The position numbers were made by a program, and so were the translations under genes. A stretch of 64,000 bases of DNA from Amphiscolops sp. MND2022 (Eukaryota), in assembly GCA_964187785.1 (NCBI GenBank), contig OZ076409.1:74216001-74280000 (forward strand), in the 5' to 3' direction. Shown here piece by piece: positions 1 through 64,000 of the stretch. Numbering within the stretch: the stretch's first letter is position 1; each line of letters opens with the position of its first letter. The notes below the pieces were generated by a model that was not told the DNA's origin, made no database searches, and worked only from the letters and a program-made list of their open reading frames with translations.

Positions 1-429
1 CTCCACAAGTTCAGGAATTTTGAATGTCCTCTAAATTATTTACATCAGAACATGGAGAAGTTATTGATCAATTGTAGGAGTGATGTCAAAGAAATCATCA
101 GGGTTTGTTGTCAAAATCACGAAATTAGTGAGACTTTAGCTGAAGCTTTTTTGGGGTTTGAATTGCCTGTTTCTTTATCGTCAATCGAAGAGCATTGTAA
201 AAACGCTATTGTTTTTAACATGAACGCACTGATGCGCATGAAAGACTACGTAGAAACTTGCCCAGAAGATGTTACAAATCGGGAACATTCGAAACAACCT
301 CTGGTATACGGTCATAGATTAGATGGCTATGGTTCTGAGCCATCAGTGTTTCCCAAAGGTTTTTCTCAAGAAAGCAATTTTTTTTGTATTTGCGCATGCA
401 TTTCTTCTCAGCGATTCTTTATGGTATAA
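1..429 (+). CDS. Probable upstream part of the same Rep/helicase ORF, separated by a +1 frameshift
   Basis: Frame +1 is open from base 1 (LHKFRNFECPLNYLHQNMEKL...) to 429 and overlaps the 323-6007 frame, whose ATG is directly preceded by a TAG. Removing one T from the T8 run at 378-385 fuses them (...QESNFF-VFAHAFLL...). Confidence 0.6.
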   Translation, partial: LHKFRNFECPLNYLHQNMEKLLINCRSDVKEIIRVCCQNHEISETLAEAFLGFELPVSLSSIEEHCKNAIVFNMNALMRMKDYVETCPEDVTNREHSKQPLVYGHRLDGYGSEPSVFPKGFSQESNFFCICACISSQRFFMV

Positions 430-3400
430 ATTGTGTCATCTTTGCGACGAACATGTTCAAGTTTCTGAAATCTGTAAAATTTTGAACCGCCTTAGGGAAA
501 ATAAAAGTTTAAAACATCACCACACAAATCAATCATTAGTCAATGGATTGCAGAGTTCTTTCGCTGAACTGTTTCCTTCGCAAGCAGAACCTTTAATGAG
601 TTTTTGTGAAATGTTAGAGGGTTGTCAGGTTGTGCACTGTCACAGAGCTAATGTTGACACTGTTAGGATTGACTGTGCTAGAAACGATGTAATTTTAGTG
701 GTTGCCACCGATGTCCAAACTAGGGATAGTCAAATTCCTTTCAATTTAACATCAATTAATGGTAAAATCTTTCAATTGATTTTCATCTCAGCTGAAAGTA
801 AGGTGAGTTTGAGGCACGGAGATCCTTTTTTCAATTTCTGGACTATACTAAACGACGGAAGCCGTGCTAGAAAAGATCCAACTTTGGAATTCCAGTACAA
901 TAGAATTTGGAAATTTTTAATTTACGTTTCTAAGACAGACTTGAATGAGGAAACTAAACTTCGATACTTAAAATACATGGGAGGTCAGGGAATTTTTTTC
1001 TGTCAGGAACACCATCTGCCGCTATCTACGGATTACTTTAAAAGCCAACGAAAATGTAGTATGCCTAAAAACACCGGTGACCAGCGAATATGTACTAGAA
1101 AATCTGCTTGGCGTTGTCCCGAAAAAAATTGTTTAGCGTCCGTTTGTAAGACTCATTTCCGTGAATTTTGTGACGCTAACGATAAGGTTTTGGTCGACAA
1201 CACGCCTTCTGATGATGCAATCCAAGACAGCAGCGATGAAGAAGCTACTTTGCCAGAAGAAGCTGAAGAGCAGCCGGAAAACAGTTTGCCAGGACCTAGC
1301 TTCGTACTGGACGACCAACAGAGACCACAAGAACCTGAAGCCAACATGGATGAGTTCGATTGCCCACAATTAATTGTGGATGCCGGGTTCCAAGAAACTG
1401 ATGCTTTTGCCACGGACGCTGGCTGTGAGCCCGTTTACTTGTCCAATGACTCCAATTTCGTTCCCATGCATGTACTTTTAAATGGTGAATGTCAAATACT
1501 GAAAAGATTGAAATATCCCTCCCACATAGGCAAAAAATTCCAACGTTTTTTCCAAAATTTTGTTTCCACACTTCCGGGTCGTTCTATCCCCCTGCTGCAA
1601 CCTGAAGCGTGTCTATTCCCAAGCATTTTTTACAAGCAATTAGAAGACGGTTCGTTTCCTGGCGCTCTGCCTTTTTTCTTGTATGACGATAAAAATGCAA
1701 ACTCCAAGTTAGAATTCGATGGTTTGCATGAACACATGCGTTTAAGACTTAAGGACGGTACGCTTTTAACTTCTTCCAACTTGGCCTATATAATGTATGC
1801 TTTCGACTGTGTTTTAAATTTGTCACTTGTAAAATGCCACACAAATCAATTTTTCAAACGGGGATTGCAGACTATCACAATTGGCAAGTACAAACCGCAG
1901 CAGCTGACATCTACGGAGTCTGTTCTAAAAATGGATAGCGTCGACAGCGACGTACATGTAAATCGATTAGGAACTGCTTGTGCCACTGAAACGCCGGATC
2001 TTTTTGTCACTTTTACATGTAACCAAAAGGAACACCCGGGTGTTGCTGAAGTCGTTAACGCTATCTACGAACTGTACGGCAGCGCGACCACCGAAGAACT
2101 AAAAGAAGTGCTCCAGGCTTACATGGTCATCATTGTAAGATGCTGGACTAGGACTATTGAACTTTTAATTGATTACTTGAGGTTTTCAGACGAACAAATT
2201 TTGGGTGAAATTATCAAAGTTTGGGGTAGGGCAGAATTTCAAAGTGCAGCAGCTAACCTACAGCACTATCACATTCTTTTTTGGTTAAAAAATTCGACAC
2301 AGGACATCATCGAGAAAATTCAATGTGCACACAAACACGTCCTCCATGAGTTTAAAAAGTTGTTTCAAATGAATTTTGGAACTGTTGATAGTGACGAGCA
2401 TGCATTTAATTTATTTGAAAATTGTATTCGTGTTCAAAGTCATGACTGTGAGAAAGGGCACTGTCTTAAAAAAGTAAGGTTGAACGGCGAGCGAAAGTGT
2501 CGTTTCCCGCCCTATCCTCAAAGTAACGTTCCCTGGTACAAAGAATTCCACCAGCCACATTCGGAAGAAGCCCTAGTAGCATTACAGGAAATTGATTTGG
2601 CTGAACCGAGGCCTGGTTTTTATAATTGTCTGCAGGTTACATCAACTCTAATGGCAGGTAAATACATGTATGCGGCCACCAGAGGAGAGCACATGTCACC
2701 GCTGAATGTTGCCCTCTGGAGTATTTGTAAATCCAGTTTGAACGTTTTAAAGGTTTGCAAGTCGGTCGCATCCAGGTACTTGACATCGTACGCTGCTGGA
2801 AAAGAAGAGCATGCTGATGTGGCCATCAATCCAGAAAATGCTCACAATGTGTTAAATGTGCAGGTTCAAAAAATTGAAAACAAAAAGTTAGGCGGTGTTA
2901 GAAAGATCCTTGCTCGAGAAGCTAAGCAGGATAAAACGCAAGGTATCATAGATTCTACCACCATTGCAACTACAGAATGTGTGTCATGGATGTTACAACT
3001 ACCAACCGTAATAACAACCATGGATTTTGTTTCAGTCCCCACAGTAGCTTTAGAAAATCGGGGAGGTGTAATTTTAAAAAGGAAAAATAATACTTGTTCG
3101 AGAACAAATATACCAGGTGTGGCCAACGAAGGTCCATGTGAGATCAGGGAACATTATTTGAGGTTACCACGTCATCGACTTTTTACTAGGAGCCAGAAAA
3201 CTGTTCTAGAAAGTGTGAACAAAACGCCATTTAGTACTGATAAAGTAACTGTTTTTTCTCTACGTCCTCCTGAATTGCTTTTTGTAAACAAACTAAGACC
3301 CTACTTCAGGTGGTTTAAACGCGAAAAATTGTCCGGTAAAAGGGAGACTGTCAGTGTACGATTTTTGAAAAACGACGTTAGGGAATCAACTTGGGTGGAT

Positions 3401-6007
3401 GGTGAAAATTACGCCATTCGTTTAAGACCTTCTGCAGTTTCCGATTTTTCAGCTTTTGTTCAACAATCTTTGGCGGCAAATCCAACCGATAGTAGACTGC
3501 TCGATGCCTATGTAATAATTTCTGAAGTTTTGAACATTTCCTCACATCCAGGACGGTCGCTTTTTGTTTCCAGTGACCCAAATTTATCAAATACACCAGC
3601 AGAGGTTGTTTTTTCAAAAGTCTATCCCCGCAATCCTGCAAACTTTTTAATACATTTTCTACTGTCTAACGCTGCTTTTGAAACTGAATTTGACCTTTTT
3701 GATGTACCAACTTTGAAAGATGCATACGTGAAGGGCGGGGTTGTACCAGACAAGCCAGTATACGATGAAAATGATGTCAATGAAATTTTGAAAAAATATG
3801 TGCTTGAACAATTGCGATATCTACCAGGTGGTACGCGTTCTTTTGATAACAATCTACTGGCGGCAAAGTCAGCATTTAAGGGAATGTTAGTAGATAATGA
3901 CATTTATAACGAAGGGCTGCCCATTACAAAGATGGATACCTTGACTGAAGCATTGGAAGATAAGGCTAAAAAGATGCTTCGGCAGTCCCAATTAAACATC
4001 ATAAAATCTTTAACTCAGAAAAATTTGCCCAATTTTCCTAATTCTAGCGTTTTTGAAAATGTGTCCAAGGAAACACCATCTGACTGGTCTGGTGAACTTG
4101 TTCCAAACAATTTCCAGTCTGAAGAGTCTCGTGAAGAACAGACCATAATTTTAGAACAACTGAAAGAACTAATTTGTGAAAATCTGTTTTCTGACCATAA
4201 ATTTAGGAAACACCAGTTGATTTTGGGTCCACCAGGTACAGGTAAGACGTATGTGCTGACGATGGCTTTGGGTTATGCGCTCACGAAAGGGTTGTTTTGT
4301 CTTGTAACTAGTTTAGCATCCCGAAGATCGATGCACTTTGGCGGTGAGCACATTCACAAATTGTTTTGCTTGCCACCTTCTTCTTGTGGATCACCGATCA
4401 AAATGGCCGAGCAAGCTCTCGTGAAACTGGACCACCGGAATGACAAGAAGATGCTGTTAATGGCCCTGGAAGTACTGTTCGTGGAAGAAGTGAGCCTAAT
4501 CAGTGCTGAACAGTGGTCTGCCATGGACCTCACCCTTCAAGAGTTGAAGCAGTCAACCTTGCCTTTCGGTGGGGTTTTAGTGATCGCGAGTGGTGATCAG
4601 ATGCAACTGCCATCAATCGAAGGGAACGACATCTTCCTCAGTCCGATTCTACTGACAAACTTCGCAATGTTCTTTTTGTCGCACTTTGTTCGAATGACAG
4701 ATGCTGACGGTCAAACTGTACTTCGACACATGTGGAAACGTCCCATAAATGCCCCTGCTGTCGCTGAAATACTCGCGATTTTGGACACTAAGTGCACGTT
4801 CAAGGACAGCTGGGATGACTTGGACGACCCTTGTGTAATGCGGGTTTTTGGTAAGCGGAAAGCTGAACAGAAAGAATTCGATAGCCACATTCAGCGAGTA
4901 CGCGCGTCGGGATCGTCCTACCGCATTTTCGAAGCCAAGGATGAGATCTGTCTTTCGAAGAGCTCAGTTTGGAATGAGACTGACTCTCGACAAGTAAGTA
5001 ACTATCTGAGCGACAAGGTAAACGAGCCCAAAGAGTTAATTGTTTACTCAAAGGCTTTGGTAAGGGTCACAGTTAATCTGGAAGCTGAGCAATTGTCTCA
5101 AGGTCAGGTTGGTGTAGTTCACGAGGTTCCCACTGGTGACTCGGTCACAATCTACGTCCCAGATAGCAGTGGTGGGGAAGTTGACATCACTCCTGGGATG
5201 TTGGAACGCGAGGAGTACCTGACTTGGCGGACTGTGACTCTCTCAAAGCAGACCGGCTTCGTTCAGCCTTTCAAGAAGAACTCAGTGCGAAGGGTACAGT
5301 TACCGCTCATGAACTTTGTTGCCATGACTACGCATAAACTCATGGGTGACACTTTTGAAAAGCTGGCGACGTCCATTTCCGCAACCGACAGTAGTTACGC
5401 TTTGTGGATGACGTCGCAAGTTTTTGTCATTGTCAGTCGTGTCAAACAATTAAAAAATCTTACTTTTGTTGGTAACAAAAATGCCACGTTAGGTGCCATC
5501 GAATCCATTTTTGAAAAGAGAGACTTGAGAGAGGAACGTCTCTTCAATTTGCTAGACAAAATAAAAAACAACTCAAGGTGCAATTCCAATGTTCAGCCAA
5601 TCAACATTTCGAAATTATCTTACGTACCTTTCAACAAAAACATCCCAAGCACTCCGAATGGCTTCGTATATCTTTTGATTAGTCTGAACCCGACTTCGCC
5701 CGAAACTTTTTACGTAGGAGAAACTGAGCGCGCGCTGTTAACACGGTTGTCGGAACACAACTGCGGCAACGGTTCAGATTTCACGAGAATCCCCCACCGT
5801 TTGCCCTGGGCAGTCGCTGCTTTTGTTTGCAATTTTTCATCACGTTTTTCACGCAAAGACTTCGAAAAAGAAATACATCGAGAAATGTGTGTTCGTCATA
5901 ACAATTTGAAAAATTTAAAAGACATGCTATCTCTTTTCCAGGAAAAAGTTAACGAAAAAAACTGTGATCTCCATTTTTGTGTTTGCGGTGAAATGCAATC
6001 GACATAA
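323..6007 (+). CDS. Helitron-like Rep/helicase transposase (HUH-Y2 Rep + Pif1-family SF1B helicase) with C-terminal GIY-YIG endonuclease domain; N-terminus probably lies upstream of the window
   Basis: 1894-aa uninterrupted ORF. Rep motif I PDLFVTFTCN (1994-2023), HUH motif EFQSAAANLQHYHILFW (2234-2284), two-tyrosine motif YLTSY (2777-2791). Helicase Walker A GPPGTGKT (4226-4249), Walker B VEEVSLI (4481-4501), FGGVLVIASGDQMQLP, HFVRMTD, TTHKLMGDTF, QVFVIVSRVK. GFVYLLISLNPTSPETFYVGET...RLSEHN (from 5660) fits GIY-YIG. Cys/His cluster CQEH...CTRKSAWRCPEKNCLASVCKTH near 1000-1157. Assignment is by motif recognition only. Confidence 0.92.
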   Translation: MAMVLSHQCFPKVFLKKAIFFVFAHAFLLSDSLWYKLCHLCDEHVQVSEICKILNRLRENKSLKHHHTNQSLVNGLQSSFAELFPSQAEPLMSFCEMLEGCQVVHCHRANVDTVRIDCARNDVILVVATDVQTRDSQIPFNLTSINGKIFQLIFISAESKVSLRHGDPFFNFWTILNDGSRARKDPTLEFQYNRIWKFLIYVSKTDLNEETKLRYLKYMGGQGIFFCQEHHLPLSTDYFKSQRKCSMPKNTGDQRICTRKSAWRCPEKNCLASVCKTHFREFCDANDKVLVDNTPSDDAIQDSSDEEATLPEEAEEQPENSLPGPSFVLDDQQRPQEPEANMDEFDCPQLIVDAGFQETDAFATDAGCEPVYLSNDSNFVPMHVLLNGECQILKRLKYPSHIGKKFQRFFQNFVSTLPGRSIPLLQPEACLFPSIFYKQLEDGSFPGALPFFLYDDKNANSKLEFDGLHEHMRLRLKDGTLLTSSNLAYIMYAFDCVLNLSLVKCHTNQFFKRGLQTITIGKYKPQQLTSTESVLKMDSVDSDVHVNRLGTACATETPDLFVTFTCNQKEHPGVAEVVNAIYELYGSATTEELKEVLQAYMVIIVRCWTRTIELLIDYLRFSDEQILGEIIKVWGRAEFQSAAANLQHYHILFWLKNSTQDIIEKIQCAHKHVLHEFKKLFQMNFGTVDSDEHAFNLFENCIRVQSHDCEKGHCLKKVRLNGERKCRFPPYPQSNVPWYKEFHQPHSEEALVALQEIDLAEPRPGFYNCLQVTSTLMAGKYMYAATRGEHMSPLNVALWSICKSSLNVLKVCKSVASRYLTSYAAGKEEHADVAINPENAHNVLNVQVQKIENKKLGGVRKILAREAKQDKTQGIIDSTTIATTECVSWMLQLPTVITTMDFVSVPTVALENRGGVILKRKNNTCSRTNIPGVANEGPCEIREHYLRLPRHRLFTRSQKTVLESVNKTPFSTDKVTVFSLRPPELLFVNKLRPYFRWFKREKLSGKRETVSVRFLKNDVRESTWVDGENYAIRLRPSAVSDFSAFVQQSLAANPTDSRLLDAYVIISEVLNISSHPGRSLFVSSDPNLSNTPAEVVFSKVYPRNPANFLIHFLLSNAAFETEFDLFDVPTLKDAYVKGGVVPDKPVYDENDVNEILKKYVLEQLRYLPGGTRSFDNNLLAAKSAFKGMLVDNDIYNEGLPITKMDTLTEALEDKAKKMLRQSQLNIIKSLTQKNLPNFPNSSVFENVSKETPSDWSGELVPNNFQSEESREEQTIILEQLKELICENLFSDHKFRKHQLILGPPGTGKTYVLTMALGYALTKGLFCLVTSLASRRSMHFGGEHIHKLFCLPPSSCGSPIKMAEQALVKLDHRNDKKMLLMALEVLFVEEVSLISAEQWSAMDLTLQELKQSTLPFGGVLVIASGDQMQLPSIEGNDIFLSPILLTNFAMFFLSHFVRMTDADGQTVLRHMWKRPINAPAVAEILAILDTKCTFKDSWDDLDDPCVMRVFGKRKAEQKEFDSHIQRVRASGSSYRIFEAKDEICLSKSSVWNETDSRQVSNYLSDKVNEPKELIVYSKALVRVTVNLEAEQLSQGQVGVVHEVPTGDSVTIYVPDSSGGEVDITPGMLEREEYLTWRTVTLSKQTGFVQPFKKNSVRRVQLPLMNFVAMTTHKLMGDTFEKLATSISATDSSYALWMTSQVFVIVSRVKQLKNLTFVGNKNATLGAIESIFEKRDLREERLFNLLDKIKNNSRCNSNVQPINISKLSYVPFNKNIPSTPNGFVYLLISLNPTSPETFYVGETERALLTRLSEHNCGNGSDFTRIPHRLPWAVAAFVCNFSSRFSRKDFEKEIHREMCVRHNNLKNLKDMLSLFQEKVNEKNCDLHFCVCGEMQST

Positions 6008-6186
6008 ACATTTAAAATGTAAAACGGTTTATGAGTATCGGGCTACTTCAAGTTGAACATCGTAAAAGCTAAAAAGTAGGGGAAGCACATAGTTCTACTC
6101 TGATAGTGAACGTGTGTTGTTCTCCATATTAGGTTTAAAAACAACATGTAATTTCGTTTGAAAATGTAAAAGTAGGCACTGTAGAA

Positions 6187-6508
6187 TATCGCACAAAGTT
6201 CTACTAAACAGGGTGGACACCGTGCGATACTCTGTTTGTTCACTGTAGGTTAGTTTGCTGGAATCGACGGAGAGCGTGGTTCCAGGTAGGTTTATATTAG
6301 GTTAGTTAGCTGGAATCGACGATGAGCGTGGTTCCAGGTAGGTTTAAATTAGGTTAGTTTGCTGGAATCGACGATAAGCGTGGTTCCAGTTTTCTTTATA
6401 TAAGGTTAGTTTGTTGAGTATCGCACAAAGTTCGACTGCAGAGGGTGGACACCGTGCGATATTCAACAGTTGAATTTGAATGGTGGAATCGACGATAAGC
6501 GTGGTTCC
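6187..6508 (+). repeat. Cluster of hairpin repeats downstream of the RepHel stop codon
   Basis: Four copies of (CT)GGAATC-GACGnnnAGCGT-GGTTCC(AG) at 6258, 6310, 6362 and 6485. Two copies of TATCGCAC...GTGCGATA at 6187-6229 and 6419-6461. Confidence 0.85.
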
Positions 6509-8330
6509 TGGTTTGATAGTTTTTAAAAGTAACAGGGTAGGATTAAAGAAGAAAATGACAAAGAACGATGTGACAGACCCATGATGACGATCCAGAAGCA
6601 AGACTTACAGTGTATGAGCTTGTGTACACCTTCCAAGCTTATACACAACTTTTTAAAAAAACCAACGTCGAAACATATAACCAGTGTAGCAGCACGTGTA
6701 GACCTTTTGAGTCTTCCACGCTGACACACTCTACGTAAATAAAGATCGTCAAATCCCAAAAACCGAAATATCATTCCAAAAACAGACTTTCCTAAAACCG
6801 ACTTTTTCTACTTCGACTTTTTGACTAAAAGACTTTAAGACTGAGACTAATTGACTTTTTTCTAAAACCTAACCGCTCTTTTTCCTTACATAGTGAGTAT
6901 GAGTGGAGTTGAGCTTTGAGACGTTTTTGACTTTATTCAAAGTAGTGTTCTTAATAGAGCGTCCACAGAAAGAAGAAAAGATTTGAGAATTAATTCTAAT
7001 AATCCTCACTTGTTTCTTGTGCTTGACTTTTTTGAAAGGATGTAGGTTTAGAGCAGGCTGTAGTGATTAGGTTGTACAATTGTCACTGTTGGACATGATT
7101 TCTGCATATCACTGGGAGCCCTAATCGATAGTTCTCGTTTTGTAGATAAAATGAACAGTTCAATTCTTGTAATAGTTGGTGCCAGTACCCTTGTCAATAG
7201 CAAACACTATCTGGTTGCCTGCAACTGCGAAACAACAGAATGCCTCCGAAAAGAACTTCTTACAAATAACCCCATATTCAAGCTGGTAAGTTATTGCTCG
7301 AACAGGAGGTAAGTTTCAAAACAGAAATCCACATAAGTCTGCTCAATAAATCGTTACTTTTCCTGAATTTCATTCCTTCATCTACTGCCACGGCTTTGTC
7401 AGTTTAAGCGCGTTAGCGTCTTAAACTGACAACTTTCTCTTTTTTTTGCCCTTTTTCTTTTTGTTTTGGGCTACTTACAGTTTCCTTAAACATCTTCAAA
7501 GTTCAGTTCAATGCAACTCCCCTCCCGGGAGTTTCCAAAGGTCGTTCGTGGTGCGGGCCTTCTGATTTCGTACACAGTAAAACCGTGTGCGAATTCAGTA
7601 AAACGAGAAAACCACCCCAGGTCGTTAAAGGTGCGGGCCTACTATTCCGTGAGGGATAGTGAAACGAGAAAACTGGTTTTTGATGTCATGATTGAGAATA
7701 CATTTTCGTAAATTTTAATGTTTATCCATTTTGAAGTTTAACCATTAAAGTAAGGACTGACCAGGGCTCGTGTAGGCCTGGCACAATTGTAGGTAGCGCG
7801 TTTCCTGACGCCGCTGAGATAGGTAGGTTGTTTTAAAAAAAAATCACTCAGAAAAATTTGTCTTATGGGTTGACCAGACTCCCCAGTAAGTCTGGCACGC
7901 TTTTCGTTTCCTGAAGCCGCTGAGATAGGTAAGTTTAGATTCCTTTAATACTCTGCGTTTGAATCTGGTTTTCTAAGGCTTAGTTTTTTTTTCTTACGTT
8001 TATTCGGATTAGGTTTCTTAGGCTTACTTTCTTAGGTTTTTTTAGGATTAGGGTATTTAAGCTTATGTGTAGACTTTAATCTGATATTAAGTTATCGTGT
8101 ATTTTGTTTTTTTTATCAGGGAGAGCAACAACGAAGAAAAAGGAAGAATCTTGACGCAGCTTTTGTTCAGTTGAATAATTCACTATTTCTTTCTTCCATT
8201 TATATCATTTATCGAAGATTTTATTTTTGATAATTGTAACCTTTGAAACTGAGTCTTTTATTAATCATTACACATTGTTTCGAATATCATCTGTGCAATA
8301 GTTTCAGTACAATACATTTTTTCAGTGCTT

Positions 8331-8909
8331 ATGAATATGAATTTCGTTGCAAGAAGGATCAACGGTTTCTCGTTCAGAGTATACGAAAGGATATTCCCTG
8401 ATACTAATACCTTATTAGTTGGTGATTCGTTAATCAGGGATTTCAATATGCAAGAAGTAGATGTCATTTCCATTGCTGGTGGACGGGCCGAAGATATCGG
8501 CAGCTATCTAAGGTCATGCAATTTAGAGAAATACCACTACGTCATTCTGTTCTCAGGAGGCAATGGGCTATCTCGGGTTGTAAAAAATGGTAGAATCAGG
8601 CCCCCTATGAGCCCTAATGAAGTGAAAGAAGAGGTGCATGCTACTGCTGGTTATCTGCACGAATTAGGGATAAGAGTGTTCGTCGTTGGTATCCCCAGAA
8701 GAAAGAATTTTTCGTTCTTCTCAATATGCTGCTTGAATGAACTTCTTTGCAGAGACACTTATCGTTACGTATACGTAGGTGTGGCGTCCAAAATGTCATG
8801 CGACTATGTGCTGGCACCTGACGGAATTCATTTGAATAGCATTGGAGTCCGTCAACTAAAAACAATTTTGAATAGAAAAGTTTTTGAGTTTTTGAGAAAT
8901 GAAATCTAA
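8331..8909 (+). CDS. SGNH/GDSL-family hydrolase (element cargo)
   Basis: All four SGNH blocks occur in order: LLVGDSLIR (Ser), IAGGRAEDI (Gly), LFSGGNGL (Asn), DGIHLN (Asp/His). First ATG at 8331 follows an acceptor-like ttttttcag ending at 8325. SGNH ORFs are known cargo of Helentron-type elements. Confidence 0.88.
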   Translation: MNMNFVARRINGFSFRVYERIFPDTNTLLVGDSLIRDFNMQEVDVISIAGGRAEDIGSYLRSCNLEKYHYVILFSGGNGLSRVVKNGRIRPPMSPNEVKEEVHATAGYLHELGIRVFVVGIPRRKNFSFFSICCLNELLCRDTYRYVYVGVASKMSCDYVLAPDGIHLNSIGVRQLKTILNRKVFEFLRNEI

Positions 8910-9356
8910 GTTATCCTCCACCTTGTTGTAATTCTACCTATCTCACCTGCAGCTGTTGCACATTATTTAAATTTGCTTTGATGGTGACAAGTTTTGTTCA
9001 CGATATTACCATTGGAATGAGTTAATTCGATTTGTGTTGATGCCATTAGTATTTGCTGAATTTGAATTGAGTTTCACATTGAGTTTTGCAGATTTCATTA
9101 CATTTAATTGTATTTGTCTTTTGGTATAATTTGATGTTTTGTTTTGCTGCGATCATCGTACTTTTTATAGAATTTGAATTGCAATGGGCTATCCAACTTT
9201 CTGTTCATGCTATCATTGTTTACAGAATTTGAATTGAAATTAAACAATCAAAGTTCTATTGTAGCTACCAATTTTATATTTTCTTTTCCCTTTTTTTACT
9301 TCAATGGAAAACATATTGAACTATTCGGTAAAGGTTAAGTGTGTTTACTTTTCATC

Positions 9357-9644
9357 ACTGATCGACGGACAGCGTGGTCAGTAATTAGGATTTTCAAACA
9401 AAATAAGGTAGGATTGTCATCACTAATCGACGAAAAGCGTGGTTGGTGACTGTGTTCTTAACAAAAATAAGTCGTAATTAATTTCAAGTCGTATTTCCTT
9501 AAGTGCGCAGTGGATATTTTCTGCATACAGGTAATTTTTGGTAACAGGTATGTCTGGTAAGTTTTCGGCTAAAGCAGCTAATGGTGTAATCACTGATCGA
9601 CGTAAAGCGTGGTTGGTGATTAGGTGATTTAAACAAAAATAAGT
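9357..9644 (+). repeat. Three hairpin repeats downstream of the SGNH ORF
   Basis: CACT(G/A)ATC-GACGnnnAGCGT-GGT(C/T)(A/G)GT near 9357, 9421 and 9591, each followed by AACAAAA(A)TAAG. Confidence 0.8.
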
Positions 9645-9919
9645 CGTGTTTCATCAAAAAGCAGCGAATGATGTGCCTCTCTCTGGTGATGTCTAACACA
9701 ATGATTTTTTAAGACGTTTTTTTAAGATTTGATCTGTTTGAATTGAACCATGCCACGTGGTGGAGACCGAGGACATTCTTGAACATCATTAACTAAATTA
9801 ACACTAATTAACCTCTAAACCAACACCCGACTGACGACGACTTCTCCAATCACGTGAGTAACTTTCCTTATTAACACTTTCCCGCCTACTGGACTCTTCG
9901 TTTTGCCGTCCACGTCTAG

Positions 9920-12900
9920 GTGGCCGGAAATTTTTTTTTTCATCAAAATCTTTGCCATTGGGGGAGGGGCCCCGGATGGCCAGTAGTTCGGCTTGGCTAC
10001 CTGCAAAATCAGGTACAAAAAAACACGATCTCAAAATTGGCCCGTCAGAAATCGCTCATTTTTTGCATGCGGCCCTAAAATCAATATATAAGAACAAAGT
10101 CCTGCTGACGTTTTGCCGAAAAAACATTTTTTGTTGACCAAAAATAACATTTTTCATGCCAAAATGACTGTTTTTTCACATTTTTCAACTTTGAGAGCTC
10201 ATATCTCGTTCCCAGGTACCCGGAGCGGTTCGCACGTGAACTGCAATATTGCTCAGCGTTGTTAACGGAGTGCGTGGACAAATTTTGGTCCAAATCGGAC
10301 TTAAACTCGGGGAGATGTAAACGGATTTTTGGGGGTTTCCGGGGTAAATTTTTTAACGGTCCAGCTTATCTTTGCCATTTTTTGGAAAATGTACTCGCCT
10401 AAAGGCCTCCCCCTGGCCGAATTTACTCCCAGCAAAACCATTTGGCCCTAAATACGGCGTTTCAGCGTTCTAGCATTTGCGGGCGAAAAGTTGTGGGACT
10501 TAGAAAAAATTCAAAATTTTTCAAAAATTTTTTTTTCGTTTTCCGGCCCCCCAATGAAGGGGAACGACCCCCCAACTAGGATTTTTGGTGAATCCATGCG
10601 AAAACGTCTTGTTTAGTGGAGAAAAATGCCGTTTAGAGCGACTTTTTATCTTAACTTGACGTTGACTTATGTCGTTTTGAATTTGATATTAGTATGTGTT
10701 GAGCATGTGAAAAGTTGAACATTTCAGTTGTTCTTTCGTGTTAGCCATTGAGATACAAGCTGTAGTGATCAAATTGTGATTTTTTGCAGTTTCGTGGTGC
10801 TTTTGGTGTATTTTGATTCTTTTGATAAAAATTTGTTCTTTATATATTGACAATTTTGGTGTATTGATTCAAATGAACATGAAACAGTTGAGTACATTTC
10901 ATCTCCCTCTTGGGGGAGATGAGAATGTACTCGCTAAAGTCCTAGTACTATGACCCATTTTTGTTTTTATCAGACGCAGATACTGCCAACGGATACTTTT
11001 TGTTGGTGCCACTTTCCTGTGCACAATGTCTTTAGAAGCTAGAAATCTCTATGTCTCTAGCTTACTTCTCCTACAAATTCGTCACCAACGTCAACGCCAC
11101 ACACTTTCACTAACGCCCACCGTCTGTGGGCATGCCGAGGCATGCCCTTCGACGACGTATGCCAAATAGCGCCACAGGGCGCCCAATTTTGTCTAGGTGG
11201 CCGCGTCTTTTAGATGGACTTTTAGCCCTGATGCGCGGGTAGGGTCCTGCGCCGACCTGGTGAAAATATACTCCTGGCAAATGGCCCGAATCGGAGACGA
11301 TCTCAAAACTGGCCCGTACGATTTTCCTGAAAATTTGCATGTGGCCCCCAATTGGCGAGCAATGAAAAAGTGTAGGAGGTCATTTTCTCCTGGTTTCATT
11401 GTGAGACGAGATATATGAAAAAAACAGACCCCAAAATGACGAAATTTTCACTTTTTGACCAAAAATGTGACATTATCTCCTCAGACAAGGCTCGGAGCAA
11501 AATTTTTCAGGACCCAAACCTGCAGCAGACTGTTAGAGCAGTGCACACAGTAAGTTTGAAGGAAATCGGATAATCACATGTGGAGAAATTGACGTTTTTC
11601 CGGCGAAATTTTTCGCAAATGCAGTCTATCTCTACCGTTTTTTGCCCAAATTTTTTTCGAGACCCTCTCCTAAAGACCTCCCCTGGCCCAATTTCCTTCC
11701 AACAAAACCATTTGGCCCTAAATACGAGGTTTCAGCGTTCCAGCATTCCCCAGTGAAAAGTTATGGGACTTAGAAATTTTTCAAAAATTTTCAAATTTTT
11801 TCTAAAAAAGTTCAGGCCGCCCAAAGTGAAGAAACTTCCACACAACTAGTATTGCAAGTGAATGCATGTGGAAAGCCCTGCACTTGACGAGAAAAATGCC
11901 GTTTAGAACGTCTTTTTATCTTTACTTGATGTTGACTTATGATCTTTTGAGTAACGTATAACACGTGATCACAGTAGTGAAAATCCTAATTTTCAATAAT
12001 TTTCAAACAATAACGCATGAAAAGAATCTGGAAAAGGTTCCGATGGGTCAGTCGGGATGTCTGAAGCATGTGTACATTCCCGTAGTGTATAGCGGATGTA
12101 TTTGGGACTTATTAGAAACTGTGATATATTTCATACAAGTCTTTGTTTCTCTTAGAATCTTATGCAGTTGAGTACATTCCATCTCCCTCTCAGGGGAGAT
12201 GTGAATGTACGTTGCCAAATGCCTTGTAAAGTTCACATGTTTGATGGACTTAACTAAGTAAACAAGTGTGAGTTGCGTTTGCCGAATCGCTACAGCAAAA
12301 AATACTAAAACTTTAGTCAGATTGAATGGTTTTTGTCTTTAGTGTTTCTTCTTGTTTAGCCGACTTCCACATCCAAACATCAACGCCCACCGTCCGTAGG
12401 CATGCCGAGGCATGCCTTTCGACGACGTATGCCAAATACCCAATGCCACACAGTCTTTTCCCGCTAGGTGCCGGGATTTCTATTCGATAAAGTATGTGGC
12501 GCGCCTTGGGTAGGGTCCCTTGCGCGCTTTTGGGTATGGTGTTCACCAGCTAGGAAATAGGGGTCGATTTTTCGGGATCTCCTAAACTAGCCACACGATT
12601 TGGCTGAAATTTGGCACACGTACTCCCCTCGGCACGGTGAAGATGATTTCCTACTGACGTTTTTCCCGCAAAATTTTTTTTGTTGTCCAAAATAACGGTT
12701 TTTGGGGTAAAATTTTGAATTTTTTTTAAATTTTATCTTATATCTCGCCACGGGTTTACGCTAGCGCTTCAAAACCCTGCTAAAGAAAGCTTGCAAACTG
12801 TCTCAGGAATGCGGTGTGAAATTTTCAGCTCAATCGGACTTAAACTCAGGGAGATATAGCGTTTTTCCGGAGCGGGGGGGTTTCATTTTTCTAACGGTCC

Positions 12901-15093
12901 AGCTTATCTTTGCCATTTTTTCGAAAATGTACTCGCCTAAAGACCTCCCCTGGCCGGTTTTATTCCCAGCAAAACCATTTGGCCCTAAATACGGAGTTTC
13001 AGCGTTCCAGCATTCCCGGGCGAAAAGTTGTGGGACTTAGAAAATTTCAAAAATTTTCAAAATTTTTTTTTTCGGTTTTGCGCCCTCCCCCCCGAGGGGA
13101 AAAGACCCCCAACCAGTAATTTGAGTGAATTCATGTGGAAAGGCCATGTTTAGACGAAAAAATTGCCGTTTAGAACGTCTTTCTATCTCAACCTGACATT
13201 GACTTATGAAGCTTTAAAGGTGATGTTTGGACGTGTGAAGCATGTAAAAAAAGGATTTTTTTTTTATTTTATTTCATCAGAAAGTCATTGAATCACACGC
13301 TGTGAAGCCCAGAGCGTGGTTTCTAATAGTTTGGTATCGTTTAAACGCATTTTGGTGTCTTTTTACTCTGTTTAAAAAACTTTTCTCCTGAAAATTAATA
13401 AATTTTGATTACTTTTCTTACTTTCCATTAATTTTTTTTCTTATATTTTTACTTGAAACAGTTGAGTACATTCCATCTCCCTTCCCGGGGAGATGAGAAT
13501 GTACTCGCAAAAAGCCGCGAACTACGGCCCATACCTTCCCGAGATACGCAGTATAAAGATAACATAATGGTCCAGACATTTTAATGGAGTTGTATCTTGG
13601 TAATATGTCTGGATTTGCAGAAAAATCAGCACGTGCCATTTTATACCAAGTTGCTCGCAACGACAATTAATTTAAATCAACGCCCCCCACAAAAATCAAC
13701 GCCCCCCGTCCGTGGGCATGCCGAGGCATGCCCTTCGACGACGTGCACCAAAATATGCCCCGAGCGCGTTAGCAGCTAGGTGCCCGGATTTCTATTCATT
13801 AAAGTATGTTGCGCGTGTGGGTAGGGCCCCTGGCGCGCTCTTGTGTCCCTGTTCTCATAACTGCAATTTCCGGCAGCATTCTGAGCGATTTTCTAAACTA
13901 TCCATACGATTCGGCTGAAATTTGGCATGTGAGTTCCTATGACAGTTCTAAGAAACATTTCCTACTGGCGTTTTGCCCGGAAAATTTTTTTTGTTGACTT
14001 ATAACGGTTTTTTTGGCCAAAAAATGCAATTTTTTCAAAAAAAATTTTTTTCGGAGCCCATATCTTTTTTCAGGGTGCCCGGAGCGGGACGCGTTAAACT
14101 GATTATAAACTCTACGGTTCATGGGCTTTACGGAGAACCTAGGCTCGTTTCGATCGGACAAATAGTCTTGGAGATATAACGGCATTTTTTGGGAATTTTT
14201 TGGAAATTTTTCTAACGGTCCAGCTTATCTTTGCCATTTTTTCGAAAATGTACTCGCCTAAAGGCCTCCCCTGGCCGGTTTTAATCCCAGCAAAACCATT
14301 TGGCCCTAAATACGGAGTTTCAGCGTTCCAGCATTCCCGGGCGAAAAGTTGTGGGACTTAGAAAAATTTCAAAATTTTTCAAAATTTTTTTTTCCGTTTT
14401 CCGCCCTCCCCCCCGAGGGGAAAAGACCCCCCAACCAGTAATTTGAGGGAATTCATGTGGAAAGGCCATGTTTAGAGGAGAAAAATGCCGTTTAGATCGT
14501 CTTTTTATTCTAACCTGTCGTTGACTTATGTTGTTTTGAAGGTGATGTTTGGATGTGTGAAGCATGTGAAAAGGTAATTTATTGTGTCTTTAGCTCTTCT
14601 AAAAGCCATTGAGATACACGGTGTGCGACTCAGAACGTGTTTAGTTCTAATTTAACAATGCATCAACACATTTTTGTGTCTTTTGACTTGATTAAAAAAT
14701 GTTTTCTTCCCAAAACTTTAAAAAAAATCAACAATTTTTCATCTTTTTTTCTGATCTCATGACTCGAAACAGTTGAGTACATTCCATCTCCCTTCCCGGG
14801 GGAGATGAGAATGTACTCTTTAGAGACCAGGTACTACAGTACTTACCTTCCCCGAGCAACGCCCCATAAAAATTGCGTTTTGATCCAGATATTTTGACAT
14901 ACTTTTATCTTTGTAATTTGACTGGAAATGAAGAAAATGCCGCACGTGCTCTTTTATATCAAGTATCTTAACAACGCCATCTCTTTTACGTCAACGCCCC
15001 ATACTTTACACCAACGCCCCCCGTCCGTGGGCATGCCGAGGCATGCCCTTCGACGACGTGCACCAAAATATGCTCCCAAGCGCGTTAGCCTAG
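9920..15093 (+). mobile_element. Four family-A units (1271-1314 bp)
   Basis: Shared core (...AAAACCATTTGGCCCTAAATACG.GTTTCAGCGTTC.AGCATT...), type-1 hairpin GAGTACATT.CATCTCCC...GGGAGATG.GAATGTAC (e.g. 10890-10932) and terminal palindrome (e.g. 11128-11147). Confidence 0.75.
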
Positions 15094-18000
15094 GTGCGGG
15101 GGGGAAACCCCAACAAAAATTTTGGAGGATTCGGGTAGGGTCCTGAATCCGAGTTCAGTGCTGCCAGCTTTCGTTAAGAAAATTTGGATAGGATTCGGGA
15201 TCTCGTGATCTAACCATAGGATTTTAAAGTTGGAGCGGCCCCCACCAGATTTTCCGAAAATTAGCGCCCCCCACCGGGTTCCATACCCCGGAAAATTTTT
15301 TTCTGGCCACACGGGCGACCGTTAGGGGGTCATTTTAGGGGTAAAATTCATATTGGGCCACATAACTTTTTTTCTGTTGATTTAAAACTTTGGGACCCTG
15401 CTAAAAGTTTCTTGACCGTGTTGCAGTGGCTCCGGAGGTCCAAACCAAATTTTTCTATCTTGAAGCTATCTCCAAGTACCCCCCCGCCCAAAACGTTATT
15501 TTTCCGGAAACGCAGGTTTTTGACCCGGAAGGAGTCGTCTGAGCGCGGGGTCGTTAGGTGATGTATTGGGGACGGCCTTGAGACGAAGTGGGGGACATGC
15601 AGTTTGCCGACCCCAGTTTACCCCCCGGACCGGAAATGACCGTTATTTGAGCGGGAAAAATGCCCCCCTCCACGTTTTACCGCTATTTCCGGTGTGAAGG
15701 AGTGGGAGTAGCGCGTCGGGTGTTATATAACAAAAGTAGGTTTAGACAAGGACCTATCGGAAACATGTGGTTTGGGACCCCCTGGACCAACCCGTTAGCA
15801 GGAAATGGGGCTTCCGGCCCGTTTTTTTACGGTTAAAAACGGAAAATGGGCATTGAGGGGTAAATATCTCGTGAACGCGTGGAGCTACGGTGTCCTTCAC
15901 TCCTACAAGGTTTCATACCCATGATATGGTGCCTTCAGGGGGGCAAACAGATTTCCGCTATCTATCACCGTTACGGACTTGGCCCCCCAGCCTAACCGTT
16001 AAGTGACCGGAAATGTCATATTTTGAGCCCAAAGGGTCGGTCCCAGCCAGGGAACGTTAGGTAACTTATTGTAGTACTCATTGAGACGAGTTGGGGGACA
16101 TAGTTTCAGTCACCCCCCGTTACCCCTTGGGACCGGAAATGACCGTTATGTGAGTAAATTTGCCATTTTTGTCCTATTTGAAGGGCATTTAGATGCGGAA
16201 GGAGTGGTAATAGGGGCTTGGACACTATATGAGGTAAGGGAGGACGTGAGGCGAGCATTCGGACATAACCGTTATGTTGACCCTAAAGTCCCCCTGGTAC
16301 CGTAAACAACCGGAAATGGTCAAATTTTGTGTCTATTGGGTACAAATGTTTGGTATTTTGTAAATAAAAGTATCTATTAGGTGTTTCGACGGTTTGCAGT
16401 AGTGAACATAGTCATGAAACCTTGTGGGGGGTAACGGTATATAGCACCGGAAATCCAAACCGTTGGAGACAGGATAGGTTTTTTGATTTTAAAATGTCTT
16501 TCGACGTACTTTTGTTGACTATTAAGGACTATTTTTAAAAATTAAAGTTTTTCCATATAGTTTCGGAGACTCCGAAACCTCAACCAACATAACCGTTACC
16601 TCATGATAGCCTTTCAAGTTGGCCTGGTGTCAACTTGGAAGGGCTATCCTTCAAAAATCGTCAATCAGGTGTGTTTTTGGGTATGTTTGTATCACTTTAG
16701 AATCAATTAGAGCTTCAAGAAAAGTTTGCCAACGACAAAAACTATGTCGTGATGATTCCGTTATTAGAATAATAGTTAGCAAATTGTTGAGAAAATTGAT
16801 TTTTTCCATATAAAATGTGTCCTAAATGCCAGGAAACCTATTTAACTAACAAATGGTATTGATTGGAATGTATGTAACAGATTTATAAAATTTCAAATTA
16901 ATTATTACGATTCAAAATGGAAGCTGAAACGTAATATTTTAGTTTAATTAACGTCAACGCCACACACTTTACATCAACGCCCACCGTCTGTGGGCATGCC
17001 GAGGCATGCCCTTCGACGACATATACCAAATACATACCCAAACGACGCCCGTACATCCCGGGCTAGGTGCGGGGGGGGTAACCCCAACAAAAATTTTGGA
17101 GGATTCGGGTAGGGTCCTGAATCCGAGTTCAGTGCTGCCAGCTTTCGTTAAGAAAATTTGGATAGGATTCGGGATCTCGTGATCTAACCATAGGATTTTA
17201 AAGTTGGAGCGGCCCCCACCAGATTTTCCGAAAATTAGCGCCCCCCACCGGGTTCCATACCCCGGAAAATTTTTTTCTGGCCACACGGGCGACCGTTAGG
17301 GGGTCATTTTAGGGGTAAAATTCATATTGGGCCACATAACTTTTTTTCTGTTGATTTAAAACTTTGGGACCCTGCTAAAAGTTTCTTGACCGTGTTGCAA
17401 GGGCTCCGGAGGTCCAAACCAAATTTTTCTAGCTTGAAGCTATCTCCAAGTACCCCCCCGCCCAAAACGTTATTTTTCCGGAAACGCAGGTTTTTGACCC
17501 GGAAGGAGTCGTCTGAGCGCGGGGTCGTTAGGTGATGTATTGGGGACGGCCTTGAGACGAAGTGGGGGACATGTAGTTTGTCAACCTCAGTTTACCCCCC
17601 AGACAGGAAATGACCGTTATATGAGCGGGAAAATTGCCCCCCTCCACGTTTTACCGCTATTTCCGGTGTGAAGGAGTGGGAGTAGCGCGTCGGGTGTTAA
17701 ATAAAAAAAGTAGGTTTAGACAAGGACCTATCGGAAACATGTAGTTTGGGACCCCCTGGTCCAACCCGTTAGCGGGAAATGGGACTTCCGCCTCCTTTTT
17801 TTACTGCTAAAACCGTAAAATGGGCATTGAGGGGTAAATATCTCGTGAACGCGTGGAGCAATCGTGTCCATCACTACTACAAGGTTTCATACCCATGATA
17901 TGGTGCCTTCAGGGGGGCAAACAGATTTCCGCTATCTATCACCGTTACCGACTTGGCCCCCCAGCCTAACCGCTATGTGACCGGAAATGTCCATTTTGAG

Positions 18001-21000
18001 CCCAAAGGGTCGGTCCCAGCCGGGGAACGTTAGGTAACTTATTGTAGTACTCAATGAGACGAGTTTGGGGATATAGTTTCAGTCACCCCCCGTTACCCCT
18101 TGGGACCGGAAATGACCGTTATGTGGGTAAAATTGCAATTTTTATACTTTTTCAAGTGTATTTAGGTGCGGAAGGAGTGGTAATAGGTGCTTGGACACTA
18201 TATGAGGTAAGGGAGGACGTGAGGCGAGCATTCGGAAATAACCGTTATGTTGACCCTAAAGTCCCCCTGGTACCGTAAACGACCGGAAATGGTCAAATTT
18301 TGTGTCTATTGGTTACAAATGTTTAGTATTTTGTAGATAAAAGTATCTATTAGGTGTTTCGACGGTCTGCAATAGTGAACATAGTCATGAAACCTTGTGG
18401 GGGGTAACGGTATATAGCACCGGAAGTCCAAACCGTTGGAGACAGGATGAGTTTTTTGGTTTTAAAATGTCTTTCGGTGTTCCTTTGTCGACTATTAAGG
18501 ACTATTTTTAAAAATTAAAGTTTTTCCATATAGTTTCAGAGACTCCGAAACCTCAACCAACATAACCGTTACATTTTGATAGCCTTTCAAGTTGGCCTGG
18601 TGTCAACTTGGAAGCGCTATCCTTCTGAAATCGTTAATCAAGAGTGTTTTTGGGTAGGTATATATTGCATTAGTACCAATTAGAGCTTCATCAACAGTGT
18701 ATCAACGACAAAAACTATGCCGTCATGATTCCGTTATTAGAATCATAGTGAGCAAATTGTTGAAAAAAATGGTTTTTTTCCATACAAAATGTGTCCTAAA
18801 TGCCAGGAAACCTATTTACCTAACAAATGGTATTAATTGGAATGTATGTAACAGATTTATAAAAGTTCAAATTGAATATTACATTTCATTATGGAAGCTG
18901 AAACGTCATATTTTAGTTTAATTAACGTCAACGCCACACACTTTACATCAACGCACACCGTCTGTGGGCATGCCGAGGCATGCCCTTCGACGACGTATGA
19001 CAAATCCATATCAAACGACGCCCGTACATCCCGGGCTAGGTGCGGGGGGGAAACCCCAACAAAATTTTTGGAGGATTCGGGTAGGGTCCTGAATCCGAGT
19101 TCAGTGCTGCCAGCTTTCGTTAAGAAAATTTGGATAGGATTCGGGATCTCGTGATCTAACCATAGGATTTTAAAGTTGGAGCGGCCCCCACCAGATTTTC
19201 CGAAAATTAGCGCCCCCCACCGGGTTCCATACCCCGGAAAATTTTTTTCTGGCCACACGGGCGACCGTTAGGGGGTCATTTTAGGGGTAAAATTCATATT
19301 GGGCCACATAACTTTTTTTCTGTTGATTTAAAACTTTGGGACCCTGCTAAAAGTTTCTTGACCGTGTTGCAAGGGCTCCGGAGGTCCAAACCAAATTTTT
19401 CTAGCTCGAAGCTATCTCCAAGTACCCCCCCGCCCAAAACGTTATTTTTCCGGAAATGCAGGTTTTTGACCCGGAAGGAGTTGTCTGAGCGCGGGGTCGT
19501 TAGGTGATGTTTTGGGGACGGCCTTGAGACGAAGTGGGGGACATGTAGTTTGTCAACCTCAGTTTACTCCCCGGACAGGAAATGACCGTTATATGAGCGG
19601 GAAAATTGCCCCCCTCCACGTTTTACCGCTATTTCCGGTGTGAAGGAGTGGGAGTAGCGCGTCGGGTGCCATATATCAAAAGTAGGTTTAGACAAGGACC
19701 TATCGGAAACATGTAGTTTGGGACCCCCTGGACCAACCCGTTAGCGGGAAATGGGGCTTCCGCCTCCTTTTTTTACTGCTAAAACAGTAAAATGGGCATT
19801 GAGGGGTAAATATCTCGTGAACGCGTGGAGCTACGGTGTCCATCACTACTACAAGGTTTCATACCCATGATATGGTGCCTTCAGGGGGGCAAACAGTTTA
19901 CCGCTATCTATCACCGTTACTGACTTGGCCCCCCAGCCTAACCGCTATGTGACCGGAAATGTCACTTTTTGAGCCCAAAGGGTCGGTCCCAGCCGGGGTA
20001 CGTTAGGTAACTTATTGTAGTACTCATTGAGACGAGTTGGGGGATATAGTTTCAGTCACCCCCCGTTACCCCTCGAGACCGGAAATGACCGTTATGTGAG
20101 TAAAATTGCAAATTTTGTACTTTTTGAAGGGTATTTAGGTGTGGAAGGAGTGGTAATAGGTGCTTGGACACTATATGAGGTAAGGGAGGACGTGAGGCGA
20201 GCATTCGGACATAACCGTTATGTTGACCCTAAAGTCCCCCTGGTACCGTAAACGACCGGAAATGGTCAAATTTTGTATTTTTAGGGTACAAATGTTTGGT
20301 ATTTTATGGAATAAAGTACATGGAAGGTGTTTCAAAGGCATCCAGAAATGAACATAGTCATGAAACCTTGAGGGGGGTAACGGTATATAACACCGGAAGT
20401 CCAAGCCGTTGGACACAGTATAGGTTTTTGGGTTTTAAAATGCTTATGAACGTACATTTGTGGGTTGAATTGTTCTAATATTGACTATTTTCGATATTTT
20501 TTGACATTAAAGGTTTTTCCAATAGTTTCAGGGACCTCCAAAGCTTCAATCAACATAACCTTTACATTATGATAGCCTTTCAAGTTGGCCTGGTGTCAAC
20601 TTGGAAGGGCTATCCTTCACAAATCGTATATCAAGTGTGTTTTTGAGTAGGTTTTTATCACTTTAGTATCAATTAGAGCTTAATCATTAGTTTGCCAACG
20701 ACAAAAACCATGTCGTGATGATTCCGTTAGTAGAAGAATAGTTAACAACTTGTTGACAAAGTTGATTTTTTGCATTTAAAATGTTTCCTAAATGCCAGGA
20801 AAACGATTTACGTTATAAATGGTACTGACTGACCCAAATAACAGTTAAAAAAAGTTAAACATTATTTTTTCGTTTCATTATAGAAGCTGAAACCTCACGT
20901 TTTAACTTAATTAACGTCAACGCCACATACTTTACATCAACGCCCACCGTCTGTGGGCATGCCGAGGCATGCCCTTCGACGACGTATACCAAAATCCAAT

Positions 21001-21030
21001 ATATCTACACCCAATTGCGGTAGCAGCTAG
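15094..21030 (+). mobile_element. Three tandem family-B units (1973, 1973, 1991 bp)
   Basis: Near-identical heads (GTGCGGGGGG...CCCCAACAAAA), internal recurring ACCGGAAATG motifs, type-2 hairpin GATAGCCTTTCAAGTTGGCCTGGTGTCAACTTGGAAGGGCTATC (16605-16648) and the same terminal palindrome as family A. Confidence 0.75.
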
Positions 21031-24000
21031 GTGCCGGGATTACTATTCATTCAAGTAAGTTGCGCGTGTGGGTAGGGCCCCTGGCGCGCTCTTTTATTTC
21101 GGGTACACCTACTCCAAATTCACGATGTGATTTCGACGATCTCGTAAACTAGCCACACGATTTGGCTGAAATTTGGCACACAGCTCCGTTGGAACATTGT
21201 AAGAACAAATCCCTACTGACGTTTTGCCCGCTAAACATTTTTTGTTGGTCAAAAATGCGATTTTCCGACAAAATTTTTGACTTTTTTTTCTTTTTCAACT
21301 CATATCTCGCCACAGGGTCACGCTAGCGCTTTGCAACCTATGATCCTTTTTTGTAGGGCATTGCATGTAGAACACGTATGCCAAATTTGGTGGCGATCGG
21401 ACTTAAATTCAGGGAGATATAACGATTTTTTAGGTGCATTTTTTGACATTTTTTGCATTTGCTGATTTATCTTTGCCGTTTTTTGCCCAGTTTTTTTTGA
21501 GACACTCTCCTAAAGACCTCCCCTGGCCGGTTTACCTCCCAGCAAAACCATTTGGCCCTAAATACGAAGTTTCAGCGTTCTAGCATTCCCGGGCGAAAAG
21601 TTGTGGGACTTAGAAGAATTTTTTGGAAACGCAAAATGTGTAAAGTCAACTTCAGGCCTCCCAAAGTCAGGGAACTTCCACACAACTAGGATTGCAAGTG
21701 GATGCATGTGGAAAGTACTGGGATAGACGAGAAAAATGAGCTATAGAACGACTCTGTAGCTTAACTTGACGTTGACTTATGATGTTTTGAATGTGTGCTT
21801 GCTAAGGGGTCCGAAATTGAAAATTTTAAAGAAAATTAATATCGTCAAAAATTCTTCGAAATGCCTGCAATATACAGTAGAGCGTGTTCAATTGTAGCTG
21901 ACTAATGCATCAACGCCGTTCAAGGTCTTTTAACTCAGTTTCAAAATTTTTTACACTGTATTATCCATCCGAGAGATCGAAACAGTTGAGTACATTCCAT
22001 CCCCCTCCCGGGGGAGATGAGAATGTACTCGCTAAAGTCCAGATACCACAGCCCCTATTTGTTTCTCTGCAACGCCATCTATGCTACTGCACATAACTAC
22101 TAATCTTAAGACTGAATTTTGCCTTCACTTTGACTTGACATATGCTGAAGGTTTGATCCTTTCACACATCATTATTACCTGAACAAAACAACCCTAACAT
22201 CAACGCCCCACACTCACATCAACGCCCACCGTCCGTGGGCATGCCGAGGCATGCCCTTCGACGACGTATACCAAGATATACATAAGCGCGGTAGCCGCTA
22301 GGTGCCGGTGTATTTTTACACAATGGGGGATGTTGCGCGTGTGGGGAGGGTCCCTGACGCGCTCCCGGGATTTCGGGTCTTCTAACCTATGATAGCGTGA
22401 CACCTGACTTCGATCTCGTAAACTAGCCGTACGATTTGGCTGAAATTTGGCACACGTACCCCCCTCGGCACGGTGAAGATGATTTCCTACTGACGTTTTT
22501 CCCGCTAAACATTTTTTGTTGACCAAAATAACGGTTTTTGGGGTAAAATTTTCAACTTTTTTTAAATTTCATCTTATATCTCGCCACGGGTACACGCTAG
22601 CGCTTCCAAACCTTGCTGACGAAAGTTTGCAAACTGTCTCAGGAATGCTGTGTGAAATTTTCAGCTCAATCGGACTCAAACTTGAGGAGATATAGCGTTT
22701 TTCCGGAGCGGGGGGGTTTCATTTTTCTAACGGTCCAGCTTATCTTTGCCATTTTTTCGAAAATGCACTCGCCTAAAGGCCTCCCCTGGCCGGTTTTATT
22801 CCCAGCAAAACCATTTGGCCCTAAATACGGAGTTTCAGCGTTCCAGCATTCCTGGGCGAAAAGTTGTGGGACTTAGAAAAGTTCAAAAAATTTCAAAAAT
22901 TTTTTTTCCGTTATTTGGGCCCCCAAAGTGGGGGAAAAGACCCCCCAACCAGTAAAGCAAGTGAATGCATGTGCAAAGCCCTTGTTTAGAGGAGAAAAAT
23001 GCCGTTTAGAACGTCTTTTTATCTTGGCTCAACGTTGACTTATGACGTTTTGAAGGTGATGTTTGGATGTGTAAAGCACGTGAATAGTAAACGTTATGAG
23101 TATTTATCTGATCTGAAAGCCATTGAGATGCAATATGGTTTGCTCAAAACGTAATTCATGGCAGTTTGGCAATCAATCAACACCCGTTGTCGTTTGACAT
23201 ACTTTTTTGTTGTTATAAAAAAATTTTGTGTAATTATTCATTTTTTTCTCATCAAATAACTTGAAACAGTTGAGTACATTCCATCCCCCCTTCCGGGGGA
23301 GATGAGAATGTACTCGCAAAAAGCTCCGAATTACGGCCCTTACCTTCCCGAGCTACGCAGTATAAGGATTGCATATTGGTTCCGACATTTTCATAGAGTT
23401 AAATCTTGGTAATCTGTCTGGATATGCAGAAAAATCAGCACGTGCCTTTTAATACCAAGTTGCTTACAACGACAATTATTTTATATCAACGCCCCCATAT
23501 TTATCAACGCCCCCCGTCCGTGGGCATGCCGAGGCATGCCCTTCGACGACGTATACCAAGATATGCGTTAACGCGTTAGCCTAGGTGCCGGTGTATTTTT
23601 ACACAAAGGGGGATGTTGCGCGTGTGGGGAGGGTCCCTGACGCGCTTCCGTGGTTTCGGGTCTTCTAACCTATGATAGCGTGACACCTGACTTCGATCTC
23701 GTAAACTAGCCGTACGATTTGGCTGAAATTTGGCACACGTACCCCCCTCGGCACGGTGAAGATGATTTCCTACTGACGTTTTTCCCGCTAAACATTTTTT
23801 GTTGACCAAAATAACGGTTTTTGGGGTAAAATTTTGAACTTTTTTTAAATTTCATCTTATATCTCGCCACGGGTTTACGCTAGCGCTTCCAAACTTTGCT
23901 GACGAAACCTTGCAAACTGTCTCAGGAATGCGGTGTGAAATTTTCAGCTCAATCGGACTCAAACTCGGGGAGAAATAGCGTTTTTCCGGAGCGGGGGGGT

Positions 24001-27000
24001 TTCATTTTTCTAACGGTCCAGCTTATCTTTGCCATTTTTTCGAAAACGCACTTGCCTAAAGGCCTCCCCTGGCCGGTTTTATTCCCAGCAAAACCATTTG
24101 GCCCTAAATACGGAGTTTCAGCGTTCCAGCATTCCCGGGCGAAAAGTTGTGGGACTTATAATTTTTCAAAAATTTTGAAAAAAAATTTTTTCCGTTATTT
24201 GGGCCCTCAAAGTGGGGGAAAAGACCCCCCAACCAGTAAAGCAAGTGAATGCATGTAGAAAGCCCTTGTTTAGACGAGAAAAATGCCGTTTAGAACGTCT
24301 TTTTATCGTAACTTGACATTGACTTTTGTCGTTTTGAAGGTGACCGTTAGATACGGAAAATTGATGTTTTGAGTATTTATCCCATCTGAAAGCCATTGAG
24401 ATACAACATGTTTTGCTCAAAACGTGTTTCATTGCAGTTTCGCTGTCCATTATCACCCTTTGGTGTCTTTTCACGTAATTTTCGTTTCTATAATAACAAT
24501 TTTTTTGTGTATTTATTCATTATTTTCTCATCAAATAACTTGAAACAGTTGAGTACATTCCATCTCCCTTCCCGGGGGAGATGAGAATGTACTCGCTAAA
24601 GGTCAGGAACTACGGTCTATATCTTCCATAACACAAAAGGGATTGCAAATGGTTTCAGTTTGTCGCAGAAAACTTCTTTTTGCCCTCTGTGACTCGACAA
24701 AATGAACGTTTCTTACTTACTTTGAAACTCAGCATACCACAACTCATCTCTAACGTCAGCGCCCCCCTACTTGCATCAACGCCCCCCGTCCGTGGGCATG
24801 CCGAGGCATGCCCTTCGACGACGTATGCCAAGATATACCTGGAGCGCGTTAGCCTAGGTGGCCGTGTCTTTTCGACGTGCTTTTGCATTGAGGAGTGGGT
24901 AGGGCCCCGCGACGACCTAGAAGAATTGGATGCTCACCGAAACGTGCAGAATTCTACGAGATCTCATAGTTTGAGCCATACGATTTTGCTGAAATTTGGC
25001 ATGTGGCCTGGAATTGGTGAGTAGGTAAAACGTGTAGGAGGTGATTTTTCCCAAATTCCACTGTGAGACGAGATATGGGCAAATAACGGTCCCAAAAATG
25101 GCAAAAATGCACTTTTTTCAACTTTGTCAGCCCATATCTCGTTCCCAGGTGCCCGGAGCGGGACGCGTTAAGCTGATTATAAACTCTAGGGTGTTGAGGC
25201 TGTACGGGGAAGTCAGGCCCGTTCCGATCGGACTTGTAGTCTTGGAGAAATAACGGTATTTTTGGGGAACCTTTTCTAACGGTCCAGCTTATCTTTGCCA
25301 TTTTTTCGAAAATGTACTCGCCTAAAGGCCTCCCCCTGGCCGAATTTACTCCCAGCAAAACCATTTGGCCCTAAATACGGAGTTTCAGCGTTCCAGCATT
25401 CCCGGGCGAAAAGTTGTGGGACTTAGAAAAATTTCAAAAATTTTCAAAATTTTTTTTCCGTTTTCCGCCCTCCCCCCCCCCCGAGGGGAAAAGACCCCCC
25501 AACCAGTAATTTGAGTGAATGCATGTCAAAAGCCCTTGTTTTGACGAGAAAAATACCGTTTAGAACATCTTTTTATCTTGACTCAACGTTGACTTATGAC
25601 GTTTTGAATGTGATGTAAGGATGTAGGAGGCATGTGATAAGTTGATGTTTTGAGACTTTATCTCATATGAAAGCGGTTGAGATGCAAGCTGTCCTGCTCA
25701 AAACGTCTTTCGTTATAATTTTCCAGTGCACCAATACCCTTTGGTGTCATATAAACATACTTTTTGTCGATATATTAACAATTTTAATGTATTTATTCCA
25801 ATTTTTATTATCTTATAACTCAAAACAGTTGAGTACATTTCATCTCCCTTTCGGGGGAGATGAGAATGTACTCGCTAAAGACCTAGCGCCATGACCAAAA
25901 GTTTGAAACCCACGTTTTTTATCTTCTTACAGACTTGTTTTTGTATTTTTTCGGAATTTTTTAAAAATTAATATACTTGAAATACATTACTTGACTTTAC
26001 TACTACAATCCACCTTCAACGTCAACGCCCCCCTGCTTGCATCAACGCCCACCGTCCGTGGGCATGCCGAGGCATGCCCTTCGACGACGTATGCCAAATG
26101 CCCAGTGCCACGCAGTCATTATCGCTTGGTGCCGGGATTTCTATTCGTTCGAGTATGTGGCGCGTGTGGGTAGGGCCCCTGGCGCGCTCTTTTATTTCGG
26201 GTACACCTACTCCAAATTCACGATGTGATTTCGACGATCTCGTAAACTAGCCACACGATTTGGCTGAAATTTGGCACACGTACCCCCCTCGGCACGGTGA
26301 AGATGATTCCCTACTGACGTTTTGCTCGCTAAACATTTTTTGTTGACCATAATAACGGTTTTTGGGGTAAAATTTTCAACTTTTTTTAAATTTCATCTTA
26401 TATCTCGCCACGGGTACACGCTAGCGCTTCCAAACCTTGCTGACGAAAGTTTGCAAACTGTCTCAGGAATGCTGTGTGAAATTTTCAGCTCAATCGGACT
26501 TAAACTCGAGGAGATATAGCGTTTTTCCGGAGCGGGGGGGTTTCATTTTTCTAACGGTCCAGCTTATCTTTGCCATTTTTTCGAAAATGCACTCGCCTAA
26601 AGGCCTCCCCTGGCCGGTTTTATTCCCAGCAAAACCATTTGGCCCTAAATACGGAGTTTCAGCGTTCCAGCATTCCTGGGCGAAAAGTTGTGGGACTTAG
26701 AAAATTTCAAAAATTTTCAAAAAAATTTTTTCCGTTATTTGGGCCCCCAAAGTGGGGGAAAAGACCCCACAACCAGTAAAGCAAGTGAATGCATGTGCAA
26801 AGCCCTTGTTTAGAGGAGAAAAATGCCGTTTAGAACGTCTTTTTATCTTGGCTCAACGTTGACTTATGACGTTTTGAAGGTGATGTTTGGAGGTGTAAAG
26901 CACGTGAATAGTAAACGTTATGAGTATTTATCTGATCTGAAAGCCATTGAGATGCAATATGGTTTGCTCAAAACATAAATCATGGCAGTTTGGCAATCAA

Positions 27001-30000
27001 TCAACACCCTTTGTTGTCGTTTGACATACTATTTTGTTGTTATAATAAAAAATTTTGTGTATTTATTCATTTTTTTCTCATCAAATAACTTGAAACAGTT
27101 GAGTACATTCCATCCCCCCCTTCCGGGGGAGATGAGAATGTACTCGCAAAAAGCACCGAACTACGGCCCTTACCTTCCCGAGCTACGCAGTATAAGGATT
27201 ACATATTGGTTCCGACATTTTCATAGAGTTATATCTTGGTAATCTGTCTGGATATGCAGAAAAATCAGCACGTGCCTCTTAATACCAAGTTGCTCACAAC
27301 GACAATTCTTTTATATCAACGCCCCCATCTTTATCAACGCCCCCCGTCCGTGGGCATGCCGAGGCATGCCCTTCGACGACGTGCACCAAGATATGCTATA
27401 ACGCGTTAGCCTAGGTGCCGGGATTTCTATTCGATAAAGTATGTGGCGCGTGTGGGTAGGGTCCCTGGCGCGCTCTTGGGTATGGTGTTCACCAGCTAGG
27501 AAATAGGGGTCGATTTTTCGGGATCTCCTAAACTAGCCACACGATTTGGCTGAAATTTGGCACACGTACTCCCCTCGGCATGGTGAAGATGATTCCCTAC
27601 TAGCGTTTTGCTCGCAAAATTTTTTTTGTTGTCCAAAATAACGGTTTTTGGGGGAAAATTTTGAACTTTTTTTAAATTTCATCTTATATCTCGCCACCAG
27701 TTTACGCTAGCGCTTCAAAACCCTGCTAAAGAAAGCTTGCAAACTGTCTCAGGAATGCGGTGTGAAATTTTCAGCTCAATCGGACTCAAACTCGGGGAGA
27801 TATAGCGTTTTTCCGGAGCGGGGGGGTTTCATTTTTCTAACGGTCCAGCTTATCTTTGCCATTTTTTCGAAAATGCACTCGCCTAAAGGCCTCCCCTGGC
27901 CGGTTTCATTCCCAGCAAAACCATTTGGCCCTAAATACGGAGTTTCAGCGTTCCAGCAATCCCGGGCGAAAAGTTGTGGGACTTAGAAAAGTTCAAAAAT
28001 TTTAAAAAAAAATTTTTCCGTTTTCCGCCCTCCCCCCCTAGGGGAAAAGACCCCCCAACCAGTAATTTGAGTGAATTCATGTGGAAAGGCCATGTTTAGA
28101 GGAGAAAAATACCGTTTAGATCGTCTTTTTATCTTTATTCAACGTTGACTTATGACGTTTTGAAGGTGATGTTTGGGGGTGTGAAGCACGTGAAAAGTAA
28201 ACGTTATGAGTATTTATCTGATCTGAAAGCCATTGAGATGCAACCTGTTTTGCTCAAAACGTAATTCATATCAGTTTGGTAGTCAATCAACACCCTTTGT
28301 TGTCATTTGACATCTTTTTTTGTTGATATAAGAAAAAATTTCGTTTATTTATTCATTTTTTTCTCATCAAATAACTTGAAACAGTTGAGTACATTCCATC
28401 CCCCCTTCACGGGGGAGATGAGAATGTACTCGCAAAAAGCCCCGAACTACGGCCCTTACCTTCCTGAGCTACGCAGTATAAAGATTGCATATTGGTTCCG
28501 ACATTTTGATAGAGTTATATCTTGGTAATCTGTCTGGATATGCAGAAAAACCAGCACGTGCTTTTTTATACCAAGTTGCTCACAACGACAATTATTTTAT
28601 ATCAACGCCCCCATATTTATCAACGCCCCCCGTCCGTGGGCATGCCGAGGCATGCCCTTCGACGACGTATACCAAAATATGTTCGAGCGCGTTAGCCTAG
28701 GTGCCGGTGTTTTTTTACACAATGGGGGAAGTTGCGCGGTTGGGGAGGGTCCCTGACGCGCTTCCGTGGTATCGGGTCTTTCAACCGATGAAAACGACAT
28801 AAAAAATTGGGATCTCGAAAACTAGCCATACGATTTGGCTGAAATTTGGCACACGTACCCCCCTCGGCACGGTGAAGATGATTCCCTACTGACGTTTTTC
28901 CCGCTAAACATTTTTTGTTGACCAAAATAACGGTTTTTGGGGTAAAATTTTCAACTTTTTTTAAATTTCATCTTATATCTCGCCACGGGTACACGCTAGC
29001 GCTTCCAAACCTTGCTGACGAAAGTTTGCAAACTGTCTCAGGAATGCGGTGTGAAATTTTCAGCTCAATCGGACTTAAACTCGGGGAGATATAGCGTTTT
29101 TCCGGAGCGGGGGGGTTTCATTTTTCTAACGGTCCAGCTTATCTTTGCCATTTTTTCGAAAATGCACTCGCCTAAAGGCCTCCCCTGGCCGGTTTTACTC
29201 CCAGCAAAACCATTTGGCCCTAAATACGGAGTTTCAGCGTTCCAGCATTCCCGGGCGAAAAGTTGTGGGACTTAGAAAATTTCAAAAATTTTCAAAAAAT
29301 TTTTTTTCCGTTATTTGGGCCCCCAAAGTGGGGGAAAAGACCCCCCAACCAGTAAAGCAAGTGAATGCATGTGCAAAGCCCTTGTTTGGACGAGAAAAAT
29401 GCCGTTTAGAACGTCTTTTTATCTTGGCTCAACGTTGACTTATGACGTTTTGAAGGTGATGTTTGGAGGTGTAAAGCAAGTGAATAGTAAACGTTATGAG
29501 TATTTATCTGATCTGAAAGCCATTGAGATGCAATATGGTTTGCTCAAAACGTAATTCATTGCAGTTTGGCAATCAATCAACACCCTTTGTTGTCGTTTGA
29601 CATACTTTTTTGTTGTTATAATAAAAAATTTTGTGTATTTATTCATTTTTTTCTCATCAAATGACTTGGAACAGTTGAGTACATTCCATCCCCCCCTTCC
29701 GGGGGAGATGAGAATGTACTCGCAAAAAGCACCGAACTACGGCCCTTACCTTCCCAAGCTATGCAGTATAAGGATTACATATTGGTTCCGACATTTTCAT
29801 AGAGTTATATCTTGGTAATCTGTCTGGATATGCCGAAAAATCAGCACGTGCCTTTTAATACCAAGTTGCTCACAACGAAATTATTTTATATCAACGCCCC
29901 CATATTTATCAACGCCCCCCGTCCGTGGGCATGCCGAGGCATGCCCTTCGACGACCCGCACCAAAATATGCGTTAGCGCGGTAGCTGCTAGGTGGCCGTG

Positions 30001-33000
30001 TCTTTTCGACGTGCTTTTGCATCGAGGAGTGGGTAGGGCCCCGCGACGACCTAGAAGAATTGGATGCTCACCGAAACGTGCAGAATTCTACGAGATCTCA
30101 TAGTTTGAGCCATACGATTTTTCTGAAATTTGGCATGTGGCCTGGAATTGGTGAGTAGGTAAAACGTGTAGGAGGTGATTTTTCCCAAATTCCACTGTGA
30201 GACGAGATATGGGCAAATAACGGTCCCAAAAATGGCAAAAATGCACTTTTTTCAACTTTGTCAGCCCATATCTCGTTCCCAGGTGCCCGGAGCGGGACGC
30301 GTTAAGCTGATTATAAACTCTAGGGTGTTGAGGCTGTACGGGGAAGTCAGGCCCGTTCCGATCGGACTTGTAGTCTTGGAGAAATAACGGTATTTTTGGG
30401 GAACCTTTTCTAACGGTCCAGCTTATCTTTGCCATTTTTTCGAAAATGTACTCGCCTAAAGGCCTCCCCCTGGCCGAATTTACTCCCAGCAAAACCATTT
30501 GGCCCTAAATACGGAGTTTCAGCGTTCCAGCATTCCCGGGCGAAAAGTTGTGGGACTTGGAAAATTTTCAAAAATTTTCAAAAAAATTTTTTTTCGTATT
30601 CCGGGCCCCCAATGAAGGGGAAACGACCCCCCAACCAGTATTTTGAGTGAATTCATGTGGAAAGCCCTTGTTTTGACGAGAAAAATACCGTTTAGAACAT
30701 CTTTTTATCTTGACTCAACGTTGACTTATGACGTTTTGAATGTGATGTAAGGATGTAGGAGGCATGTGATAAGTTGATGTTTTGAGTCTTTATCTCATAT
30801 GAAAGCGGTTGAGATGCAAGCTGTCCTGCTCAAAACGTCTTTCGTTGTAACTTTCCAGTGCACCAATACCCTTTGGTGTCATATAAACATACTTTTTGTC
30901 GATATATTAACAATTTTAATGTATTTATTCCAATTTTTATTATCTTATAACTCAAAACAGTTGAGTACATTTCATCTCCCTTTCGGGGGAGATGAGAATG
31001 TACTCGCTAAAGACCTAGCGCCATGACCAAAAATTTGAAACTCACGTGTTTTATCTTCTTACAGACTTGTTTTTGTATTTTTTCGGAATTTTTTAAAAAT
31101 TAATATACTTGAAATACATTACTTGACTTTACTACTACAACCCACCTCCAACGACAACGCCCCCCTGCTTGCATCAACGCCCACCGTCCGTGGGCATGCC
31201 GAGGCATGCCCTTCGACGACGTATGCCAAATGCCCAGTGCCACGCAGTCATTATCGCTAGGTGGCCGTGTCTTTTCGACGTGCTTTTGCATCGAGGAGTG
31301 GGTAGGGTCCCGCGACGACCTAGAAGAATTGGATGCTCACCGAAACGTGCAGAATTCTACGAGATCTCATAGTTTGAGCCATACGATTTTTCTGAAATTT
31401 GGCATGTGGCCTGGAATTGGTGAGTAGGTAAAACGTGTAGGAGGTAATTTTTCCCAAATTCCATTGTGAGAGGAGATATGGGCAAATAACGGACCCAAAA
31501 ATGGGGAAAATGCACTTTTTTCAAGTTTGTCAGCCAAAATCTCATTTCCAGGTGCCCGTAGCGTCCCGCATGTGGACGTCAATATTGCTCAGCGCTGTTA
31601 GAGGAGTGCGTGGACAAATTTTGGTTGAAATCGGACGAAAACGTGAGGAGAAATTAACGGTTTTCCGGGTGTTTCCGGGTTAAAATTTTTAACGGTCCAG
31701 CTTATCTTTGCCATTTTTTCGAAAATGTACTTGCCTAAAGGCCTCCCCCTGGCCGAATTTCCTCCCAGCAAACCCATTTGGCCCTAAATACGGAGTTTCA
31801 GCGTTCCAGCATTTCCGGGCGAAAAGTTGTGGGACTTAGAAAAATTTCAAAATTTTTCAAAATTTTTTTTTCGTTTTCCGGGCCCCCAATGAAGGGGAAC
31901 GACCCCCCAACCAGTATTTTGAGTGATTGCATATCGAAAGCCCTTGTTTTGACGAGAAAAATACCGTTTCGAACATCTTTTTATTTTAACTTGGCGTTGA
32001 CTTATGACGTTTTGAATGTGATGTTAGGATGTGTGAGGCATGTGAAAAGTTGATGTTTTGAGTCTTTATCTCATGTGAAAGCGATTGAGATACAAGCTGT
32101 TTCGCTCAAAACGGGTTTCATCGTAATTTCGCAGTGCATCATTGACCTTTGTTGTCTTTTGAAGAATTTTTTCTTCATATAACAACAATTTTGGTGTGTT
32201 TCTTCCAATTTTTCTCATCTTCTAATTTGAAACAGTTGAGTACATTTCATCTCCCTTTCGGGGGAGATGAGAATGTACTCGCTAAAAACCTAGTGCTTTT
32301 GCGCCGCAATGTTTGCAAAAGTTGTTATTATTGCTGTTCCATCAGCATTTTCTAACTGACTTTTTTAAAACTATCAATTAACTTGAAGTACATTACTTGA
32401 ACTTACTACTAATACCATACATCTCTAACGACAACGCACCCTGCTTGCATCAACGCCCACCGTCCGTGGGCATGCCGAGGCAGGCCCTTCGACGACGTAT
32501 GCCAAATACCAAATGCCACGCTGTCATTATCGCTAGGTGGCCGTGTCTTTTCGACGTGCTTTTGCATCGAGGAGTGGGTAGGGCCCCGCGACGACCTAGA
32601 AGAATTGGATGCTCACCGAAACGTGCAGAATTCTACGAGATCTCATAGTTTGAGCCATACGATTTTTCTGAAATTTGGCATGTGGCCTGGAATTGGTGAG
32701 TAGGTAAAACGTGTAGGAGGTGATTTTTCCCAAATTCCACTGTGAGACGAGATATGGGCAAATAACGGTCCCAAAAATGGCAAAAATGCACTTTTTTCAA
32801 CTTTGTCAGCCCATATCTCGTTCCCAGGTGCCCGGAGCGGGACGCGTTAAGCTGATTATAAACTCTAGGGTGTTGAGGCTGTACGGGGAAGTCAGGCCCG
32901 TTCCGATCGGACTTGTAGTCTTGGAGAAATAACGGTATTTTTGGGGAACCTTTTCTAACGGTCCAGCTTATCTTTGCCATTTTTTCGAAAATGTACTCGC

Positions 33001-36000
33001 CTAAAGGCCTCCCCCTGGCCGAATTTACTCCCAGCAAAACCATTTGGCCCTAAATACGGAGTTTCAGCGTTCCAGCATTCCCGGGCGAAAAGTTGTGGGA
33101 CTTGGAAAATTTTCAAAAATTTTCAAAAAAATTTTTTTTCGTATTCCGGGCCCCCAATGAAGGGGAAACGACCCCCCAACCAGTATTTTGAGTGAATTCA
33201 TGTGGAAAGCCCTTGTTTTGACGAGAAAAATACCGTTTAGAACATCTTTTTATCTTGACTCAACGTTGACTTATGACGTTTTGAATGTGATGTAAGGATG
33301 TAGGAGGCATGTGATAAGTTGATGTTTTGAGTCTTTATCTCATATGAAAGCGGTTGAGATGCAAGCTGTCCTGCTCAAAACGTCTTTCGTTGTAACTTTC
33401 CAGTGCACCAATACCCTTTGGTGTCATATAAACATACTTTTTGTCGATATATTAACAATTTTAATGTATTTATTCCAATTTTTATTATCTTATAACTCAA
33501 AACAGTTGAGTACATTTCATCTCCCTTTCGGGGGAGATGAGAATGTACTCGCTAAAGACCTAGCGCCATGACCAAAAATTTGAAACTCACGTTTTTTATC
33601 TTCTTACAGACTTGTTTTTGTATTTTTTCGGAATTTTTTAAAAATTAATATACTTGAAATACATTACTTGACTTTACTACTACAACCCACCTCCAACGAC
33701 AACGCCCCCCTGCTTGCATCAACGCCCACCGTCCGTGGGCATGCCGAGGCATGCCCTTCGACGACGTATGCCAAATGCCCAGTGCCACGCAGTCATTATC
33801 GCTAGGTGGCCGTGTCTTTTCGACGTGCTTTTGCATCGAGGAGTGGGTAGGGCCCCGCGACGACCTAGAAGAATTGGATGCTCACCGAAACGTGCAGAAT
33901 TCTACGAGATCTCATAGTTTGAGCCATACGATTTTTCTGAAATTTGGCATGTGGCCTGGAATTGGTGAGTAGGTAAAACGTGTAGAAGGTAATTTTTCCC
34001 AAATTCCACTGTGAGAGGAGATATGGGCAAATAACGGACCCAAAAATGGGGAAAATGCACATTTTTCAACTTTGTCAGCCAATATCTCTTTTCCAGGTGC
34101 CCGTAGCGTTCCGCACGTGGACATCAATATTGCTCAGCGCTGTTGGAGGAGTGCGTGGACAAAATTTGGTTTAAATCGGACTTGAACTTGACGAGAAATT
34201 AACGGTTTTTTGGGCGTTTCCGGGGTAAATTTTTTAACGGTCCAGCTTATCTTTGCCATTTTTTCGAAAATGTACATGCCTAAAGGCCTCCCCCTGGCCG
34301 AATTTACTCCCAGCAAACCCATTTGGCCCTAAATACGGAGTTTCAGCGTTCCAGCATTCCGGGGCGGAAAGTTGTGGGACTTGGAAAAATTTCAAAATTT
34401 TTTCAAAAATTTTTTTTCCCGTTTTCCGGGACCCCAATGAAGAGGAACGACCCCCCCGACCAGTATTTTGAGTGAATTCATGTGGAACGCCCATGTTTGG
34501 AGGAGAAAAATGCCCTTTAGCACATCTTTTTATCTTAACTTGACATTGACTTATGACGTTTTGAATGTGATGTTAGGATATATGAAGCATGTTAAAAGTT
34601 GAAGTTTTGAGTCTTTATCTCATCGGAAAACCATTGAGATACAAGCAGTTTTGCTAAAAACGATTTTCATTGTAGGTTAGCAGAGTATTAGTACACTTTG
34701 ATGTCATTTGAGTATTTTTTCTTCTATATAATAACTGTTTTTATGTATTTATTCCAATTTATCTCATCTTTCAACATCAAGCAGTTGAGTACATTTCATC
34801 TCCCTTTCGGGGGAGATGAGAATGTACTCGCTAAAAACCTACTGCTATGGCGCCAATGTTTGGATGGGAAGTTTTCTATGCTTTGAAAAAAGTTATTTTT
34901 AATTACTTGATTTTTTAAAACAATAATTAACATGAAGTACATTACTTGCTCCTACTACTACCACCATACATCTCTAACGTCAACGCCCCCTGCTTGCATC
35001 AACGCCCCATCGTCCGTGGGCATGCCGAGGCATGCCCTTCGACGACGTATGCCAAATGCCCAGTGCCACGCAGTCTTTTCCCGCTAGGTGGCCGGGAATT
35101 TTTTTTTCCACATAAATCTTTGCCACTGGGGTAGGGGCCCCGAGTGGCTGTTGTTCGGTTTACTTCCCATAGGATTTGACCGCTGCGGAGACGATCTCAG
35201 AAACTAGCCATACGATTTGGCTCAAACTTGGCACAGAGCCTCCTTGAAAGATTATAAGAACTTTTTCCTAGTGGCGTTTTTCAATTGAAATATTTTATGT
35301 TGACCAAAATTGCGTTCAAAGTGTCCATTGTTGCGTAATTTTTGTCTTTTTCAACTTTGATGGTCCATAACTTTTTTTAAGAAGCCCGGAGCGGGTCGCA
35401 CGTGGACAACAATATTGCTCAGCATGAGAAGGGGAGTGTGTGGACAAATTGTCGTCCAGATCGGATGAAAATTGATTGAGTAATAGCCGGAAATTTGGCG
35501 CATTTCGTCGACTTTTTCAGAAAACCAAGTCTATCTCTGCCGTTTTTTGCCCAGATTTTTTTCCAGGTCTTCGCCTAAAGGCCTCCCCTGGCCGGTTTAC
35601 CTCCCAGCAAAACCGTTTGGCCCTAAATACGGAGTTTCAGCATTCCAGCATTCCCCGGGTAAAAGATAAATGACTTAGAATTTTTTCAAAAAATTATCAA
35701 ATTTTTTTTTCAATTTCAGGCCTCCCAAAGTCAAGAAACTTCCACACAACTAGTATTGCAAGTGAATGCAGGTGGAAAGCACTTGAATAGACGAGAAAAA
35801 TGAGTTATTATAAAACTCTGTAGCTCAACCTGACGTTAACTTATGACAAATTTAGTGTGAACTTCCTATATACTAAAAAATCAAAAGACGTAAAAGTCTC
35901 TTTGAAAACTAATCGGAATACGTCCAGTCAACCCCAGAGCTGTTAAATTGCCGTTGTCTAGTGCAGCAACACCATTTAGAGTCTTCTGACCCGTTTTGAT

Positions 36001-39000
36001 ACCGTTTTGATACCGTCTTATTCATCCGATAGCACAAAACTGTTGCGTACATTCCATCTCCCCCTTTGTGGGGGAGATGAGAATGTACCCTCTAAATGAC
36101 ACGCACAATGGCCCAATTTTATTTTTATACAACGTTTTCTAGGCTGTCGCGCAAGCCCACTAATATTTAGACTGGTTTCTTTCTCTTTCACTCCAAACTT
36201 TCCCTGCTAACCACCTTACACACCACCAGCTCAACGTTACTTCTGTAACGTCAACGCCACAAACTCGCATCAACGCCCACCGTCCGTGGGCATGCCGAGG
36301 CATGCCCTTCGACGACGTATGCCAAATAGCGCCACCTGGCGCCCCCAATTTCCGCTAGGTGCCGGTGTTTTTTTACACAATGGGGGATGTTGCGCGGTTG
36401 GGGAGGGTCCCTGACGCGCTTCCGTGAGATCAGGTTTTTCAACTAGTGAAATCGACAAAGAAAATTGAGATCTCGTAAACTAGCCATACGATTTGGCTGA
36501 AATTTGGCACACGTACCCCCCTCGGCACGGTGAAGATGATTTCCTACTGACGTTTTTCCCGCTAAACATTTTTTGTTGACCAAAATAACGGTTTTTGGGG
36601 TAAAATTTTCAACTTTTTTTAAATTTCATCTTATATCTCGCCACGGGTACACGCTAGCGCTTCCAAACCTTGCTGACGAAAGTTTGCAAACTGTCTCAGG
36701 AATGCTGTGTGAAAATTTCAGCTCAATCGGACTTGAACTCGAGGAGATATAGCGTTTTTCCGGAGCGGGGGCGTTTCATTTTTCTAACGGTCCAGCTTAT
36801 CTTTGCCATTTTTTCGAAAATGCACTCGCCTAAAGGCCTCCCCTGGCCGGTTTTATTCCCAACAAAACCATTTGGCCCTAAATACGGAGTTTCAGCGTTC
36901 CAGCATTTCCGGGCGAAAAGTTGTGGGACTTAGAAAATTTCAAAAATTTTCAAAAAATTTTTTTTCCGTTATTTGGGCCCCCAAAGTGGGGGAAAGCACC
37001 CCCCAACCAGTAAAGCAAGTGAATGCATGTGCAAAGCCCTTGTTTGGACGAGAAAAATGCCGTTTAGAACGTCTTTTTATCTTGGCTCAACGTTGACTTA
37101 TGACGTTTTGAAGGTGATGTTTGGAGGTGTAAAGCACGTGAATAGTAAACGTTATGAGTATTTATCTGATCTGAAAGCCATTGAGATGCAATATGGTTTG
37201 CTCAAAACGTAATTCATGGCAGTTTGGCAATCAATCAACACCCTTTGTTGTCGTTTGACATACTTTTTTGTTGATATAATAAAAATTCTAGTGTATTTAT
37301 TCATTTTTTTCTCATCAAATAGCTTGGAACAGTTGAGTACATTCCATCCCCCCCTTCCGGGGGAGATGAGAATGTACTCGCAAAAAGCACCGAACTACGA
37401 CCCTTACCTTCCCGAGCTACGCAGTATAAGGATTACATATTGGTTCCGACATTTTCATAGAGTTATATCTTGGTAATCTGTCTGGATATGGCGAAAAATC
37501 AGTACGTGCCTTTCAATACCAAGTTGCTCACAACGACAATTATTTTATATCAACGCCCCCATATTTATCAACGCCCCCCGTCCGTGGGCATGCCGAGGCA
37601 TGCCCTTCGACGACGTGCACCAAGATATACTCCCGAGCGCGTTAGCCTAGGTGCCGGGATTTTCTATTCGACAAGTTTGCGCGCCTTGGGGAGGGTCCCT
37701 TTGCGCGCTTTAAGATCCAGGTGTTTCCAACTCCTAAACGGGCATGTGATTTCGACGATCTCCTAAACTAGCCATACGATTTGGCTGAAATTTGGCACAC
37801 GTACCCCCCTCGGCACGGTGAAGATGATTCCCTACTGACGTTTTTCCCGCTAAACATTTTTTGTTGACCAAAATAACGGTTTTTGGGGTAAATTTTTAAA
37901 CTTTTTTTAAATTTCATCTTATATCTCGCCACGGGTACACGCTAGCGCTTCCAAACCTTGCTGACGAAAGTTTGCAAACTGTCTCAGGAATGCTGTGTGA
38001 AATTTTCAGCCCAATCGGACTTAAACTCGGGGAGATATAGCGTTTTTCCGGAGCGGGGGGGTTTCATTTTTCTAACGGTCCAGCTTATCTTTGCCATTTT
38101 TTCGAAAATGCACTCGCCTAAAGGCCTCCCCTGGCCGGTTTTATTCCCAGCGAAACCATTTGGCCCTAAATACGGAGTTTCAGCGTTCCAGCATTCCCGG
38201 GCGAAAAGTTGTGGGACTTAGAAAGTTTCAAAAATTTTCAAAAAATTTTTTTCCGTTATTTGGGCCCCCAAAGTGGGGGAAAAGACCCCCCAACCAGTAA
38301 AGCAAGTGAATTCATGTGCAAAGCCCTTGTTTGGACGAGAAAAATGCCGTTTAGAACGTCTTTTTATCTTGGCTCAACGTTGACTTATGACGTTTTGAAG
38401 GTGATGTTTGGATGTGTAAAGCACGTGAATAGTAAACGTTATGAGTATTTATCTGATCTGAAAGCCATTGAGATGCAATATGGTTTGCTCAAAACGTAAT
38501 TCATGGCAGTTTGGCAATCAATCAACACCCTTTGTTGTCGTTTGACATACTTTTTTGTTGTTATAATAAAAAATTTTGTGTATTTTTTCATTTTTTTCTC
38601 ATCAAATAACTTGAAACAGTTGAGTACATTCCATCCCCCCCTTCCGGGGGAGATGAGAATGTACTCGCAAAAAGCACCGAACTACGGCCCTTACCTTCCC
38701 GAGCTACGCAGTATAAGGATTACATATTGGTTCCGACATTTTCATAGAGTTAAATCTTGGTAATCTGTCTGGATATGCAGAAAAATCAGCACGTGCCTTT
38801 TAATACCAAGTTGCTTACAACGACAATTATTTTATATCAACGCCCCCATATTTATCAACGCCCCCCGTCCGTGGGCATGCCGAGGCATGCCCTTCGACGA
38901 CGTATACCAAGATATGTTCGAGCGCGTTAGCCTAGGTGCCGGGATTTCTATTCGTTAAAGTATGTGGCGCGTGCGGGTAGGGTCCCTGGCGCGCTCTTGG

Positions 39001-41536
39001 GTATGGTGTTCACCAGCTAGGAAATAGGGGTCGATTTTTCGGGATCTCCTAAACTAGCCACACGATTTGGCTGAAATTTGGCACACGTACCCCCCTCGGC
39101 ACGGTGAAGATGATTCCCTACTAGCGTTTTGCTCGCAAAAATTTTTTTGTTGTCCAAAATAACGGTTTTTGGTGGAAAATTTTGAACTTTTTTTAAATTT
39201 CATCTTATATCTCGTCACGGGTTTACGCTAGCGCTTCAAAACCCTGCTAAAGAAAGCTTGCAAACTGTGTCAGGAATGCGGTGTGAAATTTTCAGCTCAA
39301 TCAGACTCAAACTCAGGGAGATATAGCGTTTTTCCGGAGCGGGGGGGTTTCATTTTTCTAACGGTCCAGCTTATCTTAGCCATTTTTTCGAAAATGTACT
39401 CGCCTAAAGACCTCCCCTGGCCGGTTTTATTCCCAGCAAAACCATTTGGCCCTAAATACGGAGTTTCAGCGTTCCAGCATTCCCGGGCGAAAAGCTGTGG
39501 GACTTAGAAAAATTCAAAAATTTTCAAAAAATTTTTTTCCGTTTTCCGCCCTCCCCCCCTAGGGGAAAAGACCCCCAACCAGTAATTTGAGTGAATTCAT
39601 GTGGAAAGGCCATGTTTAGACGAAAAAATTGCCGTTTAGAACGTCTTTCTATCTCAACCTGACATTGACTTATGAAGCTTTAAAGGTGATGTTTGGACGT
39701 GTGAAGCATGTAAAAAAAAGATTTTTTTTGATTTTATTTCATCAGAAAGTCATTGAATCACACGCTGTGAAGCCCAGAGCGTGGTTTCTAATAGTTTGGT
39801 ATCGTTTAAACGCATTTTGGTGTCTTTTTACTCTGTTTAAAAAAATTTTCTCCTGAAAATTAATAAATTTTGATTACTTTTCTTACTTTCCATTAATTTT
39901 TTTTTCTTATATTTTTACTTGAAACAGTTGAGTACATTCCATCTCCCTTCCCGGGGGAGATGAGAATGTACTCGCAAAAAGCCGCGAACTACGGCCCATA
40001 CCTTCCCGAGATACGCAGTATAAAGATAACATAATGGTCCAGACATTTTAATGGAGTTGTATCTTGGTAATATGTCTGGATTTGCAGAAAAATCAGCACG
40101 TGCCATTTTATACCAAGTTGCTCGCAACGACAATTAATTTAAATCAACCCCCCACAAAAATCAACGCCCCCCGTCCGTGGGCATGCCGAGGCATGCCCTT
40201 CGACGACGTGCACCAAAATATGCCCCGAGCGCGTTAGCAGCTAGGTGCCGGTGTTTTTTTACACAAAGGGGGATGTTGCGCGTGTGGGGAGGGTCCCTGA
40301 CGCGCTCCCGGGATTTCGGATTTTTTAACCTTTACGTACCCATCAAAAATTTTGGGATCTCGAAAACTAGCCGTACGATTTGGCTGAAATTTGGCACACG
40401 TACCCCCCTCGGCACGGTGAAGATGATTCCCTACTGACGTTTTGCTCGCTAAACATTTTTTGTTGACCAAAATAACGGTTTTTGGGGTAAAATTTTCAAC
40501 TTTTTTTAAATTTCATCTTATATCTCGCCACGGGTACACGCTAGCGCTTTCAAACCTTGCTGACGAAAGTTTGCAAACTGTCTCAGGAATGCTGTGTGAA
40601 ATTTTCAGCTCAATCGGACTCAAACTCGAGGAGATGTAGCGTTTTTCCGGAGCGGGGGGGTTTCATTTTTCTAACGGTCCAGCTTATCTTTGCCATTTTT
40701 TCAAAAATGTACTCGTCTAAAGGCCTCCCCTGGCCGGTTTTATTCCCAGCAAAACCATTTGGCCCTAAATACGGAGTTTCAGCGTTCCAGCATTTCTGGG
40801 CGAAAAGTTGTGGGACTTAGAAAATTTCAAAAATTTTCAAAAAATTTTTTTTTCGTTATTTGGGCCCCCAAAGTGGGGGAAAAGACCCCCCAACCAGTAA
40901 AGCAAGTGAATGCATGTGCAAAGCCCTTGTTTGGACGAGAAAAATGCCGTTTAGAACGTCTTTTTATCTTGGCTCAACGTTGACTTATGACGTTTTGAAG
41001 GTGATGTTTGGAGGTGTAAAGCAAGTGACTAGTAAACGTTATGAGTATTTATCTGATCTGAAAGCCATTGAGATGCAATATGGTTTGCTCAAAACGTAAT
41101 TCATTGCAGTTTGGCAATCAATCAACACCCTTTGTTGTCGTTTGACATACTTTTTGGTTGTTATAATAAAAAATTTTGTGTATTTATTCATTTTTTTCTC
41201 ATCAAATAACTTGGAACAGTTGAGTACATTCCATCCCCCCTTCCGTGGGAGATGAGAATGTACTCGCAAAAAGCACCGAACTACGGCCCTTACCTTCCCG
41301 AGCTACGCAGTATAAGGATTACATATTGGTTCCGACATTTTCATAGAGTTATATCTTGGTAATCTGTCTGGATATGCCGAAAAATCAGCACGTGCCTTTT
41401 AATACCAAGTTGCTCACAACGACAATTATTTTATATCAACGCCCCCATATTTATCAACGCCCCCCGTCCGTGGGCATGCCGAGGCATGCCCTTCGACGAC
41501 CCGCACCAAAATATGCGTTAGCGCGGTAGCTGCTAG
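21031..41536 (+). mobile_element. Sixteen consecutive family-A units (1269-1309 bp) of several subtypes
   Basis: Each has the family-A core, a type-1 hairpin, twin CAACGCC(C)-type repeats, the palindrome, TTCGACGAC and the junction motif. Confidence 0.75.
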
Positions 41537-43707
41537 GTGGAGGTTATTATATATCAATTAAAGTGTTTTTTTCCGGAGTTTGTGGCTTTGGAAAAAACAA
41601 AAGGCGAGAAATTGGGCACTCCAGGCTGAACCTAAAAACACCCTAAAATTCGCCCGATTTTTTTACGATCTCGAAACCCAACCGTACGATTTGGCTGAAA
41701 ATTTGCATGTGGCTCCTAATCAATGAGTAATGAAAAAGTGTAGGAGTGACTTTTCCTGGGAAAATTGTTTTTGTTGCACTTTTTGCGCAATTTTTGACCG
41801 ATTGTTGCGTTTTTTATGTCACTTTTGACTTTTCAGGCAAAAAACTCATAGATGCTTTGATCCTAGCGCATCGAGTGTTTCGACCAAAAAGTTGCAACAT
41901 GGTCTTTTACGTACGTTGAGAAAATTTGGTAGCCATCGTATTACCCCCCACTGAGATAGAGGGAACTTCCGGTGGATTTTCGCACTCTAAAAACGAGGAC
42001 CTCCTAAATTTCAGCATGAAGCCGTAGTTTTAGCGTGCTCATACCCTGCTGAAGTTTTGTTGGGCATATTGAGATAGTTATGATATCATGTGTTCAGTTC
42101 ACCCCCCATCACCCCCTGGACCGGAAATGAACTTTTTTTGCACTATCATACCGGAAGTCTCCAATTTCACCGTTAAGCAGTTCTTGTACGAGCAACTACC
42201 AGGACATCAAAATTGAAGTACCACCTGAGGTCAACGTAGTGACTACGTGTTGTCCAGTCATAGGTTCCGCTATGACCGGAAATGGGGTCCAAACCCCCTT
42301 TTTTGGTTGTTTTTCAACAATTTTACGAGTGTTTGGTCCACATTCAAGTCGCGTAAGTCAATTGAATCAGTGTGAGCATAAACTGTATGTTCACTGCGTA
42401 GACGTAACTGACACTGACAGATACCGGAAGTAACCCCCCGTGACCGGAAGTTGTCATTTTTGACCGGAAATGGTCCAAAATGTAGCGTAAAATCAGTTTT
42501 CCACTGCTTTTTAAAGTCAACTTATTATTTTTTCAATCTCCGCGAGCTTGTATTCAGGTTCGTTTTTGTTACCCGTGCACTTTGCAACAAATATACATCT
42601 GTAAAATTTTCTCTATAATATCTTCGGATAGAGAAATAACGTGTTTTTGAGACTTTTTTCAAAAATATTAGACCATATCTGTCATTTACCCAAAGTTTTT
42701 CAACATAACGACCACAGTGGTTCGTCTCTGCCCAAATTTGTGCCTAAAAAACTATTTGGCCCATTGGCCTCAGTTTGAGCGTTCCAGCTTTGCGTGATCA
42801 TAAGCTAAGGGACTTGAAAAAATTTCGAACTTTTTTCAAAAAAAAAATTCTCACATTCATGTCTCCCAAAGTGAAGAAACTTCCACACAACTAGGATTGC
42901 AAGTGGATGCATGTGGCAAGCCCTATAATTGAAGGGAAAAATGCCGCTTAGAACGTCTCTTTATCGTAACTTGACGTTAACGTATGGTGCTTTGAATGAG
43001 AGCTTGATAAGAGGTCGAGAAGTCAAAGTGTGTAAATGGAACGTATGTCTCGTCGAAAACTCACCGGAATTCATGCAATGAACCCCAATTGTCCTCAATT
43101 GCAGTTGCCTACTGCAACAACGTCTTTCTGGTACATTTTACTCTTTTTCATAAGTGTCAAAATTATTTTTAAATTCAGTTAGCAAGAAACACTTGAGTAC
43201 ATTTTCATCTCTCCCCAGCGGGTGAGATGAGAATGTTCTTGCTAAATGCCAGGTACTACGGCCCCCCTTTTGTTTTAATGCGACGCATTCTCTGCTTTAG
43301 CACATAGATATTTCATTTCGCCTGGTTTTTTGTATACTCTCTGACTTGTTATTATAAAGTTCTCGTCATTACTGTACATAAATTTACAACCATAAATCGT
43401 TATCGGCAACGCCACATACACTTAGACGCCCACCATTCTGTAGGTATGTCGAGGCATACCTTTCGATTATGTCATAACGCAAACGCGATAAAAAGTGCTG
43501 AAATTCAGAAACAGTGACAATCAATTTTCACTATTTGACATATGGTAGGTTTTTATAGGGAACTTACACATCACTGACATTTCACAACATTCCAGCTGAC
43601 GCCCACATACCATATCAACGCCCACCGTCCGTGGGCATGCCGAGGCATGCCCTTCGACGACGTATGCCAATTTTTTTATATCTACACTCAATTGCGGTAG
43701 CAGCTAG
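41537..43707 (+). mobile_element. Hybrid 2171-bp unit
   Basis: Unique head, an ACCGGAA-rich middle related to the next unit, a diverged family-A core and type-1 hairpin, and two terminal palindrome modules (degenerate at 43442, intact at 43633). Confidence 0.65.
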
Positions 43708-45096
43708 GTGGTTGGGGCGGTCCCCAGAACGCACAAGGAGGCGCGGGGAGGGTCCTGCGCCGACGTAGAATAATTTCATATAATACTAGTATCCTACATG
43801 GGTGTTTTAGAGGCGATTTTGGAATCTAACCGTAGGATTTGGATAATTTTTTGCATGCGGCCATAACTCGAAATTCTAAGAACTTTTTCCTACTGTCATT
43901 TTCCCCGCAAATTGTTTTTTGTTGACTTATGGCCGAAAAACCGGAAATAACGTCCTTTTTAGACGTTATATCCGAAGTGTCGTCATAACTTTTTTCCAGG
44001 GCATGCTAGCGTTCTCGTTCACTTTTACACTTAGTTGCAGCATCTCAAAATACAACTGGTGGAAAATTTTGGTTGCATTCGGATCACCCCCCACCGAGAT
44101 AGAAGGGTTCCCCCCTCCAGTTTTACCCCCCAAATTTGCAAAATAGCCAATTTTGAGCATGAAGCCGAGGATTTAGCGTACCCATACCCTCCTGATGTTT
44201 TGTTGTACGTATTGGGGTCAATCTGACGACATGTGTGGTTTTCACCCCCAACCCCCCCTTGGACCGGAAATGACACTTTTTTGTGTTTTTTGGCAGAATT
44301 TAGCCTTTTTCATTATTAGGCAGTCGTTTTAGGGACTTCTAGCAGGATATCGAAATTGAAATACAACCTGATCACAACCCAGTGACAACATGTTGGCCAC
44401 TTGGAGGTATCATCATGACCGGAAGTGGGGTCAACCCCCCTTTTTGTGACCGCTTTTTGACCTTGTGCACCAAAATGCCAACATCTTGAGGCCTAATGAG
44501 GCATTCAAATCTGTACAAAGATAAAATGTTAGACAACCGAAGTCCCGGAAGATCTTTAGCATATACCGGAAGTTACCCCCCATGACCGGATGTTACCCAA
44601 TGTGACCGGAAATGGTCCAAAAATTAATGTAAAGTTGAATTTTTCACTATTTCAAGACCACTTAATTGAAACTTTTCAATCTAAAAACTAGCGTACTGGC
44701 TTGTTTTGCTGAATTTATGGAAATTGATGAGCTCTATCGCCCCCGATAGCCTTCGAAGTTGACCTTGCGTCAACTTTGTAGGCTATCGATAAAGAAAAAT
44801 GAACAACAAAGTACATTGTTGCTCTCGTTTTTTTCCCGTTGTTTTTCCTCAAACATTCTTGAGACATATACATGGCCGTTAGTTGAAATCAATATTTAGC
44901 CCATGTTATAGCTGGAGCAGCGAAGCGTTACACAGACTAGTGTGGTTTTGAAATCACACTATTTAAATTATTAACTGACCGTCTTAGTCAACTCCACACA
45001 TTCATACCAACGCCCACCGTCTGTGGGCATGCCGAGGCATGCCCTTCGACGACGTATGACGAATCCACTCCAACGACACCCGCAGTCCTCAGCTAG
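43708..45096 (+). mobile_element. 1389-bp unit with ACCGGAA-rich body and type-2 hairpin
   Basis: Left hairpin GGCGCGG-GGAGGGTC-CTGCGCC (43740-43761), type-2 hairpin 44744-44788, terminal palindrome, and a tail resembling family B. Confidence 0.65.
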
Positions 45097-48000
45097 GTGG
45101 CCGGGAACTTTTTTTCCTGCATTTTTCTGTCCAATTGGGGGAGGGGCCCCAAGTGGCTGTTATCCGGTTTTACTACCTACCCTAAACACGCTCAAAAAAT
45201 GACGATCTCGAAAACCACCCCTTAGATTTTCCTGAAACTTTGCATACAGGCCTAGAATCAAATCCTAAGAACTATTTCCTACTGGCGTTTTTCCGAATTT
45301 TTTCAAAAAGTTGGTCAAAAATGCAACAAAAGTTGCCAATGGACATAAAAAACGCAACTTTTCGAGTTTGAGGGCCCATAACTTTTTTCAGAGTGCCCGG
45401 AGCGATTCGCACAATGAAAACAATATTGCTCAGCATTGTCGGAGGAGTGCGTGGACGAAGTTTGAGGTGAATCGAATGAAAATTGATTGAGAAATAAACG
45501 CAAATGTTTGTGCATTTGTTGCAAACACCAGTCTATCTCTGCCATTTTCGCCAAAAATTTTTCCCAGAGCCTTTATAGGAGGCAACCCCTGCCCAAATTT
45601 CTGCCGAGCAAACCCATTTGGCCCTAAATACGGAGTTTCAGCATTCTAGGATTCCCGGGCGAAAAGTTGTGGGACTTAGAAAAATTTCAAAAAAACGCAA
45701 AAATTGTAAAAAGTAACTTCAGGCGCCCCAAAGTCTCAAAACTTCCACACAACTAGTATTGCAAGTGAATGCATGTGGAAAGTACTCGGATGGACGAGAA
45801 AAATGAGCTATAGAACGACTCTGTAGCTTAATCTGACGTTGACTTATGACATTTTGAATGTGAGCGTCCTAGAGGATTTTAATGTCAAAAATGAGATTTT
45901 GTAAGTCATGTCTCATCAAAAACTCATCGGAATACGTTCAATCATCCCCATAGCTGTTCAATCACCGTTGCTTAGTAGAGCAACGCCATTTAATGTCTTT
46001 GGACCCATTTTGAAAATTTTCCTTACCGTCTTATTCGTCCGATATCACGAAACAATTGAGTACATTCCATCTCCCCCCTTGTGGGGGAGATGAGAATGTA
46101 CTCGCCAAAGACCTGAAACAATGGCCCATATTGGTTTTTATTTGACTTTTCTCACAATATTGCACACGGATAGCTGTGTTTGGTAAAAGTTTTCCTTTGC
46201 ACCATGTCTCCAGAAGCAAAACCACTTCTTTAGCTTACTACTTCCCCTCAAACATCACTAACGTCAACGCCACATACTCGCATCAACGCCCACCGTCTGT
46301 GGGCATGCCGAGGCATGCCCTTCGACGACGTATGCCAAATAGCGCCACAGGGCGCCCCCAATTTCCGCTAGGTGCCGGGATTTTCTATTCGACAAGTTTG
46401 CGCGCCTTGGGGAGGGTCCCTTTGCGCGCTTTAAGATCCAGGTGTTTCCAACTCCTAAACGGGCATGTGATTTCGACGATCTCCTAAACTAGCCATACGA
46501 TTTGGCTGAAATTTGGCACACGTACCCCCCTCGGCACGGTGAAGATGATTCCCTACTGACGTTTTTCCCGCTAAACATTTTTTGTTGACCAAAATAACGG
46601 TTTTTGGGGTAAATTTTTGAACTTTTTTTAAATTTCATCTTATATCTCGCCACGGGTACACGCTAGCGCTTCAAAACCTTGCTGATGAAACCTTGCAAAC
46701 TGTCTCAGGAATGCGGTGTGAAATTTTGCAGCTCAATCGGACTTAAACTCGAGGAGATATAGCGTTTTTCCGGAGCGGGGGGGTTTCATTTTTCTAACGG
46801 TCCAGCTTATCTTTGCCATTTTTTCAAAAATGTACTCGCCTAAAGGCCTCCCCTGGCCGGTTTTATTCCCAGCAAAACCATTTGACCCTAAATACGGAGT
46901 TTCAGCGTTCCAGCATTCCCGGGCGAAAAGTTGTGGGACTTAGAATTTTTCAAAAATTTTCAAAAAGTTTTTTTTCCGTTATTTGGGCCCCCAAAGTGGG
47001 GGAAAGCACCCCCCAACCAGTAAAGCAAGTGAATGCATGTGGAAAGCCCTTGTTTAGACAAGAAAAATGGCGTTTAGAATGTCTTTTTATCTTAACTTGA
47101 CATTGACTTTTGTCGTTTTGAAGGTGACCGTTAGATACAGAAAATTGATATTTTGAGTATTTATCCCATCTGAAAGCCATTGAGATACAACATGTTTTGC
47201 TCAAAACGTGTTTCATTGCAGTTCCGCTGTCCATTGACACCCTTTGATGTCTTTTGACGTAATTTTTTTTCTACAATAACAATTTTTTTTGTGTATTTAT
47301 TCATTTTTTTCTCATCAAATAACTTGAAACAGTTGAGTACATTCCATCTCCCTTCCTGGGGGAGATGAGAATGTACTCGCTAAAGGTCAGGAACTACGGT
47401 CTATATCTTCCACAACACAAAAACAATTGAAAATTGTTTCAGTTTGTCGCAGAAAACTTTTCTTTTTGCACTCAGTGACTCGGCAAAGTGAACGATTTTG
47501 ACCCATATTGAATCTTACTTTACCACAACTCATCTCTAACGTCAACGCCCCCCACACACATCAACGCCCCCCGTCCGTGGGCATGCCGAGGCATGCCCTT
47601 CGACGACGTATAGCAAAATATATTCGAACGCGGTAGCCGCTAGGTGCCGGTGTTTTTTTACACAAAGGGGGATGTTGCGCGTGTGGGGAGGGTCCCTGAC
47701 GCGCTCCCGGGATTTCGGATTTTTTAACCTTTACGTACCCATCAAAAATTTTGGGATCTCGAAAACTAGCCGTACGATTTGGCTGAAATTTGGCACACGT
47801 ACCCCCCTCGGCACGGTGAAGATGATTCCCTACTGACGTTTTGCTCGCTAAACATTTTTTGTTGACCAAAATAACGGTTTTTGGGGTAAAATTTTCAACT
47901 TTTTTTAAATTTCATCTTATATCTCGCCACGGGTTTACGCTACCGCTTCCAAACCTTGCTGACGAAACCTTGCAAACTGTCTCAGGAATGCGGTGTGAAA

Positions 48001-48917
48001 TTTTCAGCTCAATCGAACTTAAACTCGGGGAGATATAGCGTTTTTCCGGAGCGGGGGGGTTTCATTTTTCTAACGGTCCAGCTTATCTTTGCCATTTTTT
48101 CGAAAATGCACTCGCCTAAAGGCCTCCCCTGGCCAGTTTTATTCCCGGCAAAACCATTTGGCCCTAAATACGGAGTTTCAGCGTTCCAGCATTCCCGGGC
48201 GAAAAGTTGTGGGACTTAGAAAATTTCAAAAATTTTCAAAAAAATTTTTTTCCGTTATTTGGGCCCCCAAAGTGGGGGAAAAGACCCCCCAACCAGTAAA
48301 GCAAGTGAATGCATGTGGAAAGCCCTTGTTTAGACGAGAAAAATGCCGTTTAGAACGTTTTTTTATCGTAACTTGACATTGACTTTTGTCGTTTTGAAGG
48401 TGACCGTTAGATACAGAAAATTGATATTTTGAGTGTTTATCCCATCTGAAAGCCATTGAGATACAAAATTTTTTGTTCAAAACGTGTTTCATTGCAGTTT
48501 CGCTGTCCATTAACACCATTTGGTGTCTTTTGATGTAATTTTCTTTTCTATAATAACAATTTCTTTGTGTATTTATTCATTTTTTTCTCATCAAATAACT
48601 TGAAACAGTTGAGTACATTCCATCTCCCTTCCCGGGGGAGATGAGAATGTACTCGCTAAAGGTCAGGAACTACGGTCTATATCTTCCAAAACACAAAAGA
48701 GATTGCAAATGGTTTCAGTTTGTCGCAGAAAACTTCTTTTTGCACTCTGTGACTCGACAAAGTGAACGTTTCTTACTTACTTTGAATCTCACCATACCAC
48801 AACTCATCTCTAACGTCAACGCCCCCCACACACATCAACGCCCCCCGTCCGTGGGCATGCTGAGGCATGCCCTTCGACGACGTATAACAAAATATATTCG
48901 AACGCGGTAGCGGCTAG
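45097..48917 (+). mobile_element. Three family-A units (1275, 1272, 1274 bp)
   Basis: Family-A core, type-1 hairpin, palindrome and CTAG ends at 46371, 47643 and 48917. Confidence 0.75.
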
Positions 48918-49988
48918 GTGGTCAAGGGGGATGCCCATCAGAAAATATTGCGAGGCCGGGGAGGGTCCCGAGAGCCGAGCACATTCTATCAATTCCTACC
49001 TTCAGGATTGCGAAGTATTTTAACCGATCTCGAAATTCACCCGTAGGATTTGTCTGAAACTTTGCATGTGGCTTTATCTCAAAAATTTAAGAACTTTTTT
49101 CTGCTGACGTTTTTCCAGGAAAATTCATTTTGTAGGGTTTTTTTGCGTTTTTTTGGTTTTTTTTCATCTTTTTTCATCTTTGATTAATCAATGACCGAAT
49201 CAAAGGCCATTTTCACCATGAAGGAAAGCCCGTAGCGGCAAAGTGCACTTTTATGAAAATCATCAACGGTCAACGGTCTTTCGAAAGGTCCAAAAAAATT
49301 TCCCCCCGGGGGCAACCAAAGTGCCGAAAAGTGCCAAATTTATTTTTTTGACTGAATCACTTTGATCAAATTGATGATTTGAGCAGCCGGAACGGTCCGC
49401 ACGGTCTCGGACAATAGGGTCAAAAATTGTCAGCATCCAATGGGGGTTCCAAAAATGTAATTCGTTCACCTGCAGGAGACATCAGAAAAAAGTTGATTTT
49501 TGGGAGTTTTGGCATTATGACTGATCGGATGATAAATCATTGCATCACGTTGAGTTGCATTTGATGCAGCACACGAAGCAGCTGCAGCGAACTTGAAACT
49601 GCTTAGGGGGGTAGGGTTTACTATCTGTAACAAGCAAAATATCCCTTGGGCAAAAGGTATGCCAAAAAGTGCCTCAAAGTGCTAATTAAGTTGTTGCAAA
49701 TCGGCTAGCCAAATTAATTGTCACCGGTGTTCCGAGAGTTGCGCAGCATCTCGCAGGAACAACGGTGCTTGTTTCGAACGCAAAACCCAACATACCTCTT
49801 TGATGACGTGACGGAGGTCACCATTGGCCTTTTTCGGCAGTGTGATGATATTATTATTGTTGAATTGTGAACAACTTACACAAAAGATTTAGCGTGGGAT
49901 ATTTGTTTGTTTCATACTTCAGTAACAAACTTTCAACCGTTTCGTTTAGGCCTCTACCTAGCAGTGCTCTAAATCGCTCCATCGCTAG
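48918..49988 (+). mobile_element. Short family-C unit (1071 bp)
   Basis: Homologous to 60653-61727. Type-3 hairpin at 49722-49767. No GGGCATGCC palindrome. Confidence 0.65.
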
Positions 49989-52900
49989 GTGGTCCGGGGT
50001 GGTCCCCCACAAGAACTATTGCGAGGCCTGGGGAGGGTCCCGGAGCCGAGCGCTATATACAAAATGCATCCATGGTAGACCGGGAGAAAAACAAGCGATT
50101 TTCCAATCTAACCGTTAGATTTCCATGAAACTTTGCACACATACATAAAATTAAATTCTAAGAACTTTTTCCCCCTGACGTATCATGATTGAAACATTTG
50201 TTGGAAAGTTATGTGCAAATGATCGTGTTTTTTGGCCATTTTTCGCATTTTTCACGCAGCAGCTTCACACTTTACGCTATGCATTTGGCCCATTTTTTGC
50301 GTGCGCGGCATAAATGATGTCATGTATACACATGCCAAAAATTATTTCTCAATTCGCAACAGGAGTGGAGATATGGCGGATAATGTTGGCGGAAAATTTA
50401 ACGAATACGAAAATTTGCACATATTTGGCCAACATTTGTTTAAAAAATGAGAAAAAATAAAAAGTCCGCGGATTGCGTTGAAACTTGGCACCCAGGTAGT
50501 AGAACAAATTTTAAGAACTTTTTTCCTCTGACATTTTTCCGAAAAATTGCATCTTCAACCTATATTTGCAATATTTCGGGTTTTTTGATTCAAGGTGATT
50601 TATCACTCACATATTCAAAGTCCATTTTCAGCATGAAGCAACGCAGATACCGGCAATGAGCACATATTGCAAAATCATCAACGGCCAACGGTCTACCGAA
50701 CGGTCCAAAAAAATTTTCCCCTCCGGCCCAATCAAAGTGGCCAAAAGTGGCAAAAGGTTTTTCCCAACAGTATCACCATTACAAAATTGATGATTTGACC
50801 AGGAGGAACGGTCCGCACGGTCTCAGACCATAAGGTGAAAAAGTGTCAGTGAGTGATGGTGACGACCAAAATGACATTGGTTGACCTCTAAGCGGCCTCT
50901 GGTAAAATTTGATTTTTTTGAGTAACGGTCCGAGTTGATCTGTTACGTTGTATCAACATTTCATAATCATGTTACTCATAACCGAGTAGAGATAGCACCG
51001 TGGGTCATCTTTATCAAAATGAACGTTGGGCAGCGGTCTAACGATTGAGTGCAAAAAATATACCTTAGCTGCCATAGTGAAAGAAAAAATTTTCAGAAGT
51101 GTTGTTTTCAATTTTTCAAGTCGACTCGCAGTTACAAAAATGTGATTTTCTCTTCAGCAACGGTCCGAACGGTCTGGTACCATAAGATAAAAATTTGTCA
51201 GTGTGACATGGTGGCGCCCAAAAACACATCAGAACACTGGTAGGAAGCGTCTGAACGATTTTCGAATTTTCACGTGGGTCCGAGAGTTATAGTGTCACAT
51301 GGTAACTACATTTCGGGTATGCATATCTCCTCACAGAGTACAGATAGCATCATGGGTCACCTTTTTGAAAAAGAACGTGGGCCACTGGTCTATCGATTGG
51401 TCATAAAAAGTTTTCAGTCACTGCTGCACGGCGTGAATAATATGCCAATATGGGGTATTTAGCATTTTTTTGCACGACTCGGACCTACAAAAGGCCCATT
51501 TCTGATCCACCGACGGTCCGTACGGTCTTCGACCATAAGGTCAAAAAGTGTCAGTGTGCTATGGTGACGCCCAAAAACCCACCAGTACACTTGTAGAGTG
51601 CTTCCGAAAAATTTTGGAATTTTTAGGTAAGTCCGAGAGTTATAGAGAGTTATGTTGTCACATCGTAACTACATTTCGGGAATGTATATCTCCTGACACA
51701 GTATAGATACCAACATGGGTCATCTTTTGGAAAGTGAACGTGGGCCACTGGCCTACCGAATGGTGATAAAAAGTTTTCACCAGTTGCTACAGGGAGTGAA
51801 AAAAGTGCTTACATGGGTTACATAGCATTTTTTCAGGCGACTCGGACTTACAAAAAGCTCATTTGATCGCCAACAACGGTCTCTACGGTCTCCGACCATA
51901 AGGTCAAAAAAGTTTTGTGAGCTATGGTGACGCCCAAGAACCCATCAGTTCACCTGTAGGATGATTCTGAAAAAATTTGATTTTTTCCAGATCACTATGT
52001 TAGATATTACATGGCGAACCGTGTTATTTTTCCAACAAAATCATGTTTTTGAGTGCCCAAAATTAGTTTTTAAAGCACAACAGCCTCATAAAACGTTGTT
52101 TTGCATAACATGGGATGTGAATAACATGAAAAAAGTGCCCACTGTGGGTTTGGGGTTATTTTGAAAAAATCAGCTGCCATTAGACGTTACACATCAGAAA
52201 ATCATACCTCACATATCAATATATGGGTTGAGTGAAAAATACCTTAAATAATTTTTCAGTCAATCAAGACACATTTTTGTGCACAACCACGTGTACAGCT
52301 GACGTCGAACGCATATTGACCTTCCGCAATTGTTACATTACGATTTTGAGTGACAAAAGCCCCGTTGACAAACAAAATTCCTAGATAAAGTTTGTTTCCA
52401 AATCATTTTTTGACGTATAGGACCGACAATTTCTTCCCACACACATCAATTATCCACTTCTCTTAGTCCAGTGGCATGTGAAAAACACAACTAGGCATTG
52501 ACAATCCACATACACTATAAATCGAGTAGTCATGGGCAACAATATTTACAAATCAGTAGTGAAATTTGTCTAAAATAGATAACACATCACAATTTTGTTG
52601 GAGTCAAACTAGCAAAATGTAAGTTTATCAGCAACTTTTGGCTTTTAATGCAACCCACTGGCCCTGTAATATAGGAAAATAGTGTTTACCGAGCTTTTAC
52701 GGTAATATTTCAGAGTCCGAGGTAGCTAAAATTATCATACTGAAGAGACGCACGACTTCAACTTCAGTATTTTTCCCGATGTATCACCCTTTTTTTGGTA
52801 TCGGCCGTCCCACCAATACTGTTTTTGGTCTGACACTAAACCTTAGGATCAACCAAGGTGGATACCAGACTTGGCAAATCAATGCAAGGAATTTCGACAT

Positions 52901-54881
52901 GTCAAAAGTAGTGATTACAGGAGATTTTTTTAAAAACTCCTGTTATTTGTCACGTTCCATTGTGCCTTTCTTAATCGGTCCTTGTCAGTTATGGTATTAG
53001 CGCTCAACAACGACCTCACAGACAACAAACAACTTGTTTACAGTTGTAAAAAGTATTTATAATACAACCATGCTCGGTCTGGACAGATTTTTCACCCCAT
53101 TCGTTCTGAACAAGAAAAATTTTTTTCCCAAAAACCCCATTTTTGTCAGGTCGAAAATTGATTCCCCGTCTTTTGAACAACAATATTGTGTCTGACGTAA
53201 CCTCTGGCCTCCAAAATACTGAAAAACAGATATATGACTGGTATCAAATTCTTCAGTGACATGTGAGCCACGATAACACGTTTCGCAAAGGAAAATTCTA
53301 TTTTCAACTGAAAATTTGAACACACATTTTCACAATAAAAACAGAATACATAACAATCTAACCTGTTTCCCGTCAGTTACAATTAATATAGTATCAGTGT
53401 TGCGAATATGAGGTCTATACAGGTGTGTATGGGAAAAATGTGGCGCATAAAGCATTGTGTAACACAAAGCTTACCAAAGTACTAAGAATTTTTCACTGTA
53501 TTTTTTGCACTCTAACACAAAAATTTGATAGTGTAAACATCAATGAGCAGTTTAATTTAGTACGGTTTATCAACTGTGTATCTTTTTCAAAGTGCACGAT
53601 CTTTCTGTTGTTCCAAACTCCTTTGTTACGGCTGAAAAGTGTCATATGTTTTACAACGCAATGTTCATTAAACGATACATTAGCAAAGACCGAATCAACT
53701 TCACAGCAGGTAATCAATTTCTCAATACGTCTTTCAGTACTTGGATTTCGCAGACTATATAGATCTGATTTGCATTTTTATAAAGACTTTATAACTGAAT
53801 CTTGCATTTTTATAAAGAGTTTATAAAAAAATTTCGTGATAGCCTTCCAAGTTGGCCTTCGGCCAACTTGGAAGGCTAACACTACAATCACCAAAAACCA
53901 GGAGTTCCTTTAATCTCAAAATAGGCGGGGAAACTTTCATTCAACTTTCTTTTTTCACGTTAATTGATAAATTCAGGACATGAGCATTTCTATTCGCTAT
54001 ACGATGACCACCATTGTGTTAAATAAATAACTCTTTCATTGTGACGCTTAAAAATACCGTAAAAACTAACTTGAAACTTATGAATTGTATGTGGAACGTA
54101 CATTCATCTAACCAATGAGTGGCTACCCCTATTAGTTCCACGAAATCCTCTACCCCTCCACCAGACAGTACGTTACAATATACGTTGATGTCTTCCACAG
54201 TGGTGACATACGGCAAAAAAAAGGAAATGGAGTTGGACTGTATGTATTTCTAATGCATTTAAGTCAGCCACTTGTGGAAGGCAAGGTTCACTACTACGAA
54301 ATAAATCTATCCCAGCTGAAAATTATTTGGGCAAACACATGGCACACGAAAATACTTCAAAAATTTTCAGCAGTCAAATCCTTCCACAAAAATTTTTCTG
54401 TTCGATAGTGAATATTTTCAAAATTTGGAATCCGCCAGTCCCGTCATCTTCGCATCTCAGATCGGTCACAACAGAGCTTTCTTTTTTACAATTCTCTCCA
54501 CCCATTTCCACATAACGAGGCAGTTACGTTCACTATTTGGAGTGTTATTGGAGATTATAAGGCATTAATCACTATAATGAACAATTACTTCAAATGTTGA
54601 AACTCTTCCACTTTTCTTTGTACATTGTTAAAGTAGAACATCACTGTTATTCAGCAGGAACGTCGCGCTGGCTTGCAGATTGATGGAGAATAAGTGACAA
54701 GTAGGATTGTAAGGCACCACGTGTCGTGGAGATGCCAAATATGAAATACGTTGAACACAACAAAGACTACTTTTGTCAACAGAACGGAAAACGAAAATTT
54801 TATTGTTGAGAATTATTTTCTTTCTATACACATTTTCCTCGCTTCTCGGCAGTGTAACTGCAACAACCTCGCCTCCACTGG
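49989..54881 (+). mobile_element. Long family-D unit (4893 bp) with internal ~353-bp tandem subrepeats
   Basis: ACGGTCC...ACGGTC anchors at 50807, 51159, 51512 and 51875. Body homologous to 55919-60652. Type-2 hairpin at 53840-53878. Ends CTGG-GTG. Confidence 0.65.
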
Positions 54882-55918
54882 GTGGTCACGAGTATACTCT
54901 ACCACAATATTTGCGAGGTGGGGGAGGGGCCCCGAGTCCGAGCCATGCTGTCAGATTTCTATCTAGAGTGAGGGGTCCAGAAAAACAGCGATTTTGGAAT
55001 TGAGCCATACGATTTGAATGAAACTTTGTGTGTAGGTAGATCTCAAAATTATAAGAACTTTTTCCTTCTGGCAAAACATGGTTGGAACATTGTGTCGGAA
55101 GTTATGAACAAATGATCGGTTTTTTCACCTATTTTCGGCATATTTACACCTCGGTACAACCAGCCTGTGGATACAATTGGCTGAAACTTTGCATGCGAGG
55201 CATAAATGAAGAAAAGTGTTTGCATGTCAAAAATCATTAGGCTGCTGATACTAGGCTGGGAGATAAATGTGGAAATATAAACGGAAAATTGTGAAAAACC
55301 CGGTCATTGCGTCATAACTTCCGAACTTTTGTATTGATTGTGTTTACTTCAGCGGTAGCAGTACTTTGGAGGTACTTTCATCATCAGGTGGTCAGGTTAA
55401 AAAATAAAAAATAAAAAAGTTCTTCAAAAGTTCTACAAAAATTCTAAAATTGACGAATTTTTCAAAAAAAAAGGATTTTTCGGTTTTCGACGCTTTTTCA
55501 CATTCTGAGCATGAAAATGACGTAACCCTGCACTTACGATGACTACTTGAAGGATTTTCACATACCTCTTCGTCGATGAGTGGCCACTTTACAGAACTAA
55601 TTGTTCTTTTGTTAGAAGTCCCACCATTGTTTTGTCCCTGAAAAAAGTTCAAGAAACAACTTCTCCGTTGTTCCTGAGAAATGCGAAGCAGTTCGCAGGA
55701 ACAACGGATAGAAATAACGAAGTACCCGGGTGGTTGGAATGAGAGATATGTAATCATTCGTTAAACTGATGAAAAACAGAGTTTTTCATCAGTTGAACAG
55801 ACGAAAAACGTTTCCATGGATGTTACCTAAAGTGAACAGTACTGGTAGCGTATTTTAAAATATAATTCGACAGAAGCCGCCCGCCCACTCTGGTAATTAG
55901 TTTCCTTGCCTCCACTGG
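54882..55918 (+). mobile_element. Short divergent unit (1037 bp) with type-3 hairpin
   Basis: GGGGAGGGGCCCC left hairpin, type-3 hairpin at 55664-55708, ends CTGG-GTG. Confidence 0.6.
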
Positions 55919-58900
55919 GTGGTTGGGGCGTTATTCCCCACGAAGTTCGCGGCCGCGGGAGACGGGACCCGCGGACCGCCCATCCAATGCAAAAATATAC
56001 ACTCTAAACAGCACCATTATAAACACGATCTCGAAAATGAACCGTAGGATTGTCTTGAAATTTTGCATACGGATAGAAGAGAAAATTCTAAGAACTTTTT
56101 CCTGCTGGCACTTTTCCGAAAAAAATGTCCTTCATGGGTTTTTTTGGGTTTTTTTGGTTTTTTCTCATCTTTCTCATCTTTGATTAATCAATCACTGAAT
56201 CAAAGGCCATTTTCAGCATGAAGGAATGCCCGTAGCGGCAAAGTGCACTTTTACAAAAATCATCAACAGGCAACGGTCTTTCAAACGGTCCAAAAAATTT
56301 TCCCCCCGGGGGCATCCGAAGTGCCGAAAAGTGCCAAAATATTTTTTTGGTCTGAATCATTTTGATGAAATTGTTGATTTGAGCAGCAGGAACGGTCCGC
56401 ACGGTCTCGGACCATAAGGTCAAAAATTGTCAGTGAGTTATGGTGACGACCAAAATGACATTGGTTGAGCTGTAGGAGGCCTCTGAAAAAATTTGAATTT
56501 TTTGAGTCTACAATCCGAGCTGAACTGTTACGTATTATGAACTTTTCAGTACTATGTTGCCAATGACCGAGTACAGATAGATGCATGGGTCAGCCTTATT
56601 GAAATGAACATTGGGCACTGGGCTACCGATTGAGTGCAAAAATTATAGCCTAGTTGCTGTAGTCGAAGAAAAAAATTCTCAGAAGTGTTACTTTCAATTT
56701 GTCATGTTGACTCGGAGTTACAAAAAGGTGATTTTCTCGCCAACAACGGTCCGAACGGTCTTGGACCATAAGATCAAAAATTGTCAGTGTGCTATGGTGA
56801 CGCCCAAAAACCTACCAGAACATGGGTAGGATGCTTCTGAAAAAATTTCAAATTTTTACGTGGGCCCAAGAGTTATTGTGTTACATCGTAACAACTTTTC
56901 GTGTATGCATATCTCCTGACAGAGTACAGATAGCATCATGGGTCACCTTTATGAAAGTGAACGTGGGCCACTGGTGTACTGCATGGTTATAAAAAATTTA
57001 GACTAAGTGCTGCATGGCGTGAATAATATGCCAAGATGTGGTATTTACGATATTTTAGCACGACTCGCACTGACAAAAAGCCTATTTCTGCCCCAGCAAC
57101 GGTCCGAACGGTCATCAAGTATAAGGTCGAAAAATGTCAGTGTGACATGATGGCGCCTAAAAACCCACCAGAACATTGGTAGGAAGCTTCTGGAAAAAAT
57201 TCGAATTTTTACGTGGGCCCGAGAGTTATGATGTTGCATCGTAGCAACATTTCGTGTATGCATATCTCCTGACAGAGTACAGATAGCATCATGGGTCACC
57301 TTTTTGAAAAAGAACGTGGGCCACTGGTCTATCGATTGGTTGTAAAAAGTTTTCAATCACTGCTGCACGGCGTGAATAATATGCCAATATGGGGTATTTA
57401 GCATTTTTTTGCACGACTCGGACCTACAAAAGTCCCATTTCTGCTCCACCAACGGTCCGTACGGTCTTCAACCATAAGGTCAAAAAGTGTCAGTGTGCTA
57501 TGGCGACGCCCAAAAACCCACCAGTACACTTGTAGAGTGCTTCCGAAAAATTTTGGAATTTTTAGGTGAGTCCGAGAGTTATAGAGAGTTATGTTGTCAC
57601 ATCGTAACTACATTTCGGGAATGTATATCTCCTGACACAGTACAGATACCAATATGGGTCATCTTTTGGAAAGTGAACGTGGGCCACTGGCCTACCGAAT
57701 GATGATAAAAAGTTTTCACCAGTTGCTACAGGGAGTGATAAAAGTGCTTACATGGGTTACATAGCATTTTTTCAGGCGACTCGGACTTACAAAAAGCTCA
57801 TTTGCTCGCGAACAACGGTCTGTACGGTCTCCACTCAATGGGTCGAAATTTTTTTGTGGGCTATGGTGACGCTCAAAAACCCATCAGTTTACTTGTGGGA
57901 TGATTCTGTAAAAATTTAGTGTTTCCGTGCAGACTATGTTACATATTACATTGGGAACCGTGTTTTTTTCTCACCAAAATCATGTTTTTGAGTGCCCAAA
58001 AACAATTTTTAAAGCCCAGTAGCCACCTAAAATGTTCTTTTGCATAACATGGGATGTGAATAACGTGAAGAAAGTGCTCACTGTGGATTTGGAGTTATCT
58101 CGAAAAAATCAGCTGTCATTAGACGTTACATTACATAAAATCGTTCCTTACATATCGATTCATGGGTTGAGTCAAAAACAGCTAAAGTTCTTTTTCAGTC
58201 AATCAAGACACTTTTTTGTTCACAACCAAGTGTACAGCTGACGTCGAACCTATTTTGACTTTTCACAATGGTTATAGTTCAATTTTGAGGTACAAAAGCC
58301 TCTTTGACAAACAAAATTCCATGATGAAATTGCTTTCCAAATCATTTTTTGAAGTATAGGAACGCCATTTTTAGCCGAGAACCATCTAATATCCACTTCT
58401 CTTGGCCCAGTGGCTTGTGAAAAATACAACTGGGCATTGACAAGGCACAAGGACCTTACTTCGAGTAGTAATGTGCCACAATATTTGCTAATCGATAGCA
58501 AATTTTGTTGAAAATTGATACAACATCACATTTTTGGTGGACTCGAAATGACAAAATGGAGCTTCAGCAGCAACTATTGGCTTTTAGTGCAACTCACTGG
58601 CACTGTAGCTTACGAAAATACGGTTTACAGTAGTTTCATGCTACTTTTTCAGAATCTGAGGTACATAAAAATATCATACTGAATAGACATATAACTTCCA
58701 CCTCGGAATTTTTCCGGATGTGTCACCGCTTTTTTGGTATCAGCGGTCCTACCAACACTGTTTTTGGTCTAACACTAAACCCGAAGATCAACCAAGGTGT
58801 ATATCAGACTTGTAAAATCAATGCAAGGACTTTCGACATGTCAAAAGTACTGATAAGAAAAGAAACTTCTCAAAAATTCATGTTATGTGTCATATTCCAT

Positions 58901-60652
58901 TCCACGTTTTTTAATCGGTGCTTGTCGGTTATAGTATTAACGCTCAGCAACGAGGTTACTGACAAGATACAACTTGTTAACAGTTATTAAAAGTATTTAT
59001 AATACCACCTTGCTCGGTCTTGGCACATTTTTCATCCCATTCGGTCTTAACGTGTAAATTTTACTTCCCAAAAACCCTATTTTTGTCAGGTCGAAATTCG
59101 AATTTTTGTGTTTTGATCAATATTATTGTGTCTGACGTAACCTGTGGCCTCCAAAATACTCAAAAACAATAGTATGACTGCTATCAAATGCTTCAGTGAT
59201 ATGTGGGGCACGTTAACACGTTTTGGTAGGAACAATTCCACTTTGAAGTGAAAATTTGGAAGACACATTGTGTCAATAAAAACTGAATAGGTGAAAAACG
59301 TACCTAACTCTCGTCAATTAGTATTGATGTAGTAACTGTGTTGCGAATTAGAGGTCTATAGAGTGGTGTATGGGAAAACTGTGGCGCATAAAGCGTTGTT
59401 CATAACAAAGTTCTTCCAGTAACTACTATTGTGTTTTCAAAAGTTTCACTATATTTCACATATCCACAGAATGTGATTGATGCTACCTAGTAATGGAAAA
59501 CCACTGTCGAATCTTCTTTAGTGGACTCAACAGTCCTGAAAATCACAGACATACATCATGTTTCATAATTATACGATCGAGGCTACACAATAATTTATTT
59601 CCGCTAGTTGCTGATAACTGAATTTCCTGATAGCCTTCCAAGTTGGCCTTGTGTCAACCTGGGAAGGCTATCAGTAGAAAACACAAAGAACACAGCTTGT
59701 TGTTGCCTTTAATTTGCTGTTGTTTTCGTTAAGATTCTATGGTACCGTTTCTTTATAACATGTGGTTAACATAAGACAATTTCTCTCGGTATGGAACGAC
59801 ATCCATTGATAAGAAAGATTACACTTTTTTCAGTTGAAAAAGACCTTGAAACTACTGCGCAATTCATGCAATTCATCCAACAAGCTCAATCATTTCAATA
59901 CTTTGCGTCCCATTGGGCGTCACGAACCACAATACTCCCTTTAACTGACAGTACAAAGACACATCATCATTTGACCGTCCACAGAGCGAAGGCGTGGCGA
60001 GGCACGCCTTTCGAAGTCCTTTGGCAAAAAAGTACTAACGTCCGTTCGTGACGCATACGAAAAACTCTTTTCATTTCAACAATCGTCATAAAGCATATTC
60101 GTTATATCGTCTTTTGGTTACATTTGTGCAGTGATACCTTTATCAGTGAAATATTAAGTTATACCTAGGTAACAGCAGTTACTTCGTGATTACCAAAGTG
60201 ATATCAAAATGTTGTTACATAAATATTTCTGACAGCGGAATTCCGAAGTGTCATTAGGTACTTTTGCAGTGCTCGTTAGGAAAGCGAGTACTTTTGCTTG
60301 GACCAAACATGCTTGTATCAGATTGGTCATGTGAAGGCAGGTAACGGAATCAAAACAATGTTCCTCATCAACTTTTTGGTAGGGTCAGAAACACAATGTT
60401 TCCTTTTTACCGTCCCCCAATTGTTTGTTAGCTTCTGTTCATAGAGAATTGTTTCTGCGCAGACCAAAATATAGCAAGTTATCCAATACGCCTGATATCG
60501 GTTTTGCCCCACACAGAACTATCACTTAACTTTTTTGTATGTTGACATCTTTTTACCCCGTAGTTCAACAACTCATGCACCTTCATTTCTTCTTCAACAA
60601 CTAACTCGCCACCTCCGTGTCGTCTCGTGGTTTGTTTAGCCTCCAGCGCTAG
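55919..60652 (+). mobile_element. Long family-D unit (4734 bp)
   Basis: Subrepeat anchors at 56391, 56745, 57098, 57451 and 57814. Type-2 hairpin at 59628-59673. Variant palindrome at 59989-60010. Confidence 0.65.
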
Positions 60653-61727
60653 GTGGTTGGGGCGTTATTCCCCACGAAGTTCGCGGCCGCGGGAGACGGG
60701 ACCCGCGGACCGCCCATCCAATGCAAAAATATACACTCTAAACAGCACCATTATAAACACGATCTCGAAAATGAACCGTAGGATTGTCTTAAAATTTTGC
60801 ATACGGATAGAAGAGAAAATTCTAAGAACTTTTTTCTGCTGGCACTTTTCCGAAAAAAATGTCCTTCATGGGTTTTTTTGGGTTTTTTTGGTTTTTTCTC
60901 ATCTTTCTCATCTTTGATTAATCAATCACTGAATCAAAGGCCATTTTCAGCATGAAGGAATGCCCGTAGCGGCAAAGTGCACTTCTACAAAAATCATCAA
61001 CGGTCAACGGTCTTTCGAACGGTCCAAAAAATTTTCCCCCCGGGGGCATCCAAAGTGCCGAAAAGTGCCAAAATATTTTTTTGGTCTGAATCATTTTGAT
61101 GAAATTGTTGATTTGAGCAGCAGGAACGGTCCGCACGGTCTCAAATTGTAAGGGCAAAAATTGTCAGCGTTCAATGGCGGTTCCAAAAATATAAGTCAGT
61201 CACCTGTAGGAGTTGTAACAAAAAATCGATTTTTGGGTAATATGGCATGTTGAGTGGTTGGATGAGAAATACCCGTAACATGTTGAGTTTGATTTGATGC
61301 AGCAGTGGTTGCAGCTGCAGCAAACGTGAAAATGATAAAAGGGCTGGGATATATCACATGCACAAACCAATGTTGCCCTGGGGCTTTCCTTGTGCCGCCA
61401 AATGCCTCAATGCGATCATTATGTTTTTCCAAATGGGGTCGCAAAACTAATTGTCACCGGTGTTCCTAGCGATGCGCAGCAACTCGCAGGAACAACGGGG
61501 CTCTCCGAACGCAAAGCTCAAGGCGCCCTTTCGTTGATTTGACGGCAGTCGCAGTTGATATTTTTTTGAATAAGTGATGAGATGTATCGTTGAATCCCAG
61601 AACATGTAACAAAAAAAGGAAGGTGGAATTTCAACACATTGGTTTGTTGCTGATTTCACGTAAGCAGCAAACTTAATCAGCAACTCCTAAACTCCTCTCT
61701 CGTGGTTTGTTTAGCCTCCAGCGCTAG
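60653..61727 (+). mobile_element. Short family-C unit (1075 bp)
   Basis: First ~490 bp are nearly identical to the start of unit 55919; the rest is homologous to unit 48918. Type-3 hairpin at 61457-61498. Confidence 0.65.
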
Positions 61728-64000
61728 GTGCCGGGATTTCTATTCGATAAAGTATGTTGCGCGTGTGGGTAGGGCCCCTGGCGCGCTCTTGGGTATGGTG
61801 TTCACCAGCTAGGAAATAGGGGTCGATTTTTTGGGATCTCCTAAACTAGCCACACGATTTGGCTGAAATTTGGCACACGTACTCCCCTCGGCACGGTGAA
61901 GATGATTTCCTACTGACGTTTTTCCCGCAAAATTTTTTTTGTTGTCCAAAATAACGGTTTTTGGGGTAAAATTTTGAACTTTTTTTAAATTTCATCTTAT
62001 ATCTCGCCACGGGTTTACGCTAGCGCTTGAAAACCCTGCTAAAGAAAGCTTGCAAACTGTCTCAGGAATGGGGTGTGAAATTTTCAGCTCAATCGGACTC
62101 AAACTCAGGGAGATATAGCGTTTTTCCGGAGCGGGGGGGTTTCATTTTTCTAACGGTCCAGCTTATCTTAGCCATTTTTTCGAAAACGTACTCGCCTAAA
62201 GACCTCCCCTGGCCGATTTTATTCCCAGCAAAACCATTTGGCCCTAAATACGGAGTTTCAGCGTTCCAGCATTCCCGGGCGAAAAGTTGTGGGACTTAGA
62301 AAATTTCAAAAATTTTCAAAAATTTTTTTTTCCGTTTTCCGCCCTCCCCCCCTAGGGGAAAAGACCACCCAACCAGTAATTTGAGTGAATTCATGTGGAA
62401 AGGCCATGTTTAGAGGAGAAAAATACCGTTTAGATCGTCTTTTTATCTTTATTCAACGTTGACTTATGACGTTTTGAAGGTGATGTTTGGAGGTGTGAAG
62501 CACGTGAAAAGTAAACGTTATGAGTATTTATCTGATCTGAAAGCCATTGAGATGCAACCTATTTTGCTCAAAACGTAATTCATATCAGTTTGGTAGTCAA
62601 TCAACACCCTTTGTTGTCATTTGACATCTTTTTTTGTTGATATAGGAAAAAATTTCGTGTATTTATTCATTTTTTTATCATCAAATAACTTGAAACAGTT
62701 GAGTACATTCCATCCCCCCTTCACGGGGGAGATGAGAATGTACTCGCAAAAAGCCCCGAACTACGGCCCTTACCTTCCTGAGCTACGCAGTATAAAGATT
62801 GCATATTGGTTCCGACATTTTGATAGAGTTATATCTTGGTAATCTGTCTGGGTATGCAGAAAAACCAGCACGTGCTTTTTTATACCAAAGTTGCTCACAA
62901 CGACATTTATTTTATATCAACGCCCCCATATTTATCAACGCCCCCCGTCCGTGGGCATGCCGAGGCATGCCCTTCGACGACGTATACCAAAATATGTTCG
63001 AGCGCGTTAGCCTAGGTGCCGGGATTTCCATTCGATAAGGAATTCTGCGCGTGTGGGTAGGGCCCCTGGCGCGCTCCTGTGTTTTCGGTTTTCCTACTCC
63101 TAAATAGGCCCCCTGAATTCCGGGATCTCCTAAACTATCCATACGATTTGGCTGAAATTTGGCACACGTACCCCCCTCGGCACGGTGAAGATGATTCCTT
63201 ACTGACGTTTTGCCCGCTAAACATTTTTTGTTGACCAAAATAACGGTTTTTGGTGGAAAATTTTCAACTTTTTTTAAATTTCATCTTATATCTCGCCACG
63301 GGTCAACGCTAGCGCTTCCAAACCTTTCTAACGAAAGTTTGCAAACTGTCTCAGGAATGCTGTGTGAAAATTTCAGCTCAATCGGACCTGAACTCGAGAA
63401 GATATAGCGTTTTTCCGGAGCGGGGGGGTTTCATTTTTCTAACGGTCCAGCTTATCTTTGCCATTTTTTCGAAAATGCACTCGCCTAAAGGCCTCCCCTG
63501 GCCGGTTTTATTCCCAGCAAAACCATTTGGCCCTAAATACGAAGTTTCAGCGTTCCAGCATTCCCGGGCGAAAAGTTGTGGGACTTAGAAAATTTCAAAA
63601 AATTTCAAAAAAATTTTTTTCCGTTATTTGGGCCCCCAAAGTGGGGGAAAAGACCCCCCAACCAGAAAAGCAAGTGAATGCATGTGCCAAGCCCTTGTTT
63701 AGAGGAGAAAAATGCCGTTTAGAACGTCTTTTTATCTTGGCTCAACGTTGACTTATGACGTTTTGAAGGTGATGTTTGGAGGTGTAAAGCAAGTGAATAG
63801 TAAACGTTATGAGTATTTATCTGATCTGAAAGCTATTGAGATGCAATATGGTTTGCTCAAAACGTAATTCATTGCAGTTTGGCAATCAATCAACACCCTT
63901 TGTTGTCGTTTGACATACTTTTTTGTTGTTATAATAAAAAATTTTGTGTATTTATTCATTTTTTTCTCATCAAATAACTTGAAACAGTTGAGTACATTCC
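61728..64000 (+). mobile_element. One complete (1288 bp) and one truncated family-A unit; array continues past the window
   Basis: 61728-63015 closely matches 27415-28700. The window ends inside a type-1 hairpin. Confidence 0.75.

Follow-up and report, generated by a model that had tools for sequence, protein, structure and literature searches.

A family of Helitron-like rolling-circle elements of Amphiscolops sp. MND2022 appears to target the starts of its own copies nearly exclusively and thereby to build megabase arrays from thousands of mixed head-to-tail elements. Such behaviour has not been described for this group. The window, i.e., the whole stretch of 64,000 nucleotides that was analysed, is confirmed to lie in an array of Helitron-like elements on one strand that extends over several megabases and is larger than first noted; no break in it occurs over C1:74176401-74320000. 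We show that the insertion target is approximately YTNG^DT, that the cut position is CTAG^GTG, and that no target duplication is produced.

The plus strand of the window contains 35 CT(A/G/T)G-GTG sites, the first at 9916-9922 and the last at 63012-63018, versus 8.1 ± 2.8 sites expected from 50 dinucleotide shuffles of the window (maximum 14). The minus strand contains three such sites, none with a head behind it. The 34 complete units (1,037-4,893 bp) lie on one strand throughout, and none of the 1,672 pieces in a between-unit BLAST of the window is on the minus strand. Since the long units match other units, we conclude that there is no host DNA between the units. Thus the recount and BLAST agree with the preliminary description, which reported 35 same-strand junctions without intervening host DNA and at least four unit families; we found at least five classes (Table 1). 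The description also listed distant units that are near-identical and have different neighbours. The three quoted pairs are 97.0, 97.1, and 97.3% identical; the units at 29992 and 32537 reach 99.9% identity.

Table 1. Features of the window (positions in the 64,000-nucleotide stretch)
Feature	Position	Strand	Remarks
Autonomous-type element, 3' 9.9 kb of 12,279 bp	1..9919	+	5'-GTG head 2,360 bp upstream of the window (C1:74213641)
End of 518-aa upstream frame, N-terminal part of transposase	1..429	+	Overlaps next frame
1,894-aa frame	323..6007	+	Rep (HUH, YxxxY), Pif1-like helicase, C-terminal GIY-YIG
Rep catalytic region	1982..2791	+	Helitron_like_N, Pfam E 1.1e-9; HYH motif, YLTSY tyrosines
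PIF1-like helicase, N-terminal motifs	4217..4618	+	Pfam E 2.3e-11
GIY-YIG endonuclease domain	5660..5878	+	Pfam E 3.5e-6, over cut-off
192-aa cargo frame, SGNH/GDSL-like motifs	8331..8909	+	Lead only; GDSL-like Atlas neighbours, score 0.92, 139-159 shared features
First junction CTAG^GTG	9916..9922	+	Cut between 9919 and 9920, position from host-flanked ends; 34 junctions downstream
Example head	9920..10032	+	GTG, hairpin core GGG-N-AGGG-N-CC, GATYTY box at about +110
Unit array	9920..64000	+	34 complete units and one cut unit; 24 of 1.27-1.31 kb, three of 1.97-1.99 kb, one of 2.17 kb, one of 1.39 kb, five of 1.04-4.89 kb
Example tail hairpin	11128..11147	+	About 50 nt 5' of terminal CTAG; main non-autonomous classes only
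Four-unit run	29992..35087	+	1269, 1276, 1269, 1282 bp; one head common to three different bodies
Five-unit cluster, separate class	48918..61727	+	GTGGTC/GTGGTT heads, no shared tail hairpin, two CTGG ends

The element that encodes Rep and helicase (RepHel) had been described as abutting the array. Its right end is indeed the first junction, but the element lies inside the array, with CTAG of another unit directly before its left end. For this left end, CTRG-GTG, a hairpin, and a GATCTC box had been predicted; the preceding CTAG and the shared head architecture are present, but the box has the form GATTTT. Neither of its neighbours is shared with a 99%-identical RepHel copy at C1:74.04 Mb. The 12-kb autonomous copies are single and located at exact interior joints. 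The RepHel gene of the window copy is split at about 323-429 into two frames that overlap; sister copies have one frame of 2,369-2,375 aa. H268 and H270 are invariant and Y439 and Y443 near-invariant in Rep alignment A3, and the Rep fold matches Helraiser 7LCC (Z 15.0, E 1e-8, 427 residues, rmsd 4.7). The element belongs to the Helitron superfamily: it has a Rep with two catalytic tyrosines and a fused Pif1-like helicase, and it produces no target duplication. The 192-aa cargo frame has no Pfam match, and a PDB sequence search with it gave chance matches only.

The element ends are 5'-GTG...CTAG-3' with a conserved 5' hairpin, whose core is present in 34 of the 35 window heads. The GATCTC box noted earlier is exact in 22 of the 35 heads, but the other 13 carry GATTTT or GATTTC. 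All 88 units examined start with GTGC or GTGG; 84 end with CTAG, three with CTGG, and one with CTTG. One tail family terminates in CTCG, and each of the first 100 of 226 autonomous-type tails ends with CTAG. The head type of the five-unit cluster also occurs on a second autonomous lineage (L080). The main non-autonomous classes have a strong 3' subterminal hairpin, located approximately 50 nt before the terminus; none was seen in the autonomous tail or in the 1.0-4.9 kb class. Asymmetric terminal inverted repeats were not found in the 88 units, where the longest inverted match between the first 20 and the last 80 nt is 5-9 nt, i.e., at the shuffle level.

Copies with host DNA at their flanks gave the cut position. 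On the left side, variation affects positions 3 and 4 (host-side flanks are CTTG, CTCG, TTTA, CTCA, etc.), and on the right side positions 5 and 7; therefore the cut is CTAG^GTG, and a 7-bp target duplication was rejected. A hand tally of the nucleotides after 105 host-facing tails gave GT in 39 cases, AT in 35, TT in 16, and others in 15. A tail search with one query yielded 117 raw matches, not above the 152 of the control, because an unrelated repeat matches the query; hand-sorting of the 100 matches listed gave 59 true host-facing tails, two mutated heads, two internal matches, and 37 unrelated ones. Target-site duplication is absent in five solo copies with both flanks and in the nested insertions of locus L022, where two units lie within a host unit that measures 1,289 bp once they are subtracted. 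The target deduced from the host-flanked copies is neither A^T (HLE1) nor T^T (HLE2). Since the elements run GTG...CTAG and the target is approximately YTNG^DT, each junction resembles a target site, a situation also known from IS91. The joint CTAG^GTG is the best form of the target, and our data support the view that an insertion is bordered by target-like sites at its left and right ends. Thus the host-flanked ends and nested insertions back the core of the preliminary description, namely that the joined right and left ends are themselves a target regenerated by insertion.

About 4,800 heads were found genome-wide, versus three in the control. Approximately 95% of element ends adjoin another unit, despite the frequent occurrence of the short motif at other places. 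In particular, 84 of 90 heads of one family stand directly behind a tail, 93 of the first 100 autonomous-type tails adjoin a head, and main-family tails are followed by GTG in 4,694 cases versus about 150 that run into host DNA. Most copies are not solo in unique DNA, and the autonomous left end carries the shared head; the preliminary description had named the opposite of each as a refutation. Chance or an assembly artefact was rejected, as the arrays occur on several chromosomes, their units are diverged, and insertions are nested. A plain satellite was also rejected as the identity of the array.

One could suppose that chromatin or local hopping draws the transposase to arrays, where the best short motif is taken without head recognition. 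Within a 143.6 kb array stretch, CTAGGTG occurs 85 times, always at a joint, which leaves the 7-mer without competing sites. Additionally, at least five of 32 heads behind CTYG lie inside other units, far over the arrays' share of the genome, and one head family clusters at C1:73.46-73.88 Mb. However, polarity is strict, and none of the 33 minus-strand CTAG^GT sites in this stretch is used. Moreover, the similarity between neighbours has z 7 at lag 1 but only about 1 at lag 2, and it tracks heads, not tails. We regard this explanation as very unlikely. Occupied joints in the 143.6 kb number 89, against 170 + 280 further CTNG^DT sites that are empty. Judging from these patterns, the 7-bp joint by itself is insufficient to account for stacking, and the head sequence past the joint must contribute.

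The full comparison of neighbours covered 114-118 of the approximately 4,800 units. Among pairs with at least 99% identity, 23 of 25 have no common neighbour and 2 of 29 are adjacent. Near-identical units with differing neighbours also occur on separate chromosomes. When joints are matched by tail, the next head is shared in 0 of 38 cases, versus 21 of 47 within a unit. The first 60 nt are shared by 14 of 87 pairs of adjacent units (4.0 expected, p 0.0005), and the last 60 nt by four of 87 (2.2 expected, p 0.17); logistic coefficients are 0.58 for heads and -0.03 for tails. The lack of common neighbours among near-identical units, together with head rather than tail sharing between adjacent ones, points to insertion at a resident head. 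Eight of the 14 head-matched neighbour pairs belong to one head family, and the head excess within A1+A2 is weak (z 1.1-1.9). Of 13 head-matched neighbours, approximately 3-4 are near-identical over their whole length, a pattern expected from duplication, and matches across joints at 97% identity number 10 versus 4.3 in shuffles. An age proxy did not support the predicted direction (left unit younger in 13 cases, right in 23).

These data also bear on two models in which arrays grow by other means. According to the double-insertion model, known for other transposons (PMC5932611), insertion seeds dimers only, and arrays then grow like satellites by unequal exchange and gene conversion. The array at C1:3.5 Mb contains a tandemly repeated three-unit block, and one of its units is followed by an identical head type in five of six cases; moreover, many units are head/tail chimeras. 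The model is nevertheless unlikely in view of the unshared neighbours of pairs at 99% identity or above, the near-identical units dispersed over chromosomes, the restriction of neighbour sharing to the 5' end and lag 1, and the single autonomous copies at exact joints. The copied multi-unit blocks speak against a model in which only single units move. The second model regards the joint as a by-product rather than a target: rolling-circle concatemers or multi-unit read-through products would be inserted as blocks, which is the usual account of tandem Helitrons (PMC5876387, PMC11934779). The few adjacent near-identical pairs and the copied blocks agree with it. However, one circle predicts identical neighbours, which are rare among the closest pairs, and 88 consecutive units represent many classes. 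Host targets mimic the joint on both sides; therefore the joint is a target by sequence. We consider the concatemer model quite unlikely.

The reading that we prefer, and regard as probable, is that a rolling-circle system of the Helitron superfamily prefers the origin of its own copies as a target. The HUH-Y2 transposase would bind a resident head (hairpin and box) and nick the resident at CTAG^GTG, as at the start of transposition. A strand swap with the incoming element or circle joint would follow, joining the 3'-OH of the upstream unit to the 5' end of the newcomer and the CTAG-3' of the newcomer to the resident GTG. The newcomer would be placed directly 5' of the resident; the resulting two usable joints would account for growth at any joint and a single polarity. 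Newcomers may prefer residents with a matching head through lineage-specific binding or DNA pairing. Occasional insertions at look-alike host sites would seed new arrays, and end-bypass or unequal exchange would copy some multi-unit blocks. More speculatively, GIY-YIG may be responsible for cleavage of the second strand or of a branched intermediate. The proposed chemistry has precedent, since Helraiser precisely cleaves its own end joint (PMC5876387) and TrwC integrates DNA into an oriT copy (PMC6049929). Excision of units is not supported by our analysis; related HUH transposons copy rather than excise.

The element resembles HLE1/Helraiser in its Rep-helicase fusion, two tyrosines, Rep fold, 3'-CTAG (CTRR) end, lack of duplication, and non-autonomous partners. 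It starts with GTG instead of TC and uses approximately YTNG^DT instead of A^T; unlike HLE1, it has a conserved 5' hairpin, a C-terminal GIY-YIG, and about 95% of copies in mixed head-to-tail arrays. A RepHel with an extra C-terminal endonuclease, OTU in some relatives, and a 5' hairpin are shared with HLE2/Helitron2/Helentron. The extra endonuclease of Helentrons is APE. The GIY-YIG domain is clade-wide here, and is known from one Sphagnum HLE2 family (PMC11417382). Unlike HLE2, the element lacks asymmetric terminal inverted repeats, a T^T target, and DUF6570: this marker was found in 0 of 8 and 0 of 19 clade proteins (27 scanned) and is present in an HLE2-like control (P0033).

IS91, whose target is CTTG/GTTC and ter CTCG (PMC13181058), likewise has an HUH-Y2 transposase, a tetranucleotide target 5' of the origin that resembles its own terminus, and no duplication; here host CTNG precedes heads and elements end with CTAG. 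Unlike prokaryotic IS91 with its stand-alone transposase, our element is eukaryotic, has a fused helicase and GIY-YIG, shows an added preference 3' of the cut, and has non-autonomous units stacked in thousands. For the proposed step, the nearest working model is integration by TrwC relaxase and AAV Rep, HUH proteins that insert DNA into a second copy or mimic of their own origin; these are plasmid and virus proteins for which the accessible part of the source describes no self-built arrays (PMC6049929), in contrast to the arrays found here. Tandem Helitron arrays and double-insertion dimers are also head-to-tail with target-keeping joints, but those reported are of a single family, and they comprise few copies (2-7 in Xenopus) or have been explained by concatemers (PMC5876387, PMC12001565, PMC5932611). 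In our case the arrays extend over megabases and interleave many families with several autonomous lineages.

Integrons have a tyrosine recombinase, one attI entry site, and cassette excision and reshuffling. The array had been likened to an integron-like stack driven by an HUH transposase. It is indeed a polar stack of mobile units at regenerated joints with an HUH-Y2 Rep, but the single-entry picture is unsupported because any interior junction appears usable, as by the autonomous copies. Furthermore, the units are mostly non-coding, excision lacks support, and no tyrosine recombinase was found among the 42 frames of at least 100 aa in the window. The element is not a Replitron, as these are defined by the absence of a helicase and by short direct terminal repeats (PMC10288648); its helicase is fused, and such repeats are not among its features.

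The protein, which combines an HUH-Y2 Rep, a Pif1-like helicase, and a C-terminal GIY-YIG, is a member of a broad clade that is separate from the sampled HLE1 and HLE2 and comprises 180 clusters at 50% identity (E ≤ 1e-30). The tree included 26 of 36 rows, 10 being dropped for a missing anchor motif. The clade forms a branch separate from HLE1 (support 99-100) in this unrooted tree with only four HLE1-like references, labelled by Pfam and motifs, and it stands apart from seven HLE2-like references, which form no single group and where long branches meet. GIY-YIG was detected in 16 of 19 long relatives, and a 30%-identical relative retains the same head hairpin. The head was not found within 3 kb upstream of the more distant RepHel lineages L077 and L078, nor were element ends at eight other metagenome loci examined. 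Viral contigs contain no relative of the RepHel protein; their 36 single head-pattern matches, none with a second head, were taken as chance. A single 2.5-kb MAG contig among the matches listed for prokaryotic genomes is probably stray DNA. These ends and self-targeted mixed arrays are not described in the accessible literature, and Repbase or the unclassified clusters of HELIANO may hold members.

A wider reading is possible, and we offer it tentatively: this would be a third major RepHel lineage, marked by GIY-YIG, with an origin hairpin conserved across distant eukaryotes, which moves mainly by origin-to-origin strand exchange at matching resident heads and forms megabase safe-harbour arrays common to several transposase lineages. 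If so, kilobase insertions would need no landing site beyond a short portable head. The ends of the clade would escape finders based on TC...CTRR and TT. Target capture by Helitrons becomes testable with short oligonucleotides, and eukaryotic Helitrons are connected with the target logic of IS91 and the origin-directed integration of relaxases. The behaviour offers a concrete way in which a dispersed transposon can turn into megabase tandem DNA without concatemers or unequal exchange, and can reach thousands of copies while host sequence is rarely hit.

The array in the window is a real system of elements with ends and a target of its own, and it belongs to the Helitron superfamily. On the plus strand the window holds 35 CT(A/G/T)G-GTG sites, against 8.1 ± 2.8 expected in a shuffled window; three sites on the minus strand are unrelated. 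As the preliminary description had claimed, these joints bound same-strand units: 34 complete units of 1,037–4,893 bp follow position 9919, all on a single strand. Three unit pairs that it called near-identical are only 97% identical; the pair at 29992 and 32537 reaches 99.9%. The RepHel element (Rep, Pif1-like helicase and GIY-YIG) does carry the shared head at its left end, but it does not abut the array: it is itself a 12,279-bp unit, directly preceded by a non-autonomous one. Coordinates of further features are collected in the table.

Coordinates of features in the window, elsewhere in the source genome and in a related locus
Feature	Position	Strand	Remarks
Cargo frame	window 8331-8909	+	SGNH/GDSL-like motifs; in the autonomous subfamily of the window; some sister subfamilies have no match over this stretch
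Internal tandem repeats, two long units	window 49989-54881 and 55919-60652		~350 bp, 69-76% alike
Uninterrupted array	C1:74176401-74320000		143.6 kb, 89 joints; includes the window (C1:74216001-74280000)
Array, mainly 2-kb units	C1:3.49-3.59 Mb	-	
Array, mainly GTGGTC heads	C1:37.9 Mb		
Two arrays meeting tail-to-tail	C1:23.96-24.02 Mb	+ then -	among head-pattern matches listed
Megabase arrays	C1 ~72.9-76.5 Mb; C3 ~2.4-3.9 Mb		RepHel frames from several lineages, intact and at 33-61% identity to protein P0022
Rare non-autonomous family	L019:5968-7249 (source genome)		92% like the autonomous 5' region; ~9 times directly before autonomous-type heads
Head joined to +93 of another unit	C1:71099349		
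Head joined to +31 of another unit	C1:74384690		
Head joined to ~+312 of another unit	C1:75730550		
MITE-like stretch	L037:9-367 (metagenome contig)		lies 5' of the conserved hairpin; contains long repeats, both inverted and direct

Flanks were compared for six other RepHel copies. Four of these have a unit on either side (C1:74.04, C8, C2 and C6), that on C13 is preceded by another RepHel tail, and that on C9 is rearranged and flanked by host DNA. The C1:74.04 copy matches the window copy at 99.4% over the left 2.8 kb and 99.0% over the right 3.9 kb; their neighbours differ (0.52–0.56 identity just outside). Two further RepHel lineages (L079, L080) have the same head architecture after a unit tail; in two more distant ones (L077, L078) no head was found within 3 kb.

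The preliminary description had named a predominance of solo copies in unique DNA as evidence against its reading. We found that 84 of 90 autonomous-type heads follow a unit tail (whole list, left flank unconstrained), the remaining six being at four host sites. Among the matches listed (100 of 226, all on C1), 93 autonomous-type tails face a head. For the main family, 4,694 tails are followed by GTG versus ~150 facing host DNA after filter correction (~97% at joints). The short motif alone is insufficient for this preference, since the 143.6 kb contain many unoccupied CTNG^DT sites outside joints, 170 on the plus strand and 280 on the minus strand, the latter including 33 CTAG^GT. CTAGGTG sites number ~10^5 genome-wide, as estimated from base composition. 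The L019-type units before autonomous-type heads may reflect pairing over a longer 5' stretch.

Main-family tails without a following GTG were collected in three pattern searches and sorted by hand; 39 of 42, 59 of 100 listed (of 117) and 7 of 9 truly face host DNA, with a few duplicated flanks. At these 105 ends the dinucleotide after CTAG varies (GT 39, AT 35, TT 16, GA 5, GC, AC, AA and TG 2 each, TA and CA 1 each), so the first base after CTAG is host DNA; the second is T in 90. Left host flanks of heads are CTTG or CTCG in 32 rows, which include one mutated tail and four from a tail family ending in CTCG; rarer left flanks end in A, T or C (~14 of 22 rows). All 100 autonomous-type tails among the matches listed (of 226) end in CTAG. 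Because both host flanks vary while tails end in CTAG, the cut is CTAG^GTG and the target approximately YTNG^DT. The cut site may resemble the nick sites of small phages and plasmids with rolling-circle replication.

For five solo copies, both ends of which are among the matches listed, the empty sites read CTTG^AT (two), CTCG^GT, CTTG^GT and CTGG^GA. At L022, in the source genome, a host unit is interrupted at CTTG^GTA and CTGG^GTA by units of 1,322 and 1,288 bp; with these removed it measures 1,289 bp, and 14 other units have the site uninterrupted. There is no target-site duplication. A target-like site remains on either side of every inserted unit, and the joint itself equals the consensus target, which supports the earlier proposal that the joined ends are themselves the target. 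The three heads joined to the interior of another unit could be either insertions near the head or deletions; intact units continue there with a poor target.

Every window unit starts with GTG(C/G), and 34 of 35 heads have a hairpin core, GGG-N-AGGG-N-CC, 35–60 nt into the unit. A GATYTY box lies near +110, in the form GATCTC in 22 of 35. The stem differs in sequence between families with its pairing kept; folding is stronger than in flank shuffles (z < -1.5) for 16 of the 24 non-redundant heads, and z averages -2.2. L037, encoding a relative 30% identical, has the same core in a strong stem ~340 nt before the frame (0 of 200 shuffles). This is a single case: nine loci were compared, and for most of them the 5' flank is missing.

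Movement is by single units: tails matched at 99% have their own head in common in 21 of 47 cases, but none of 38 joint pairs has the next head in common (0.3 expected). Simple tandem amplification had been said not to explain the order. Among 118 units, 23 of 25 pairs at ≥99% have neither neighbour in common, and only 2 of 29 such matches are adjacent. Nevertheless, multi-unit blocks are also copied, as a three-unit block recurs at ~8.05 kb in the C1:3.49–3.59 Mb array, where the head type after a 4.77-kb unit is the same in five of six cases (both among the matches listed). Many units are head/tail chimeras, so units recombine as well.

Of 87 adjacent pairs, 14 agree in their first 60 nt (4.0 expected, p 0.0005) and 4 in their last 60 nt (2.2 expected, p 0.17); the likeness vanishes at lag 2. 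One head family occurs on three bodies, 10–40 changes per 100 nt apart, side by side in mixed order. An own-family tail precedes 42 of 84 autonomous-type heads, far above the family's ~6% share of ends. Because a newcomer sits between an upstream tail and a downstream head, and neighbours share heads, the resident head appears to be the recognised part. Against this, one family supplies 8 of the 14 head-sharing pairs, an age proxy makes the left unit younger in 13 cases and the right in 23, and at 97% identity cross-joint matches number 10 versus 4.3 in shuffles; the block copying in the C1:3.49–3.59 Mb array also tells against it. On balance we regard self-targeting at the resident head as rather probable.

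The transposase would take a chromosomal joint for an origin and nick it, and strand exchange with the incoming element would place the newcomer 5' of the resident unit; head matching could come from either lineage-specific binding or base pairing. In published work, cleavage by Helraiser is exact at its plus-strand end joint (PMC5876387), insertion of IS91 follows CTTG or GTTC and the element itself ends in CTCG (PMC13181058), and an oriT copy serves TrwC as the site for integrating DNA (PMC6049929). Tandem Helitrons have been reported and ascribed to concatemers (PMC11934779, PMC12001565, PMC13404089, PMC5148889), as have Drosophila dimers arising by double insertion (PMC5932611). Within the reach of our literature search, beyond which lay Repbase and much literature, there was no report of such ends or self-targeted mixed arrays.

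The RepHel protein has Pfam matches to Helitron_like_N, PIF1 and GIY-YIG. Its frame is split in the window copy and its sister and is single (2,369–2,375 aa) in others. With the Rep region model (pLDDT 83.9), Helraiser was the only match in a fold search (E 1e-8; Z 15.0 over 427 residues, rmsd 4.7; the next best had Z 6.5). Related 50% clusters number 180 at E ≤ 1e-30, rising to 491 at 1e-10. By Pfam, none of 19 long relatives has DUF6570; 16 have a C-terminal GIY-YIG, which is decayed in some lineages. Some clade members (P0017, P0020, P0134) have an N-terminal OTU domain, the first two with a decayed GIY-YIG. Another member, on a 2.5-kb locus (L040) in a contig of a bacterial MAG, is probably stray eukaryotic DNA. 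Rep, helicase and combined trees, unrooted, thinly sampled and with reference labels from Pfam, set 15 clade members apart from four HLE1-like (canonical Helitron) and seven HLE2-like (Helitron2/Helentron) references (support 99–100). The array elements lack the 5' end and the target of HLE1 and the terminal inverted repeats and the target of HLE2, as defined in PMC11417382 and PMC3627910.

In the 1.07-Gb genome the head pattern has 3,674 + 1,092 matches (reversed control, 3), and same-strand runs make up most of the first 100 listed. Plus-strand matches on C1 extend over ~72.9–76.5 Mb. Family make-up varies between arrays. The megabase arrays on C1 and C3 are candidates for a possible centromeric or subtelomeric role.
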